A stretch of DNA of 62,978 nt, counting the filler, from Stramenopiles sp. TOSAG23-6 (Eukaryota): NCBI GenBank assembly GCA_900128565.1. It is 13 parts of 13 records of this genome, joined end to end, with 100 filler letters (N's around TTAATTAATTAA, not from the genome) between each part and the next. Parts side by side here need not be neighbours in the genome. Positions count along the whole stretch, not along the records: positions 1 to 6,436 come from LT636699.1; positions 6,537 to 12,972 come from LT636700.1; positions 13,073 to 19,507 come from LT636701.1; positions 19,608 to 26,031 come from LT636702.1; positions 26,132 to 32,553 come from LT636703.1; positions 32,654 to 39,065 come from LT636704.1; positions 39,166 to 45,570 come from LT636705.1; positions 45,671 to 52,060 come from LT636706.1; 5 more parts are not named here. One strand, written 5' to 3'. This document shows, piece after piece, positions 1 through 62,978 of the stretch. A program made the position numbers and the translations under genes. Positions within the stretch are counted from its first letter, which is position 1; each line of letters begins with the position of its first letter. Below the pieces are notes generated by a model. That model worked only from the letters and a program-made list of their open reading frames with translations, made no database searches and was not told where the DNA came from.

Positions 1-1
1 T

Positions 2-1504
2 GAATATGTAGCAAATGAAGCTTCGGGAAAACACATTGTACGACGGCTAGAAAAAAATAAGAAGAATACAAATACATTGAAGAAGAAAGACAACAAGAGT
101 AAGGTTCGGGTAGAGCATAAAAATGGTAATGTGAAAACAAATCTTGATCACAGTTTCATATCTGGAGTTGAGGTTGAACGCAGTGACATCACTAACTGTA
201 TTCAGCATATAAATAGGGCAACTGATGATTGGAAATTTAAAATTGAGCAGATACAAAAGTTGACACATTTTGTGAAGCGAAGTGAAGAACATCCAGAATT
301 GTGGACAAAAAAAATATTAGTTCGTGTTATCAGTCCTTTACTAATTTCACAAGTACGCGATCTACGTTCAACTGTAGTACGCGCCACATGTGATTTGATA
401 AATGCAATTATGGAAATTCTAAAGGCAAAAGCACGATTTATACTTCGAGAACTGTTTCCAGTAATATTTGATATTGTAGGGAGTGGTAACTCTGTAATTG
501 CGGACTATGCGCGAAATTCGTGTGTTTCTGTAGTAAAGCATGTACATGCTACAATAACATTACTCTGCATTTCAAATATGGCAACATCATCTAAAAATTG
601 TTCAATTCGTCTTCAAGCGATAGAATTATTTCATATTGTAATTAATACATGGGAATATTCAAAGATCAATTCTCAGGCACAACTTTTACAAAATACATTA
701 CAGGTAGCACTTGATGACGTATCTGGTGAAGTTCGTAAAAAAGCAAGACGATATTTTGTAAAGTACAGCAATCTTTTCCCTCAAAGAGCTGATAATATAT
801 GTACGTTTTATATGAATTTCTAATTTAATTTTTTTTCATACGGAATTTCGTACCTAACGATTTTAATTTTTGAAATATGTTTTCATAATATATGCCGCAT
901 GGTCACAGGTCGCACTGCGAGATTACTAGATAAAATGAGTATAAAATCTTTACAATTAGGCTTAAAAGATGACAAATTTCCTCCAAACATTCCAAATAAT
1001 AATTTACTTGAGCCTCCTAAGCGTCTTTTAGCTTCAAAAAATAATGATCTTGAATGTAGTGAGAAGACTTCAAGTAAAGATAAAAATCTTTCAATAAAAG
1101 GTGAAACATTTACTGACAAAAATGGATATAAAAAGAATAATTCAATAAAAGGTGAAACATTTACTGACAAAAATGGATATAAAAAGAATAGTTCAAGTTC
1201 GATTAATTTTATCCGACGACTTGGAAAACAAATACAAATTGCACACAAATTACATATTGAAGATATGATTTGTTCACTAGGTAAAGAATTGAAACTTATG
1301 GAGGATTTTGAGGAAAAAATGAAGATGGAAGGAGAAAATTTCATTGACGGAGAAAAAAAAATACATGGCGATGTTGTTGCATATGCAATTGAAATGACAA
1401 AACGCTTAGAAACACGTCAAATGATGAATGAAATTTCCGGCAATGCGTTGAGGAAGCTAGCTTCGGAAACAATACGATTGGGAACAACTTCATCATCTTT
1501 ATAA
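2..1504 (+). CDS. CLASP/TOG (HEAT-repeat) domain protein, 5'-partial; exons 2-800, 894-1504
   Basis: DLRSTVVRATC, RLQAIELF and ALDDVSGEVRKKAR are CLASP_N-like motifs; frame open to the window start; intron 801-893 joins ADNI-C-RMVTG in frame. Confidence 0.7.
801..893 (+). mobile_element. Repeat-family intron, GT...AT
   Basis: GTACGTTTT start, TTTCGTACCTAAC core, TTTCATAATATAT end; AATATATG present at both junctions; removal restores frame. Confidence 0.8.
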
Positions 1505-1626
1505 TGGAAACTTTATAAAATGGCTTTAACCACAAGTACAAGGTTTCAATTTTTGAAATGAAAAATAAAATTTAAATATTTTTTTTGATACGAAATTCCG
1601 TACCTAACATTTTTTTTGTCTACTTT

Positions 1627-2375
1627 TTATTTATGTTTCCGTCGAGAATAACCATTCAGTGGAGCTTTATCTATATAGTTGAGTCGCAGAGCTTCAGATA
1701 GGTGCGAAGAAAATAGGCCTTTTTGTCTAGCATGTACTGTGAAGAAATTATAGAAAACAGAAAATTCGTTAAGTACGCAATTTCCTATGAAAAAAAAAGA
1801 TTTGAAATGAAAGATGAAAAGTGAAATTTTTTTTTTTTAATTTGTTAGGTACGGAATTTCGTACTAAAAAAAAACTAAATTCGAAAAATTGAAAAAAATA
1901 AACGTACATGTATTTTCAGTAATTTCTTTTCTTCCTCCGAAACTAAATGTCCAGAATACGCCAAGTCTTCTTGCATTGCCGTTTTGTGTGGATCTGATCC
2001 TCGAAGAATGAAGAGCGAATTTGCCATATTTGTGGAGGACATTCCATGCGGTACTCCTGACACTGTTTTACGTGTTTGCTGAGCGAGGTTTTTTCGTTTA
2101 TTGTATATGTCACGAGATCTATGTTTTATATAATATTTCCCCCTTTTTTTTTTATTCTTTTTTGTCATTGATAACTTTGCTTTTATTTCTTCCAGTTCTG
2201 CAGTTAGTTGGTTGCGTCTAATGTTTAACTCATCCACATCAACAACTTTTTGTCTTGTATCCTCCACATCAAAAATCTTCTGGTTGTCCGCCATGGGCGG
2301 CTCACCTGGACTATCTGATTTATGTTCTATTTCATGGGGATATGCTCCATGTACACGCTGTGGGTGTAAAAACAT
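1627..2375 (-). CDS. Hypothetical protein; exons 2375-1908, 1731-1627
   Basis: ORF ends in intron-family sequence; removing 1907-1732 (GT...AT) gives LKIH-ARQKGL...HK*. Confidence 0.55.
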
Positions 2376-2795
2376 AATACCTTTGAGAGTGTACTGTTGG
2401 GTTGGTCTAAGTTAAAATCAAAATCTTTGGATGATCACAGATCAGATCTTCAAACAAAATGTAAGACAATTCGGATTCTCTCAAACCTCTCAAACGTTTG
2501 ACTACTGGATTTTTATGACCGTTTCATCCTTTTCAGTTNCTTTTTTTTTTNCTTTTTTTTTTTCAGACTGAGTCTCCGACGACCTCACATACAATTATCA
2601 ATCTTAAGTCTTGACTTGTGTGTTTTGCATCAACGAAAGAGACGACACATTCTTAAACTAAAAGAATATTCACAAGTCTATTAGGACCTATACATATATA
2701 TATACAGAATCTGGAACTTTGAACGGTTCTACCACTTATTAAAGTGTTATAGAATAAAGTTAACTTCAGAACCCTAACCCTAAACATATAGTAGA

Positions 2796-3038
2796 ATGTC
2801 TAGCGACTCTAGTCAGAAAAGTATCTTAAATGCTGAAAGTCTTGAGGCCCTGAACAAGCAAGTTGAAGAAATGCAAACATCAGATAAAGAGTGGATACAC
2901 TACCACCCTGACTTGGAAAAAGTTATATCTTTATTTGTCAAAAACGTCCTGAGAGAGCAGCCGGAAAACATCAAAGATTTTGCAGTCGAATTTTTCACGA
3001 GTGAGAATCTAAAGAGCATGGTCAAGAATTCTCCTTAA
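2796..3038 (+). CDS. RIIa/DPY-30 docking domain protein (RIIAD1-like)
   Basis: HPDLEKVISLFVKNVLREQPENIKDFAVEFF matches the RIIa D/D pattern. Confidence 0.7.
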   Translation: MSSDSSQKSILNAESLEALNKQVEEMQTSDKEWIHYHPDLEKVISLFVKNVLREQPENIKDFAVEFFTSENLKSMVKNSP

Positions 3039-3183
3039 ATATTTTTGAAATAAATTCTTTTAGATACCTATGGATTCTTTTATATACCTTGTTACATTTT
3101 TATTACTTTCTCATTAAGAATTCTCATACTATTTCTACGGATTTCTACGAGACACCCCAGGGTTATACTATTTCTACGAGACA

Positions 3184-3226
3184 CCCTAAACCCTAACCCT
3201 AACCCCTAACCCTAGTACCCTAACCC
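3184..3226. repeat. Interstitial telomere-type (CCCTAA)n tract
   Basis: ccctaaaccctaaccctaaccctaaccctag...ccctaaccc. Confidence 0.85.
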
Positions 3227-3499
3227 AAACAATACAAAAATTGGGAAAAATAAAAAAACAATACAAAAATTGGGAAAAATAAAAAAAAATTGATATAAAT
3301 ATGGAAGTAATGAACTAATGAATACAAATGAAAAATTTTTAATCTACACTTGAGAAAATACAAAATTACTAGTAGTATAAAAAACAGTGGGTATAGAGAA
3401 CATTTCAAGGTTTTTTTTTTTATTGTTACGTGTCTTTATCTGTACACTGTGAGATTCCGTACCATTTTTTTGTATTTAAACGTGAAACACTACTTCTTA

Positions 3500-3877
3500 T
3501 CAACTCCAGGCTGACATTGTTTCGTGTTTATAGCCCTTCCCAATGGTGTTCGATGTCTCGGCGATTTTTTGCCCTGTAGGTTCTGTTTCCAAAACGTCAG
3601 GGGGTCCTGAGCCTCCTGTCGAAGTTGTTCTTTTTTTCCATTTCGGAGCGTCAGATTCCACCGAGTCAAAATTGTGATTTGATTTTCTCATTATCATTAT
3701 GATTACTACATTCCACAATGTTGAGAATACTAAAGTTGAAAATATAATTGCTAAAGAAGTTATTACTGGGCAATACTGTGTCCCGCACGATCCACTTTCG
3801 AAGTCACTCTTTTTTATGGCCATTTGTATCAACTCTCGAAGTCTAATTTCTTTCTCTTCGTTTGAGCACGTCGACAT
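3500..3877 (-). CDS. Small single-pass membrane protein, unknown
   Basis: 125 aa ORF with one hydrophobic segment. Confidence 0.45.
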   Translation of the reverse strand: MSTCSNEEKEIRLRELIQMAIKKSDFESGSCGTQYCPVITSLAIIFSTLVFSTLWNVVIIMIMRKSNHNFDSVESDAPKWKKRTTSTGGSGPPDVLETEPTGQKIAETSNTIGKGYKHETMSAWS

Positions 3878-4295
3878 ACTGTTGCGTAAGTTTACTCAAA
3901 ATATGTCCAACTGTCTCTATGGTGTTCGACAGATATTAATGCACTGTATATAAGATGAAGGATAGAAATGGGAATCTCTTTTTTTATCAATAAAATAGAG
4001 GTAGTACCGTATACACACAACTTTTAAAGAAAACTTTCGGTTGCGGTTGCTCCTCTATTTTTAAACCCTAACCCTAGCTAGTAGCTTTTACGTCAATAAA
4101 CTAGTAGTCTGATATATTTTGATGACGCGCACAGAAAACGTTCATTTTTCGATTTGTCAATCGACACAAACTCCACGGGAGATCGATCCATCGAATGGGA
4201 ATAATTGCATTCATAAACATTTGATCATTTTCTAGATTTATAGTTGATTTCACCTTGCGTATTTTCAAAGTCATTGCATAAAGCATACTTTGATC

Positions 4296-5955
4296 ATGGC
4301 AGTCAATTCATCGCCAGCCAGTTCTATAAAACTTCGGAACGACGTATTACTTTTGATCAAATATCAGTCGAAGCGCTTCCATGAGCAGCTTACAAAGCTT
4401 GGAAAATTAACTACAGATAATAATAAGATTCAACGTTCGTTGAGCGGTGCGACATTTGACAATAGTGTTTTGAATGTTTTTTCTACAACGTCGTCGTCTT
4501 CTCTATTAAGTAAAAGCAAAACTCAGAAGAAGAGAGTCACTGCCGAATCGAAAAAGTCGACCGTAAATGTGAAAAAAACTAACTCTAATAATAGTAATAA
4601 GGGTCCAATGAAACGCAAAGAGGAACTTACATGTTTGTTACAGAGACAGGGCAAGAAACCTTTTGTAAATTTAAAAAAAATGGGTCAGTTTATTCAATTC
4701 ATAGATGAACCAGATAGAGTCGCAAACAATTTTATGGAAGCAGCTCTCGTCGCACTTTTTCATTCACCACAACCACAACTTGAAGATTTTTGTGGACGCT
4801 TAGGTATGAAGCGTTTAGCCGCTATATTAACATTTTATGGTACGTGTGAAGAAGAAAGATTCAACGAAAAAATTCCATCAAATGTTTTGAAAATCATCGA
4901 CAAAATTATGTCCTCTGAGATTGATCTTCATAAAATCAAAAAGTACGGAAGTGCTGCAAAAGTAATTGGCACATATTATACAACTGATGTGAATCAAAGT
5001 CGTGTGAGTACTTCTTTGAGAAAGCAAGCAGATAGAATTCTTAAGAAGCTTATAGACATTAAAACTTTAGATAAGGAGAAAAAAGCAGAAGCGAAAGCTA
5101 AAGAATTAAGAAAAATTGAGGAAAGAAAGAAAAAAAAAGAGAGGAAAAGAAAAATAAAGGAAGCAGAGAGAGAAGAAAATGAAAAGATCAAGAAACGTAA
5201 AGTAGATAAATCTCTATTAACACAAAATCAGAAAATGGATACACTGCCAGGGTTAGGGTTAGGAGGTAGTGAATCTCTCAATGCGATGAACGTTCAGGAC
5301 ATGGATCTTTCTGTTGAAACGAAATCGTCAAATAGTAAATCTGCGAGTAACAGTCAATCGTCTACACCAATGGCTTTGCAATCTATTGACAGAAATACAA
5401 ACAATACTCAAAATACTCAAAATACTCAAAATAATAAAAGATCTGTTCGATGGGCCGATGAGCATGGGGGAGAATTGGAAGCAGTAAAAACATTTGAAAA
5501 AGAAAACAAAGACGATGCACCGGGTACTCCGGTTCCTGAAATGGAATCTAAGCGTGATTGGAATGGAAAAAAAGTTATTTCTTTGAGTAAAAAAGAACAG
5601 GGGCTTCGAATGAGACGACAAGAAAATATCTTTAATAATCAGTTAATACGTTGGAGAGAGCCTCCGAAAATCATACCTTGTCAATTTGAATATACAGATA
5701 CCAATCAAGAGCAAGACACTCCGTATGATGAATTCGGTTCGAATAGTACAGAACGAATAAAATTATCAAACTCAGAGGATTTGCATACTCCTGAGGTTGG
5801 AGCGAGAATACCAGACAATCCATCAAATCATATAGTAATAGAGAGTGCACTGTCAGGTCCAAATAAGTATGAGTGCAAAGAAACAAAGTTTAGCAAATAC
5901 GTAACAGAACCACAACAGAATCAATATCAACCACCACAACAAAATCGTTATCAGC

Positions 5956-5987
<32 letters not shown>

Positions 5988-6128
5988 ACTGGTTATCAAT
6001 CACAGCAAAGTTATTACCGACCACAACAACAAAATTATTATCAGCAACAACAACAACCAAGGTATGATCAAGGATACAGTAATCAGCAACAGTATTCATA
6101 TAATAATCAAAATAATAGACAGTATTAA
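4296..6128 (+). CDS. PNUTS/PPP1R10-like PP1 regulatory subunit
   Basis: TFIIS-N-like region, K/E-rich coil, PP1-docking motif KRSVRWAD, Q/Y-rich tail; no intron. Confidence 0.55.
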
Positions 6129-6436
6129 TAACAAAACAAGTTTCGTTGAATTGAATAAATGAATTAAGTTCTATAGAAAGATGATGAAAAAATATTTCAA
6201 AAAAAAACGTTAGGTACAACATTTCGTACGAAAAAATAAATTCGAATTTGAAATGAAAACGTGATGCTCATATTTTTTGTTCGCTACAAAATTTTCATAA
6301 TAAAAGAAATGCTACACAAAAATACACGAGTTTCATTGATATAAAGAGTGAAACAATTTCCATAATTCACTTATAAAAAACAAAATTTTAATTACATTTC
6401 ATTTATAATGTTATATGTTAACTAAGATCAAATCCT

Positions 6437-6536
6437 NNNNNNNNNNNNNNNNNNNNNNNNNNNNNNNNNNNNNNNNNNNNTTAATTAATTAANNNNNNNN
6501 NNNNNNNNNNNNNNNNNNNNNNNNNNNNNNNNNNNN
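6437..6536. other. Artificial contig linker (N-TTAATTAATTAA-N); also near 12973, 19508, 26032, 32554, 39066, 45571, 52061, 58536, 59647, 60758, 61869
   Basis: Identical six-frame-stop linker flanked by N runs, 12 copies. Confidence 0.98.
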
Positions 6537-6583
6537 AAAAAAAAAAAAAAAAAAATAGGGAAAAAATTTCCTATGAAAAAAAT

Positions 6584-6629
<46 letters not shown>

Positions 6630-6631
6630 AC

Positions 6632-8992
6632 AATTTTATGAAATTGGTGAAATAATGAAAATGTACAAATGTGCTTAAAAATGAATCACATAAATCTAAT
6701 GTTGTAGAGGATGATGAACACAATGATGTTAATAATTCAATGATTGTGCCAACAGTGCTACTTGGCCATTTATATGACAAGTCAATTGGATTATGAATGT
6801 GTTCCTATATTTGTAGAAAATATTTCAAAATTTAAAAAAATATTTTGTTAGGTACAAAATTTACTACGAAAAAAAAAATGAAAAAAAAATGAAAAAAAAA
6901 TTCCAAAATTTTTTTTAAACAAAAGATAAAAAAAGATAAAAAAAATATTCTTATTACAACACGTACCAACATTTTTGGTGTCATATGCCGGGGACACAAA
7001 ACTGTTTTCATAATTGAATATAAAATGTTTTGAACTCTTTCATCACTTTTTTCAATTTTTTCACTTTTTTCAATTTTTTCAATTTTTTCAATTTTTTCTT
7101 GATGTTGTCGACAAAATCGAACATGAATTATTTTTTCACGCCCATTACCGGGTATCAGCTGGTCAGGCACATTTTCTATAGTAAAACCTAGTAAAGATGC
7201 AATTTCTCTACTTATAGTAGGGTCATACGGTAATGTTTCAATAAGCATGTATTTTGGAAAAATATTTCAAAAAAAATCTAAAAAATTTCGTTAGGTACAA
7301 AATTTCGTACGAAAAAAAAAATTCGATTTTTTTGTAAAAAAAATAAAAAAATAAAAAAATAAAACATACATACTATCAAGACAATCAGCAACAGATAAAA
7401 TTTGTTCGGTAAAAATAAAAGGTTGAAATTGTTTTTTTTTTTTTTTTGAAATTTTTTTTTCTTCTTCTTTTGAAATTTTCGTTTTTTTTGGACTTTCTTG
7501 ATTAGGATTAGGGTTAGGGTTTTTTAATGCAGGTATGCATTTCATTACTAAATTCCACATCCCTACATAATCAATGACATTACTTGTATCAATAGCATGA
7601 TATCCATTACTTCCAGGTTGTTTTAAAGGAATTTCCATACAATGGTAAAAAAATATTTGAAAAAAAAATTCAGAATTTTTGTTAGGTACGAAATTTTTTT
7701 ACGAGATTTTTTTTACGAAAAAAAAAAAAAAAAAAAAAATGTAGGATAAAAAAATACATGCAATTACCAAATGTAAAAAAACAGCGTATTGTATTGTTTT
7801 TGACAGATTTTTGTAGACGAATAAATAATGGTGTCCAAACATTTTGAAGCGTTTTCGCAAATGAAGGTGAACCCACCATATTATCGATTGCATTGCTTGT
7901 ATTGGTTGTAGTAGAGTTAGGGTTAGGGTTAGGGTTAGGGTCGTCGAAAATTTCGTCACTAGTTAGTGATGCAAAAGCGCCAACAGGCCCTTGACATTCT
8001 AAATATATGGCATGCTGTTTGATCCCATCGATATCATCATTCGATATTTCAAAATTTTCAAAATTACATGTAGAAAGTATTGTGAAAAAATATTTCAAAA
8101 TTTACTATAAAAAAAAAATTTGTTAGGTATGAAATTTTTTTACGAAATTTTTTTACGAAAAAAAAAAATTTAAATTTGAAATTTAAATTTGAAATTCATA
8201 TAAAACGTACAACATCAAATAGAGTTGGGTTTATATACGTCACTGTAGTGTTTGTGAGGGAAGAGTCAACGGAGGAAACCCCATGTTTAAGCCAATCTAC
8301 AAGAAGATGTGATAAACGTCCATGACCTGCACTTTGGTCTGAGAGTCTTTTTGCACGTACATAAATTATGAAAAAATATTTCGAAAAAAAAAATCTAAAA
8401 AAAATTGTTAGGTACAAAATTTCGTACGAAAAAAAAAATCAAAAAAAAAAAATTCAAAATTGAAATGAAAACGAACTTGTAATAATTTTTTTGTGTTTGT
8501 TTGTACAGATTTCAAAGATAAAATCGTACGCCATGCAATCCAATGTTGTTTCATAGCACTTAATGTCTTTTTATCTGTTCGAATCCATGAAGGGATTTGT
8601 TCAATTAATTGACACAAGGTTTTAAAAAGTTGAGAAAAAGTTTCTTCATTGAGCAAGACATCACTCCAAATAGCTGTTGCATATTGTATACTCAACTCTC
8701 CTTCAGATGCCAAGGTGATCAGTACCACATTTCGTGCAAGGGCAATCGAATTTAAGTCATTGAAATGTAGTTCAACTCGTGCTTCTGATGGAATATTTAT
8801 CAAAGTGGTGAGAGGGTTTCGTATATCACCAACTCCAATCCAAAGCAATTTGATGGGTGTTGCGTTACATAAACTTTGTACTTCTTCTTTTGTTAGCAAG
8901 CTGCGAGCAAATGTATTTCCAATAAGAAAGCCACTCATCACACTATCGACAAGCTTACGTCGTGCAAGACTAAATGGTTTAGAGTACACCAT
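6632..8992 (-). CDS. DUF4470-like domain protein, 3'-partial; introns 8476-8361, 8210-8075, 7757-7637, 7369-7247, 6966-6805, next starts 6631
   Basis: LLWIGVGDIRN, HFNDLN..ARN and DTSNVIDYVG motifs; five family introns fuse the ORF fragments in frame. Confidence 0.65.
8075..8210 (-). mobile_element. Repeat-family intron, GT...TT with TT duplicated at the 5' flank
   Basis: GAT GTT|GTACGTTTT...CACAATACTT|TCT ACA; in frame. Confidence 0.7.
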
Positions 8993-9261
8993 CACTCGAA
9001 ATAGCGTACTGTGGCAAGTACTCTAAAAGTAGTACTTAGTAGTAGTACTTTAAAAGTAGTAGTAAACGTCGTAGTAAACGCCAAGAAGACTTCAGAAGTT
9101 CAGAACTTTTTGGAGAACACCACGATAGTACCTGGTAACCTTGAATCTTAACTTCGCTGACTCTAAATTTTAGACACGTGTTCGTTGTGTTGTTGTTCTT
9201 TGCACGACTTGTTGTTGTTCGTCTTGTGATTGATTTTTCATACTAATCAAAACAATACAAT

Positions 9262-9982
9262 ATGGTACGTGACACTTCAACACATGTGGGAGGTTGTCAT
9301 CCATGATATTTGGATGACAACCTCCCACGTAGTTATATTTCGCTTTTATTTACTATCCCTATCCCACTTCGCCTTTCGTTAGTGTTACACGAACCCTAGT
9401 GTTACACTAACGTCATGGTTGAGACCGTTGTGCGATTGAACTTCCTTCGGGAAGCTTTCCTCATCGAGTATATGTGGCTAAATCATTTATTCACCATCAC
9501 AAACCCTTTATATATACCCAAATATACATGCTTTAATTGTAAAGGAAGGCGAGTTTCAGCACATTCTCCGTGTTATGAACACTAATCTTAACGGTAAGGA
9601 GAAAATCATGTATGCTCTGACAGCTATCAAAGGCATTGGTCGTCGTTTTTCCAACTTAATTCTTAAAAAAGCTGAGATTGACCTCAACAAACGTGCTGGT
9701 ATGATGTCTCAAGAAGAGATCGAAAAAATCGTAGCTATTATTGAAGATCCTCTTCGTTTTAAGATCCCAAAATGGTTCTTGAACAAACAGAAGGATCCTG
9801 TTACTGGTAAATGGACTCAACTACATGCTCAAGGTGTTGCTGGTGGTCTTCGTGAAGACATTGAACGTCTCAAGAAGATCCGCTCTCACCGTGGTCTCCG
9901 TCATTACTGGGGACTTACTGTTCGTGGTCAACATACAAAGACAACTGGGCGTAAGGGCAAATCTGTAGGAAAGAAAAACTAA
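9262..9982 (+). CDS. RPS18: 40S ribosomal protein S18 (uS13); exons 9262-9264, 9530-9982
   Basis: [12 protein letters not shown]...[25 protein letters not shown] exon plus intron 9265-9529 gives [15 protein letters not shown]. Confidence 0.95.
9284..9330. repeat. Perfect 18-bp inverted repeat (hairpin) in RPS18 intron
   Basis: GTGGGAGGTTGTCATCCA (9286-9303) / TGGATGACAACCTCCCAC (9311-9328), 7-nt loop. Confidence 0.9.
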
Positions 9983-10265
9983 AGTAGCCTAACCCTAACC
10001 CTAACCCTAATGTCGAAATTAGTGAATTTGAAACATGTCAGGACTCGATTTTTTAATATTTTTGAGTTAATTATATAGCGTGAATTCAGTTCTATATCTT
10101 AGTTTGTTGATTGTCATAATCAAGTTAGAATTCTTAGAATTGTATTTAAAATATTGAATAAAAACCAGTATGAAAAAATATTTTGTAACCTTAACCCTAA
10201 GTACTATCGAATTGAAAAAAAAACACTTAAAATTGAATATACAATTTTATCTACTTAATTTTTTT

Positions 10266-12881
10266 TTACTCTTCAAAAGTTGTACATTGACTAAATTGAC
10301 TGATAAAAGAAATATGACTTAAATCACTCAAATGATCATTATGCAGTTGCTCATTTCTATCAATAAAACATGAAGTAATAAAATCTCTAATAATTTTGAT
10401 ACTCTTTAAAAGTTCAAATAATTCAGTGATTTCATTAGGGTTAGGGTTATTAGGGTTAGGGCTATTATTTCCATTATTTTCAATGCATTTTGAAGAATTC
10501 GTATTTAATTTCGTACCAATTTGTTGAAGAATTTCACCCCATAATTGTAGAACATACGAAATCTCAACTGAATGATCAAAAATTTCATCATTTGTTGTTG
10601 TACACGAATTATTTTGTGTTTTTTGTGTTTTTTTTGTTTTTTTTGTTTTTTGTGTATTTCGTGTTTTTTGTGTCTTTTGTTGTTTTTTGAATTGATTCAA
10701 TGCAGAGTTTGATGTTTTTTTAGAATCATTGGAATTATACTTCTTTTTATTAGGAGTTTTTATACGAATAGGAAGAGATTTTATATCCAAATTATTCTTT
10801 TGAAATATTGTACCATTAGGGTTAGGGTTAGGGTGTAATGAGTGATTTTCATTTTTTTCTAATGTTTGCCATTCCTTCTTAAAAACATCAGGATCTTGTT
10901 TTTGAAGTGAAATAATATCATCCTCAACTTGTCTATATTCTTTAATCAATCCATTGGATATTGAATTCCAATGAGATTGCATTTGACTCATTTGAAGTGA
11001 ACGATGACGAAATAATCTACTTTCATGTATTTGGGAAAAATATTTCAAAAAAAATTTTGAAAATTTGTTAGGTACAAAATTACGTACGAAAAAAAAATTC
11101 GATTTTTTTGTTAAAAAAAAAAATAAAACATACAGCAAGAATTTGTGAAATGATAATATTTCGTGCAACTTGCAAAGAATATTGACTTGACTCAGTTCCA
11201 TCTTTACTTTTCATACTAGTGTTTTGATATGATATTGAATTGTTAGGGTTGGGGTTAGGGCTATAATTTTTTTTTTTTCCATCATTTTTTGTATCATTTT
11301 TTAAATCATTTTTTGTATTATTTTTTGTATCATTTTTCAAATCATTTTTTAAATCATTTTTTAAATCTTTTGTTAATTCAGAAAATGAAAACTTGACATG
11401 AGGGAAACGACCTATATTTTGGAAAAATATTTCAAAAAAAAATCTAAAAAAAATTGTTAGGTACAAAATTNNNNNNNNNNNNNNNNNNNNNNNNNNNNNN
11501 NNNNNNNNNNNNNNNNNNNNNNNNNNNNNNNNNNNNNNNNNNNNNNNNNNNNNNNNNNNNNNNNNNNNNNNNNNNNNNNNNNNNNNNNNNNNNNNNNNNN
11601 NNNNNNNNNNNNNNNNNNNNNNNNNNNNNNNNNNNNNNNNNNNNNNNNATTTTGGAAAAATATTTCAAAAAAAAATCTAAAAAAAATTGTTAGGTACAAA
11701 ATTTACTATAAAAACCAAAAACCAAAAACCAAAAAAAAAAAAATCGAATTTGAAAAAAAATTGAAAAAAAATAAAACAAACTTGTGAATTTTTTTTCCAA
11801 GACTATAGAGGACAAATAAGAAAAAAGCATATACATTTTTTTTTCAATATCTATTTTTTGTTTTAATCCATTTTTCAAGAATACCAAATGCTTTGGGAGT
11901 ATACCATCAGCTACTAATGTTTTTAAAGATTTTTGAGCGACGCGGTTGAAACTGCTAATTTGGAATTTATCTGTACATGTATTGTGAAAAATATTTTTTT
12001 TTTAATAAAATTTGTTAGGTACGAAATTTCGTACGAAAAAAAAAATAAATTCGAAATTGAAAAAAAATTGAAAATAAACGTACATGATCTTTCATCAATA
12101 TTATTCTCCTCCAAAATATTATCCATCCAATGTGCAAGTTTAGTTAATTTTGCCTCTTTTAATTTTTGACTTTGGTCTCGTTTTTTCATTTCTAATTTTT
12201 TTCGGATTCTGGGGAGTGAGACTTTCCTATATACAATGAGAAATTTTTCTGTCAGACTGTTTTCATTTTCTAGAGATATTTCGTGTTGTTGTTCGAATAC
12301 TTCATTTTGTTTTTGATGACTATTTTGTGTACTACGTCTGGTGTTCAATTCTGATTTAACCAGACTATACGGTTTGAAAATTTTTCGAATTTTTTTTTGG
12401 TATTTTTTTTTGTTAGGTACAAAATTTCGTATGAAAAAAAAAATTTCAAAAAATTTCAAAAAATTTCAAAAAAAAAAAAACGTACATTTCAATTGTATCA
12501 TAAAATTCATTCCAACGACAAAACCCTTCATTAAATGAATCACAAATTTTGACTAATTCTTTTTTTTGTGAATTTGGTAATTGAATATTAATCATTCTAC
12601 AAATTTTATCAATGGCAACACGAAATACTTTATTTGTCATACACTTTTTTGGAATTGATTTTGCTAAATCCATGTATTTTGGAAAAATATTTCAAAAATT
12701 TTCTAAAAAAAAAAATTTGTTAGGTACAAAATTTCGTACGAAAAAAAAAATTCATACAAAAAACCTCGGCCTAAAACTTTGACTACTTCAATATCATCAA
12801 TTGTCATTTTTGCAAAGGCATTGCGTTGATGTGTTGCATTCGCTTCATTATATGCGCACCATTTATCCCAAAAATGTACCA
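10266..12881 (-). CDS. Multi-exon hypothetical protein, 5'-partial, EF-hand-like segment; introns 12757-12672, 12485-12365, 12083-11977, 11133-11025 and others around the N gap
   Basis: ORF fragments fuse in frame after removing family introns; DSFNEGFCRWNEF resembles a degenerate EF loop. Confidence 0.55.
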
Positions 12882-13339
12882 ATGTATTGTAAAAAATATT
12901 TTTTTTTGATTTTTTTTGTTAGGTACAAAATTTCGTATGAAACAAAAATAATTAGACAAAAAATTGAAAAAANNNNNNNNNNNNNNNNNNNNNNNNNNNN
13001 NNNNNNNNNNNNNNNNTTAATTAATTAANNNNNNNNNNNNNNNNNNNNNNNNNNNNNNNNNNNNNNNNNNNNAAAAAAAAAAAAAAAAAAAAAAAAAATT
13101 GTACAAAAATTTTGTACCTAACAAAAAAAAAATTCATTCATTTTGAAAAAAAAAATTTTTTTTTTTTTTTCACAAAATTGTAAGAAATATTGTATTTGAA
13201 AAAAAAAAAAAAAAATTTTGAAATTTTGAAATTTTGAAATTTTGAAATTTTTTTAACCATTTCGAGTTGTAGTACATTTTGTACTTGACAAAAAAAAAAA
13301 AAAAAATTTGAAATTTTGAAATATTTAAAAAAAAAATTA

Positions 13340-13537
13340 ACAAAAAAAAAAATTGAAATATTATTTCCAACCCATCTACATTTTCAAACACCTTTCGAAT
13401 TGTCACAATATGTCATAATAGATCCTCAATGGCTAATAAATATGACAACATGTGTCATCCGAGATTTTAATATACACGAAAAACGAAAAGATAAAAAAGC
13501 ACGAAAAATGTATTTTATTATAAAATGAATTTCATTG

Positions 13538-13570
<33 letters not shown>

Positions 13571-15451
13571 TACCAAAATTTTGTACCTAACAAAAAAAAA
13601 ATTCATTCATTTTGAATAAAAAATATTTTTTCACAATAAATGTTGACACTATGGAAAGATCTTTGTCAATTTGGGATTTTAGATCAAAGATTATTACATT
13701 TTTTATGGAATGAATATGATGAAAAAGTCCGCTCATTTATGTTGGATTTATTGTATGTTTTTTTTTTTTTTTAATTTTGTTTTTTTCGTACGAAATTTTG
13801 TACCTAACAAAAAAAAAAAAAAAAAAAAATTGAAATATTTTTTCACAAAATAAACATCATTTTGGTTTAGTTTGTCGCATTGATGTGAATGAAATGAAAT
13901 ATTTACTTCCTTCCATCGCTTTACGGAACAGACCTGTACAGGAAAAGAAAACACCAAATGTCCAAAATTTTGAAAAAAATATTGAAAAAAATTTTGAAAA
14001 AAATATTGAAAAAAATATTGAAAAAAATATTGAAAAAAATATTGAAAAAATTTCCTATACATTTCGTATACAATTTCAATCATCACAAAATCAAATTTGT
14101 TTACCTCCTGGATTTTTTGAGAGATTAATTGCTGGCGTTGTCCGTCGTTCACATGAAAGTTGCTGTATGTTTTCATTTCAATTTCGAATTTTTTTTTTCG
14201 TACGAAATTTTGTACCTAACAAAAAATTTTAGATTTTTTTTTGAAATATTTTTCAAAAATACATGGGGACGTAGCCAAAAGCCTATATTTGGTGACAGGT
14301 TTGTCCAAATAAGTTTTGGTGAGAATTCGTTTGAGATTGCTCCTGTTTATATTGAAAACATTTCAATTTTGAATGTATTAGGTATGGAATTTCATAGTGA
14401 AAATTCTCAACATGTTGTTGCAAGTATTTGTGTGGCAGTATTGACAGGTTCGTTCCAAAAGATTATTGATGAAATTCTTTATATTGCAGTAGATATATAT
14501 GTTTTATTTTTTTTCAATTTTTTGTCTAAATTTTTTTTTTGTAGGAAATTTTGTACCTAACAAATTTTCAAAATTTTTTTTTGAAATATTTTTACAAAAT
14601 ATATTGATGCTTCCTTTTTTAGTGGTTGTCTTGAACCATGTTTGTTTGTATTATTCAGTTTTTTTTTTTAGTTTTGTACCTAACAAAAATGTTAAAAAAA
14701 AAATTATTTATTTTTGTCAAAAAAAAAAAAATTTTTTTTTTATAGTAAATTTTGTACCTAACAATTTTTTTAGATTTTTTTTTGAAATATTTTCTCATTC
14801 TATATTTGCAATTTTAGAATTACGTAATCAAAAATGTACTATTAATAATACAATATATAGTCCATCTAACCCTAACCCTAACTCAATGAAAGGATTTAAT
14901 GCAAGACATCCTCAATGTAATGTCATTGCTGAAATAAATGCAAAATCTGCTGAATTTGATTTAAATTGTCAAAAAAAAAAATTTTGGTGTTGGGACAAAC
15001 CTGCTGGTGTTGAAAAATTATATGATGGTGTTTTATTTACACATTGGTTACTTGAGGAAGATTCTACTACTACTAACCCTAACCCTAGTAATTTTACTAC
15101 TACTACTAATAATAATAATAATAATAATAATAATTCTAATGATATTGATACTACTAACCCTAACCCTAGAGAATGTAAAGACAAAAATATTTTTTCTAAT
15201 GAACCGGGTATCTCGGAGTTATTTTCATTAGGGTTTTTATTTCATTCAAAAAAAACGCCATTTTATAGAGTCAAAAAAATATCTCAATCATTATTAGGAA
15301 AAGGAGCTTTTGGTAAAACATATTGTGTATCAAAATTAAACAATTCTACTACTATTGATACTACTACTACTAATAACAATAATACTAACACTAATACTAA
15401 TAATAATAATAATAATATTGATGATGATAATATTGATATTACTATTACTAA

Positions 15452-15489
<38 letters not shown>

Positions 15490-15578
15490 CTACTATTACT
15501 ACTACTACTAATAATAATAATAATACTAATAATAATGATAATATTGATATTACTACTACTACTACTACTAATAATAAC

Positions 15579-15610
<32 letters not shown>

Positions 15611-17302
15611 TGACGTCATTTTCTATCAAAACAACAGTACTACACGAAATCTCCAAAAGCTTAAAAAGGACAATATTCATAATGACGTCATTCTATATGC
15701 GATGAAAATTGTTGATATTTCACTTTTATCTAAACAAAATGGCGCATCTATAAAAAATCTTCACAAAGAAATTCAAATACTTCAAACATTGTATGTTTAA
15801 AAAAAGTGAATTTCAATTTTTTTTTTGTAGTAAATTTTGTACCTAAGAAAAAAAAAAAAAAAATTATAGAAAATTAACAAATTTCAAATGTAAAATATTT
15901 TGTTACAAATACATACAACATAAAAATATTGTCCAATTATATGACGCATTTTGGTGCTCCTCTGGTTTCATTGTACAACACACGAAAAACCTACAAAATA
16001 GTACAAAACAAATTTATAATTCTTGTTTGTTTCCATCAATTATTTCAATTTTTTTTTTTTTCATAGTAAATTTTGTACCTAACGTTTTTTTTTTTTTTTT
16101 TTGTGAAATATTTTCCCTAAAATTTATTATGTTTACAAATGGAACTTTGCGATATGACTTTGCTTCAATTGATTAATAATGGACAATATAAAGGTATACC
16201 AGTGGTACCAAATATTACAAAAATGTTTTTAATTCAAATTGTTGATGCATTGGCGTGGGTTTTATTTATTTATATTTTTTTTTTAAATTTATATTTTTTT
16301 TTTAAATTTTTTTTTTTAAATTTTTAAATTTTTTTTTAAAATTTTTTTTTTCAAAAACTTAAAATATAATTCTATCTTCAATATCACTACACAATATATA
16401 TATATGCATGCCAATGATATAATACATCGTGATATTAAATTAGATAATATTATGATTGTCAATTCGGAAACTATAAAAATTTGTGATTTTGGTCTCGCAA
16501 CTAAAATTTACCCTTTAAATAAAAATGTGAAAAATATAAATGATGATACACTTGATATGAAAACTTTACAATGTCAAAGAGGTCATATTTGTTATCGAAG
16601 TCCTGAAAATATAATGTTTGTTTTCATCACTCATTTAAAAAAAAAAAAAATGATGAATTTTTTTTTTTTTTTATTATTTTTTTTTAATTATTTTATTAAC
16701 TTAAAATTTATCGTCAATACATATATATATTTTTTTTTGAATTATTTCATGTCAACTTAATGTATCATTAATGTTGTAAGATATATGTTTTTACTGTACA
16801 TGGGGTTTACACTTGACTATGGTGATGATATCTGGGCTTTAGGGTTGTACGTTTTGTAAAAAAAACAAAAAACATTTTGTAGTAAATTTTGTACCTAACG
16901 ATATTTTGTACACTAAAAAAAAAAAATATTTTTTCACAAAATTGAATTATTGTTGAGTTATTGACAGGTATGACAATTGTTCACAGAATACGTCGTAACA
17001 CGAAATATCAAGATAAATTTAATCCTGGTTGTTGTTACCCAGCGGTTAGAAATACAATTTTATTACAAGATTTAATAAATGAGGTAAATGAAATTGTTAC
17101 AACAGTACAAATCGATAACCCTAACCCTAGGAGTACTACAGGAGTACAAATTGATAACCCTAACCCTAGGAGTACTACAGGAGTACCAATCGATAACCCT
17201 AACCCTAATGTTTCAATGTTATCAAATTTTGTACAGTATTGTTTAAATATAGATGCAAAAAAGAGATGGAATGCTAAAAAATTATTAGAAATATTGAAAT
17301 AA
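13340..17302 (+). CDS. COR-like plus Ser/Thr kinase (Roco-like) protein, 5'-partial (start approximate), 10 reconstructed introns
   Basis: VIIDPQWL and LPPGFFERLI (COR-like); LGKGAFG, YAMK, LQHKNIV, HRDIKLDN, DFG, SPE, DIWALG; introns 13510-13641, 13753-13853, 14165-14264, 14497-14604, 14640-14805, 15791-15914, 16025-16127, 16255-16399, 16616-16801, 16847-16944. Confidence 0.75.
15340..15610 (+). repeat. (AAT)n/(ACT)n low-complexity tract encoding poly-N/T
   Basis: Seen directly; lies between the kinase Gly-loop and the YAMK lysine. Confidence 0.9.
15791..15914 (+). mobile_element. Repeat-family intron, GT...AT
   Basis: ACA TT|GTATG...AAATACAT|A CAA CAT gives the conserved kinase L-x-H-x-N-I-V. 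Confidence 0.85.
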
Positions 17303-17491
17303 AACAACAAATTTTATTAAAAATTTTAAAAATTTGAATGAAATTTGATTCATTTTTTTTCATTTTTTTTTCATTTTCATTTCATTAAAAAGAAAAATGA
17401 TTAAAAAAAATTGACTGTACAATATTTTACACACATCATATAAATTTTCTGTCCATTTTTTTATCATACACTTTTTTAATGTCCAAAAGAG

Positions 17492-18865
17492 TTAAGGTTG
17501 CGGAAGCTTATTCGCCGTTTTCCAGTACCAGGTCCAGTTGGAGCTCTCGTCAGAATTCGGCCGGAACAAAAATTTAAGAATGTCGAGATTGTCCCCTGTT
17601 ATATTAAAAGTCCTCAGCCTCTCTGTACCTTCAATTGTATAATTGCCCAAACGATTTAAAAGACTTTCATTTTGACTTTCATTTTGACATATACATTCAC
17701 ACAAACATACGTTTTCCCCTCCAGAAGCATTTGGATCACCCCATGGATTTTCCTTTGCATAATTACACATATAAGGATAACAACCCATATTGTAACCACA
17801 GTCACATTTTTCCATAACCTTACATGTTTCCTTAGGCGTGAGATTTAGTAGTTTATCATCTCTCACTTCAAACAATACAGAAAATTGGATCACACCTTCT
17901 TGCTGGTCTTGAGGAAGGCACTCCAAATCGATTGCGCTGGTTTCGGTAGCAGCTCCAAACAGCGGATACAAAATACTCACAGATGTACTCCGCTTAAGAG
18001 CTGCTGTTGTTCTTGTGGGAAACGTTACTTTATAATAACCATTTTCCAAACAGAAAAAATTGTCGCCTTTGGAGTCAGGGACTTTGAAACCAGTAGAAGG
18101 TACGTTGGGGTTAGGAATGGAAAAAAGTTCAAAATTTTGGTGTGAACCTATATCAATCTTCACTTCTTTTTTACCTTTTTCACATACCATTAAAGAAAAA
18201 TACGGCTGTTGCTTCTTCAAAGTATTAAAATGTTTCACAATACCGTTGTATTCAATTTTACCGGAAGTATCTGTAGAATGCAATTGATACAAACCAGGCA
18301 AGACACATGCTCGTTGCTTGTGAATCATTTGCTGCTTTAGAAAGAGACCTTCGTTCGAGTTATAAATTTCCACAGAAGCATTCGATTGATCCAAAGATAT
18401 GGCAATCTCGATATACCTTAGAGAACAGTGAACTTCAAAGTCACATTTATGGTTGTATGGGTTCCCCCATGCACGAGCACATATTTGTTCTGTGCCATCG
18501 ACGTGAGTCATCGTGATTCTGTGCGTCTTAAACCAAACATTCCATATGGTATTTTGTTTTGTTGAAAAGGTGACGACGTGTTTCCCAGGCAACAAACATA
18601 CATAACCATCAGTACCAGGAACATTAGAGTCATTCTTTGTATCATCGAAAACAATAGATGCACCGGAACAATCAGACCACGAAGTCGGATACCAAACTGA
18701 GTTAAAATAACCCATGATTCCCCCACTCCTCGTTTCACACGTAAGATTAACTTTTGTTTGTCCTGGACAAACATCACCAGAAAAATCAGCACCTATAACC
18801 TCATTACCAACGGCATGTGAAACGCATACTGGAAGAAGTAGAATGTAAATAAAAAAGCTTTTCAT
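17492..18865 (-). CDS. Secreted cysteine-rich protein, unknown
   Basis: N-terminal signal-like peptide, repeated C-L-x-x-G-x-Y motifs, no intron. Confidence 0.65.
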   Translation of the reverse strand: MKSFFIYILLLPVCVSHAVGNEVIGADFSGDVCPGQTKVNLTCETRSGGIMGYFNSVWYPTSWSDCSGASIVFDDTKNDSNVPGTDGYVCLLPGKHVVTFSTKQNTIWNVWFKTHRITMTHVDGTEQICARAWGNPYNHKCDFEVHCSLRYIEIAISLDQSNASVEIYNSNEGLFLKQQMIHKQRACVLPGLYQLHSTDTSGKIEYNGIVKHFNTLKKQQPYFSLMVCEKGKKEVKIDIGSHQNFELFSIPNPNVPSTGFKVPDSKGDNFFCLENGYYKVTFPTRTTAALKRSTSVSILYPLFGAATETSAIDLECLPQDQQEGVIQFSVLFEVRDDKLLNLTPKETCKVMEKCDCGYNMGCYPYMCNYAKENPWGDPNASGGENVCLCECICQNESQNESLLNRLGNYTIEGTERLRTFNITGDNLDILKFLFRPNSDESSNWTWYWKTANKLPQP

Positions 18866-19451
18866 ATCTTATTTGTTAGTTATCAATGTGTTGACAATTA
18901 CAAAGGAATATCTTTTTTATGTCCTTCCTTTAACAAAAAACCTCGGGTCAAAAACCTTTCGTAGACGTAACCGTATTACACGAAATCCAGAAAAAAATGG
19001 TTCACTCTTGTTTTTTCCAGTCGAGAGTCAAAATTAAGCAAAAAAAAAAAAAAAAGTACATAATATTTTACGGTTTTGTACCTAAAAGTACGACAAAAAT
19101 TTCATCGTTTCATTCATTTTTAGAAATTTATCTCATTATAATCGTAATATAACAAAATATATTGTAAATGTCAGTGTCAATTTCCTACTTTCTTTGGCAA
19201 GAGGATCAAAATTATTTCAAACATTTCAAATTAAAAAAATTTCAAAAATTTGTTAGGTACAAAATTATCTACAAAAAAAAACTACATTTTTTTTTTGAAG
19301 TAAACAATTTTTTTGAAAAGACAATTACAATATACATAAAGTATATTATTTTTAATCTCAGACAGTATGAATATGTATTTCTCATTGTATATTTCTTTGG
19401 AACTACCCGCAGAAATTCGATAAAAGATTTGTCGTCATTGATTTAAAAAAA

Positions 19452-19507
<56 letters not shown>

Positions 19508-19643
19508 NNNNNNNNNNNNNNNNNNNNNNNNNNNNNNNNNNNNNNNNNNNNTTAATTAATTAANNNNNNNNNNNNNNNNNNNNNNNNNNNNNNNNNNNNN
19601 NNNNNNNAAAATTTTAATTACATTTCATTTATAATGTTATATG

Positions 19644-22600
19644 TTAACTAAGATCAAATCCTGATTTTGATGTAATAACGTATAATAGTTTGTTTTTCAT
19701 TACTTTTGAAGAACTATAGTTTGGTAACTTCAGTACATTAAAACAAGTCGAAGCTGTTGGCAATCTTTCATTATCACTACGAATGGTCACACAGCGTACA
19801 CAAAATTTTGGTTCCAGTGATTGAAACCCTAACCTCGGTGGGCTTGACGATGACGTCACAAATTTCAAGAGAAGACATTTTTCTTGATGACTCATTAGGG
19901 TTAGGGTTTTCCAAAATCGACGCATGAAAGGACCATTTGTCAATGCACCTTCTACTTTTGTGTATTTACGTAAATCTTCAACATCAACTGGAGTAGCATC
20001 TCCAGAAATAAGAATTTGAAGTTCTGGCTCGGAAAACATAAATTTTGGAAAAATATTCCAAAAAAAATCTAAAAAAATTTGTTAGGTACAAAATTTACTA
20101 TGAAAAAAATTCAATTTTTTTGTTAAAAAAAAAAATAAAACATACATTTTTAACCATTCAGAGTTGATAATTTGATAAAGTCCTCGCTTGAAAGCTGACA
20201 CTTGTTTTGCAGTTCTCTGATTCAGATGATAATTTGCTAATAAATATGTATACTTGAAACGATTATTTTCATGTACTTCAACACTAGACCCTCCAGGAAA
20301 AAGCTCAATTGTTCTATTTTCACCCATGGCGCAATCTGTCACGGTAAAATCCAAGCATAAATCAGAAACATTTTCCTTCATGTTTTTCAAAAAAATTAAA
20401 TTTTTGAACAATTCTTTGTCTAGAATGTATTGTGAAAAAATATTTTTTTTGTAAAATTTGTTAGGTACAAAATTTCTTACGAAAACCAAAAAAAAAAAAT
20501 TCGATTTTTTTGTAAAAATAAAATAAAACATATGTGACCAAATCATCTAAATAATTTTCCTTTCCTAGTAATTTTCTTAGAAAATGTCTTGCAAACCGCG
20601 GTTGAACAACTAAATTTTCATATAGTGCCTTGCCTAAAATTTGTCCAAGAAATTCAAAATTATCCTCTGTATTTTCACCAATTGCTTTTTCTGAATCAGG
20701 ATTTGGATAAAGCAAACCATCATCTGTTAATTTGAATAAACCATAGAATGGATCAAATGCTACTTCTGAAATTGAATTCCAGAGTTCTTTAAACAATCCT
20801 CCTAGGTCTTGTCCTTTTTCTTGTATACCATTTGATGCTATAAAAGTAACTGATATACGCTTTCGAATGTTTTTTTTCAATAAGAACAATTCTCGAAAAG
20901 AATCAGCAAATATAGAATCCCGTCTCACTAAAATACGCTTATAGGGTTGGGCATTTTTTGGTTGATGATGAGTTTTATCTTTCAATATTTTTGATTCAAA
21001 AATTTTAATTCTTTCTTCAAATGAAACCAAATAAGAACAATCCCGTAAAACTTGATCAAATAGTTTTGAATCATTTCTTACCATTGATAGTATATTGTTG
21101 TCAGCAAGCCATTCACTCCTTTTGCATATTGGTTGTCGCCCATTTCTTTCATATAAATTTTGCATTAGACAACATATACATTGTAAAAGATATTTTGGAA
21201 ATTGATTTTTTTCATTTTGTGTTTTGTTGCTAAATAGTCTTCTGCAGTTTTGTTTTGGTTCAAAATCAGAGAAAAATAATGGTTTTGAATTCATTTGTTT
21301 TACATTTGTTGTACCCAAGTATAAACGTAACAATAATTTCTTCAGTATAGCGATGATTCGGATGATTTCATGAAGATGCAAAGGTTTTCCTTTTTCGTGT
21401 AATTCTACATCATCAACAACAAGTAAAAGATGTGACAGGCACTGACAAAATATCGCCAAAGCTTGACAAATATCGAGATTACTATGAAAATTCTTTGAAC
21501 TATATTGTGGATGATATTCATTAATTGAGGATTCAAACTCATCAGTACTATCCATAAACAACCATAGCACTTGTGGAAATGGTGTTGAAAAGGAAAGAGT
21601 GTTTAATAAAGCACTTTTATCACCAGCTGTTGTGACATCAGCTTGGAGTTGTCGATTCCACATAGTACAGATAGAAAAAATTGCACATTTTCTTTTTATA
21701 CTTATTCTTGTTTTTTTCATTACACTCGGAAATTTTATGTTTTTTGCTGTAGATGTTGCAAGCTTGTAGGATAGAGACGTCGTATTTGTGAGAGGTCCCT
21801 GTTTTATTATTGATGTTGGTCTCGATGACAATGTCTTACTATGTAATAGAGTTTTTGCCCATTTAGCAGTAGATTGCATAAATTCCCATGCAGATGTTTT
21901 TTTTTTCAAAGTACGAGCAGTAAGAGGTTCCATCATGATAGATTTATTAATTTCGAATTTTGTTTTTGTTTCAATATCATCAATAATTCCAGTATCCGCC
22001 GATTTCATAGCATCAACTTCAAGTTGAAATAAAGCAGTGACAATTTGTCGTACGTTTTGTTCACATGACAGTAAGGATAATTGTTTTACTAATACTGGTG
22101 GTAAACTAATAATTTTCATAACATGTAAAGTATTCAAATGTATTCGTGGTTCGCTACCTAACAAAGATAGTGGCATTTTCAATGATATTAAACTTATTGT
22201 TGTCACATAATCAAAAATTACATTTGTTTTTGCAATATTTGCGTTTCTACATAAAAAATGTACTCGTAACAAATTTCCTAAGAGATATATTTGACAAAAT
22301 ATTTCAAAAAAAAAATCTAAATTTTTTTGTTAGGTACGAAATTTCGTATGAAAATGTTTTTTTGGAAATAAATTAGAAATTCAAATAAAACGTACATAGA
22401 GTAAGGAACCTCCTTTATCAAGGGATGGTAGAAAAAATGGATTTGATGGTGAAATCTCCTCAACTAAAGAAAGTGTAGATGGTTGAATACTATATTTCAT
22501 CAAACACGACCATATAGAAATATTTTCAATTTGTGGCTTAGGGTTAGGGTTATTTTGATGGCTATTTTTGTTTGAAACTATATTTTGGTCATTTTGGTAT

Positions 22601-23664
22601 TGTAAAAAAAGTTTGAAGAAATCTTCAAGGCAATTTGCTGAAATATTATCAGATAAAAGCGGAACTGTCAAGATAGAAGTAATCACTCCTTTAAGCAGAT
22701 TCTCACGTGCCTCTCCAGATATGTTTCGTAGTATTACTTTTATTATTTTAAATGTAGAATTAAAAGAATTAGAATGAGCTTCGGTTCTCATCTGACCATC
22801 CTTTTGAAAATTGTTTACATTTAGTTTGAAATCATTTTTAAATTGTCCCAAATCTATTGTTGATAATACAATATGTTTACGTAGTTGAGATAACACAAAA
22901 AGAGAGGTGTACTGTCTTTTTCTTGGTTTTTGTTCAGGTACAAAAATTTGTTTATTGTTCGTTTCTTCATTGTGTTTAGGGTTAGGGTTGTTTGATTCCT
23001 TTATTGAGCTGGTTGTTAAAAAATGCAACAAAACATTAATTTCAGTACGAATTTCATCCATTTTATCCTGAGATATGTCGTGTTCCACGTTTTGAATATT
23101 TAGAATTCCAATTTCACGAGGCTCAAGAAGTGTAACTATAAGTTGGGCAACTGTTCCAACTGGTTCACATAAACAAATGCTAATTAGTTTCTGAGATAAT
23201 TGACGCCACTGATTTTTTTTAGTCACCGCAAGAGAAACAAAATTGGAAATCAAGTGTGGACTATGACAACTACGTACAAGGAGAGCTGATAGGGTACACA
23301 GTCTATGAAAATTATTCTGTACCATGCATCTAGTTTTATGAAAAGAAAAAGGCATACCAAACCAATGTCTCGGTGTACAGAAAACAAGCAACTCCCGTAA
23401 TAAATGTAACAAACTTTGTGTAGGTGGTAAGAAAGGAATATTTGAAGCTTTCATTAAAGCTGCTACTTTTAACAAATCAGCCATCTTTTTATCCCACTGT
23501 GATTGTAATTCTAATCTAAATTTACGAGCATAATAAAAACCTCTCCAAAGAGACTGTAATTGAATAGCAAGCTTTGTCGAATCTTTCGCAGCCTTTCGTG
23601 CAGCTCGCTTTGCTTTTGCTGCTTCGAGAAATTCTTTTCTGCCCATACGCTTATGGCGATCCAT
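19644..23664 (-). CDS. HECT E3 ubiquitin ligase, UBE3B/C family; introns 22395-22285, 20533-20425, 20145-20038
   Basis: IQ motif AIQLQSLWRG; GQDLGGLFKE, FLGQILGKALYE, RLPTASTCFNVLKLPNY...SGFDLS*; start codon uncertain. Confidence 0.9.
20425..20533 (-). mobile_element. Repeat-family intron, apparent AT...AT termini
   Basis: GTC AC|ATATGTTTT...CAATACAT|T CTA GAC gives DDLVTLDKEL, matching HECT DDLxSLDxEL spacing. Confidence 0.7.
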
Positions 23665-24058
23665 TGGGCTTGAGGTTTTAGTCAAAAAATTTGCATATTA
23701 TACCAGGTATTCTTGTTTTGTTTGCAAATTTAATAAATGATGTAGCTTTTAATTTGATAAACAATTCTTCCGACCTAAAAAAGAGTGTCAAGATGAAAAA
23801 ATTTAAAATTTTAACAAAAAAAAAAATGTTCAAATTTTGAACGTTAACCGGATTTTACCCGCGGTATGCGATCAATCGCGATGGGATTGAAATGTTTTTT
23901 TCTTTTGTAGTGTGATTTTTTTTAGAGTGGATATAAAAGTGTTTTCTTATTATAGATGGAATCACTAATTATTAACCACCAATTTATAATTAAAAAAAAT
24001 GTAAAAAACATTTTCAAACAAGAAATTTAGAAAATATTTTTTTAAATCAAACATTCCA

Positions 24059-25965
24059 TTATATCGTCGATGTTATCACGGATGAAGTCTGTCCTATCAT
24101 CACAAACGCGACTGGCACTTTTTTCCTATTTGCATTTGAAGAAAACAAATCTAGGCTTCTATCGGCGATATAATGTAAACTTTTATGCCAAGCATTATCA
24201 TTCCGTGTACTTGCATCATTATCTAGAGAGTCGCGTACTGGTAAATTTGGCAATCCTATAAAATTCATAGCGCTGCACGATCCAGAGTATGCCCGTAGTA
24301 ATTCAGTCATAATAGCATATCTTTTGGAAGGTGCCGATGTATCATTTATTTCAAATTTTGTGTTGGAAGAATCAATTGTATTATCCGGGCTATCAACACT
24401 GTAATCGATTGAAAGTTCTGATGTGCCATAACCACCAATACTTCCTCTTAACAAAGGTTGCTTTGCATCACCGCTAGAAAACCGTCGTTCAGCTGTTTTT
24501 GCACCTGCTTCTTGATTTTCTTCATCGATAATATTCTGATCTGTATCCTCTGTGCATTGGGTAGCATCAGCAACAGAAAAATTTCTAATTGACATTGAAA
24601 AACAATCTGGAGTTGTAGGAATGATCTTCATAATATCATCACTGGAAACATTGACGTCATCAATAAAAATACAATGTAAATCTTCTTGGTCTGGAAATAT
24701 TCTAGCATCTGTCAAACGTAGCCATAGCATTGAAATTACACTGTCTTTATATGAATTTAATAAATTCACATCATAGTCACCATCACCATCATTACCACCT
24801 CTCATTTCTTCTGGTATCATACTTAAAGGCACTAAATTAAACACACGAAGTCTTGAACCTTTACAAAATCGTTGATTTAATGATAATATATGAGCAAGAT
24901 AAAGTGCAAGCGATGACGTATCTGAGAATGTAAATGGCTTAAGTGGATCAAAATCTTCACTTGACAGAAACTTACCCGCATTTAACCAGACATTAATATA
25001 ACTTCCCTGCGGAGTTACTTGCGAATTTTTCTTTACATTAAAATCGTCCCAAATATTTCGTGAATCAAAATTTGCTGCAACGACAAGATTTTTCCGAAGG
25101 CTAATAGCATCACGGAGTATATATTTTGGAAAAATATTTCAAAAGAAAAATCGTTAGGTACAAAATTTACTATAAAAAAATAANTNCGAANTAAAAAAAA
25201 ANATACATATCTAAAAATGCACTAGGTTCATTTTCAAGAAAAGGCATATTTCTCATATTTCTATCTGAATTTTCATTATTTTTACTCTCACCAATCCTAC
25301 TACTTTCATTACCGTCTTTTCTTGACAACGGCAGAACAACCGTATTAACATCCATAGCTCCAAGACCTGAACAAGTCATTAGTAAACGGCAACCAACCCG
25401 TTTAGAACTAGCCATTGTCACTTGTGGAAATGCTTTCAAACTCGAATCACGAATTAAAGAAAGCCATGAATTTCGACGTTTCTCTAACGCATCGGCCATG
25501 AGCGAGACATCATCACCAACTAAAACAGAACCTGCGATAAAGATACCACCTTTTTTACTATATTCACAAAATGTAACGAGATCTCTAGAATCAAGACTAT
25601 CAACAAGTAATAAATAAGAAGGTCGCCAGAATTTAGCATTAGAAGAAGTATCTAACTTTAGTAGAAACTTTCGTAATTGATGAAACATCAAAGCCTGTGA
25701 TATGTCTCCCCAATCTTTTTGTAAATCATTAAAGTATATTAGAAGAAAAATGAATATCAGTGCCGTGATTCCACCCAAAGCAGAAATAGGTGATAACCAT
25801 ACCATTACACCAATATTGAGGAAAAATCCAATCGCTGATGTTTTTTTGTTTACAAAATGTCGAAACACAGGCCTAAAATTGGGCGCACCAGTCATTATTA
25901 GTAGAAAACATGTTAGGTTACATAAGGCATACGATAAGCAAAAAAAAGATGTAATTACTGGGGCA
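24059..25965 (-). CDS. SLC12 cation-chloride cotransporter, C-terminal part; intron 25206-25119
   Basis: GAPNFRPVF, WGDISQALMFHQLRKFLLKLD, KFWRP, SGLGAM..NT, C-terminal VITSTI. Confidence 0.85.
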
Positions 25966-26182
25966 ATGTATTTTGTAAAAATATTTCAAAAAAAAAAAAA
26001 CTAAAATTTGTTAGGTACAAAATTTCGTACGNNNNNNNNNNNNNNNNNNNNNNNNNNNNNNNNNNNNNNNNNNNNTTAATTAATTAANNNNNNNNNNNNN
26101 NNNNNNNNNNNNNNNNNNNNNNNNNNNNNNNACGAAATTTCGTATGAAAAAAAAATTAAATTAGAAATTCATATAAAACATA

Positions 26183-27411
26183 CACGTTTTGCGGACCCCA
26201 CAAAGGACTAATATTTTGGATTTCAGGTTGTACAAAAGACGTGAATTGTAAAGTAGAAGACTCTATAACTCTATCTCTTGTTTTCATTTGTAGAGATACC
26301 AGTAACTTCTTATTTGTCATAGTCATTGAAGGGCACTGGAATGTATTTTGGAAAAATATTTCAAAAAAAAAAGTCATTAGGTACAAATTTTCGTACGAAA
26401 AATAAATTCGAAATTGAAAGAAAAATAAAACATACATACAACTGTAGAACTATCTTTAACCTTTCCAGGAACAATCATATACTGACTCCACTCTAAGCCC
26501 AAAACAAAAGGCTTGTCTGGCATTGAGGCATCATTGGCGTATGATTGTTGTGCATGATCAAAACATACTACTTCATGATGCACCCGCTGTTGTACATTTT
26601 CATGAATTTTTTCATTACTATTGACTATATTTTTACAATGTTTTTTTTTTTCAGTTTTGTTTGGCGTAGGTAGTTTATATTGATATATTTTTGTCTGATT
26701 TTTATTTCGTTTATTTCTTGTTTCTATTGGGTTTAAGCTCGATGAATCAAAGTTTTTATTTCGTTTATTTCTTGCTTCTATTGGGTTTAAGCTTGATGAA
26801 TCAAAGTCACATACTGGAATTATAACCAAATGAGATAAAAAAAGTTCTAATGATGTTTTGTTGAGTGTTTTAAAATACTCTTGGTATTGTCTCAATGTTA
26901 GGTATAAATATGCATATATTGATGTCGCATTTGATTGCTTTATGTCTTTTACTCGTACTAAAAGAGAACCTGTTTTTTTATTTTTCCATAAGTGCAATTT
27001 GACAACTCTTTCTAAAGATGGAAAAGTCACGACAGGTATCTCTATAGTAGCAGTCAATAAAAGACTCCAAAGCAAAGTAGAATTTGTGTTCAACAAGGAT
27101 ATATTGTGCCATTCGCTAGTTGGTGGTTCGCTGCGAAGAGGCATGCCTCTTAAACAAACTGTTATTGTGTGGTCTTGTTCTTCATTGGTCAAGGAAGGAG
27201 AAAACTCCACTTCAACTGGATAACCTCCGACATACAGTCCAATATTTGGCTTTAATTTCTGAATAAATCGTCCATTTGGAATAGTATTATTTTTATTTTC
27301 TCTTGGTAAATCATTTGTCTCTACCTTTTTTGAAATAGGGTCGAGCGATATTTTTTTTGTCGTCGACTTTTGGACTCTTGTAATACTTGGTAAAGTTAGT
27401 GAGTCTTCCAT
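26183..27411 (-). CDS. Hypothetical protein with IPT/TIG-like segments, 3'-partial; intron 26435-26341
   Basis: IQKLKPNIG..VGG and PEIQNISPLWGP; frame restored by GT-AT intron. Confidence 0.55.
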
Positions 27412-27808
27412 GGAGACACTAATGTGTTACCGTGATTTGATCATTCTTACCATATCTTTCCTCAGGGGGTGTTAAGATTTATTTTGTTACTACGAGAGCT
27501 GAAATACAGATAGCTTATCTAGTGTGTAGTAACTACTGCAATTAGACTGTACGTAGTAGTAGTATATTCATCACTTTGGTAATTAAATGTTCCAATACCG
27601 TACAAAATAAACATGAAACTGTAATGACCGATGTAAATAACCGACGAATTACGTATTATTTAGGGTTCGGGTTGGGGTTTTCAAATTGTGTTATTCTCAA
27701 AATTGCGTTTNGAAATTGAAATTGAATACTAAGACTTACGGTAACTTAAAAATTGGTATGTCCAAATTTCCTTCATTGACCAGGGATATCATTGAATTGT
27801 CTGAATAA

Positions 27809-29194
27809 ATGTTTTTACATTCCCGACTTTCGAATTGCATGCGTTTGCATCGCTTCTCAAGGTTTTGCACATCCACAAATAATGCTTCAAATACTTTTTC
27901 GAACACTCGTATCAAGGCTATGGAGATCCAAATTAGAAAACGTTTCTCCCTTCCAAAAGGTGTATATTCTAAAAGCGAGCAGACGAGGCAATCATTTTGG
28001 AAGTCTCGACAGCGGGAGTTCAGTGCTGTTGACGAAAAAAGTCGACGGAAAAGTGAATATAAGACGTGGAACATGCGTGAAATATTGTCTAGCACAGTTT
28101 CTACTCGTGCACCTTTAAGATCAACTGCTTTTCTAGCTGTTTATATGACTGGAGTAACCTCCGTATTTGAGTTTCTTTATATCCGAGCAGAAGCTTTGAA
28201 GAAAGCGACTTCAACTTCCGTCGAATCTTCTGTATGTGGCATTTTCTCTGATGAAGCAATTTCCGAAGCTTTAGACAAAGTGAATCCATTATCCAGCGAA
28301 TCTTCTGTGAATCCGACAATCGTCGAATCTCCTGTAGCATATGTTTTCTCTGATGATATTACAATGTTTGTTTCGCATCTAATGTCGCACGGAAATACAA
28401 TGGTTACAAGTTCATCTTTCATGGCCACAGCTTTGTTCTTTATATTATCGTTCCGCTTAAATCGCTCGATTGCTCGCTGGTGGGAAGGAAGAACTTTATA
28501 CGGCAATATTATAAGTTTAAGTCGATCATTGTCACAAACCACATTGGCATATGTAACTGAAAATACTAATAAAAAAAGCAAAAGAAAAATGGTCCCACAC
28601 TCTTCCATAGATTTAGCAGCTTGGAGTTGTGCTTTTGTTCGTGCCTTAGAGTATGATCTCCGTGCCCGCAATAGTGCTCAATTACGAGATGCTTTTATTG
28701 ACCTGATAGGAGATGCTGATACTGATCGACTACTTGATCGAAAAATTGGTCGCCGGCATCATTTTGCAAGTGAAAAGCTTTCTTCACTTTTAAAAGACTT
28801 ACGAGAAAATGAAAAAATTGAACTAAGACCCCAAGTTCAGATGCAAGAAATTGTCAACGAGTTGAACAGACACTCACAGAGTCTCATGCGTATACATCAA
28901 ACTCCTGAACCTTGGAATTACCAGAAAAATCTTCGGTTTACTACACAATTGTGGATTTCTACCATCCCGCTAGCTCTAATACCTGTCCTTCATTGGGGAA
29001 CTATTCCAGTTGGTACTATTATGGGATTTGTTGTGTATAAACTTGATAGTATTGCTTTTCGTTTAGGAAATCCGTTTGGTTTCAATGAATCAGATCTTTC
29101 AATATGCTTATATAATGATGAGTTCCAAGAAAGTATTCAAGATATGGTCATTCAGCATGTTCTTTCAAATATGAAGAGTGAAAAAACACAATAA
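27809..29194 (+). CDS. Bestrophin-like (UPF0187/VCCN) anion channel
   Basis: FRLNRSIARWWEGR, RIHQTPEP, NPFG..ESDL motifs; true start may be downstream. Confidence 0.8.
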   Translation: MFLHSRLSNCMRLHRFSRFCTSTNNASNTFSNTRIKAMEIQIRKRFSLPKGVYSKSEQTRQSFWKSRQREFSAVDEKSRRKSEYKTWNMREILSSTVSTRAPLRSTAFLAVYMTGVTSVFEFLYIRAEALKKATSTSVESSVCGIFSDEAISEALDKVNPLSSESSVNPTIVESPVAYVFSDDITMFVSHLMSHGNTMVTSSSFMATALFFILSFRLNRSIARWWEGRTLYGNIISLSRSLSQTTLAYVTENTNKKSKRKMVPHSSIDLAAWSCAFVRALEYDLRARNSAQLRDAFIDLIGDADTDRLLDRKIGRRHHFASEKLSSLLKDLRENEKIELRPQVQMQEIVNELNRHSQSLMRIHQTPEPWNYQKNLRFTTQLWISTIPLALIPVLHWGTIPVGTIMGFVVYKLDSIAFRLGNPFGFNESDLSICLYNDEFQESIQDMVIQHVLSNMKSEKTQ

Positions 29195-29328
29195 CTATCA
29201 AATTCAAAATTCGTTAGGTACGAAATGGGTGCATATGTCATGTCGAATTTGCCAAGAACACTCAGAATAGATATGAAAATACTAAAGTTAAAAAATATTT
29301 TTTATTTTATCAATGTAAGCATAAGGTT

Positions 29329-30848
29329 AGTGTTCCAGTATTTCTGCACACCGAAGAAGGCCATTTAATTTAGCAATGTCTCCTGGGGAATCTCCATTCA
29401 CATTCAAAGATGTTGGGTCTGCACCATTACGAATAGCCCATTGAACTAATGGAAGTTTTTTGCCATCCATGATATGTGAAAAAATATTTCAAAAAAAAAA
29501 TTGAAATTCGTTAGGTAGAATTTTTTTTTTTTTTTGTAAAAAAACACAGGATTTCGATTTCAGATTAGGGTTAGGGTTTTTGAAATTGTAAACACGTTTT
29601 GACTTTCCCAACAAAAAAAATGAAATGAATGATGGAAAGATACATATCATTACAATTTGATCCATTAGTGATTTGATGGCAGATATAATGTAAAATTGTT
29701 CTTTTCGATGTATCAGTATCATGGAGAATATTCTCATTTTGATTTTGGTCGTCAAAAATTTTTTTTTTATTCTTTGAAAATTTCTGGAATAACCATTGTA
29801 AGACAGAAAAGTTCACAAGATAACCAGCAAGTAATAAAATCGATCTACCATTTCTATCTTTTTTAAATAGAATACTTTCGTCAATACTCTCTAGCCATTT
29901 TAGTGTATCAATTATTTTTTCTGGATGATTTCCAATGACTGCATAATGAGCTGCATTCCACAAATCTGAATCTACTTCGGATATTTTCGCATCGAATTCA
30001 GATAAAATTTTCAATATTTCAATATTATTATTATATGCAGCAAGATGCACACAACTTGTATTTATAATTGGGTTAGAGTGAATATTGATAGAGGTTGGAT
30101 TATCATTTTTAACTTTGTTTTTACATTGTAACAAAGTATGTCTTTGATTGGAATCGTGACCCGCCATTAATAACAAGTGGCATAATTTCAACTTATTTTG
30201 TTTCACAGAATCAAATAATAAGGTAGCATTATTGATGTTTGGTTTACAGTGTGGTACAAATTTTTCAAGTTTGTTGTGATCGGCAATTACTGATAAAATG
30301 TCAACTCTTCTATTTTTGTAAGCCACGTCAAATGCAGCAAGTATTTTCTCCCGGACTGAAAGTATTTCCTTTTCTATTTCTTCTGATGTTTTTTTTTCAG
30401 CCAATGAGTCTATTGAATATTCATGAACTTTAGTCACCCTATCACTATCATTTTGAGTCGATTCTCGGAAAGATCCTACAATATTTGAAAATTTCATTCC
30501 AAAACTAGCTGCTTTAGTCATTTCACTTTCTTGCATTGTATCTTTTTTTTGTTGAAAAGAGTCTACAATACCTGACACACTTAATCGTAATGAAGATACA
30601 AGAGATAAATGCTTTGAAGTTGTCTTTTCTTCTGATTCCATCACTTTAGTGTCACCATCAAGTGAAGCCTTTTTAACTGATGAAGAGTTCGATATGTCAG
30701 GATAATCCAGACTTTCCTCATCCAGTGGCCGTCTGTGAACTGGTGAAGGTTCACGAACTGGACCACTATAAGGCAATTTTAATTCTTCCTGCACTGTTGA
30801 AGAAATAGAGGTACCCTTCTCAAAGAAATTTGACCATTTACCCGACAT
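29329..30848 (-). CDS. Ankyrin-repeat protein; intron 29643-29469
   Basis: VHLAAYNNN, AAHYAV, TILHY and GADPT..NGDSP ankyrin motifs; last exon reached through a GT-AT intron; ends approximate. Confidence 0.75.
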
Positions 30849-31154
30849 CAAGCTTAACCCAATATACTGTAAACTTTGACAAGATACACCGGTAATGCAA
30901 TATCTACTCAGATGCAATACCAAATATTGTATAATATGATTGTGCTTTTCAAGTGATGACACGCAAATTATCTAAAGAGAACGTATATTCCTACCTTTCA
31001 AAATTCAATCACACAGCGACAGATTCTGATTCGCAGCTGAACAAAATGACAGTTTCAAAATTAGACATGACTTGTTTGACTTGTTGACAACTCATACTTA
31101 CACTACAGTATTAGCTAATAGCTAGGAACTTTAAAGGTTTCCGCGGGGGGTAAG

Positions 31155-32501
31155 ATGAATGGTATTGAGAATGCAGAAGATTCTCTGCCGGAAGAAACAT
31201 CTCAGAATCCATGGGAGGAGTATGAAGATGGTGATGGAGTTACGTACTTTTTTAATTCAGTTACAGGTGAAACTTCATGGACAAATCCAACCGCGATAGA
31301 TACGATCACGAAGATAGAAGAACCAGATGGCACGTGGGTCGAGTATTGGGACGAAGAATATGGCGCGAGTTATTGGTGGAATACTAAAACTGAGGAGACA
31401 AGATGGGATAATCCTACTCTTGTGGATTCCACGGGCTACGATTCTGAATATGGTTACGATACTGGTGGAGAAAATGTCGCTGGTGATTATAACATGAACG
31501 AACTTGATGCAGGCGATTACTCTGGTTATGATACAAATCTTGAAGGAGAATATAATGATATTGATAGCCATGCTAATTATGAATCGTATGGTGATACTAC
31601 TAGTGAACAGGGAAATGATTTAGCTGAAAATATTGGTTGGAATAAATACTTTGATGAAGAAGGATATGAATATTACTTTAATAATGAAACCGGTGAAACT
31701 ATGTGGGAGCCACCTGAAGACTGGATCGATATGAGTAATGAAAACAATACTATACAAGATGAACAGATAGAAAAGCATAATGAAACGTTTGAAATGTATG
31801 AACAAAATAGTGATAAAGAACGGCAAGACGTTACCATAGACCCCGAAGAACAAGCTCGCCGCGAATTAGAGGCAAAATTATTATTAGAAAAAAATGAAAA
31901 AGAACAAGAAAATCGCGCTAGAGAACAACTCACTGTCGCAAGAAAAGCACTTGCCGAAGCAGAAAGTTTAAATAGGTCAAATGCAGTGCGTAAATTACGT
32001 GGTAAAGCCTTTGCTGTGATTGGTGCGAATAGATATGAACAAAATGAAGGAAGAATGAAAGGTGCGCGATGTGCAGAATGTAATTGCTCTCTAATTCAGA
32101 CAAGCAGAGGTAAAGCGTATTCTATTGATAATTTGGAAACTTTGTTAGAAACAGTGGGAAAGATGGGCAAATGGTCATCTGAAGTGAAAAAGAAGGTTAA
32201 TGATCGATTTGAAGTATGTAAAATTAAAGATATCGTAGAGCTACGAGAATATATACTAACAAAAAGATTAAATTCCTATATGAAAGCAAAGGGACAAAAA
32301 CCATTCGGTAAAAAGGCATATAGTGTGCTTAAATCTCTTGCGCTCAAAATGGAATTTCGTTTCATTAAAGAATATGAAATTCAGTATAAAAATTGTTCTG
32401 TAAAAGATTGTAAGCGCCGTGTGTGTTCAAAGTGTATTAATGCAATAACAGGTTCATGGGAGGATATGCCATGGATATGTCAGCAATGTGATGAGTCTCA
32501 T
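31155..32501 (+). CDS. Triple WW-domain protein with C-terminal Cys cluster, 3'-partial
   Basis: Three W..Y....YY.N..T.ET.W..P motifs; family intron starts at 32502 and runs to contig end. Confidence 0.8.
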
Positions 32502-33029
32502 GTATGTTTTATTTTTTTTCAAATTCGATTTTTTTTTCGTACGAAATTTTGTANNNNNNNNNNNNNNNNNNNNNNNNNNNNNNNNNNNNNNNNNNNNTTA
32601 ATTAATTAANNNNNNNNNNNNNNNNNNNNNNNNNNNNNNNNNNNNNNNNNNNNGCACCTCCGCTGAAGACAGAAGTGGCATTCAATTTGAAAGACGCGAT
32701 GGCAACAATTTTCTCGAAAATTTGGGAGGATGGGGGCCTACTACAAGTATTCACTTTTTTGTTGACACCCAAGATGAGCGGTGGGAATATGGAGAAAAAG
32801 AAGGAATGCGAATAGGTCTGCAGAAAGAACGCCCACGGGATGCGTTGATGCTGATACTGAAAAGTGTAGAATAGATTCATAATTTGATATGATATTTTCA
32901 AAATATTGATGCCCTTTTTTAGAAATCCGTTTTTTAATTTTCAAAAAATACAACATTTCCAAAAAAATTAAAAATCTAAATCTAAATCAGTTACATTTTA
33001 TATCTTTTTAAAGACATTTTACAAGTTAT

Positions 33030-34234
33030 TTACTCAAGATTTGATGTTTCACGTTTTCTCTTTTTACTCAACATTTCTTCTAAAGTAGGTAACAAAATGT
33101 CTAATGATTTCATAGTAAACTCTGGAGTTTTTTGTTCATGTATTTTAGAAAAATATTTCAAATTTTTTTTTGAAAATTTGTTAGGTACAAATTTTCGTAC
33201 GAAACCAAAAAAAAAAAATCAATTTCAAATTTTAAAAAAAAAAATAAAACATACATCACTCGAAGAGTCACTGACAAATTCAGATAACTCATTTTCATTT
33301 GTTGCACCAGACATCACTAATATAGTTCTGAAACCTCCTCTATTTCCAAATAACATATCCGTGTCTAATCGATCTCCAACAAAAACAACGCGATTTGGAT
33401 CTTTGGGAAGATTAAATTTTTTTTTTGTTAAATTTGCTAAATTTAATGAAGGTTTGCCACAAACAACAGGATCGACTCCCCCTGCGATGTGTACAGCAGA
33501 GACTATACTGCCACCACCTGGAACGAGTGGACCATTTTTTAATAGAGGTGAAGCGGCATCAGTGTTTGTGGCAACAAAATAAGCTTTACCATATCGAAGA
33601 TACATGTATTGTGAAAAAATATTTTTTTTTGTAAAATTTCTTAGGTACAAAATTTCGTACGAAAAAAAAATTTAGACAAACAATTTGAAATTCAAAACAT
33701 AAAACATACATGGAGGCTTTGTGTAATTTACCATAGCAAAAACTCCCATCAAATCCAACAACAACGCCAGAAACATTAGGATTCATATCTTCGAAACCCC
33801 ATGACTTGACATCATCAAAATTTTTATTTTTGTCTTCTAACCCAAGAGTGACGAAACCATCCGATTGAAGAGTTTTATGTAAACCTTCTTCACCAACAAC
33901 ATATAAAGTACTACCCGCTGCAATTTTTTCTTTGACATGCCGAGAAGCAGCCATTGCAGAAGACATCAAATCACTTTCTCTTACCTCTATTCCTAAATGC
34001 TTAAACTTTGCCTTAAAATCAGCGACTGTTTTAGTGCTATTGTTTGTCACATAACTTACANACTTNCCNANTTTTTTTNANTGCTNCGACAACTTTATCA
34101 GATCCATTGATAACTTTAAGACCAGTCCATATCACTCCATCACAATCAAAGACAAAAGCATCTATGCTATTAATCAAATCGCAAATAACATCTGATTGGT
34201 CTTTCAATAAAGTTTTAGGCGGGACCATTGGCAT
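33030..34234 (-). CDS. HAD IIA phosphoglycolate/4-nitrophenyl phosphatase; introns 33709-33604, 33254-33138
   Basis: FDCDGVIW, VTNNS, ATNTD, GKPS, VGDRLDTDMLFG; ambiguous bases near 34060-34090 disturb the frame. Confidence 0.9.
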
Positions 34235-34503
34235 TTTCTAAGACTTGAAGTAAAACCTTGTTCAACAAACTTTGTTCAACCTTGTTCAACAAACTTTGTT
34301 CAACAAGGAAGGAACCTTTGGTCCCAGGTCCAGGTGGCCAAATCGATCGCGCGAGGTAGCAAATTCTTGAAATTTCATTTTTTTTGTATTTTTTCGACGC
34401 TTTCGCTTTGGAAATATTTTTTCTTCTTCGTGTAGAGTACTACCCCTTCTTTAATGTAGAACATTAGATTTAAGGTTGATTGAATACATCCGTTTCATCT
34501 AGA

Positions 34504-35082
34504 ATGAGTTTAAGTGACATATCATTGGCTTCAGCCATCCTTGCTGTGTGTTTTCTACTCTTTCTTCTTTGTATGTTTTCTCGACTAGGCAAGCGTAAAA
34601 GAGATGGCAGATATATGTTCATCAATAGTGTGCGTCCTGGTAGATACAGAGAAGTTGCTATCGGGCACAACCTTGATAAAGAGGAACAAAAGTTTAAGAT
34701 ACATTTAGAAAATTCAGATTCAGATGATATTGACCAATTATTTGATTTTAGAGTTGAAGATGATGAAGATGTCACTTTTGAAAAGGATGAGTTAGAGCAG
34801 TTGAAAATATTGGAGGAGTATCATCACTCTCTAGAGGAAGGGACACACACTGAAAAAGTTCAGGTCATTGATGTCAATACCAAAGAAAATAGTATACCTA
34901 TTATACCACCACCAACGCCCAATACGAGCAAAGATTGTAAAGATATTGATCAAAGTATATCCGAGCTTGATGTTGACAAATACAATACAAATCCAGAGGT
35001 AAAAAAAACGAAATCAACAACAAATATAGATACTTCAAATCCTGAAACAACAAAAATACAAAGTAGCTTAACTTTAACATAA
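34504..35082 (+). CDS. Single-pass membrane protein with acidic tail, unknown
   Basis: Hydrophobic N-terminal helix followed by KRKR. Confidence 0.55.
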   Translation: MSLSDISLASAILAVCFLLFLLCMFSRLGKRKRDGRYMFINSVRPGRYREVAIGHNLDKEEQKFKIHLENSDSDDIDQLFDFRVEDDEDVTFEKDELEQLKILEEYHHSLEEGTHTEKVQVIDVNTKENSIPIIPPPTPNTSKDCKDIDQSISELDVDKYNTNPEVKKTKSTTNIDTSNPETTKIQSSLTLT

Positions 35083-35231
35083 TATTTTATCAATATACAA
35101 CATAATTACCAGACTATTGACTATTTTTCTTGACTATTGTAATGATTCTTTTTTATTTTTTGTCACTGTTTCACTTTAAAAAAAAATAATGCGACATTAT
35201 TTTTTTTATTTTAAAAAAAAATTATGCAACA

Positions 35232-38200
35232 TTATAGTGAAGCTGATCGTTGGAGACAAGACACTCTTCGATGACGAAACATTGCATGACGTCCAACATC
35301 ATCAAGTGTTTGAAGTCTGTAATCATTCTTTACTAAAGTTGTTAATTCTCTCCTAACGTTTTCGTAAAACCTTTTAAATGAGAAAATACCTAACTGCCCT
35401 CGTAAAAATTCCACCAGGTACAAACCTGTTCGTAATTGAAATACACGTACTGTACAAACAGATACTCCTGCTCTTGTTACATTGAGGGAATATTTATCCC
35501 AATCAGATATTACCTTTTGACGGATGTGTTTATAGGGGTATGTAATGCAAAAAAATATTTCAAAAAAAAATTAAAAATTTTGTTAGGTACAAAATTTTTT
35601 TACNAAAAAAAAAAAAAAAAAATTTAAAAAACAAAAAAAAATTAAAAAAAAAAAAATTAAAAAATAACGTACAAGGCAATGGATGCGAGTCAGCTTCAAC
35701 AATGTTTGCAATTCTTCGTAATACAGCAGCAGCTGGAAACGTTGTAGTAAACCGAGTAGATCTTTTCACAGTATCAACAAATAAAGGGACATTCTTCAGG
35801 TCATTTTTTATATTTTTTATATTTTTTGTGTTTTTTGTATTTTGTATATGTTTCGTGTTTTTGAGTGTCTTTTTTTCATGTATATTTTTTTCATTTTCCA
35901 CATACTTATCATTATTATTACTAGACAATTTCATATCAGAATGTGTAGCAATTGTATCATTACATTGTAAATTAGAAAAATTGTCTTTAGTAGATTTTAT
36001 TTTTGTTGGACTATTAGGGTTAGGGTTCCAGCGATGATGAAGTTGCATTGGTAACAAACTCCTAGGTGATGGAGACCAATTTTTTGCTGAATCACGAAAT
36101 CTTCGACTTTCAACATCAGTCATTGGATAGCATATACTGTAAAAAGATATAACATAGAGTATTTATTTTTGTTACAAAATTATTATTCCAAAACATTTAG
36201 TTACAAAACAAAAAAACAAANAAATTTCAAAAAAAAAAAAAATTAGGGTTAGGGTTATTCAAAAAAATAAAACCTACATAAATCTTCAAATATTTCATCA
36301 TCAAAAGAATCTGATGTAATAAATGAATGTGGAGATAAAGTATGATCTGAAAATCGACGTCTTGGGTGTAAATTTGATGTTTTACTTGACTTGTTTGATT
36401 GAGCACCGACTATATCGAGTGGAAGTGATCTCGCACATTGCGATACATTTTGATAATTTGCATTTTGTAAAGATTGACAAGTGGTAGGACTAGGGTTAGG
36501 GCTTTCATTGTACAAGTCATTATACAAATCCATTTGAAAAGATTCATCATTTTCACGTTCTATCCTATTTTGAAGTAGCTGTGGCGCTAAAGGAGGCGAC
36601 GAAAAAAATGGTGTATTTCGTGTTTGTCTTGACTTTGTAGAATTGAAATTTGTTTTTTCTGTATTTTCTGTATTTTCTGTATTTTCTGTATTAGGGTTGT
36701 TGTCAAATGTATGTGAATTTCCAATTTGTTCATTTTTTCTAGAATTTGCATGTTTTGTTAAATATTCCCCTGGTGTAGTAGATGTAAGAGAATTAGTAAA
36801 CATTGTATTATTGTCTTCAGTACATTTTCTAAGAGAACGAAATGGCCTATGAGTCCAAGTGTTACCCGGTGACAGTTCTTGTTTGAATTCACCTATGTCA
36901 TCAAGGTCATGTAAAGACTCAAAATCAATCCAAAGTGGTTTTTGTTTTTGTTGTTGTTTTTGTTGCTGTGAATCAACAACATCTATCACTTCAATTATTT
37001 CATCTGTTGTATTATTTCTTGAGTTATGTTTTAAATTATGTTTTGAATTATGTTTTAAATTATGTTTTGAATTATTTTTTGAATTATTTTGTGTTAGCCA
37101 TGGATGACGTAATGCTGATCGTACGGAAATCCTATAGACAGGATCTGGTTCCAATAATTTTGTTAATAAATCTATCGCCTTGATGGAGAAATTTTTAGGA
37201 AAAAACCAATTTGGATACAATGTATCACTTTTTTGCTTCATAGGAAAAAGCAATGCTTCAATACATTGGTTATCATTGATAGTATCATACTCATTTCCAA
37301 TAGCTTCTTCATTAGTGTTAGAATTGTACGAAAAAAGTTGTTTATTATTGAGTTTTTGTACTTGATTTTGTTCTAGTGCTGTACATTTATGTCGTTTTTG
37401 ACACTGAATTTGATATTTATGTAAAATTTCACGACGATGTTGTGTCCATTCACGCCATTTTGCAAATCGTGGACATTGGAGCAAATCTTTTCCAAAGGGT
37501 AAGTTTCCTGCAAGCATTGCATATAAGATGATTCCTGACGACCAAACGTCAACAAAGACTCCATCATAGCCTCTATTTGGAGTATGTTCCTCAGAATTGA
37601 TTCTACGATTACATGAATGCTCAGATGTTGATGATAACGATGAAAGGACTTCAGGTGCTACATAATGTGGAGAACCAACAACACTTTTTAGACGTCTTAT
37701 ATCTACTGTATTATTGTTTGCCGGACCTGCACTAAATTTCATTTTTTTTATTGAGAATATATCAGATTCATTTTGAGAATCTCCGAAATAAGCAGAAAGT
37801 CCAAAATCAGCAATTTTTAAAGTCGGATACATATCATCATGATCGGAAAGTAACAAATTTTCAGGTTTTAAATCCCGATGGCAAACACCTCTTTCATGAC
37901 AAAATAAAATACCTTGTAGTAATTGTTGGTAATATCTACGAGCGATGTTTTCTTCCGTTCCTCGATCAATCAAAATTCGATCAAACAATTCACCACCAGA
38001 CGCCAACTCAAGCACTAAAAAAATTGTACTTTTTGACACATTAACTAATTCAAGAACTTCAATCAATCGTAAAACATTTTTATGTCCGCTTAAATAAGCC
38101 ATATGTTGTATTTCTTGCAAAATGTTTCTTCTATCTTTAATAAAAGCTGCATATTTAGACGATATAGTAGGTATAGTTACAACACCTGCTGAGGTTTCAA

Positions 38201-38909
38201 TTCGACGTGGTGAGTTTGGTATAGAAGACATTGTATCACATGAAGATGAAACATGATTAGGGTTAGGGCTTTTACTACTATTATTGTCTGAGTGATAAAA
38301 AGTTTTTGAAAAAGTTGAAGCTGTGCTGAGATTTTCTACTGAAAAAGATTTTATATATTCACTTGATGTGAGTGACGGATGTTTTTCATCATGCACATCA
38401 GGAATATGTGGATGCTCCCCCCAAACTTCTACACAACGGGTCAACGGTAACTCTTGAAGGTGTCCACCATCATTTGGATCTCGAAATGCAGCAACTAACT
38501 CTCTTTTTGCTGGGTGCAGTAACCAAGAGATGTGTCTATATTCTAATTTTTTGTTGGGTTCATCACGTGTATACGTATCACCTTCAGATACGACTGTACA
38601 TCTTTGTATTGCTGTTGATGGCATTAGTTTAAAACCGACAGGGTTCAAAATTTTCACCGCTACGTGTTCGTGCGTTTTTAAGTTAATCGACTCATAGACA
38701 CATCCAGCAGCACCTCCTCCCAGGAAATTACCCAACTCGTAACATGCTCCTTCACCATATATCCATATCATCTGTCCATCATAACGGTCAACTCGACGTC
38801 TCTGAAGTTTCATGGGTGTACTCTTTGTTCCTTCAAATGTTTGCTGCTGCTGCTCAGGCAAACTGCATTCGTCGTCGTGCCAATTGTTTCTGTTATTGTC
38901 TTCCATCAT
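35232..38909 (-). CDS. CAMK-group (CIPK/SNF1-like) Ser/Thr kinase; introns 36277-36132, 35672-35540
   Basis: LGGGAAG, VAVK, GGELFDRI, HRDLKPEN, DFG, GSPHYVAPE; C-terminal TRFTT and LVEF.RG regulatory-like region. Confidence 0.9.
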
Positions 38910-39519
38910 TCAATGGCTAGGAGAATTTATTTAAACGAATGCCGTAAAGTACTACTATATAGCTTAACTGATGTCTATATTCTTATACTTGTATTGTGCT
39001 TCACAAATGAACACGGAGCAAATGCCTAGAGACTAAACGACGTTATTATTTAAAAAGATGTTGTTNNNNNNNNNNNNNNNNNNNNNNNNNNNNNNNNNNN
39101 NNNNNNNNNTTAATTAATTAANNNNNNNNNNNNNNNNNNNNNNNNNNNNNNNNNNNNNNNNNNNNAAAGGCAATGATGGTTCCAATACCGAGAGGACAAG
39201 GGGACAATGTTAGTCCAAAACATGTATCACCCCCATCGCCTATAAGAAAGGTCGAAATAAAAAAAGCATTAAAGTGAACGAACCACCAGTTCTTAATATT
39301 GAAAATGAAACCGATGCAAATGAAGTAAAACATACCTTGGCTGATGCAACACATAATAATCTCGACTTTGAGCCATTTGAATAGTAATGAATGTATTACA
39401 ATAATAAACGAATAATCAATTTATGATATATTGATATATTGATATATTAACCTTATTCAGCCATTTTTCGATGTTACCTAAAAATTGTCGAAAAATGTCT
39501 TCATAGATAAATTTTATAT

Positions 39520-42135
39520 TCAGATAAAGCCTTTACTCATCAATATTTCTAATGAAGCCTGGTCTCTCTCTTTCTTTCTGGTTTCTACCGCTTCCTCTTT
39601 TATTTTATCTTTTATTTCCTGTTCAATGGCTTTCCTTCGTTTCTCGTATGGATCGTGACCAAATGCTATAATTAATTGGCGTGTTGACCCTCGAAATGCA
39701 CTTGCTATAGCGAGACTTCCTAATTTACCAACGTGATTATCGGCAATATATAGCTCAGTAAGACTACGATTTCGTGATAATCCTTTTGCAAATCGTTGAG
39801 CACCTGCGGCACCAATATTGTTATAACGAACATTCAGTGTTTTCAATACTTTAGTTACCCGAAGACCACTAGCAAGAAAGTTTGCTCCAGCTGGTCCAAT
39901 ATCGTTAAAAAACAAATTAATATCTTTCAATTTGGGGTGAACCTTTACAACATTGGCGATGGCTTTAACTCCATGTGGTCCTATCATATTTCCTGCTAAG
40001 TTTAATCTAGTTAATGTTTTATTACTCTCCAAAGAACGACCCAGTGCTATTGCCCCTTGATAGCTTAATTTATTCCAAGATAAATCTAGTTGAGTTACAT
40101 ATGGATTATTTCGCATTTCATCAAATATGGAGCTTCCGCTAAGTTGATCAATATAGCAAGCATGTAAACGTACTGATAGAAATATTCCAGCTTCAAGAGT
40201 CCAAGCTAGGTATTCTATATCTCGTTTTTGCATAAATATATTAACTAAATTTATACTAAATTGGCTATTTGAAGCTTCTCCTCCCCATTCACATGCCTTG
40301 AGCGATTTTAATGGGGTTTCTTTCAAAATTTCATCTTGATTGGATTTTTTGTTGTCTTTAATTCCATCAAATGTGTTTGTTTCCTCAATACGTACTGTAT
40401 TGGATTCAATTATTGTCCTATTTATTGCAGAATATTGACGCACTGCAAAAGGTGCACATTCTTCATATACATCAAGTATTTGCAATTTGGATTCTTTGTT
40501 ATCTGTAGACTCCATATTATTATTTGTAGACTCTATATATAAATTATGAAATTTCGTAGCATATTCAGCATCGGCTAATAAAAGTGTCGACTTTCTAAGT
40601 TTTTTTGTAAATTCATCTTTGAATCTGGAAGACAGATCTAATTGGGATTCGGCAGCTTTGAGTACAATATGTAGTAAATCAGGACACCGAGACAACGCTT
40701 TTCGTACCTTTGAAAATGATATTTGCATAGGTATTAATGTTTCTGCATGCAAAACTCGTTTGGTCCTGGATCTGTATAGAACTTCCAAGGTAGTCCATTT
40801 TTTCTTTGCAGGGTCGTATTCGTTTTCAGCCATTTTACGCTCAATTTGTGTATGTGTGAGCTCATCCGTTAATCTTTCTATAGTAGTAACGTAATTAACA
40901 ATTTCTTTCGCCTGAATTAAACTAATTTTCTTATCAACTCCTAGAATACTTATTTTTCTAAAAGTATTATTATTTAGGGTACCTACCCCATTTACATTTT
41001 CTTCTTTAGTATCTCCACTCGAAGACACTTTACTATCACGTATTAACTTTTTTGCATCCTTGATGATTTTTTTTACTATTTTACTTGAAAGTGTTTTACC
41101 TCCACTAAATGAGGTTTCAATGACCTTTTGCAAACGACCACGAGCTGCGCCTCTCTCCCTGTCCGTAGCAAATCGTTTCTTTTTTAATATTTTTAATTTA
41201 GCTTCTAATTTTTCTACTTTTTCACAAAGTGTACGGTATTCTGGCACAACATCCTGAAGTTCTGAACGTAAAGCGTCAAGATTATTATAAATGTTCCTTG
41301 CAGATTTCATATACTCTTTAATACCTTCTACAGCTGGTTGAAAGCACAAGCTACTAAGCGAATGGACTATATGAGGTTTCAATTTTGGTTTTATAACTTC
41401 TCCTTCCGCTAATTCGACAAGTATGTCATTTTCTTTGATTTTGTAGATAGTGTTGGGATCTTTGTCAAGGATTGATGGATCAATTCCGACAGCAATTAAT
41501 TCAGGAATGATGTCTTTCTTTTTTTTTCCTTGAGTTGAAAGCATGTCAAAATACTTTCCATATTTTGGATGATTTTGAAGTGTTACGTGAGTAGCCCTTT
41601 CTATTTCATCAGACTCAATTTCAAAATCTGGAATGTTTTCTTGGCTTATATTTTTAGACTCATCATCCTCTTCTTTCGATTCATTCATAAAAGGAAGCTT
41701 ACTTATTGTAGTGAATGGTTTGTTTGTAGTCTTGCCTATGCGCCCCATTGGTAAAATATGGCGGATACGTTCCTCAATCTGTGCAAAATCGTCTTCCACT
41801 TTGTCATCGTTTGAACGTTCACGCCACATTGCACGAACTGCGTGTTTTGCGTCACCAGGTATATCACCCCAACAAACACAGCTAAATATTCGCATAGCTT
41901 TGCCATCTATAGTAGAGAGACCGATTAGACTTCTTTTATTACGGTTATAACGATTGCTTTCATGTTGACATTCGACACAAAACGTGCCTCCCCTGGCCAC
42001 TTCAAGTGTCTTTATTCCTGCACTTTGACGCCACAAGCGGACTTCTTCTACACTTTGCTTCCACATCAATTTGACACGTTCAGCTGCAAGCTTGCGAATT
42101 TCACTCCGCTGTTGCATCCTAGCTGATTCGCTCAT
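39520..42135 (-). CDS. Coiled-coil plus RI-like LRR protein
   Basis: Repeated L..L.L..N.IG..GA..LA..L; HPKYGKYFDML...GIDPSILDKDP motif. Confidence 0.8.
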   Translation of the reverse strand: MSESARMQQRSEIRKLAAERVKLMWKQSVEEVRLWRQSAGIKTLEVARGGTFCVECQHESNRYNRNKRSLIGLSTIDGKAMRIFSCVCWGDIPGDAKHAVRAMWRERSNDDKVEDDFAQIEERIRHILPMGRIGKTTNKPFTTISKLPFMNESKEEDDESKNISQENIPDFEIESDEIERATHVTLQNHPKYGKYFDMLSTQGKKKKDIIPELIAVGIDPSILDKDPNTIYKIKENDILVELAEGEVIKPKLKPHIVHSLSSLCFQPAVEGIKEYMKSARNIYNNLDALRSELQDVVPEYRTLCEKVEKLEAKLKILKKKRFATDRERGAARGRLQKVIETSFSGGKTLSSKIVKKIIKDAKKLIRDSKVSSSGDTKEENVNGVGTLNNNTFRKISILGVDKKISLIQAKEIVNYVTTIERLTDELTHTQIERKMAENEYDPAKKKWTTLEVLYRSRTKRVLHAETLIPMQISFSKVRKALSRCPDLLHIVLKAAESQLDLSSRFKDEFTKKLRKSTLLLADAEYATKFHNLYIESTNNNMESTDNKESKLQILDVYEECAPFAVRQYSAINRTIIESNTVRIEETNTFDGIKDNKKSNQDEILKETPLKSLKACEWGGEASNSQFSINLVNIFMQKRDIEYLAWTLEAGIFLSVRLHACYIDQLSGSSIFDEMRNNPYVTQLDLSWNKLSYQGAIALGRSLESNKTLTRLNLAGNMIGPHGVKAIANVVKVHPKLKDINLFFNDIGPAGANFLASGLRVTKVLKTLNVRYNNIGAAGAQRFAKGLSRNRSLTELYIADNHVGKLGSLAIASAFRGSTRQLIIAFGHDPYEKRRKAIEQEIKDKIKEEAVETRKKERDQASLEILMSKGFI

Positions 42136-42410
42136 ACTTATATGTTGCTAAGGTTTCATATTTTAATTAGTTTAACAAATTACTTCGAAATAAGAATGGA
42201 AATTACTGTAATCTACGTAATTATGTAACTGTTGGATGAAACTTGAGATGACTCGTAGTTTTCGTTTTGGTACAAAATTCTGTAGTAAATTCATCTTTTT
42301 TGGAGTCAGCGGAGTGAGCATGTTTGAAGTACTACACGTACTAATAATTTCATACGAATTGGTATTCTATATCACCACGTCTTGTAATCGTGCTTGTACG
42401 CCGGTACAAG

Positions 42411-45285
42411 ATGGAAGCTTTAGACGCCGCATTCCCCACCATTGGTGAAGCCATGCCTTCAAATGTCACCACATTTGATGATAATGGTAAGAAGAAAAAG
42501 AAAAAGAAGAAGGATGCTTATGGCTTTGCAGCATTTGGTTTGTGCAAAAATGTCTTTGGTGCAATTAGGCGCATTGGATATAAACAACCCACACCCATAC
42601 AAAGAGCGGCTTTACCTCCAGCGTTGTCTGGTGCAGATATTGTTGCCATGGCTAGAACTGGTTCAGGTAAGACTGCTGCATTTATTATTCCTATCATAGA
42701 GCGTCTTCAAGTGCATAATAAACGCATGGGCTGTCGAGCAGTACTGATATCTCCAACTCGTGAGCTCGCTACTCAAACGCTTAAATTTGCACGGGATCTT
42801 TCTAAGTTTACCAACCTTCGTTTGTGTCTTCTTGTTGGTGGTGAAAGTATTGATCGACAGCTGGATGTCTTATCAGCAAATCCTGATATTATTATTGCTA
42901 CTCCTGGTCGAATCACACATTTATTAGAAGAAGTCAAAAGTTTTTCTTTAAATGCCGTTCAAGTTTTAGTCTTTGATGAAGCCGATCGTCTATTTGAGAT
43001 GGGGTTTCGTGATCAATTAAATGATATTCTCAAGGCAACACCAGACTCAAGACAAACTATGCTCTTTTCTGCAACAATGCCAAAAATGTTGGTTGAATTC
43101 ACACGTGCAGGATTACAAGATCCATCCTTCATTCGATTAGATACTGAGTCTCAAGTGAGTCCCAACTTACGAATGAATTTTGTGACAGTGCGCCCTTCAG
43201 AAAAACCAGCAGCTTTATTGCATATCTGTGCAGAGATTATTGGTCCAGCACAGCAAACAATTATTTTTGTGTCTACGAAGTATCATGTGGAATTTATCAC
43301 TGAACTTTTGAAAAGTGCTGGTCATCTTTGTGCCTGTGTCTATGGTGCACTCGACCCGATGTGCCGTAAAGCAAATATTGCAAAATTTCGTGCTGCTAGG
43401 GCACAATTTTTAATTGTGACAGACGTAGCCGCTCGTGGTATTGATATTCCAATGCTTGATAATGTCATTAATTATGATTTTCCAGCTAAGCCAAAGTTAT
43501 TTGTACGTTTTCATTATGAATATCAATTTTTTTTTTCGTACGAAATGTTGTACCTAACAAATTTCGAATTTTTTTTTTTTTACAATACATGTGCATCGTG
43601 TTGGTCGTGCTGCTCGTCAGCATCGGAATGGTAGTGCTATTTCAATGGTAACTCCCGAGGACCTGCCATATATGCTCGACCTCATGCTTTTTCTTGGCAA
43701 GAAGCCAGATAATGGAGATGGTAGAGGTCCTAAATTTACATTAATAGCCGATGGTGGTGATACAACTGCTATTGAAAAAAATGACTCTATGAAGAAGAAA
43801 ACGATCTGCAAGCCTGAAAAGTATTCTCTATCTACGCAGCAACCTGATGAATTACACTATGGTGGACTACCTCGATTTCTATTAGATAGTTCTGTTGAAG
43901 CATATGAAAGTTATAAAAATTCAAGTGTAGCAATACAAGAGACCGAGAGAGTGGCTCTAAATGGATATAAGGCTTATATCCGGACACGTCCTCCAGCGTC
44001 CAAGACATCTCAGCATAGATGTAAAGAACTGCATCCTATTCTAGTACATCCTCTTTTCCGAGAAGCAGCGGAACTTTCAGGTAGCAACGCTACCGCTGAA
44101 ATATTTGCTAGTAAACTTTCTAATTACAGGCCTTCTATGACTGTGATGGAAGTACAAAATTTGAAATCTGGCAAAGGTGTTTTGGATGTTTTGAGAGCTA
44201 AGCGAATTGCACACCAGCGCCATATATATACAGTCCGTACTACCGAAAAGAAGAAGCATTCAGAATGGTTATCTGCCGGTGGGTATGAAAATGATACAAA
44301 TGATAAGCAAATGATCAAAACTGAAACTGTTTCAGGTGGAAAACGAAAGCAAAACCAGTGTAATGATATCAGTGGTTCAGATACAATTGAAATATATAAA
44401 AAACATAAAACAAATAAAATAGCAAAATGTCAAGCAAAAATTCCAAAGCGAAAGTTATCGAAAGCGGAGAGAAAACGAATGAAAAAACAACGATTAAATC
44501 CGGCGATATCAAACGCGGTCAATATAAACATCAATACAGATGATAATACAAATAACACTACAAACAATAATACAAAAACTCCATTAAGTTTCCGTGATAA
44601 TTCAGTGTTTATTAATGTACGCCAATCGGATAGCGAGGTAGCAAGTAGTCGTGGTCTTTCAATACGAGATAATGTCAATGGTGATACAGCTATAGCTGCT
44701 AGGCAACATATGCAAGAAGCTGTGCTCGATCTGATGCCCGATGAAGTGTCAAAATTAGGTGAACAGAGACGATTCTTCTGGGATAAGAAGAAAAGAAAAT
44801 ATGTAAAAACGTCATTAAATGACATAAAGGCTAATAAAAATAGAGTCAAAACTGAAAGTGGTAAAATGGCTAAAAAGGAAGTTGGTAAGATTTATGAACA
44901 ATGGTGTAAAAAGAATAAACGAAGCATTCTATCCATCGGGGAGGAAGAAGGTGGTGGTACTGCTGCAAGTACTATAGCCTTTGAAGCGCAAGGTATGGAT
45001 TTAAAAACAATGCGAAGAAAAGGTTTATCTCGTGGCGCAATCCGGGAGAAAGAGAAGAAATCAAAGGCAGCTACTTCTGGTGGCGAATTGTATAGCGCAG
45101 AAACGATTCGAAAACAACGCAAAGAAAAAGAGAAAAGAAGAGCTAAAAATGGCCGAGGGCGTGGTGGTCGTGGTCGAAGTAGAGGTAGAGGAAGTGGTGG
45201 ACGTGGTGGTAAAAAGATTCCAGGATTTGGGCAAGGTAGAGGTTCCAAATTTGGCAAGGCGGGATCAAAAAAGCGACGACGTTAA
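42411..45285 (+). CDS. DDX54: DEAD-box RNA helicase DDX54/Dbp10; exons 42411-43502, 43591-45285
   Basis: MARTGSGKT, PTRELA, DEADRLFEMGF, SAT, HRVGRAAR, C-terminal WDKKKRKY...KTESG. Confidence 0.92.
43503..43590 (+). mobile_element. Repeat-family intron, GT...AT, just before helicase motif VI
   Basis: TTA TTT|GTACGTTTT...TACCTAAC...ACAATACAT|GTG CAT CGT gives KLFVHRVGR; the 88-nt intron contains no AG. Confidence 0.9.
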
Positions 45286-45452
45286 TTAACCATAGTAATA
45301 TGATATTCTAATAAAATCAGTTTAAATTGTTTTAATTTTCATATGTGCTTCATTAGTAGAAAGAGTCCATGAACAAATATTCTTATCAAAACATCATCAT
45401 TTTACTCAAGTCATTTGAAATAAATGTAACCCATGAGAGATGCAAAATGAAA

Positions 45453-45569
45453 TAGCTCAGCAAGCAGGCTTCCAAACGGGTCCCCCACGATCGTACTAGC
45501 TGCTCTCAACCGGGCTTAACTTCTCAGTTCGGATGGGATGAGGTGCTGGTCCGGTGATATGGCCGAGCT
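45453..45569 (-). rRNA. 5S rRNA
   Basis: AGCTCGGCCATA...CCCATCCGAACT..GAAGTTAAG...CTAGTAC...GGGGGACC...GGAA...GCTGAGCT; complementary ends; ~117 nt. Confidence 0.93.
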
Positions 45570-45723
45570 GNNNNNNNNNNNNNNNNNNNNNNNNNNNNNN
45601 NNNNNNNNNNNNNNTTAATTAATTAANNNNNNNNNNNNNNNNNNNNNNNNNNNNNNNNNNNNNNNNNNNNTACGAAATTTTGTACCTAACGATTTTTTTT
45701 TGAAATATTTTTCCAAAATACAT

Positions 45724-46246
45724 TACTACACTCAAGGCAATGGTTAATGTCGCAAATGAGGGGAAGGAGGATTCATCTAAAAATCTCGAAATTTGTGCTG
45801 CCTCTGGTATCACCGAAGATAATGTAGTTCATTTGGCTGAAAGTAGCGGTGTTGCTTCTGTTCATGTACGTTTTCAAAATTTGTTTTTTTACCTATTGTT
45901 TTTTTCATAGAAAATTTCGTACCTAACGATTTTTTTTACCGAAAAAAAAATATTTTTCACTGTACATGGTTCCTTTCGTACTCGAGTAAATGGTAGAATG
46001 CTCTGGCGACGACAAAATCTTCCACCGGTTCATATGGGTCAAGGGTTGGAAAATAGTAATGCAGAAAGTGATCATACTGAATATACTCTTAAAGTAGCCT
46101 GCGAAGATCGCATTCGCGTTGTTGTGTCTGATTTACATGAATTAGCTCTTAAACAAAACAGAAATAAAAAAAAAGCTGGTACAAGTTGGGTTGATATCGA
46201 TGGTGGTTATAACAGTGATGAATCTGATAATGTCAGCGTTGAGTAA
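45724..46246 (+). CDS. CutC-like copper homeostasis protein, C-terminal part; intron 45866-45967
   Basis: ICAASGITEDNV..L....GV.SVH-GSFR...M.WR...VHMG...EY pattern. Confidence 0.7.
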
Positions 46247-46450
46247 TAACCTGCGCGAGTGGAGTTTTCACAACAAATTTATTTTAGAATTGCCACAAAA
46301 AAAATTGAAACTAACATTGTATAAAAAAATAAAATGCACCATAAAAAACATCGCCTGTATTTCGATATATGTTTTTATTAATATAACACAACATCAACCT
46401 CAATAAAGCATTTTAGCTACCAATGTTGATAAATTCCAAATTCGATTCAG

Positions 46451-49400
46451 TTAATATAATAGCATTCCACCAAGACCAAATTTGATCGTAGTACTTAACC
46501 GAGATCTCATCATAGACAGCGAAGTGTACGCAGGTAATTCTAATGTAAAGAAACAAGTGTGTGATATAGGTAACGAAGAAAGACTGCCTTCCATTCTTGT
46601 AATTGTCAAGTGATGTGACCAAGTGCCACGTGGTAATCTATTTCTACCCCAAGCAAATCGAATAAATCTGCTTCGTTCCTCATCGTCCCAATCATTCATT
46701 ACTTGCCAGAAGAATTTTATTGTAGGATCATTGTGCTTATATCCACGATACTCGGTATGTTGCTGAAGGATACTCACAGACACTTCCTCTCGGCCACAAC
46801 ATAATTCCTCTAGTTCTCTTGAAGTAAATAAACGTAGTAATCTACCTGGGACAATAGTAAACAATCCTCGACGAATGGCAAGAATTTGTATATTAAGTAT
46901 TGTGAAAAAATATTTTTTTTTACGAAAAAATAAATCGTTAGGTACGGAATGTAGAACGAAAAAACAAATTTAGGTAAACAATTCAATTTTGAAAACATAC
47001 AAATTCTTTCATTCGTGTTTTTTCTGCAAGTTCAAGATATCGTTGGCGTTGCTGCCACGAAACCTGAACGTCCCGACCACCATCATATAATTGAGATTCT
47101 GATCCATTTGCCAGAGTAACTACAAAACGTAAATCGCCAAAATCATCTTTGAAGTCAGATTCAATTTCACTCACAAGATCAGCAGCTTTTATCACTTTCT
47201 CCTGGGCCTCTTCAGAATGTCCAGACAATTTCAATGTTTTTGCTTCTTTGTTTAATCTACGAATTAAATCTTCATCATCTTCTCTATATTCCTTTGAAGC
47301 CTTTAAAAATGTCACAAAAACTTCATCAATTCCTGATAAATCGCGTGTCTCGATGTCTTCATCAAGAATCGCTTTCCATATTACAGGAGGAAAACAGAAG
47401 GGAAGGCTTGCCTTTGTTCTCAAAGAAATTCCTAATAATTTACCAATGAATTCAAACATACGTATATGTTTCGGTGATGCAGCTGCCGCATTTGGAACAT
47501 ACGCATCTTGATTTTGACCTATCTTTTGGACCCCATTTGGGCATAGAATTAACAAGTTCAAGTCATTCGAAAATAAGTCTTCGACCATTTGAGTGATTGC
47601 TTCCCTATATGGTCCTCCAGCATCCACAGCACGTTCACCAGCAAATTTTACGCTGAATACATGTTCATGATGCCGTAATTGACTTGGAGGGCGTTTGTGT
47701 AATTGGCGAAATGCTTGAGTAAATAAGCAATTAGACAGTGTGGCTTCAGTCACACCATCTTCCTTGGACTTGATTGCTTTCTGACGATCTAAGCGAAGTG
47801 ATACGCTAACACTGCTTGTAGTTGATTTCAAACCACTCACTAACAAACTAGATTTGACATCCGCAAAAACAAGATATGCTAAACTACGCAAAAGAAAACC
47901 AAAACTCCATTCACACTCAACCTTTGTAAGATCAATTAAATGTACCACATTTGATAATAATTTGTTAAAATTCAATATTATAGAAAAACGAGTCGCGATA
48001 TCTTGAGTATTTTTATTTGCCAAGCGTTGAAATTTCATTTTGTCTTTTATCGAGATTTGAGATAATTGCTGGGGTGAAGCATGAATTGTGAAAAAAAAAA
48101 TTCTAGTAAAAAAATCGTTAGGTACGAATTTTCATTGTAAAAAAAAATCGAAATCCTATTTTGAAAACGTACATGAAGTGACATATGCCTGTAGTGATCC
48201 TGAGGAAATCTTTTCCCCTGACAAGCTGACTGTTGTTCGACAATATTATTATGCATTCGAACTAATTCTGCATCATCTTCAAAAGTCCAATTTTTGGGTA
48301 ACGAATTAATGGAATTAATGAGGCTATCGCGAGCTTTACTCGAATTTCTTTCCTTTTTCAATAATAAATTCATTATTTTCTTTGCCGGACGTCTGGTATT
48401 GGAAGGATTTGAACTTACTTTCATCAATTGTCTCATGAATTTATTTAATTTTGCCGCGCGAATGTTTGCCGCAAAACCCCATAGTGAATCAGTGTTTTTA
48501 TCACCTCCGTCAATTGTGACAATCAGAACCTCACCTTTCATTTTCATAGTTTCCTCTATAATAAGTTTATCTGTTCTAATAAAACTATGATTTGATAATT
48601 CAAGTGTCTCTTTTCGTTTTGTTATTACGCGTTTTGTATCCGCTACAGACCATGATACTTCAACACCTGACATTTTCATGTCTTTTGTATACGGAAGATT
48701 TTGTAAAATATCACGACAATCCGGAGAAATATCTTCATTCTTGCATTTTTCCAAATATGCTTCGGCCTCTTTTTCAGTTTTGAAACGAAAATATTTTGAA
48801 GTAGAGTCATTTTTTATTTTACTAATTATCTTGCTAGATGATCGAAAAACCCCAATTTTCCTACCCTGTGTTATAGCATACCAAGAACCTTTTGAAGCAG
48901 AAATACTCTTTTTTTCTGTAGAGATCTTATCCGTTGTATCCTTATTTTGTGTTGATTCTGTGTTTTTCTCAATGTTTTTATTCGTTTTACAACTATTTGG
49001 ATTTTTAGGATTTTTAGGATTACTCATTGCACTTTTTTTAGAAGGATCGATTATTTCGCATTTGAATGATTGAAGAATTAGAGTTGCGTCCGGTGTAATC
49101 CTTGATCTAAGATCGAAATCTATTTCCATAGAATCACCACCTGCCACATGTATTTTGGAAAAATATTTCAAATGTTTTTCGTTAGGTACAAAATTCGTTA
49201 GGTACAAAATTTCGTACGAAAAATAAATTCGAAATTGTAAAAAAAGTAAAACATACATGAGCATAATGAAACTGAATTCGATCTTTTGAACCTATTTTTC
49301 CAGAAGAATGAGGATGTACAGATTGCATAAACCCACCGCCTCTCATTTCAAGTGCAGCCGCATAAACAAAAGATTCTTGAAAATTTTTCGTCTTTTTCGT

Positions 49401-52060
49401 CTTGTGGGGCGTACTTTGACATAAAAGTCCATTCATTACCGATACAGCTTCATACAGTTTTTGAGATTCTGAAGGTGGCGGAACTTCTTTTGATTCTCTA
49501 CTTGACACAATTGCTTCTAACTCAGGCCAATGAGAATAAATAAACTTTATATGTTTGCTTTCTGTTTTTAAAAAGGATTTTGAAGCATTTGAAAGACGTG
49601 AACACATAAATTTTCGAGCAGTTACAGAAAGTTCGAGTAAACTTTGTAATCGAGATGGTAAAAGTTCACAACTCTGCTTGCGATTTCGAGAATCTCGCCG
49701 TGAATCTAATGTTGCTCGTATACATCTTTTTTCTGCATCACTTCCGATCTGTTGCACAACAGATATACACGAAATTGGAAATCCGATTCCATCACCAGGA
49801 AACAAATTGGGTCGTTTAAGAAGTTGGGTGAGTAAAGCGACCACGCGGTTTTTATAAGGCGCCCCAGACGTTCGCAGATATCGTAATAAAGCTTCAACAA
49901 CAGCAGGTGTATGTATTGCGCGGCGAATTTTATCATCGCCTTCAGATAAAAGAAATTCCAAGACCCAACAAGCCCATTCCAAGCAAGACTCTTCAACAAC
50001 TTCCAATTCTGAAAGCCATTGAAGACCATTTATTGGTGAACAATATTTATTGTAGTCAAAACAATTGTTAGGTGCAAAATTTTGTATGAAACAAAATTAA
50101 TTTAAAATTAAATTTGAAATTGATGATGAAAACGTACATGAATTGGCGAAACAACAAATTTATATCCCCACCCATGTTCACTATTATTTGGCTTATTTGA
50201 TGAAAATGACACCCAAAATTTTTCTTGGTGGATTATAAATGCACGCCACTCCGACGATGAAGCTGAATCTCTCTGGGAATCAATACTTGATCCTTGCATA
50301 CTTGCAATCAAATTACTTTTTCCTTTATCCGCCCAAAATTTTAAAACACACCCTTTCGCAGTTTCACAACGGCGGTCAAATGTCACACGGACAGCTTTGG
50401 CAGCTGAAAAACTCACGGCAAATAAGTAGTTACATGTTGATACAAAAGGGTGTAAAGATTCATACGTTTTGATAGATTTAGTTTCTTGAGACGTCGATTG
50501 TAATAAATGAGATGTACACTGTCTCACTAATTCCGATCCAAGAGTACCGACTCGTGATTTTGCTGTAGGACTTTTTTCATTTTCAAGATGTTTCATCTGA
50601 ACATTAGGTGCTTTGGCCTTCATTGTAGGATTCATCGATAGTGATAATGCAAAAGATAAAGCTTCACTTTCATCCTCATCACTACTCTCCACAACATCAG
50701 CATATTCCGCAGTACTTGATGAGCTTGAATTCGTATGTATATCATCAATTTCATCACTTTTTTGTTTATCACTCTCATGACTATTTATATCATCATCTCT
50801 ATTGTGTTCAATGTCAGTATATATTACTTCGTCTTCAAGCATCTCACGAAGAACTGTACGAAGAGATGAAACAATGGAGTCATTATCCCCATGAACAACA
50901 TTTTCCGCGGAAACATTTTCGTCACTTTCAGACGAATTTTCATCCATGGCAATTTTTCTGTCACCATTAGAACTTTTCTTTTTCTTTTTAATATTTTGCT
51001 TTCCATTCAAGCCTTCTGCAGCAATCAAAAATTTGCATACAGTCACAAATTTTTCCATAGACTTTTTCGCACCACATAAAAATGTTGATTTTCTATGCTC
51101 GCGAGGCCACACACGTAATAGATTAACTAATGTTTTTCGTGCATAATTCACACCTAAAGCAGAAATGGTTCGTAACATTCCAGCTTGTATAGATCGTATT
51201 CCACCACCAAAAGGGCTTCCAAATATTTCTAGAGGTCGTTTCAAGCAGCTGGCACGAAATGTGCGAGTACTCCCAAATCCAGAATCTTCATTTAAGATAC
51301 GTACCTGGCAGACCCAATCGCTTTTTTTTGCAGCGGTGACTGTCGTATCATCCTGAGGTACATTTCGATCAACAACTGCGTTATATTTATTTATCAAAGA
51401 GGCGGCATAAACATCTGGGCCACAGGACAATAAAACACCAATACTGGCATCACTTGTACTTGGACAACTACTGTTTACAATATTACCAGCTATGACAATA
51501 GATCCAATATACGCACGAAGTTCAACGCCATGTAAGGGCAGCGATGAAAGTTTCATTTCTGATATATTGCAGAAACCTTTGCTACTGTTCATTTTACTTG
51601 CACCATTAGCAGAATCCGGTTTATTATTATTATCACTCACACTAACCTCGCTTGAATGTAGTAATAAAGGATCAACTTCAGTCATATCCTCGAATGCCGC
51701 ATCATTGCTTTCTTCAGATCCTGTTTTCCCTTCTTTTTTACTTTCACGATGTATTGTGAAAAATGTTTTTTTCTTTCGTTTAAAAAATCGTTAGGTACAA
51801 AATTTGGTACAAAACAAATCTAGGTAAAAAAACTCAATTTTAAAAACGTACATCATCTTCTCGAAAAGCTTCTAAATATCGACCACCTGCGTCAATGACC
51901 CAATTTGTCGCTGAACTAACGTGACCATTAAACATTTCCAAAGCTCTAAAACAAAGACGTGGCGGGAAATTTGACAATTGAGCCATTTCAAGACTCATTT
52001 CCCATCTCTTTTTATCCTTTCCTTCATGCCCACCACCTACTTCTTTTGCACCCTTCATGA
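46451..52060 (-). CDS. Large HERC-like HECT E3 ligase, 5'-partial; introns 51851-51749, 50137-50028, 49256-49148, 48172-48081, 47000-46895
   Basis: FAGERAVDAGGPYRE, FIRFAWGRNRLP, LPISHTCFFTLELPAY; UBA-like segment upstream; all five introns restore frame. Confidence 0.88.
46895..47000 (-). mobile_element. Repeat-family intron, GT...TT with duplicated TT
   Basis: GAA TTT|GTATG...CAATACTT|AAT ATA CAA gives RMKEFNIQILAIRRGL, matching the HERC-type R..EF..Q..A.R.G pattern. Confidence 0.8.
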
Positions 52061-52160
52061 NNNNNNNNNNNNNNNNNNNNNNNNNNNNNNNNNNNNNNNN
52101 NNNNTTAATTAATTAANNNNNNNNNNNNNNNNNNNNNNNNNNNNNNNNNNNNNNNNNNNN

Positions 52161-52514
52161 AGAAAGTATACCACACTAAATACAAATAGAAGGCTTCGTT
52201 GGGAGTCCTTAGTTCCGTCACTTTTCACATGTGTTATAACTGGTGGCTGTGCTGGTGGAGTCGCAGCTGTTGCTACATCACCAATGGATGTTATAAGAAC
52301 ACGACTTCAGGTGAGTGAAGCTGCTAGTAGTAGTGTGTGGAAGGCAGGTAAAGGTGTCTTTTTTGAAGCTGGGATTAAAGGGTTTTGGAAAGGTTGTGGG
52401 GCTAGAATGGCTGGTATGGTGCCTTCAACTGCTCTTTTAATTACAAGCTATGAATTATTGAAACGATTGTGTCTAAAGGATGGATTCGACGATATAATTT
52501 TTAGAGATGATTGA
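52161..52514 (+). CDS. Mitochondrial carrier (SLC25), C-terminal part
   Basis: GGCAGGVAAVATSPMDVIRTRLQ and GIKGFWKG signatures. Confidence 0.88.
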   Translation, partial: RKYTTLNTNRRLRWESLVPSLFTCVITGGCAGGVAAVATSPMDVIRTRLQVSEAASSSVWKAGKGVFFEAGIKGFWKGCGARMAGMVPSTALLITSYELLKRLCLKDGFDDIIFRDD

Positions 52515-52756
52515 TTATTGAATTAAGAACAGTTATTATGAATATTTTATAATATGGTAAATTTTCTATATTATTTTTATATATATATATATCGATTGCT
52601 AAATGGTTAGGGTTAGGGTTGGACCCGCGGGTCAACTTGAAACTATCAAAGAGCCACCACACGAACCATTGACTTCCCCAATTCGAATTATTCCAATAAT
52701 TCTGGTTCCGGACGATTACATTTTGAACTCCAGCAAATAATAATCATACATTCAAA

Positions 52757-53212
52757 ATGGCAGGGAATAGTCAAAAGAAGAGAGCCAAGGGAAATGCTTT
52801 GTTCAAGCAAATATTTTCCATGACTTACCTTATAGTCAATGTCTTGTATATGTATAGTGAAATTTTTAACATTGACTCAACCGTCCATTGGTTGCGCGTT
52901 ATCTTCATTAGTGGTAGTTCCTGCGCATGTTTTTTCTTGACGTACTCTTCTCTGGAGCAATATATTTGGACAGATGCAATCAAAGGTTACACATTTGATT
53001 ATGGGTGTATAGTGCTTTTTGTAGAGTTAACGTCATCATTGTTTTCATCATATTTCTTTTACCTTCTATTGGTTGTTCCTTCTTTTATCATGTACAAGTT
53101 AACTCGTATGTTGCTTAGCTATATTTTTACTCCTACGCAAGAGGAAAAAGCGTTGAACAAAGAACTGACAGATTCACGACACAAAAAGCGACAACGAAAA
53201 TCAAGGCGATAG
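52757..53212 (+). CDS. TMEM208/SND2 family membrane protein
   Basis: MAGNSQKKRAK N-terminus, Y.FD motif, TM helices, basic C-terminus. Confidence 0.75.
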   Translation: MAGNSQKKRAKGNALFKQIFSMTYLIVNVLYMYSEIFNIDSTVHWLRVIFISGSSCACFFLTYSSLEQYIWTDAIKGYTFDYGCIVLFVELTSSLFSSYFFYLLLVVPSFIMYKLTRMLLSYIFTPTQEEKALNKELTDSRHKKRQRKSRR

Positions 53213-53285
53213 TATGCCAGCTATAGTAGAAACTTAAACAAAAATGTTTATTATACAAATCTCAAATAATACAAAAATAAAACAT

Positions 53286-55163
53286 CTAAAAATTTGCAAA
53301 GTCTTCACTTCTTCGTGCCCCGCGAGGACCAGGTATCTGTATGGGATCCTCATACGGAGATCTATATTCATTTGTATCTGCTGCATTTTCCACATGCGAT
53401 GGCATAGCTTTCTTTGCTCTCTCCATTTCAATGTTAGCAGCAGCAGCTTTTGCACGTCTATGGCTTTCTTCTAACTCGGGCAGCCTATCCTCCTCTTTTT
53501 TAGTTGATCTGGCACTAATTCCACCATTGTTTCTTTTCCTCCTCCTTTTCCCTTTCCCAGCAGGACTTTTATCAGGTCCACCACCACCTACTAAATTTTT
53601 AAGTACATTTTCAGCTTTGGACCAATTTTTTGATGACTTAATCTTTGCCATAGTAGTAACTAAGTGATCGCGAGTCTGTTTTGCCTTTATTGCAGAACGT
53701 TTTCGGTCTTCCAATAAAGCCGCTTTTTGTTGAAGCATTTTTTCTGTTCTTTTTCGTTTAGCATCAAGTGCTTGCTGTATTTGCTGTCGCTTAAATTCCG
53801 CAATCCTCTTTTGCCTTTCGACTGTAGCATGACGAGTAGCAATTTCCAAAGTTCTTCTTTCTGATTTGAGTTTATGTGCTCTCATTCTTTCCATTTTAAC
53901 GCGTCTCATTAACTCATCGGCTTCAGCTTGTTTTTCTAATAATCCTTCGACTCGTTCTGCATCTTCACGAATTGCATCCTCTAAAGCCATCTGTCTTCTA
54001 CGATTATTCAATTCCACCAAACGTAATCGTTCTTCGTGTTCTTCTTTCTTTTCAAGCATTAATCTTTTTCGTTTTTCTTCATTTCTTTTTTCACGCATAT
54101 AAAATTCCGCTTTTTTTCTAGCAGCTCGTTCACGATATTTTCTCTGATTCTCACTTTTACGACGCTCCATTAATTCTCGCTTTTTTACTACTTCACGTTT
54201 ACGTAATCTGCGTTGCTCTGCCATATAGCGTTCTCTTTTTTTACTTTGTTCTTCCATCTCCAAAAAACGCCGATGAATGGCGTCCTGTTGATCTTGTAAT
54301 ATAGCTTGTGTCTGTGCCTTATGCATTTTTGCCTTTTCAATGCGTTCTTCTTCCTTCTGAATTGCTTCAATCTTTTGTTGTGCTCGTTTCCGCTTTAGCT
54401 CTTCCTGGAGTTGCTGTTCTTTAACAAAGTGCTCTCTTGCAAGCATTCGTCTTCGCATTTCGTCAGCCTCTTCCTGAGCTTTCTTCTTCAGCTCTTTTTC
54501 GCGTTTTAACTCTTCAGCGTGTTTTTTACGCTTCATTTTAAGTCGTTTTTCTTTTTCCATACGTGCCTTATCACGAAGCATTTTGTTGTGGTGTTCTTCC
54601 TGAATTTGTGCTACTTTCATTTCATATGCGAGCATTTGTTGTATCTCTCTTTGCTGACGAGCTTGCATTTTCTTGACGCGTTCTTGTTCTATCTGAATCA
54701 TCTTTGACTTTTCTTTCTTAGCTTTTAGACGAATCATTCTCATCGCATCAGTTTCTTCCTCATCACTGTCACTCATACTACCACCCATTGCATTTGCCAC
54801 CTTCTTCCATTCAGCTCTTGCTATATCCATGTAGTCGTGCCGTTGATTAGAAAAAGATTCATGCCTCATTCTCTGAACTGCAGGATCAATTCCTGGACTC
54901 CAAAAACAATCAAAGTCACGAACTTTTAGTAGCTGTGGATCAATACCTTGGACAAGGCAAGCTTGTGCAGATCGTGGAGTTAGGAGTAAACGTGGTGGAG
55001 GTTTTCGATTAGGGTCATGAGCCTTCCATTCTGAAACTGTTTGAAACAAGTCTTCAATGTTGAGTCTCTTTCGTGTTTTACGAATTGATTTTCGAGGTTT
55101 TCCAGACAGCTTACTGCGTTCCTGCTCCCATGCTTCATCTTCTTCACTCTCTTTATCAGCCAT
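53286..55163 (-). CDS. Long E/K/R-rich coiled-coil protein
   Basis: 625 aa ORF with TPRS..AC...GIDP..L motif; no intron. Confidence 0.75.
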   Translation of the reverse strand: MADKESEEDEAWEQERSKLSGKPRKSIRKTRKRLNIEDLFQTVSEWKAHDPNRKPPPRLLLTPRSAQACLVQGIDPQLLKVRDFDCFWSPGIDPAVQRMRHESFSNQRHDYMDIARAEWKKVANAMGGSMSDSDEEETDAMRMIRLKAKKEKSKMIQIEQERVKKMQARQQREIQQMLAYEMKVAQIQEEHHNKMLRDKARMEKEKRLKMKRKKHAEELKREKELKKKAQEEADEMRRRMLAREHFVKEQQLQEELKRKRAQQKIEAIQKEEERIEKAKMHKAQTQAILQDQQDAIHRRFLEMEEQSKKRERYMAEQRRLRKREVVKKRELMERRKSENQRKYRERAARKKAEFYMREKRNEEKRKRLMLEKKEEHEERLRLVELNNRRRQMALEDAIREDAERVEGLLEKQAEADELMRRVKMERMRAHKLKSERRTLEIATRHATVERQKRIAEFKRQQIQQALDAKRKRTEKMLQQKAALLEDRKRSAIKAKQTRDHLVTTMAKIKSSKNWSKAENVLKNLVGGGGPDKSPAGKGKRRRKRNNGGISARSTKKEEDRLPELEESHRRAKAAAANIEMERAKKAMPSHVENAADTNEYRSPYEDPIQIPGPRGARRSEDFANF

Positions 55164-55469
55164 TGCTAAAGTTTATACAATGTAGAATTGCCGTGGATGT
55201 ACCAATTGAAATTACTTACACACACAGTGTGACTAATACAACTACTGATGTTTTTTTCAAGTATCTTTCTTAGTCAAGTGAAACGGTAATAATCGTTACC
55301 CGGTAATAATAAATTCGGGCTAAAAAATTGTTCTAATTATTCTTTTTATTAAAGAGGTTTATAATATATAAATCCCACTATAGTTTTGCATCATCAACAC
55401 AAAGTTTAACCCACAAAGAAAAAACTAAGAAATATCGAAGTTGTTATCTGAAAAAAAAACTTCTTAGGT

Positions 55470-57314
55470 TTAGGGCCTGTGTTTTCTTATTTTCATAATT
55501 TTACCAATACCAATAGTCTTCCCCTCGTCTCTCAATGTAAATCGACCCAGTTGTGGACATTTTGCAAATGTTTCAATCGCAATACTTTGTTTCAATGAAA
55601 TTTTGCACTTAATAACAGATTTAGACTTCACAAACATTGGCTTTCTTTTTGAGAATTTTTTAACTTTTAAATCCATTTCGCTCAATAATTCTTCAAAGGT
55701 ACACTCTTCCGAAACAGTATGACAGTGAAGGATGCACTCATAACCTGATGTGATTAATTTACGATGTTCCAATAATTCCAACACTTCAATAATTGCAATA
55801 AACTCGCGGCATGCTGGGGTAGGATCTTCAACAGAACTCAAAACAAAACCCTTATGAACATCATTATCAGCAACACCCTTAAGTTTAACACGGACATTCT
55901 CTCCAGGTTTTGCAACATTACATTCCTTCATTACTTCACCACCATCGTCGACATACAACGAAATCACTTGAGTTTTTATGTTCATTGGCATAAGCATTAA
56001 GTCCATGCCACGCTTTAGTGTGCCACTTTCTATTTTACCCATTGCAATAACACCACGATCAAACATTTTGCCAAGAATTGGCATACGAAGACTTGCTTTT
56101 GGATCACGATTTGAAACTGGAATTTTATCCAATAATTCGATCAAAGAAGGTCCACGATACCAAGGACATGTTTCTGCAGTCGCACGATCTTTCAAATTTT
56201 CTCCTGTCATGCCTGAGATAGGAACCCATTGAACATCACGCTTGAGACGAAATCCACATGAGTGTCTTAAAAATGGTTTCATTTTGGTTTGAATTTCTTC
56301 ATATCGCGCTTTACTCCATTTAACAGTTTTTTCATCCATCTTATTAATTACAACAATAAGTTTATCAATACCTAATGTCTTTGCAAGCATAGCGTGTTCA
56401 CGTGTTTGCCCAGCGCCATCAAAACCAGCCTCAAACTCACCACGACGAGCGGAAATGACAAGAATACCAACATCGGCCTGTGAAGCACCTTGAATCATAT
56501 TTGGGACATAATTTTTATGGCCTGGGGCATCGAGAATAGTAAATCGCTTATTTTCAGTCTCAAATGAAGCACGACCAACTTCGACAGTCTTACCTTTTGC
56601 TCTTTCTTCCTCGTTTGTATCCATGATGAAGGCTAGAAACCAAGAATCACGATTTCGTTCTTTTGCTTCCCGTGTGAATTTGTCAATTACACGTTTATCC
56701 ACCATACCTGTTTGGTATAATACGTTACCTGATATTGTACTTTTGCCAGCATCAACGTGGCCTATGAAGACAACGTTGAGGTGGTCACGAGGGTCTGAAT
56801 CGTCTTCAATGATGATTTCTTTACGTACAGGTGTAGCTTTCTCTTTCTTTTTTTTCGCAATTTTAACATCCTTCATTGTAGAGGTAACTTTGTCTACTTT
56901 ACTTGGTGAAGGTGCTACGGGAGGAGATACATTGGTGGCAACCTTACTCTTGGGAGTAGGTTTTGGCGCAGCAGGTTTTGGTGCAGCAGCCTCGCCGGTG
57001 GGAGTAGGTTTTGGCACTGCAGGTTTTGGTGCAACAGGTTCTCCTCTCTTTAAAATTTTCGGTGGAGAATGTGTACTTTGCTGCTGAGGCTGTTGATATT
57101 GCTGTTGATAGGCATAGTTTGCTTGTTGACCATACTGCTGTTGATAGTGGCCACCGTAACCACCGTTCTGGTCATACTGTTGGTTACCTTGTTGTTGATT
57201 GTAATATTGCTGCTGTTGCTGCTGGTAGTACGCCTGTTGAGCGTAGTACTGTTGCATTTGCTCTGGTGTGTATTGTTGGCTAGCATCTGCTTGATCTTCC
57301 CAAGAATCTGCCAT
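55470..57314 (-). CDS. eRF3: Eukaryotic release factor 3 (Sup35/GSPT)
   Basis: HLNVVFIGHVDAGKST, RAKGKTVEVGRA, LDAPGHKNYVPNM, NKMD, GRFTLRDEGKT; Q/Y-rich N-terminus; no intron. Confidence 0.95.
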   Translation of the reverse strand: MADSWEDQADASQQYTPEQMQQYYAQQAYYQQQQQQYYNQQQGNQQYDQNGGYGGHYQQQYGQQANYAYQQQYQQPQQQSTHSPPKILKRGEPVAPKPAVPKPTPTGEAAAPKPAAPKPTPKSKVATNVSPPVAPSPSKVDKVTSTMKDVKIAKKKKEKATPVRKEIIIEDDSDPRDHLNVVFIGHVDAGKSTISGNVLYQTGMVDKRVIDKFTREAKERNRDSWFLAFIMDTNEEERAKGKTVEVGRASFETENKRFTILDAPGHKNYVPNMIQGASQADVGILVISARRGEFEAGFDGAGQTREHAMLAKTLGIDKLIVVINKMDEKTVKWSKARYEEIQTKMKPFLRHSCGFRLKRDVQWVPISGMTGENLKDRATAETCPWYRGPSLIELLDKIPVSNRDPKASLRMPILGKMFDRGVIAMGKIESGTLKRGMDLMLMPMNIKTQVISLYVDDGGEVMKECNVAKPGENVRVKLKGVADNDVHKGFVLSSVEDPTPACREFIAIIEVLELLEHRKLITSGYECILHCHTVSEECTFEELLSEMDLKVKKFSKRKPMFVKSKSVIKCKISLKQSIAIETFAKCPQLGRFTLRDEGKTIGIGKIMKIRKHRP

Positions 57315-57682
57315 TATTTAAGCACGTTCCGCGCGATAGGGAATAGCTAATTGCTTATTAAAGCTACGCTTGATCCTCGTCACTGGTGGTCGTGTCCAAA
57401 AACCAGGTCCTGACTGGCTATTATTATTTTTCGGCCACGTGTATATATAGGCTAGGGTTAGGGCTTAAAAATTGAGGAGCAGGTCATCTCGATGTCATGT
57501 CAATCATCATTCACACACACACACATCATTTGATTGGACGAGATCCCGATCGAGATCATCATTGCTCTCCTTTTGAAGTCGCCAGCAGACGACTTGAGAG
57601 AGAAGACGACAATCTATTTTGAATGAACTAGGGGCATACTTTGCTACAATATACAATTTGAGTTACTAGAAGACACAAACAT

Positions 57683-58478
57683 ATGCCATATGATTCAGAT
57701 GTTGATGCTGCGTGGCAGAAAGTGTGGACTCACGCTAAAAGTGGTTTAAACAGTAATGTGGCAATCCCTTCATTTGACGATATCAAGTGTCTCTACTCTG
57801 CAGGTCTTCAAAACTTGGTGATATCAACATACTCTGAAAACTTGAAAGAGCTTCTCCGATCTCGTGTAGTTCCAGATTTCTGGGCGCATTTCGATGCATT
57901 TGAACAATTGCGATGTGAGCCAAACAATGATGAAGAAGGGTATGAAAATGGCTATAGTGAATCTTGTGTGTTTGAAACTGAACGAGCCCTTCCAGTGGCT
58001 ATTAAATTTGCGTATAATTGGTTTTTGCGAATGAAATACATATCTGATCTACTCACGTCGCAAAATTGTACTTCTGCGAAAAATTCTAATTTACAATCAA
58101 CTTTAGACCAAAAATTTTCTCTTTTATTTCGTGAAATACTTTTTCATTTGAAAATACGTGCTTTTCATGAAATTATATATTTATATTTTTCAAAGCAATT
58201 AATGTATCATGATAAATCTTTATCGAATCAGAAAACCCACAACAATAATGATTGGATGGATGAATATGTTGCACATCTTGACGAGACACGTGTCGAAAAT
58301 AGAGATATTAATGCTTTTCAAAAATCGGATTTTGTACAGTCAAAAGAAACTTTTCCAATAGTTTGTTTTCATATACGAGAAATGGGTTGGTTAGACATTG
58401 TGGAAGGGCCTTTAATGGATACTATATTTGAGTTGACAGAGACGAGGATTTTACAACCTTGTTTAGATTCTGGCTATT
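57683..58478 (+). CDS. Anaphase-promoting complex subunit 2-like, N-terminal part
   Basis: Y...L...LR..VVP.FW..F motif; family intron starts at 58479. Confidence 0.6.
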
Positions 58479-58637
58479 GTATGTTTTATTTTTTTTCAAA
58501 TTCGATTTTTTTTTCGTACGAAATTTTGTACCTAANNNNNNNNNNNNNNNNNNNNNNNNNNNNNNNNNNNNNNNNNNNNTTAATTAATTAANNNNNNNNN
58601 NNNNNNNNNNNNNNNNNNNNNNNNNNNNNNNNNNNCT

Positions 58638-59646
58638 GCAGAGTTAGGTCGTACGTCAAATGGCTCAGATATATACATTTCTGAGGTATTTGGCCGTTTT
58701 TTGGCTGATGTATTTGGGCGTTTTTTTACTGATGTATTTGGTCGTTTTTTAACAGAGGTATTTGGTCGTGTTTTGAAAGCACGTGTTATTTTTTATAAAA
58801 AGCGGGCAGTATGTGGTTGGGGAGAAAATAGACATGGTGAGATTGGTAACGGTGAAACATATAGGTATCTGAATAAGGAAGGAACTGAAGTTCGGCGTCC
58901 TCCTTCAATGCCTTGCTGGACTATAGGAACAGGTGACGGATATGGCGAGCATTTTGTAACAGAAATTGCTTGTGGCGATTTCTTTTGTGTTGCCTTGACA
59001 AGAAAAGGAAAGGTTTTAGCGTGGGGTCTGGGTAAAGACGGTCGATTAGGGCAAGCAGGTCGATTGCGTGCCCTTCGTGAGGGTGGAGAAACAGATGCTG
59101 AGATAGCAGAGAGGGAAGCAGCGACGTTACGTGAAGAGATTGTATCAGAAATATTACCTAAACTATTAGCTGAACGTGTCTCAGATTTGCGACGCCGCCT
59201 CGCCTCGCGAGGATTAGATAGAACAGGAAAAAAAAATGAAATTGCAGAAAGACTTGCGCAGGCAATTGCAAAACAAACAGTTGATGTTGATCAAAATAGT
59301 ACATCATCATCAGAGAAGCCTCGTCCAGTGACAGTTACAGCTCAACCTCATTCGGCTGGGCACAATACCACAAAAGTTAGAGGTGTTGGGACTCGTCGAA
59401 GAAAAACGCAGGATGATGATTCATTTTGGCAACCAGTTGAAATAGCATTTTCTGGTAAAGTTCATTCTATTTATGCTGGTTTGAATTTCGCTGGAGCTCT
59501 TGCTGATTTGGAAATTGAAGAAGTTAAATTAGATGATACCGGAAAACCTGTAATAAATCAATTATCCGGTGAAGAAGTGTTGCAGAAAGTAATAAGAGTT
59601 GTCCCTTGGACTTGGGGATGTAGTAAAAAAGGACAACTAGGTCACG
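58638..59646 (+). CDS. RCC1-repeat plus SAP-domain protein fragment
   Basis: GWGEN.HGEIG, IACGDFF..ALT..GKV.AWG....GRLG; VSDLRRRLASRGL..TGKKNEIAERL (SAP). Confidence 0.8.
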
Positions 59647-59868
59647 NNNNNNNNNNNNNNNNNNNNNNNNNNNNNNNNNNNNNNNNNNNNTTAATTAATT
59701 AANNNNNNNNNNNNNNNNNNNNNNNNNNNNNNNNNNNNNNNNNNNNTAACTACAAGAACTACAAAAGTATATTATTCTTAATAATGTGTTTTCATTACAT
59801 ATGAAAGATCAATATTAAGCAGTGGTAGTATATACACAAAAGAAGTGAAATCTCCATTTTCATTGTGG

Positions 59869-60609
59869 ATGGAAGACGAGGAGTCACAAATAGACGAAAT
59901 ATCTGCAATTTCTGCAATATTTGGACAACAAAATGTGAACATTGTACAAAATACACCTCCACGTAGTATTATTATTACTATTGAGTCCCCTTTTGATTCT
60001 TGTCAACTATGTTTATCTCTTGAAATGATCTTACCGACAAATTATCCATCTCGTGAAGCACCAATTTGTAGTGTTTCCGTAGTGTCAGGATGTCATGACT
60101 CATCACTTGTATCGTTTGCCCATACTGCTCCGGAACAATTATTCAAGTTATTTGAACCAGGATCAGTCGCTATGTTTGATTATTGTACATATTTAAGAGA
60201 CAATTGGCCATCAATAAAAGTCAGTAAAAAGAATTTCAATCCAATAAATCCAATAAATCCAATAAGCAGCAACAACACTGAAATCGAGTTCTCATTAGAA
60301 ACAAAAGCTAATCCGAACGCTAACCCAAAATATCCAAAATGTACAAGTAAAACACACACTGCCATGGATTCACATTATAATAATGATAATAATGATAATA
60401 ATGGTAATGATATGGCTAATGGCTTTGAAAAAATAAAAAATAGTCAATCACAAAAATCAAAAAAAAAATGGAATTTTTTTTCTGGTCAAATTGTGAAAGT
60501 AAAAAAAAGTAAATTTCAAGCTCACTGTGTTAAAGTCAATTCATGTGATGATGTGAAAAATGCAATGGATAGTTTATTGAGTCATAAAAAAATATCACGT
60601 GCAACACAT
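59869..60609 (+). CDS. IMPACT/Yih1 (RWD + UPF0029), 3'-partial
   Basis: EISAISAIF and LPTNYPS (RWD); KKSKFQAH...KISRATH; family intron starts at 60610. Confidence 0.85.
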
Positions 60610-60979
60610 GTATGTTTTTTTTTTTTTTTTATGAATTTTTTTTCGTACGTAATTTCGTACCTAACAAATTTTAACACATTTTTTTTTTTTTTTTTTTTTT
60701 TTGTATGAATTTTTTTTCGTACGTAATTTTGTACCTAACAAATTTTAGTTTTTTTTTNNNNNNNNNNNNNNNNNNNNNNNNNNNNNNNNNNNNNNNNNNN
60801 NTTAATTAATTAANNNNNNNNNNNNNNNNNNNNNNNNNNNNNNNNNNNNNNNNNNNNTAACTACAAGAACTACAAAAGTATATTATTCTTAATAATGTGT
60901 TTTCATTACATATGAAAGATCAATATTAAGCAGTGGTAGTATATACACAAAAGAAGTGAAATCTCCATTTTCATTGTGG

Positions 60980-61720
60980 ATGGAAGACGAGGAGTCACAA
61001 ATAGACGAAATATCTGCAATTTCTGCAATATTTGGACAACAAAATGTGAACATTGTACAAAATACACCTCCACGTAGTATTATTATTACTATTGAGTCCC
61101 CTTTTGATTCTTGTCAACTATGTTTATCTCTTGAAATGATCTTACCGACAAATTATCCATCTCGTGAAGCACCAATTTGTAGTGTTTCCGTAGTGTCAGG
61201 ATGTCATGACTCATCACTTGTATCGTTTGCCCATACTGCTCCGGAACAATTATTCAAGTTATTTGAACCAGGATCAGTCGCTATGTTTGATTATTGTACA
61301 TATTTAAGAGACAATTGGCCATCAATAAAAGTCAGTAAAAAGAATTTCAATCCAATAAATCCAATAAATCCAATAAGCAGCAACAACACTGAAATCGAGT
61401 TCTCATTAGAAACAAAAGCTAATCCGAACGCTAACCCAAAATATCCAAAATGTACAAGTAAAACACACACTGCCATGGATTCACATTATAATAATGATAA
61501 TAATGATAATAATGGTAATGATATGGCTAATGGCTTTGAAAAAATAAAAAATAGTCAATCACAAAAATCAAAAAAAAAATGGAATTTTTTTTCTGGTCAA
61601 ATTGTGAAAGTAAAAAAAAGTAAATTTCAAGCTCACTGTGTTAAAGTCAATTCATGTGATGATGTGAAAAATGCAATGGATAGTTTATTGAGTCATAAAA
61701 AAATATCACGTGCAACACAT
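60980..61720 (+). CDS. Identical duplicate of the IMPACT contig (likely redundant contig)
   Basis: 60858-61868 appears identical to 59747-60757. Confidence 0.7.
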
Positions 61721-62049
61721 GTATGTTTTTTTTTTTTTTTTATGAATTTTTTTTCGTACGTAATTTCGTACCTAACAAATTTTAACACATTTTTTTTTTT
61801 TTTTTTTTTTTTTGTATGAATTTTTTTTCGTACGTAATTTTGTACCTAACAAATTTTAGTTTTTTTTTNNNNNNNNNNNNNNNNNNNNNNNNNNNNNNNN
61901 NNNNNNNNNNNNTTAATTAATTAANNNNNNNNNNNNNNNNNNNNNNNNNNNNNNNNNNNNNNNNNNNNTTTTTTTTTTTTTTTTTTTTTGGTTTTTATAA
62001 AAATTTTGTACCTAACAAATTTCCAATTTAATTTTTTTTACAATACATG

Positions 62050-62855
62050 CAAGTATAGTTTTACAATGTTATTATGTAATTTTGTGTAAATTGAATTCAA
62101 ATAGAAAAGATAACAGTCTTATTCGATATGCAGTAACACGAAATATACAAATGAAAACATTAATTGCATGTACGTTTTTTTTTTTTTTTTGAAATTTTTT
62201 AATTTTTTTTTTCATACGAAATTTTGTACCTAACAAAAAAAAAAAAAAATTACAAAAAAAAATATTTTTTCATAATACATGGGTAAATATGTCAACCGAA
62301 GAATTTCAAAAAGTAAATGAAAAATGTTCAAATATTGAGGAAATGGTCCAAGAAACAACTCATTTAACTGATTTAAGTCAAAATGTTTCAACTAAAACTC
62401 AAATAACACCAAATATGGAAGCAATTGTTCAATCCAGTTTACAAATAATTCTCTATTATACAAAATGGTACAAAGAAAACCCACAAATTCAGAATGATGA
62501 AAATTTAATATCTAAAGAATCTCGATGCATGTATGTTTTTTTTTTTGAAATTTTGAATTGTAAAAAAAAAAAAAAAAAAAAAAATTTTCCAAAAAAAAAA
62601 AAAAAAAAAAAAAAATTCTTACAATAATTTTTTTTTTTTTTTTAAATTTTTAATTTTAAAAAAAAAAAAAAAAAAAAAAATTGTCCAACAATTTTTTTTT
62701 TTTTGAATATTTTCCAAAAAAACAGGATATCTACAGGTAGAATATTAGAGCTATCGACACCAGAGACATTTATCATTAAAATACTAAAGTCAACAATGAA
62801 TAAGGAAATTCGGTTTCATGTTGTACAATTTTATTTATTAATAGATTTACCAAAA
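62050..62855 (+). CDS. Internal exons of an unknown gene; introns 62170-62280 (GT-AT), 62531-62725 (GT-AG)
   Basis: Open exons bounded by family introns. Confidence 0.5.
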
Positions 62856-62978
62856 GTATGTTTAAAACCCTAACCCTAATGAATGAATTCTATGAAATTC
62901 ATATTTTTTTTCCAAAAAAAAAAAAAAAAAAATTCAAACGAAATGTTGTACCTAAACTAAAAAACTAAAAAATAAAAA

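What the first reader, a model, noticed from the sequence alone, without database searches (positions are those of the whole stretch)
801..62725. Window-wide non-canonical intron system: 3' splice sites end in AT, not AG
Seen: ~41 complete interruptions whose removal restores reading frames and conserved motifs in unrelated genes on both strands. By my manual count ~34 end in (Y)AT, 3 in AG, 2 in TT, 1 in AA and 1 in TG. The donor is U2-like (GTAYGT) and a branch-like TACCTAAC lies ~30-55 nt before the end. The context is usually AT|GT...YAT|G, i.e. the canonical AG|GT...YAG|G with G replaced by T. Established: U2 introns end almost invariably in AG, read by U2AF35 and by pairing of the terminal G with the first G; widespread non-canonical ends are known from few lineages (euglenids, the larvacean Fritillaria). 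Inference: this organism has a spliceosome with altered or relaxed acceptor specificity, or another excision route. I do not know of a description of this system in a stramenopile-like protist.
Basis: partly seen in the sequence, partly recalled or inferred. Interest (0 to 1): 0.97.

Follow-up and report, generated by a model that had tools for sequence, protein, structure and literature searches.

The report
Repeated introns that end in AT
An uncultured marine protist carries dozens of near-identical short introns that begin with the usual GT but end in AT instead of the almost universal AG, so its splicing machinery seems to read the intron end differently from nearly all known eukaryotes.

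Summary
The window is a chain of about 6.4 kb contigs from an AT-rich eukaryote. It carries one family of 86-176 nt inserts. An nhmmer profile built from 18 copies finds 52 matches.

Boundaries were set from the motif alignment alone, and 32 of 34 definitions join the longest upstream and downstream reading frames. In the curated set of 31, 30 begin with GT. The ends are AT 27, TT 2, AG 1 and TG 1. Over all 40 visible 3' ends: AT 33, AG 3, TT 2, TG 1, AA 1.

Seven junctions are colinear with homologues: DBP10, three in HECT domains and three in a kinase. Nearby GT..AG alternatives score 11-49 bits lower. One poly(A) metatranscriptome contig lacks exactly the 102 nt of intron 45866-45967. In 10 of 29 introns an AG lying between the CTAAC branch motif and the real end is skipped.

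Best reading: U2-type spliceosomal introns spread by an introner-like mobile element, spliced at a non-AG, mostly YAT, acceptor.

Not tested: the snRNAs and splicing proteins, the genome-wide extent, and the organism's identity.

The parts
801..893 (+). intron GT..AT, 93 nt, in a CLASP/TOG-like gene; an 8-nt direct repeat links the 5' flank and the intron end
   Evidence: Pfam
1732..1907 (-). intron GT..AT, 176 nt, made of two element copies
6805..6966 (-). intron GT..AG, 162 nt; an element copy with a canonical end (TATAG)
7247..7369 (-). intron GT..AT, 123 nt; an internal T-tract plus AG is skipped
7637..7757 (-). intron GT..AT, 121 nt (donor GTATTT)
8075..8210 (-). intron GT..TT, 136 nt; the 5' flank also ends in TT
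8361..8476 (-). intron GT..AT, 116 nt (donor GTTCGT).
11025..11133 (-). intron GT..AT, 109 nt
11977..12083 (-). intron GT..AT, 107 nt; a 7-nt repeat spans both junctions
12365..12485 (-). intron GT..AG, 121 nt
12672..12757 (-). intron GT..AT, 86 nt, short subfamily (donor GTATGA)
13510..13641 (+). intron GT..AT, 132 nt
13753..13853 (+). intron GT..AA; the end was chosen by reading frame only and is uncertain
14165..14264 (+). intron GT..AT, 100 nt; an internal AG is skipped
14497..14604 (+). element copy with no GT at the donor position; frame not resolved
15791..15914 (+). intron GT..AT, 124 nt
16025..16127 (+). intron GT..AT, 103 nt, in a kinase gene
16259..16403 (+). intron GT..AT, 145 nt, without the core motif; the junction is colinear with kinase homologues
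16616..16801 (+). intron GT..AT, 186 nt, without the core motif; the junction is colinear with kinase homologues
16847..16944 (+). intron GT..TG, 98 nt; the junction is colinear with kinase homologues
20038..20145 (-). intron GT..AT, 108 nt, inside a HECT domain. Net length confirmed with a HECT profile; an internal T-tract plus AG is skipped
20425..20533 (-). intron with AT at the donor position (AT..AT), 109 nt. Net length confirmed with the HECT profile; cuts slid by +4 or +5 fit equally well
22285..22395 (-). intron GT..AT, 111 nt
25119..25206 (-). intron GT..AT, 88 nt, in an SLC12-like gene
26341..26435 (-). intron GT..AT, 95 nt
33138..33254 (-). intron GT..AT, 117 nt, in a HAD phosphatase-like gene
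33604..33709 (-). intron GT..AT, 106 nt, in the same gene; a 7-nt repeat spans both junctions
35540..35672 (-). intron GT..AT, 133 nt
43503..43590 (+). intron GT..AT, 88 nt, in helicase motif VI of DBP10/DDX54. The exon ends in TT, so an AT-AC cut would change a conserved F to Y
45866..45967 (+). intron GT..AT, 102 nt; missing from a poly(A) RNA contig
   Evidence: run X3, record 17
46895..47000 (-). intron GT..TT, 106 nt, inside a HECT domain; net length confirmed with the HECT profile
48081..48172 (-). intron GT..AT, 92 nt; the 5-nt repeat TTCAT stands at the 5' flank and at the intron end
49148..49256 (-). intron GT..AT, 109 nt, best match to the family profile
50028..50137 (-). intron GT..AT, 110 nt
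51749..51851 (-). intron GT..AT, 103 nt; one RNA-library contig runs unspliced across its 3' border
   Evidence: run X2, record 15
62170..62280 (+). intron GT..AT, 111 nt
45671..45723 (+). 3' half of a copy cut by a contig end; ends in ACAT
25966..26031 (-). 3' half of a copy cut by a contig end; ends in ACAT
12883..12949 (-). 3' part of a copy cut by a contig end; ends in ACAT
11412..11471 (-). 3' part of a copy beside an N run; ends in TATAG (frame not testable)
61999..62048 (+). 3' part of a copy cut by a contig end; ends in ACAT
58479..58535 (+). 5' half of a copy (GTATGT...) cut by a contig end
60610..60757 (+). 5' part of an intron holding two tandem cores, in an IMPACT-like (RWD/UPF0029) gene. 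The same contig appears again at 60858-61868

Best explanation
These are spliceosomal (U2-type) introns created by the spread of one short, non-coding, introner-like element through the genes of an uncultured marine protist.

Each copy brings:
- a yeast-like donor (GTAYGT followed by a T-run);
- a palindromic core next to a CTAAC branch motif (context TACCTAAC);
- a T-rich tract;
- a conserved tail ending in ...AATACAT.

The piece removed from the transcript runs from the G of GTAYGT to the T of that tail. The acceptor is therefore YAT rather than YAG.

Shown:
- The copies are one family.
- The removed length is exact.
- AT, and also TT, TG and AG, are tolerated at the homologous position.
- AGs nearer the branch motif are passed over.

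Inferred:
- The U2 spliceosome does the cutting.
- The second step accepts U at the last intron position opposite the first G.
- Early 3' recognition relies on the T-tract and tail rather than on AG.
- The element spreads by an insertion route that leaves 0-9 nt of direct repeat matching its own end-to-start junction. That route could be a very short target duplication, microhomology-mediated integration or reverse splicing.
For: - **One family.** 52 nhmmer matches. The alignment of 18 copies has median pairwise identity 73%, range 61-92%.
- **Frames.** 32 of 34 motif-defined boundaries keep the frame.
- **Ends.** GT start in 30 of 31; AT end in 27 of 31.
- **RNA.** Run X3 (poly(A) library), record 17, is 419 nt at depth 12.2. 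It lies on 45809-45862 and 45965-46315 and skips 102 nt, with 4 positions of slack that include the GT..AT cut 45866-45967.
- **DBP10 homology.** The junction reads ...KLF|VHRVGR... 80 of the 81 homologues matched by the motif search have F there, with the same spacing.
- **HECT homology.** Against a HECT profile built from 87 homologues, the best-scoring junctions for 47000, 20533 and 20145 all have net shift 0. The best readable GT..AG pairs score 49, 13.6 and 11.6 bits lower.
- **Kinase homology.** Three kinase junctions are gap-free against homologues.
- **Skipped AGs.** AG lies between the branch motif and the end in 10 of 29 introns and is not used. This includes the homology-checked intron 20145.
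- **Signals.** CTAAC-like motif in 29 of 33 introns, with the branch-like A 33-51 nt from the end. U12-type motifs are absent from the introns.
- **Direct repeats.** The shared suffix between 5' flank and intron end sums to 70, against 52.6 +/- 4.4 in permutations. P is 0.00025, and P<=0.004 without the longest case or with capped lengths.
- **Independent copy.** One more full copy with the same GT..AT borders sits in an unrelated metagenome contig, L005.
Against: - Only one junction has RNA support. It comes from an assembled metatranscriptome contig, so an intron-less allele or paralogue cannot be excluded, because table 5b was not given.
- Most cuts can be slid by 1-2 nt because the exon ends in T in 28 of 31 cases. 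Homology fixes the removed length, not the exact phosphodiester bond.
- 27 of 29 introns hold another YAT between the branch motif and the end that is used. YAT alone therefore cannot define the site, and I cannot say what does.
- Two copies lack GT at the donor position (20533 and 14497), and one of them does not keep the frame.
- No snRNA, U2AF, Prp8, Prp18, Slu7 or Prp22 sequence of this organism could be examined.
- No transposase and no fixed-length target duplication was found.
- The two introns without the core motif still carry family-like tails, so they may be decayed copies. An AT rule for old, unrelated introns is not shown.
Confidence: 0.8

Rival explanations
1. The same pieces are removed, but the true cuts are slid. 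They would be AT..AC (as in AT-AC introns, U12-type or U2-type) or TG..CA, and the GT..AT reading would be an artefact of the (A)T repeat at both borders.
For: The exon ends in AT in 18 of 31 cases and in T in 28 of 31. The RNA contig allows five cuts, among them AT..AC.
Against: - With a -2 slide the first two bases would be AT 18, TT 8, CT 2 and three others. GT..AT gives GT in 30 of 31.
- In DBP10 a -2 slide would turn the conserved F into Y, and F is found in 80 of 81 homologues.
- In 8476 the exon ends in AA, so no slide to the left keeps the mRNA.
- No U12-type donor (RTATCCTT) or branch motif (TCCTTAAC) sits in the introns.
- The branch-like motif lies 33-51 nt from the end, not the 10-15 nt I recall as the U12 rule.
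Confidence: 0.07
2. The excision is not spliceosomal. It would be guided by base-pairing of the intron ends, as proposed for the nonconventional introns of euglenids and for the non-canonical introns of hemistasiid diplonemids and Amoebophrya.
For: The first four bases (GUAU or GUAC) can pair with the bases just before the last AU in 5 of 8 folded copies. Direct repeats at the borders also occur in Amoebophrya introners (PMC7789003, passages read).
Against: - Folding is weak: -7.8 to -16.6 kcal/mol, z-scores -0.13 to -3.11, only 4-5 terminal pairs.
- The borders are uniform rather than variable.
- A strict GTAYGT donor and a CTAAC motif are the marks of U1/U6 and U2 recognition (established knowledge, recalled).
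Confidence: 0.05
3. The inserts are cut out of the DNA, like the internal eliminated sequences of ciliates. The RNA contig would then reflect a rearranged somatic genome.
For: Short AT-rich inserts with a short direct repeat at both borders and short inverted ends (GTAT...ATAC) resemble the architecture of such sequences (recalled).
Against: - The element core is very abundant in RNA libraries, with summed word depth in the thousands in all three deeper runs. One contig runs unspliced from exon into intron. DNA carry-over cannot be excluded.
- The standard stop codons close the long frames: TAA 16, TGA 5, TAG 2.
- The donor and branch motifs have no role in DNA excision.
Confidence: 0.03
4. 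The inserts are not removed at all. The genes are broken by a repeat and are pseudogenes, or the assembly is faulty.
For: The assembly is fragmented, and many contigs break inside copies. The only protein on record for one host gene reads through into the intron (P0121).
Against: - 32 of 34 definitions keep the frame, and all curated copies lie in the sense direction of their genes.
- Conserved motifs are restored without gaps at seven junctions.
- An RNA contig lacks one insert exactly.
Confidence: 0.02

Closest known systems
Non-canonical U2-type introns of the larvacean Fritillaria borealis (PMC13326754: abstract and passages read)
   Same: - Introns with non-AG 3' ends, AU among them, are removed by a U2-type spliceosome.
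[quoted passage not shown]
   Different: - In Fritillaria fewer than 10% of introns keep GT/AG, and both ends vary. Here the donor stays GT (30 of 31) and the acceptor shifts to one main form, AT.
- There, duplicated divergent U2AF subunits read the odd ends. Here no U2AF could be examined.
- That organism is an animal; this one is a protist.
Introner elements of Micromonas, Aureococcus and many other eukaryotes (PMC12130899, passages read; PMC7789003 discussion)
   Same: - Many near-identical short introns sit in unrelated genes.
- The element carries its own splice signals.
- Short direct repeats stand at the borders.
   Different: - The described families splice at canonical ends. The survey's curation step set aside families with unfamiliar ends unless RNA data supported them.
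- No fixed-length target duplication, clear terminal inverted repeat or transposase was found here.
Introner elements with non-canonical borders in Amoebophrya (PMC7789003, abstract and passages)
   Same: - A marine protist with repeated introns and direct repeats that overlap the exon/intron borders.
   Different: - Amoebophrya shows no preferred terminal dinucleotides, has 8-20 nt inverted repeats that form hairpins, and U1 was not detected.
- Here the borders are uniform, folding is weak and the donor matches U1/U6 rules.
- GC content is about 50% there and about 31% here.
U12-type introns with rare GT-AT borders (PMC1557818: search listing only, where the term GT-AT occurs 7 times; the rest recalled)
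   Same: The same terminal dinucleotides are tolerated by a spliceosome.
   Different: The U12 donor and branch motifs are absent here, and the branch-to-end distance is 33-51 nt.
Relaxed 3' splice-site choice in yeast lacking Prp18 (bioRxiv 10.1101/2023.01.12.523824: abstract start in the search listing only)
   Same: Non-YAG acceptors become usable when second-step fidelity factors are weakened. This is a possible model for how AT is accepted.
   Different: That is a mutant condition producing alternative sites. Here AT is the normal site.

Membership tests
U2-type spliceosomal intron | GT (GU) at the 5' end with a U1/U6-compatible donor | tested here: met
   GT in 30 of 31. Donors: GTACGT 14, GTATGT 10, other GT-starting hexamers 6, ATATGT 1.
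U2-type spliceosomal intron | Branch motif of the CTRAY kind upstream of a pyrimidine tract | tested here: met
   CTAAC-like motif in 29 of 33, with its A 33-51 nt from the end. T-runs are seen in the alignment. The branch itself was not mapped.
U2-type spliceosomal intron | AG at the 3' end | tested here: not met
   AG at 3 of 40 visible ends; AT at 33.
U2-type spliceosomal intron | Removal at the RNA level as a lariat | tested here: inconclusive
   One RNA contig lacks 102 nt exactly. Lariats cannot be seen in contigs.
U12-type intron | Donor RTATCCTT and branch motif TCCTTAAC 10-15 nt from the end (motifs recalled) | tested here: not met
   TCCTTAAC occurs 0 times. RTATCCTT occurs 5 times in the window, none at an intron start.
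Introner (transposon-derived intron family) | Many similar copies forming introns in unrelated genes | tested here: met
   52 profile matches. Hosts include CLASP-like, DUF4470, kinase, two HECT, SLC12-like, HAD phosphatase, DBP10, CutC-like and IMPACT-like genes.
Introner (transposon-derived intron family) | Marks of transposition: target-site duplication, terminal repeats, an autonomous partner | tested here: inconclusive
   Direct repeats of 0-9 nt exceed permutation (P<=0.004) but have no fixed length. The inverted ends are only 4-5 nt. No transposase was sought beyond the window.
Euglenid-type nonconventional intron | Variable borders and stable pairing that brings the ends together | tested here: not met
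   Uniform borders. Weak folds with z-scores -0.13 to -3.11.
Ciliate-type internal eliminated sequence | Precise removal from somatic DNA | not testable with these tools
   No DNA reads of the organism were laid. RNA libraries hold the element and an unspliced border, which speaks weakly against it.
Fritillaria-type non-canonical U2 splicing | Divergent U2AF paralogues that bind non-AG ends | not testable with these tools
   No genome is held. No splicing factor lies in the window.

The most novel reading that the evidence does not exclude
In this lineage the major spliceosome has changed its rule for the intron's last base from G to U across the genome (GU...AU instead of GU...AG).

Matching changes would be expected in second-step recognition, meaning the pairing of the first and last intron bases and the proofreading by Prp18, Slu7 and Prp22. 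A loss or re-tuning of the U2AF small subunit would also be expected.

The change would have been driven by a mobile intron whose way of inserting fixes a T both at the end of the upstream exon and at the end of the intron. That would be the first case in which a selfish element has rewritten a core splice-site rule.
Probability: 0.45. Interest if true: 0.95.

Novelty: new variant of a known kind. Interest (0 to 1): 0.86.

Why it matters
**A natural exception to a near-universal rule.** The AG at the intron end is among the most constant signals in eukaryotic genes. It is read twice, by the U2AF small subunit and again in the catalytic centre at the second step. An organism in which about 8 of 10 introns end in AT, while AGs nearer the branch point are ignored, would be a natural experiment on how that signal is read.

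**A test of how introns shape the spliceosome.** The system could show whether mobile introns can push the spliceosome to new rules.

**A blind spot in gene annotation.** Gene finders and introner surveys that assume GT-AG would miss nearly every intron of such genomes. They would therefore mis-annotate an abundant marine lineage. Prokaryote-style gene calling already reads through one of these introns (P0121).

Tried and rejected
- **Frame logic alone.** Listing all acceptors that avoid stops gave 25-55 options per intron, because the T-rich introns lack stops. It did not fix the ends.
- **RNA cover.** The N-free contig 45671-52060 was then laid. Only one of its five complete introns is bridged. 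Missing cover over the other four says nothing. A contig of run X4 stops exactly at the predicted donor 47001 with 49 letters unplaced, which is a hint only. Many 'joints' between distant copies are repeat cross-matches.
- **Protein searches.**
  - The exon 48173-49147 found nothing.
  - The DBP10 search reached only 62% identity at best.
  - The HECT search had 48% or less as its best non-self hit. No close relative, and no spliced protein of this organism, is on record there.
  - The cluster of P0121 has one member.
- **Collection scans with the 22-nt core.** Metagenome, genome and viral contigs all gave 0. A degenerate 19-mer gave 8 loci. Only L005 holds a full-length copy, and the one other locus that I read (L001) is a coding repeat, so a chance match.
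- **Taxonomy.** The atlas search gave only broad eukaryotic clusters. The DBP10 tree is unresolved.
- **Literature.** Searches found no description of a GT-AT intron system or of this element. The motif search returned only primers.

Full report
**What the window is.** GC content is 21-42% per 2 kb. The sequence is not one locus. N runs of 44 flank a 12-nt TTAATTAATTAA spacer at falling intervals of 6536 down to 6475 nt, then three times 1111 nt. It is therefore a chain of contigs sorted by size. Two of the 1011-nt contigs are identical. Genes are eukaryotic: DBP10/DDX54 helicase, two HECT ligases, kinases, an eRF3/HBS1-like GTPase, and CLASP-like, SLC12-like, bestrophin, ankyrin, HAD phosphatase and IMPACT-like genes. 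Long frames close with TAA 16, TGA 5 and TAG 2, so the code looks standard.

**The inserts are one repeated element.** TACCTAAC occurs 22 times on the + strand and 30 times on the - strand, always in the same wider context. Aligning 18 clear copies gives a consensus with four parts: GTAYGT followed by a T-rich stretch, a palindromic CGTACG core next to GTACCTAAC, another T-rich stretch, and a tail ending in AATACAT. Median pairwise identity is 73%, range 61-92%. A profile built from these copies finds 52 matches at E<=1e-3. Several contigs begin or end inside a copy, as expected when a repeat breaks an assembly.

**Are they removed, and where?** I set each 5' border at the consensus donor and each 3' border at the last base of the consensus tail, without looking at frames.
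- Of 34 such definitions, 32 join the longest open frame upstream to the longest downstream, where chance gives one in three each.
- The two misses are 12485 and 14497. 12485 is in frame with an AG end two bases further on. 14497 lacks GT at the donor position and stays unresolved.
- One end (13753) had been chosen with the frame in view and is left out of the counts.
- In the remaining 31, the first two bases are GT 30 and AT 1. The last two are AT 27, TT 2, AG 1 and TG 1.
- I then added two kinase introns without the core motif (both GT..AT), 12485 (AG), 13753 (AA) and five 3' ends whose 5' parts lie in gaps (four ACAT, one ATAG). All 40 visible ends are AT 33, AG 3, TT 2, TG 1, AA 1.
- Length is 86-186 nt (median 109) and GC is 17%. 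Phases are 14, 7 and 10 for phases 0, 1 and 2.

**Independent checks of the junctions.**
- *DBP10.* Removing 43503-43590 gives ...KLF|VHRVGR... The motif search matched 81 homologues. The spacing is the same in all of them, and 80 have F at the junction.
- *HECT domains.* I built a profile from 87 homologues and scored every pair of shifted borders that reads through. For 47000-46895 (the TT end), 20533-20425 (AT at the donor position) and 20145-20038, the best candidates all have net shift 0, and the motif-defined cut is within 1 bit of the top. The best readable GT..AG pairs within +/-45 and +/-75 nt score 49, 13.6 and 11.6 bits lower.
- *Kinase at 15915-17299.* The product joined at 16258|16404, 16615|16802 and 16846|16945 aligns without gaps to several homologues through the HRD, DFG, APE-like and DxWxxG regions. 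This validates two introns that lack the core motif and the single TG end.
- *RNA.* Four seawater metatranscriptome runs from two studies hold parts of one contig. Laid on 45671-52060, a 419-nt contig of a poly(A) library (X3, record 17, depth 12.2, 4 differing letters) covers 45809-45862 and 45965-46315. It skips 102 nt with four positions of slack, which includes the cut 45866-45967. Another contig (X2, record 15) runs unspliced across the 3' border at 51749. The element core has summed depths in the thousands, as expected for a high-copy intron present in precursor RNA, though DNA carry-over is not excluded. The other four introns of that contig are not bridged, which says nothing either way.

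**Which bond is cut?** The exon ends in T in 28 of 31 cases and in AT in 18 of 31. Cuts slid left by one (TG..CA) or two (AT..AC) bases usually give the same mRNA, and the RNA contig allows five cuts. I prefer GT..AT for four reasons:
- It is the only register in which the first two bases are nearly invariant (30 of 31), and the donor then reads GTAYGT, the classical U1/U6 signal.
- In DBP10 the -2 register would replace the conserved F by Y.
- In 8476 the exon ends in AA, so no left slide is possible.
- U12-type donor and branch motifs are absent, and the branch-like A lies 33-51 nt from the end.

**AG is not what marks the end.** In 10 of 29 introns an AG lies between the CTAAC motif and the real end. 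It often follows a T-run about 13 nt after the branch-like A, yet using it would break the frame. One of these is the homology-checked intron 20145. At the homologous last position the family tolerates AT, TT, TG and AG, so the acceptor is relaxed with a strong preference for YAT (CAT 18, TAT 7, AAT 2). YAT alone is not sufficient either, because 27 of 29 introns hold an earlier YAT. What selects the site is open: the T-tract plus the conserved tail, the distance from the branch, or the 4-5 bp that the first bases can form with the bases just before the final AU.

**RNA structure.** Folding of eight copies is weak, from -7.8 to -16.6 kcal/mol with z-scores from -0.13 to -3.11. I therefore do not see a structure-guided, euglenid-like route.

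**How the element may spread.** The last bases of the upstream exon resemble the last bases of the intron more than composition explains. The summed shared suffix is 70, against 52.6 +/- 4.4 in 20,000 permutations (P=0.00025). P is 0.004 without the longest case and <=0.0008 with lengths capped at 3 or 4. Examples:
- an 8-nt repeat at 801;
- TTCAT at 48172;
- TT with TT at both TT-ending introns;
- 7-nt repeats spanning both junctions at 12083 and 33709.

The total repeat is 0-9 nt (mean 3.3) and always matches the element's own end-to-start junction. That fits a very short target duplication, microhomology-mediated integration or reverse splicing into look-alike sites. It does not fit a transposase with a fixed stagger. 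I found no transposase and no clear terminal inverted repeat.

**Relatives and identity.**
- The 22-nt core is absent from the metagenome, genome and viral contig collections. A degenerate 19-mer gave 8 loci. One of them (L005, GC 35%) holds a full copy with the same GT..AT borders, and removing it lengthens the frame from 170 to 214 residues. The one other locus that I read (L001) is a coding repeat, so a chance match.
- The best DBP10 homologues reach only 62% identity, and the best non-self HECT hits 48%.
- A DBP10 tree puts the window beside unnamed marine sequences, next to oomycetes and brown algae. I read no support values, so 'stramenopile-like' is possible but not shown.

**Comparison with what is known.**
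- *Fritillaria borealis.* This is the closest working analogue. Its U2 spliceosome removes introns with non-GT/AG ends, AU among them, helped by duplicated divergent U2AF subunits. Introner transposons with weak sites are discussed as a source (PMC13326754, abstract and passages).
- *Amoebophrya.* It has repeated introns with direct repeats at the borders but no preferred ends, and it has hairpin-forming inverted repeats (PMC7789003).
- *Diplonemids of the hemistasiid group.* They have non-canonical introns with extensive end pairing (PMC12621601, abstract only).
- *Broad introner surveys.* They rely on annotated introns and set aside families with unfamiliar ends unless RNA data support them (PMC12130899, passages). 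A family like this one in an unannotated assembly would not have been seen.
- *Searches.* My six searches found no description of a GT-AT system or of this element. Supplements are closed and subscription journals are not covered.

**Verdict.** I file the system as a new variant of a known kind. It works like U2-type splicing of introner-derived introns, but it fails the defining AG test of that class. The strongest open points are the single RNA-supported junction, the untested spliceosome, and whether introns unrelated to the family follow the same rule.

Noticed in passing
window 2771-2786, 3185-3232, 4063-4078, 29550-29570 (- strand) and others: Short runs of the telomere-type repeat CCCTAA/TTAGGG stand in intergenic stretches close to gene starts. 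The hexamer occurs 24 times on the + strand and 42 times on the - strand. This recalls the 'telo-box' promoter motif of plants (recalled). L005 shows the same feature in an intergenic stretch.
   Followed up: no
window 17100-17215: Inside the C-terminal coding part of the kinase gene, a unit of about 39 nt holding AACCCTAACCCTA is repeated three times in frame.
   Followed up: no
window 45452-45570 (-): A 5S rRNA gene (Rfam RF00001, 85.6 bits) lies at the very end of a contig, just downstream of the DBP10 gene. No tRNA lies in the window.
   Followed up: no
window 6437-6536 and eleven further linkers; 59747-60757 = 60858-61868: The window is a chain of contigs sorted by length and joined by N44-TTAATTAATTAA-N44 linkers. 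One 1011-nt contig is present twice, identical at 1011 of 1011 positions.
   Followed up: yes
window 20425-20533 (-) and 14497-14604 (+): Two element copies have AT instead of GT at the donor position (ATATGTTTT...). The first still keeps the frame and the HECT alignment. The second does not keep the frame in any simple register.
   Followed up: partly
element core, e.g. window 49204-49230 (-): The core holds a perfect 12-nt palindrome (TTTCGTACGAAA) directly before GTACCTAAC. In RNA it can form a small GUAC/GUAC hairpin beside the branch motif. Its role is unknown; it could be a protein-binding site for mobility or a fold that exposes the branch site.
   Followed up: no
window 1081-1190 (+): A tandem duplication of about 57 nt, in frame, sits inside the last exon of the CLASP-like gene (seen).
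   Followed up: no
window 1732-1907 (-), 49148-49256 (-), 60610-60757 (+): Some introns hold two cores or two whole copies in tandem, so copies seem to insert into or duplicate within one another.
   Followed up: no
window 46986-48131 (-) / protein P0121: The only protein on record for this HECT gene (351 aa, from a 2205-nt assembled contig of a public run) reads through the donor into the intron. Automatic gene calling therefore truncates these genes at each intron.
   Followed up: partly

Follow-up and report, generated by a model that had tools for sequence, protein, structure and literature searches.

The AG acceptor is among the most conserved gene signals of eukaryotes, held in place by U2AF35 and by the active site of the second splicing step. 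A kinase gene of Stramenopiles sp. TOSAG23-6 raises the question of how a 3′ splice junction is placed where that signal is missing, as two of its introns appear to end in TG and AA. An earlier note on this DNA had proposed that such acceptors are measured from an upstream motif or fixed by pairing of the intron ends, rather than found by scanning for a dinucleotide. We examined this proposal in the window, a stretch of 62,978 nucleotides in which separate contigs are joined by N spacers (both introns lie on contig G000:C1628), together with further stretches of the same genome. The sequence analysed comes to 809,277 bases (~0.8 Mb), some of it duplicated and de-duplicated by flank, and all splice junctions were inferred from the DNA sequence. 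The nearest named relative of the eRF3 encoded in the window is a protein labelled GSMAST32 (86% identity), a label that we take to denote a MAST-3 stramenopile.

Two Introns with Unusual Ends in a Kinase Gene

The coordinates and sequences of the two flagged introns (Table 1) had been given correctly, and each intron ends 7 nt after a TTTCAC. The first, of 98 nt, runs GTACG...TTTTTTCACAAAATTG, and the second, of 101 nt, runs GTATG...TTTTTTCACAAAATAA. With the proposed junctions, the kinase motifs of the host gene are intact. Its N-terminal part, which we take to resemble a Roco COR domain, gave no match in Pfam, PDB, Atlas, or the fetched proteins, and the last kinase exon, used as a protein query for the spliced form, returned nothing that scored. 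The first bases of the contig (13073-13180) nearly repeat positions 13540-13640, from the 3′ half of intron 13510-13641.

For the first intron, the claim that the kinase consensus forces a TG end at 16944 held when scored against a profile of 262 subdomain-IX motifs from 150 kinases (168 with a Glu within 8 residues after the Gly and 94 without). This junction scores 23.0 bits versus 9.9 for the AT at 16947, and other intron ends between 16935 and 16959 score at most 12.9 bits. The Gly-to-Glu gap is four residues in 167 of the 168 motifs with a nearby Glu and three residues in 1, and three intronless kinases of the same genome keep the four-residue spacing. A stop codon appears if either flagged intron is slid back by 1 nt, and also at 2 nt back for the intron at 16847.

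The second intron is constrained differently. From −6 to +9 nt around 13853, the in-frame ends are CA, AA, AA, CA, CA, and TT. Neither AT nor AG occurs in frame within 9 nt, so the intron must end in some other dinucleotide, provided that the donor is right. This much of the earlier claim stands. The peptide LDLLHHFGL, offered as proof of the AA end, does not carry that weight, as no homolog was found for this segment that fixes the residue count of the junction, and AA at 13853 is preferred to a site 3 nt away purely for its position.

Table 1. Introns and intron elements considered here. Positions count along the window unless a contig is named; a slash marks a splice junction.
Feature	Position	Strand	Remarks
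Host gene	13382..17302	+	open frame of about 870-890 codons, 10 introns, C-terminal Ser/Thr kinase; 5′ start not fixed
Flagged intron, GT...TG	16847..16944	+	phase 2, kinase subdomain IX (DIWALG/LIIVEL)
Donor region of flagged intron	16844..16854	+	GTT/GTACGTTT; the altered 5′ end of U1 is complementary to intron +1 to +8 and to the T at exon −1
Branch-point box of flagged intron	16890..16899	+	TGTACCTAAC; presumed branch A 16898, inferred from CTAAC
3′ box (−21 to −4) predicting the junction	16924..16941	+	includes AATAT/, a decoy in frame with the junction and 15 nt before it
Alternative in-frame AT	16946..16947	+	3 nt downstream; use would remove one kinase-helix residue
Second flagged intron, GT...AA	13753..13853	+	phase 2; branch A 13807; 3′ box register same as in 16847-16944
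Family intron of host gene, GT...AT	13510..13641	+	
Family intron, GT...AT	14165..14264	+	exon ends CT; stop on sliding by −2
Family intron with AT donor, AT...AT	14497..14604	+	
Family intron with two branch boxes	14640..14805	+	AT end picked among in-frame options by box register
Family intron, GT...AT	15791..15914	+	LQTL/QHKNIV
Family intron, GTTTGT donor	16025..16127	+	end 16127 (AT) or 16124 (TT), both in frame
Degenerate intron without clear branch box	16257..16401	+	boundaries uncertain by a few bases
Degenerate family intron, GT...AT	16616..16801	+	weak branch box; SPENI/MGF
HECT gene intron, GT...TT, a parallel case	46895..47000	-	in-frame AT 3 nt downstream; TT end collinear with HECTD3
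DDX54 intron, GT...AT	43503..43590	+	rules out the AT-AC register (F, not Y, before VHR)
Intron, GT...TT	8075..8210	-	end copies exon end TT
Canonical intron, FKBP gene	L035:2397-2496 (G000:C3)		
Canonical intron, CDP-alcohol transferase-like gene	L056:4631 on (C10)		
Canonical intron, unknown gene	L066:8182 on (C13)		

A Majority Class of Introns with Eight Different Ends

The flagged introns belong to a family of short introns (median 102 nt) that make up the majority of introns in this genome. To collect this family, 447 branch-like boxes were reduced to 257 with a donor and clean, unique sequence, and these to 192 with confident reading frames on both sides. Junctions were called from positions −24 to −4 with a profile that takes no account of the final three intron bases; its training introns were 84 members of this set that end in AT. 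Of the 192 introns, 147 scored high enough on this profile and 45 fell below the level needed for a call, which under-counts looser introns. Calls were judged by reading frame, a test that fixes a junction only modulo 3; 139 were in frame, and removal by eye of five mis-assigned cases left 134 curated introns.

The curated introns end in AT (105), TT (11), GT (6), AG (4), AC (3), AA (2), CT (2), and TG (1). Their donors follow the profile GTAYGTTTT. Eight of the 134 start with AT instead (ATATGT; for example 14497-14604 on the plus strand and 20425-20533 on the minus strand); these end in AT in five cases and otherwise in CT, TT, and AC, so no A–C terminal rule applies.

The assembly shows some peculiarities of its own. 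Two identical 1,011-base contigs occur in the window (59785-60708 and 60896-61819), and contigs C2 and C4 hold long inverted duplicates, as expected from amplification chimeras. Short telomere-like (TAACCC)n runs lie inside many exons of the window, for example at 14870-14885 and 17120-17210, where they encode NPNP repeats.

Placement of the 3′ Junction

The −24 to −4 profile predicted an in-frame junction in 139 of 147 introns overall and in 33 of 34 with a predicted non-AT end, compared to one third expected by chance. Positions −12 to −4 alone gave 99/107 in frame and positions −24 to −13 alone 104/135, indicating that most of the information sits where the U-tract ends and in the AATA after it. 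Individual motifs of the box keep their distance closely. In a set of 93 introns whose junctions were taken as in-frame TAYAT only, TTTCAC stands 7 nt before the junction in 26/26 introns that have it (67 do not), and the start of AATATT lies 20 nt away in 60, 19 nt in 9, 21 nt in 3, and 32 nt in 1 (20 are without it). The distance from branch point to junction spans 32-61 nt, while the box distance holds within one base; the ruler is therefore the 3′ box, and the branch point was rejected in this role. Scanning models were rejected as well: the first AG and the first YAT give the correct junction in only 3/134 and 5/134 introns, respectively, and the first AG is in frame in 43/134, which is chance level.

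A potential competitor, AATAT/, lies exactly 15 nt upstream of the junction in 105/134 introns and, being in frame, is invisible to the frame test. Homology indicates that it is skipped. Among about 70 junctions, 10 were usable for comparison with Pfam (same-family matches close on both sides); 8 of these show exact collinearity, 2 differ by one residue, and none differs by five. The junctions of DDX54, the kinase, and the HECT gene likewise skip the decoy. In DDX54, all 116 matched homologs keep a seven-residue spacing, and Phe occupies the junction in 115 of them; 4 of the 120 homologs were unmatched. The upstream match of the HECT gene to HECTD3 is weak (E 0.22).

An acceptor located at a fixed distance from an upstream box, and not found by scanning, is thus supported, in agreement with the measured spacing proposed in the earlier note. 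The companion claim, that no dinucleotide is sought, fares well against first-AG and first-YAT scanning and less well if it is taken to mean a sequence-blind end: besides the excess of AT, the last intron base is T in 124/134, and position −3 is a pyrimidine in 136/139. A different reading of this preference, which we consider unlikely, is that the box only opens a short window in which the spliceosome takes the best YAU-like site, with introns that have rare ends such as TG and AA spliced inefficiently, or in part at an AT close by, to an extent that the genes tolerate. The predominance of AT is consistent with such local choice, as are an in-frame AT within 9 nt of 11 of the 29 curated non-AT ends (including 16947) and a box distance that is off by 1 nt in 12/73 introns. 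The other 18 non-AT ends have no in-frame AT that close, however, the kinase and HECT spacings favor the non-AT end over the AT 3 nt further on, and the upstream decoy is skipped in every case tested by homology.

A Changed U1 in a Probable U2-Type Spliceosome

The sole U1 found begins AAACGUACAUG. Its 5′ end, AAACGUACAUGG, differs from the consensus AUACUUACCUGG by U2A, U5G, and C9A, and all three changes are complementary to the donor CAU/GUAYGUUU: A2 faces U at +7, G5 faces C or U at +4, and A9 faces U at exon −1. Family donors form a computed duplex averaging −9.25 kcal/mol with this U1 and −1.71 kcal/mol with the Rfam consensus. Since a GTAYGT-like pattern served to select donors, there is some circularity in the match at +1 to +8. 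The T at exon −1, seen in 119/134 introns, played no part in this selection, which used intron bases only, and C9A explains it.

The branch-pairing region of U2 (GUAGUA), loop 1 of U5, and the ACAGAGA of U6 are unchanged. The family introns share with U2-type introns a computed complementarity to U1 and U6 in the canonical register and a CCTAAC box that faces an unchanged U2; they depart from them in the YAG acceptor, with AG in 4/134. A search of the incomplete assembly gave no match to U12 snRNA, and the RTATCCT donor motif is absent. Genes for U5, U2, U1, and U4 snRNA lie head to tail within 640 bases (L023:9-645, G000:C1146), and a second copy of this cluster, on C6122, matches it over the first 664 bases and differs from there on.

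A few canonical AG/GTAAGT...YAG introns persist, such as CAG/GTAAGT...TTAACAG in an FKBP gene; a relaxed scan returned 29 candidates, most of them spurious by eye, so that only three to four are counted. They share contigs with family introns and pair poorly with the changed U1 (−2 to −3 kcal/mol). A DNA search for a second, canonical U1 found only two identical copies with the changed 5′ end, and an Rfam search scored 41 of 253 candidates. One pattern-search hit was at chance level and was rejected as not being U1.

Prp8 (L028, G000:C84) has no introns in its main frame and closely resembles the human protein, and the segment around what we take to be the α-finger differs only by KW to RF. 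Two patches otherwise conserved with human Prp8 are altered, from MASGST to MTAGQA and from TDFKQYQVLKQN to KHFRQYIQYRTD. There is one clear gene for a U2AF large-subunit-like protein. The zinc fingers of the small subunit read AG according to the available passages of PMC7505975. None of the 15 zf-CCCH matches inspected is this subunit (U2AF35), in an assembly whose incompleteness means that absence is not implied. A degenerate-motif hit was dropped, as it lies out of frame inside another gene.

A Duplicated Target Site and a Probable Mobile Origin

In 41 introns, the preceding exon does not end in AT. The intron end is then identical to the exon end in 15 cases (2.1 expected), complementary to it in 1 (1.3 expected), and AT in 17; none of 20,000 shuffles reached 15 copied ends. 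Among 139 introns, the intron matches the last exon bases at −2 in 118 (93.4 shuffled) and at −1 in 119 (110.9 shuffled), and the match at −3 is not above shuffle. Copying of the exon dinucleotide at these unusual ends is what a 2-bp target duplication would leave, and we read it as the signature of one. The apparent insertion target is symmetric, with exon −3 composed of A29 C56 G18 T31 and the complement of +1 composed of A28 C62 G12 T32. Both flagged introns break the copy rule, since the preceding exon ends in TT and the introns end in TG and AA. A TT copy that drifted after insertion is the best reading of both ends.

The copies bear on whether the changed U1 might read both ends of the intron. 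ACAUG would then pair with CAU/G at the donor and with YAU/G at the acceptor, C9A having turned AG into AT at both; for fission yeast, Reich and co-workers reportedly described pairing of U1 with the 3′ site in 1992. The two junctions do share (C)AT/G (intron −3 is C in 101 and exon +1 is G in 64 of 139), and C9A is present. A single U1 cannot account for locus-specific copies such as TT/TT, GT/GT, and AA/AA, however, and a palindromic target site yields the same consensus. We therefore regard such dual reading as quite improbable, and it does not exclude the target-duplication explanation that we prefer.

Pairing between the intron ends, the second option of the earlier note, is a still poorer candidate and appears highly improbable. 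GUAU would pair with AUAC plus flanks, and the junction would be read off the stem as in euglenid nonconventional introns. G+1 does face C or T at −3 in 123/134 introns, T+2 faces A or G in 127, and T stands opposite A+3 in 113; the fold of intron 14165 brings its two ends into pairing, and the TT/...AA of intron 13753 is complementary. Exon and intron ends nonetheless covary by identity and not by complementarity, so end pairing is not supported, and C at +4 faces A in 39 introns and G in 4. Neither flagged intron folds with paired ends, and the branch box and U1 match indicate a spliceosome; the combination that marks euglenid nonconventional introns, end pairing without spliceosomal signals, was not found.

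The family introns resemble one another, with a mean pair identity of 0.71 versus 0.59 when shuffled (low complexity inflates both values) and a nearest-neighbor identity of 0.65-0.94. Relative to their host genes, 213 of 257 lie in sense orientation, 34 are unclear, and 10 are antisense, most of the latter not being real elements by eye. At 76 of 80 distant DDX54 loci the sequence reads through the intron site; these loci are 53-63% identical, and some may be transcripts. Terminal inverted repeats measure only 4 bp, short of the 6 nt or more looked for in an introner, and there is no covariation at +4/−6. In the available parts of the introner survey, many introner families are without terminal inverted repeats, and a locus-specific match of the flanks is used to call target duplications. 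Two overlapping palindromes, TTTCGTACGAAA and GTACGAAATTTYGTAC, occur 21 bases before the branch A of family introns and fold as a hairpin just upstream of the branch box. The branch-box motif had 0 matches in the JGI metagenome contigs searched, a set that possibly leaves out near-identical genomes.

A Proposed Route for Splicing

We think it likely that a transposon-derived intron family, a changed U1, and a box-placed acceptor together account for these observations, the positional part alone being somewhat firmer than the whole. The flagged intron would be one copy of a family descended from a mobile element with ends GTAY...ATAC, which, on inserting, would duplicate 2 bp of its target, in most cases a palindromic YATR. 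Removal of the element together with one duplicate would fall to the major (U2) spliceosome. In a first step, the observed U1 with U2A, U5G, and C9A would pair with CAU/GUAYGUUU; the unchanged U2 and U6 would then read the CCUAAC branch box and GUAYGU. In a third step, the 3′ box of the element itself (U-tract, C, AAUA; −21 to −4) would set the junction; the probable agent is a protein, such as the U2AF large subunit, that sits on the box at a set distance. This step would prefer YAU and tolerate TT, GT, AG, AC, AA, CT, and TG. As the acceptor would be whatever two bases were duplicated, a dinucleotide-tolerant second step would let the element be harmless. The changed U1 and the AG-less introns suggest a splicing machine that may have adapted to an invading mobile intron.

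A bolder version, which we advance tentatively and do not ourselves favor, is that the transposon invasion remodeled the U2 spliceosome to serve two intron classes, each with its own donor reader. The changed U1, altered even at the position facing exon −1, would serve the transposon-derived majority class, whose acceptor would be placed by the box without an AG check and possibly without the U2AF small subunit. The remaining AG/GUAAGU...YAG introns would depend on another, canonical U1 or on a route that needs little U1.

It seems very improbable that the TG and AA ends come from misassembly or from mutation in a pseudogene. The data come from a single assembly with homopolymers and with chimeric and duplicated contigs, and TG occurs once and AA twice in 134; the gene is nevertheless open across 10 introns with its kinase motifs intact, the 29 non-AT ends are spread over many genes, and an error at the two flagged sites would leave the general rule untouched. 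We give next to no credence to the minor spliceosome or to a register moved by 2 nt (AT...AC) or 1 nt (TG...CA). Because most exons end in AT, the alternatives GT...AT, TG...CA, and AT...AC often yield the same mRNA (both ends are AT in 88/134), but among 51 junctions with a non-AT exon or intron end stops number 0 in the GT register, 3 at −1, and 4 at −2, the DDX54 homologs need Phe at the junction, which excludes the −2 register, and U1 pairs in the canonical GT register with donors lacking a U12 motif, in an incomplete assembly that yielded no U12.

If the combined explanation is right, a natural genome holds introns by the thousand (scaled up from the ~190 in 0.8 Mb) with eight different end dinucleotides at a fixed position. 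With its unchanged U2, U5, and U6 and nearly unchanged Prp8, it would readily allow tests of the determinants of the 3′ junction, and also of whether U1 and donor sites co-evolve after intron invasion. Gene finders built on GT–AG will mis-splice most intron-containing genes of this lineage.

Related Systems

A close parallel comes from Fritillaria, a chordate, whereas the present organism is a stramenopile. In the available text on F. borealis and F. pellucida (PMC13326754), most introns escape GT–AG, AT is the commonest 3′ end, bases upstream of the donor (there a triplet) recur at the intron end, the spliceosome is U2-type, and a transposon origin is proposed, all as here. The same text describes donors that are mostly AG, a strictly preserved U1 5′ end, and a duplicated U2AF. 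Here, in contrast, GT is kept in a yeast-like GTAYGT, the branch box is strong, only 2 nt are repeated, and U1 carries three changes.

Chrysochromulina-type introners, as described in the accessible portions of bioRxiv 2022.06.06.494994, PMC11282704, and PMC12130899, are likewise repeated short introns with a locus-specific match of the flanks, in which the element brings the 5′ site and the acceptor comes from the target duplication. There the duplication supplies AG, with 3′ sites in AG and AC; here eight dinucleotides occur, with AG in 4/134. For MAST stramenopiles, the mostly open-access literature searched reports neither non-AG introns nor a changed U1, and the available parts of two MAST genome papers mention no splice-site anomaly.

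A U1 that matches an atypical donor has precedents in Entamoeba (AACAAAC) and Mastigamoeba (ACGUAC), and U5G and U2A each have a counterpart in these U1 sequences, according to the available passages of bioRxiv 2022.06.08.495308. The changes there face +3, +4, and +7, whereas C9A here also faces exon −1, going from AG to AT. Those passages describe neither non-AG acceptors nor a transposon-derived majority class.

Acceptors set by an upstream motif are also documented. In the portions available for Giardia (PMC10711314), a fused branch–acceptor motif places the acceptor at a fixed distance from a short upstream motif; AG is normally kept and the ruler is the branch point, while here the box is separate and the branch distance varies by 30 nt. 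In C. elegans, the UUUUCAG motif bound by worm U2AF sets the acceptor, with AG normally kept and rare non-AG sites, as far as the available part of PMC4484395 describes.

Among transposons, ISL2EU elements also make a 2-bp AT duplication at a palindromic site, and the accessible text (PMC4482050) gives an A/AT/T target and inverted repeats of 6-259 bp starting with GG. The present family instead prefers C-AT-G and has 4-bp GTAT/ATAC ends, and a search with one transposase family found no matching transposase. A Harbinger-like element was considered as an autonomous partner in that one-family search and rejected, having other ends and a TAA duplication. This intact-looking Harbinger-type element (L110, ~500-3610, on G000:C2432) encodes a transposase and a convergent second ORF. 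Its inverted ends of ~26 bp start with GGCC and are flanked by TAA on both sides, and the locus is present on four contigs. Downstream of the transposase, the element on C2432 has a fragment of the family branch box.

Follow-up and report, generated by a model that had tools for sequence, protein, structure and literature searches.

The recognisable introns in this stretch of the genome of an uncultured marine stramenopile, Stramenopiles sp. TOSAG23-6, very probably descend from one short, AT-rich, high-copy element, and they are best regarded as an introner family of spliceosome-type introns. The stretch analysed (the window) is 62,978 nucleotides long and comprises 14 short AT-rich eukaryotic contigs, and in a protein comparison it matched best an entry in EukProt with a name that points to a single-cell assembly of a MAST-3 stramenopile. 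Each copy brings its own donor, GTAYGT, a yeast-like box, GTACCTAAC, that may act as the branch site, and a conserved 3′ box, CA(C/A)AATAC. The RNA is cut directly before GT and two bases past the 3′ box, and the intron thus mostly ends in AT and less often in TT, AG or TG, with the acceptor seemingly picked by its position relative to the 3′ box and the family as a whole presumably spread by transposition. A bolder version, which we hold tentatively and regard as somewhat doubtful, is that nearly every intron is one mobile element, that the cut is fixed two nucleotides past the 3′ box without any AG being read, and that those two nucleotides are a dinucleotide duplicated at insertion. If the two terminal bases did arise in this way, the place of insertion, and not a fixed splice signal, would determine which dinucleotide serves as acceptor.

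A family of repeated introns

Family elements are 88 to 176 nt long and contain 82% A+T. A profile made from an alignment of 18 full copies matched the window 57 times (two of the matches lie within a contig that is present twice), which corresponds to a density of about 0.9 copies per kb over the 61,728 non-N bases. The blocks common to the 18 copies are the donor, a block containing TTCGAA, CGTACG together with the GTACCTAAC box, GAAATATTTTT, and a terminal AATAC followed by two nucleotides. GTAYGTTTT occurs 31 times in the window against 2.55 expected, a count reached by none of 100 shuffles, and GTACCTAAC, with at most one mismatch, occurs 64 times against 5.83 expected. All of the introns that could be recognised in the window are family members, including all five in a HECT-domain gene. 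For 46 of the 57 matches, the element lies on the same strand as the neighbouring long open reading frames (ORFs), while three are opposite, three have no ORF nearby and five are mixed; no antisense copy inside coding sequence could be demonstrated among the 57.

High copy number is also evident at the contig ends: 12 of the 26 internal ends are located within 40 nt of a family match, although such matches cover only 4,475 of the non-N bases. Furthermore, 4,522 contigs of one DNA metagenome pile up, at an identity of at least 93%, on the element-bearing bins of a 6.4-kb stretch. A sequence-only reading of the window had already claimed that its introns form one introner-like family with shared motif blocks, numerous enough for contigs to break inside the elements, and our alignment, profile count and contig-end tally agree with it on each of these points. 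In metagenome contigs scanned with a 23-nt degenerate core pattern, the family was found at one locus, with an AT/AT copy and a single profile match in the unrelated contig L001, and viral contigs gave no match to the pattern. The one match among genome contigs, in a Bacteroidales MAG, comprised only 33 nt of the profile, without the donor and the 3′ box, and was taken as chance.

Both ends could be called in 32 copies, to which the tallies of flanks and termini below refer (see Table 1). These tallies omit one copy (donor near 14497), for which the ends given by the profile are not frame-compatible.

Table 1. Positions of family introns and focal sequence blocks in the window. X..Y, first and last two intron bases; X/Y, two bases before the donor and last two intron bases.
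Feature	Position	Strand	Details
Focal intron, HECT-domain gene	46895..47000	-	106 nt; GT..TT; TT before donor; poly(A) RNA contig joint; orthologue alignments
Focal donor block GTATGTTTT	46992..47000	-	
Focal branch-site-like box GTACCTAAC	46937..46945	-	ends 43 nt before 3′ end; putative branch role
HECT gene intron	48081..48172	-	GT..AT; frame kept; in 1,695-codon ORF; retained in DNA metagenome contig X3 record 3
HECT gene intron	49148..49256	-	GT..AT; box duplicated in tandem; in 1,695-codon ORF
HECT gene intron	50028..50137	-	GT..AT; box variant GCACCTAAC; junction after residue 606 ungapped to P0003
HECT gene intron	51749..51851	-	GT..AT; in 1,695-codon ORF
Family intron	45866..45967	+	102 nt; GT..AT; AT before donor; poly(A) RNA contig joint, frame kept
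Second TT/TT copy	8075..8210	-	136 nt
DBP10/DDX54-type helicase gene intron	43503..43590	+	TT before donor; GT..AT; frame kept
Family intron	14165..14264	+	CT before donor; GT..AT; frame kept; -2 register gives in-frame stop
Family intron	11025..11133	-	CT before donor; GT..AT
Family intron	15791..15914	+	TT before donor; GT..AT
Family intron	35540..35672	-	TT before donor; GT..AT
Second HECT gene intron	20425..20533	-	AT..AT, opens with AT, not GT; frame kept; P0004 alignment ends at 20533
Family intron	20038..20145	-	GT..AT
Diverged copy ending AG	6805..6966	-	TG before donor; -2 register gives stop
Copy ending AG	12365..12485	-	AT before donor
Copy ending TG, in kinase-like motif	16847..16944	+	TT before donor; acceptor from reading frame and motif spacing
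Copy with ambiguous acceptor	13753..13853	+	TT before donor; frame fits 13850, 13853, 13856; none ends AT/TT
Two partial copies in tandem, one intron	1732..1907	-	176 nt; AT/AT
Family intron	801..893	+	AT/AT
Family intron	7247..7369	-	AT/AT
Family intron	7637..7757	-	AT/AT
Family intron, donor GTTCGT	8361..8476	-	AA before donor; ends AT
Family intron	11977..12083	-	AT/AT
Family intron	13510..13641	+	AT/AT
Family intron	22285..22395	-	AT/AT
Family intron, contains N	25119..25206	-	AT/AT
Family intron	26341..26435	-	AT/AT
Family intron	33138..33254	-	AT/AT
Family intron	33604..33709	-	AT/AT
Family intron	62170..62280	+	AT/AT

Removal from RNA and the position of the cut

RNA and DNA metagenome contigs were mapped onto one N-free 6.4-kb contig of the window. 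The poly(A) metatranscriptome contig X8 record 27 joins 46894 to 47001 and so skips the focal intron, and the poly(A) contig X7 record 17 joins 45862 to 45965, skipping 45863-45964, which is the excision of 45866-45967 shifted by a 3-nt repeat; each skip is flanked by at least 49 letters per side. These are the only two family junctions with RNA support, and since both have repeated flanks, RNA alone leaves the register of the cut unfixed. Many long-range joints, such as one from 46921 to 49190, were set aside as repeat artefacts, since they connect one copy of the element with another. In parts of the HECT gene, RNA contigs gave no cover, from which nothing is concluded.

DNA, on the other hand, keeps the elements. 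They are present in the window itself, and in the DNA metagenome, X3 record 3 spans 48081-48172 and enters the focal intron from 46967, while X3 records 1 and 2 lie inside intron 45866-45967. This bears on the idea that the elements are eliminated from DNA, as the internal eliminated sequences of ciliates are, given that they are short, rich in A+T and placed within coding sequence, with a dinucleotide repeated at the two ends. However, they are kept in both a single-cell assembly and an independent DNA metagenome and are absent from the poly(A) RNA contigs, they have donor- and branch-type signals and a sense orientation, and their borders are AT or TT instead of TA. We therefore rejected DNA elimination, which we consider extremely improbable.

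The reading frame extends the result to the other copies. Excision at the ends defined by the profile keeps the frame in 21 of 23 full-length matches, compared with about one third expected by chance. Without its five copies, the HECT gene reads as a 1,695-codon frame with a terminal stop only, whereas the other two frames contain 104 and 172 stops, and its junctions after residues 606 and 1548 are ungapped in orthologues of 29-41% identity. At the focal junction, the orthologue P0004 aligns exactly across residues 816|817, and three orthologues are ungapped there. Because the frame helped in choosing the acceptor or donor of 10 of the 32 catalogued copies, it is not an independent test for those ten. 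Two copies are removed from poly(A) RNA and the rest are removed frame-exactly, and the scar-free excision that had been claimed from the sequence holds.

The exact register was determined from ten copies with unlike flanks, on which three registers were tried. Only a cut directly before GT and after the last two bases leaves the frame open in all ten. Moving the cut by -2 (NNGT..AC), which would turn most copies into AT-AC introns, introduces in-frame stops in three of the ten informative copies and was rejected. In the DBP10/DDX54-type helicase, it also turns a conserved F into Y; this F is the last residue of exon 1, and alignments with the solved sequences of DDX54 and DBP10 extend to it. 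At -1, one of the ten copies acquires a stop; this register is otherwise indistinguishable and was likewise discarded. Thus, the introns are cut directly before GT and after their last two bases.

With this register, the termini of the 32 copies are GT..AT in 25, AT..AT in one, GT..TT in two, GT..AG in two, GT..TG in one and GT..AA in one, so that GT opens 31 copies and AT closes 26. AG is the near-universal intron acceptor, and the sequence-only reading was right that the acceptor here is something else. In fact, ten copies contain between them 11 AGs downstream of the box, whose use would shift the frame in eight cases, introduce a stop in one and leave the frame open in two. Since AGs that lie downstream of the branch-type box but before the 3′ end are skipped, we propose that the acceptor is chosen by its position relative to the 3′ box and not by AG.

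Termini of this kind invite comparison with introns of the minor spliceosome. U12-type introns tolerate non-AG ends, with GT-AT termini occurring among them, and their branch boxes stand a short distance from the 3′ end. As would suit that class, the donor and the branch-type box of the family are both highly conserved, and GT-AT appears in a minor-intron survey preprint. However, family donors read GTAYGT, none with [AG]TATCCTT, and the box is 33-68 nt from the 3′ end; on these two grounds we rejected a U12-type assignment as very improbable. A search of the window against Rfam returned 5S rRNA only and no snRNA. Hairpin-guided non-conventional introns, as in euglenids and Amoebophrya, were also dismissed, considering that GT opens 31 of 32 copies and that predicted pairing between the ends does not exceed controls (1.51, compared with 1.48 and 1.23 in two shuffles).

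Probable spread of the family and possible origin of the terminal dinucleotide

Several observations suggest that the family spread by copying. Outside the three signal blocks, the interiors of the copies have a mean similarity of 0.571 on the left and 0.571 on the right, compared with 0.479 and 0.482 in shuffles (276 pairs), and the most similar interiors reach 0.90-0.96 against 0.72-0.73. The fourth donor base is associated with the type of 3′ box about 100 nt away (counts of 9, 5, 1 and 8; p=0.029; 9 of 32 copies unclassified), a weak linkage between variants at the two ends that nevertheless supports spread by copying, as do the contigs that break inside copies and the thousands of metagenome contigs that pile up on them. 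Tandem and partial copies also exist. Nevertheless, as the identity of each copy to its best partner is only 0.69-0.89, no very recent burst is visible here. Neither presence/absence polymorphism nor an empty site was seen in one DNA metagenome run on the 6.4-kb contig, which had the same introns where covered, and no autonomous element was found in the window.

The alternative without transposition would be that these are old introns of a lineage in which, as in yeasts, Giardia and Trichomonas, splicing requires very long conserved signals, with their likeness due to constraint or homogenisation. The pattern is common to every recognisable intron in the window, the best-conserved blocks fall at the positions expected of a donor, a branch site and an acceptor, and the copies are at best 69-89% alike; moreover, as every recognised intron is a family member, ordinary introns offer no contrast that would speak against unusually long obligatory splice signals. 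Such constraint does not, however, sit well with similarity that runs through the interiors, with linked variants at the two ends, with tandem and truncated copies, or with assemblies that break inside copies on which thousands of contigs pile up. The density, in our view, is also far above what signal-rich lineages carry. We consider this alternative improbable, and spread by copying remains our preferred reading.

The two bases before the donor and the last two bases of the intron are AT/AT in 19 of the 32 copies, TT/AT in three, TT/TT in two, CT/AT in two, and AC/AT, AA/AT, TG/AG, AT/AG, TT/TG and TT/AA in one each, a tally that contains both the TT..TT copies and the mismatched flanks to which the sequence-only reading had pointed. 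That reading went on to take the acceptor as one copy of a 2-bp target site duplication, a claim for which the covariation of flank and terminal dinucleotide is suggestive: flank and terminus agree in 21 of the 32 copies, compared with an expected 16.75 (permutation p=0.007), and differ in 11. TT precedes the donor in both of the TT-ending copies (Fisher p=0.042), and this is the only locus-specific signal. The pair AT..AT is uninformative on duplication, since AT is palindromic and hardly varies among the copies; under the locus-match criterion of Gozashti et al., AT..AT cannot separate a duplication from an insertion-site preference or from part of an inverted repeat (PMC9860276). In the unlike pairs, it is mostly the exon side that varies and the intron that keeps the conserved AT, a pattern equally compatible with AT as an acceptor that belongs to the element and with a duplication that has decayed, and older copies decayed at both ends could yield part of the association. 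Overall, we give slightly less than an even chance to the proposal that a 2-bp target duplication gave rise to the last two intron bases, as one of its two copies.

The claim that the elements are MITE-like with terminal inverted repeats is weak. The ends are literally inverted complements, as the reverse complement of AAAATAC is GTATTTT, but the inverted repeat extends over no more than 4-7 nt, or over 6-9 nt when the AT flank is included. In about half of the copies, the donor reads GTAC, which breaks the repeat at position 4, and the 6-nt match between ATGTAT and ATACAT is confined to GTAT-type copies and requires that the flank be included. No compensatory changes were seen in the inverted ends, for which predicted pairing, as noted above, does not exceed that of shuffles. 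No transposase domain was detected in the 20 long ORFs scanned in the window.

Short inverted ends whose pairing does not exceed controls would also fit an RNA route, in which copies would reverse-splice into transcripts at CAT|G-like sites and return to the genome by reverse transcription and recombination; there would be no duplication, the terminal AT would be intronic, and the AT in the exon would reflect a site preference. The constancy of the intron end in unlike pairs fits this route, as does a preference at the spliced junctions for A at -2 (17 of 24), T at -1 (23 of 24) and G at +1 (16 of 24). The prevalence of copies on the gene strand, with none shown antisense in coding sequence, is also in its favour, although selection against unspliceable copies could equally produce this bias. 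Fungal introners without duplications or inverted repeats have been read in this way (PMC9860276). On the other hand, TT before the donor in both TT-ending introns is not predicted by site preference alone. We regard the RNA route as rather unlikely.

Consequences and comparison with known systems

Public gene models of this organism get the AT-ending introns wrong. For instance, the EukProt model P0001 of the HECT gene starts downstream of one of its five family introns and lacks 5, 14, 4 and 15 residues at the other four. With about one family intron per kb, most multi-exon models of the lineage are probably damaged, which would distort gene counts, completeness scores and functional inferences. 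For one MAST-3 assembly, the number of predicted genes was reported as unusually low, and complete protein matches as too scarce for a gene finder to be trained (PMC5778133); these introns may be linked to both. Surveys based on annotation would miss the family, since they start from annotated introns, here modelled with other borders. For splicing itself, the combination of a canonical donor and a branch-type box with an AT acceptor and bypassed AGs bears on how the second step finds its site, and the family is a further case to consider in the debate over mobile elements as a source of new introns. If our bolder version is true, a free-living stramenopile has undergone a transposon-driven rewiring of 3′ splice-site recognition, which would have gone unnoticed because annotation pipelines assume AG.

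We found no published account of this intron family, although the supplementary tables of PMC9860276 and PMC5778133 might bear on it. No paper on introners in MAST stramenopiles was found, and searches for intron or splicing literature on MAST-3 single cells returned unrelated matches only. Of three MAST genome papers, PMC5778133 mentions introns twice, both times in routine methods text, and does not use the words 'splice' or 'canonical'; PMC12614181 mentions neither introns nor splicing, and in PMC8163842 splicing occurs once only, in the reference list. For non-canonical GT-AT introns in protists, the matches concerned Giardia and minor introns. Having found nothing in print, we take the family to be an introner variant new to the literature searched.

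Among described systems, Fritillaria borealis offers another case of non-canonical borders, the commonest of which are AG..AC and AG..AT; Henriet et al. reportedly showed in 2019 that MITEs are the source of these introns and that the major spliceosome processes them. The abundance of non-canonical introns in this species is noted in PMC11282704. In Fritillaria, it is the 5′ end that is non-canonical, whereas our family has a canonical 5′ end and deviates at the acceptor only. Fungal introner-like elements differ in their canonical borders and have a much lower copy number. Like our family, they are biased towards genes and lie in sense orientation, and neither duplications nor inverted ends are clear in them (PMC9860276). 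The introners of Amoebophrya are likewise repeated introns that lack GT-AG borders, carry direct repeats across those borders, have inverted ends and defeat standard gene prediction; however, they have no conserved border dinucleotides, their inverted repeats of 8-20 nt form hairpins, and U1 was not found (PMC7789003). In our family, by contrast, GT opens 31 of 32 copies, the branch-type box is yeast-like and hairpin closure is unsupported.

The introners of Micromonas pusilla and of Aureococcus anophagefferens, which is also a stramenopile, are similar to ours in that one short sequence occurs at many unrelated loci, is removed without a scar, carries part of its splice signals and has repeated bases at its borders (PMC11282704, PMC9860276). 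Those families have GY..AG borders, clear duplications of 3-8 bp and longer inverted ends, whereas in our family 26 of 32 copies have an AT acceptor, the duplication, if there is one, is of 2 bp and mostly uninformative, and the inverted ends are of 4-7 nt. Finally, Chrysochromulina introners bring their own 5′ splice site, lack inverted ends and obtain the 3′ splice site from the duplicated target (PMC9860276, Fig. 2C legend). This is the architecture that the sequence-only reading proposed for our family, with the difference that in Chrysochromulina the duplication is of 4 bp and the acceptor canonical, while here a putative duplication of 2 bp would supply an acceptor that is not AG.

Composition of the window and of the intron family

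The window is made up of 14 short contigs (GC content 21-42%), joined via N runs around a fixed 12-letter linker. Its eukaryotic genes encode HECT ligases, a DBP10/DDX54-type helicase, a kinase, RCC1, WW and ankyrin proteins and an EF-Tu-type GTPase, and the top database match of a HECT exon is the EukProt "assembled CDS" GSMAST32, a name suggestive of a single-cell assembly from a MAST-3 stramenopile like those in PMC5778133, although the text of that paper does not contain the prefix. The last four contigs are each about 1,011 nt long, and the 1,011-nt contigs at 59747-60757 and 60858-61868 are identical in every letter, so one contig is present twice. A complete 5S rRNA gene lies at 45452-45570 (-), at the extreme end of a contig and adjoining the helicase gene (85.6 bits, model positions 1-120), and the long intron-free ORFs at 4248-6128 (+), 17492-18868 (-) and 53286-55172 (-), of 458-628 aa, match no Pfam family at E<=0.001.

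The sequence-only reading that the look-alike introns form one family is borne out. GTAYGTTTT occurs 31 times in the window against 2.55 expected, and GTACCTAAC, with at most one mismatch, 64 times against 5.83; 18 full copies can be aligned end to end, and a profile of these copies gives 57 matches in the window, two of which lie in the duplicated 1,011-nt contig, and one further match in L001, a contig of an unrelated metagenome. In the 18 aligned copies, the shared blocks comprise the donor, a TTCGAA-containing segment, a palindrome (CGTACG) that leads into the GTACCTAAC box, and GAAATATTTTT; at the end stands CA(C/A)AATAC, with two further bases after it. Full copies (n = 24) measure 88-136 nt and are 82% A+T, while one 176-nt intron is a tandem of two partial copies. 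Family matches cover only 4,475 of the 61,728 non-N bases, and 12 of the 26 internal contig ends fall within 40 nt of a match, so the claim that contigs break inside these elements also stands. Of the 57 matches, 46 share the strand of the gene, three are on the opposite strand (either weak or not within coding sequence), three have no long ORF close by and five are mixed, a bias that fits selection against unspliceable copies or, equally, RNA-mediated spread.

The family consensus (e.g. 7247-7369) is rich in 6-nt DNA palindromes (TTCGAA and CGTACG, and also GTAC), whose role in splicing is not obvious and which may be protein-binding sites for mobilisation. The CGTACG and box blocks resemble two diverged copies of one 12-mer, and at 49148-49256 (-), 14670-14797 (+) and 60634-60746 (+) a single element contains a tandem doubling of the branch-like box together with the palindrome upstream of it. 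In L002, a Bacteroidales MAG contig, 33 nt around a box match (6177-6209) have neither donor nor 3′ box and were taken as a chance match.

Evidence for intron status

Family copies are introns, as seen along four lines: frame, one long ORF, orthologues and RNA. With ends set by the profile only, the long open frames upstream and downstream are in register for 21 of 23 full-length matches, where chance would give about one-third; one failure is a 1-nt extension error, and the other is the copy with its donor near 14497, which is omitted from all later counts. That copy (+) and the one at 20425-20533 (-) have ATATGT where others have GTATGT, which would make A the first intron base; the latter keeps the frame, and for the former no fit with the frame was found.

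Excising the five family copies from the HECT gene at 46451-52060 (-) yields a 1,695-codon frame whose sole stop is the terminal one, with 104 and 172 stops in the remaining two frames. Orthologues of 29-41% identity extend over its junctions, and the alignment is gap-free to the distant orthologue P0003 after residue 606 (intron 50028-50137) and to P0003 and two others, P0002 and P0004, after residue 1548 (intron 46895-47000); in tblastn, P0004 residues 816 and 817 map exactly to 47001 and 46894. The junction after residue 863 shows a 5-residue gap, and those after residues 69 and 1188 are within weakly aligned stretches.

RNA support is limited to two junctions, 46895-47000 and 45866-45967. 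A 151-nt poly(A) metatranscriptome contig (X8 record 27) covers 46846-46894 and resumes at 47001-47102, and a 419-nt contig from a second poly(A) run (X7 record 17) covers 45809-45862 and resumes at 45965-46315, its gap being the 102-nt intron 45866-45967, offset by a 3-nt repeat. The elements are retained in DNA, both in the window itself and in an independent seawater run, X3, whose record 3 runs across 46967-49171 and whose records 1-2 fall within 45866-45967. As the DNA and RNA runs compared are assembled contigs, they show presence, not level. Element-matching contigs are abundant in the RNA libraries (651 in X6, 683 in X7 and 87 in X8, mostly in bins 45671-45883 and 49079-49291); these may represent introns, either retained or excised, or carried-over DNA.

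The public EukProt model of the HECT gene, P0001, lacks 5, 14, 4 and 15 residues at four family-intron junctions and starts downstream of the first family intron; the residues it drops are present in distant orthologues. Such defects would be the expected output of a canonical-border pipeline. The family is of high interest both for the mechanism of splicing and for annotating the genes of uncultured marine stramenopiles.

Cut register and acceptor

The last intron base and the base preceding the donor are almost always T, and therefore RNA and frame leave the cut register ambiguous by one to three bases. In every one of the ten copies with unlike flanks, the frame stays open when the cuts are placed before GT and after the last two bases. 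We rejected a register with both cuts 2 nt upstream, under which most copies would become AT-AC introns: it produces in-frame stops in three of these ten, and in the helicase it changes the final exon-1 residue from F to Y, where solved DDX54 and DBP10 sequences align to F. A register shifted by 1 nt fails in one of the ten and is elsewhere indistinguishable. Since only the cut before GT is open in all ten, the termini are read accordingly; for 10 of the 32 catalogued copies one end was chosen with the frame as an aid, so the frame is no independent evidence there.

Termini of the 32 catalogued family copies
Termini	Copies	Remark
GT..AT	25/32	
AT..AT	1/32	
GT..TT	2/32	
GT..AG	2/32	
GT..TG	1/32	
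GT..AA	1/32	acceptor ambiguous

The 3′ end lies 33-68 nt from the end of the GTACCTAAC box, a putative branch site given its resemblance to the yeast consensus. Ten copies contain 11 AGs in this interval, the use of which would cause a frameshift in eight cases and a stop in one, leaving two open; as most would break the frame, AGs are skipped for a position two bases past the 3′ box. The same alignment column holds AG in some copies and AT in others. RNA, frame and homology together establish a non-AG acceptor.

Origin of the family and relation to known systems

The likeness of the copies could reflect copying or long splice signals. Copy interiors, with the donor, box and 3′ blocks set aside, have a mean likeness of 0.571, against 0.479 and 0.482 in shuffles (276 pairs), with maxima far above the shuffles. 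Whether donor position 4 is C or T goes together with the 3′ box type some 100 nt away (counts 9/5/1/8, p = 0.029, with 9 copies of the 32 unclassified), a linkage distinct from pairing covariation. The window also contains partial and tandem copies, and from a single DNA metagenome 4,522 contigs lie on a 6.4-kb stretch at at least 93% identity, heaped on element bins, although this depth does not equal copy number. Interior likeness, end linkage, partial and tandem copies, assembly breaks and the metagenome pile-up point to descent from master copies, and the introner reading is supported. The best-partner identity between copies, only 0.69-0.89, argues against a very recent burst. For contrast, no "ordinary" non-family intron was found in the window. 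Scaled to the assemblies of 19-21 Mb in Table 1 of PMC5778133, the 55 distinct matches per ~61 kb give ~17,000-19,000 copies, a rough extrapolation from one window.

The proposals of terminal inverted repeats and of a 2-bp target-site duplication supplying the acceptor fared less well. ATGTAT and ATACAT are indeed exact reverse complements, but only with the flank counted and only in GTAT-type copies, GTAC-type copies having a mismatch, and RNA folding gives 1.51 expected end-to-end pairs against 1.48 with the middle shuffled and 1.23 with the last 12 nt shuffled (23 copies). The case for a terminal inverted repeat is thus weak, and we do not regard it as established. As for the duplication, little of the evidence is informative: TT precedes the donor in both introns that end in TT (Fisher p = 0.042), an AT end is found in 19/20 AT-flanked copies against 7/12 others (p = 0.018), and flank and terminal dinucleotides match in 21/32 copies where 16.75 would be expected (p = 0.007); part of this association could come from older copies in which both ends have decayed. 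The AT..AT pairs (19/32 copies) are uninformative because AT is self-complementary and constant across copies, border repeats of a kind treated as ambiguous in a passage of Gozashti et al. (PMC9860276), and in unlike pairs the variation is mostly on the exon side. Derivation of the terminal dinucleotide from a target duplication is, therefore, suggestive only.

We rejected U12-type introns and DNA-eliminated sequences as classes for the family, which did not fit either when tested, and the main texts of the literature searched yielded no published description of it. The family behaves as an introner family. The nearest architecture in the published passages at hand is that of the Chrysochromulina introners, in which, according to the legend of Fig. 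2 in PMC9860276, the element supplies the donor and the acceptor comes from the duplication; Aureococcus is also a stramenopile with introners. The repeated non-canonical introns of Amoebophrya are described in part of PMC7789003 as having long hairpin-forming repeats, without conserved borders and with no U1, and those of Fritillaria, in part of PMC11282704, as having AG..AC and AG..AT borders. In contrast to all four, as these sources portray them in part, the present family combines a canonical GT donor and a yeast-like branch-type box with an AT end, AG being ignored.
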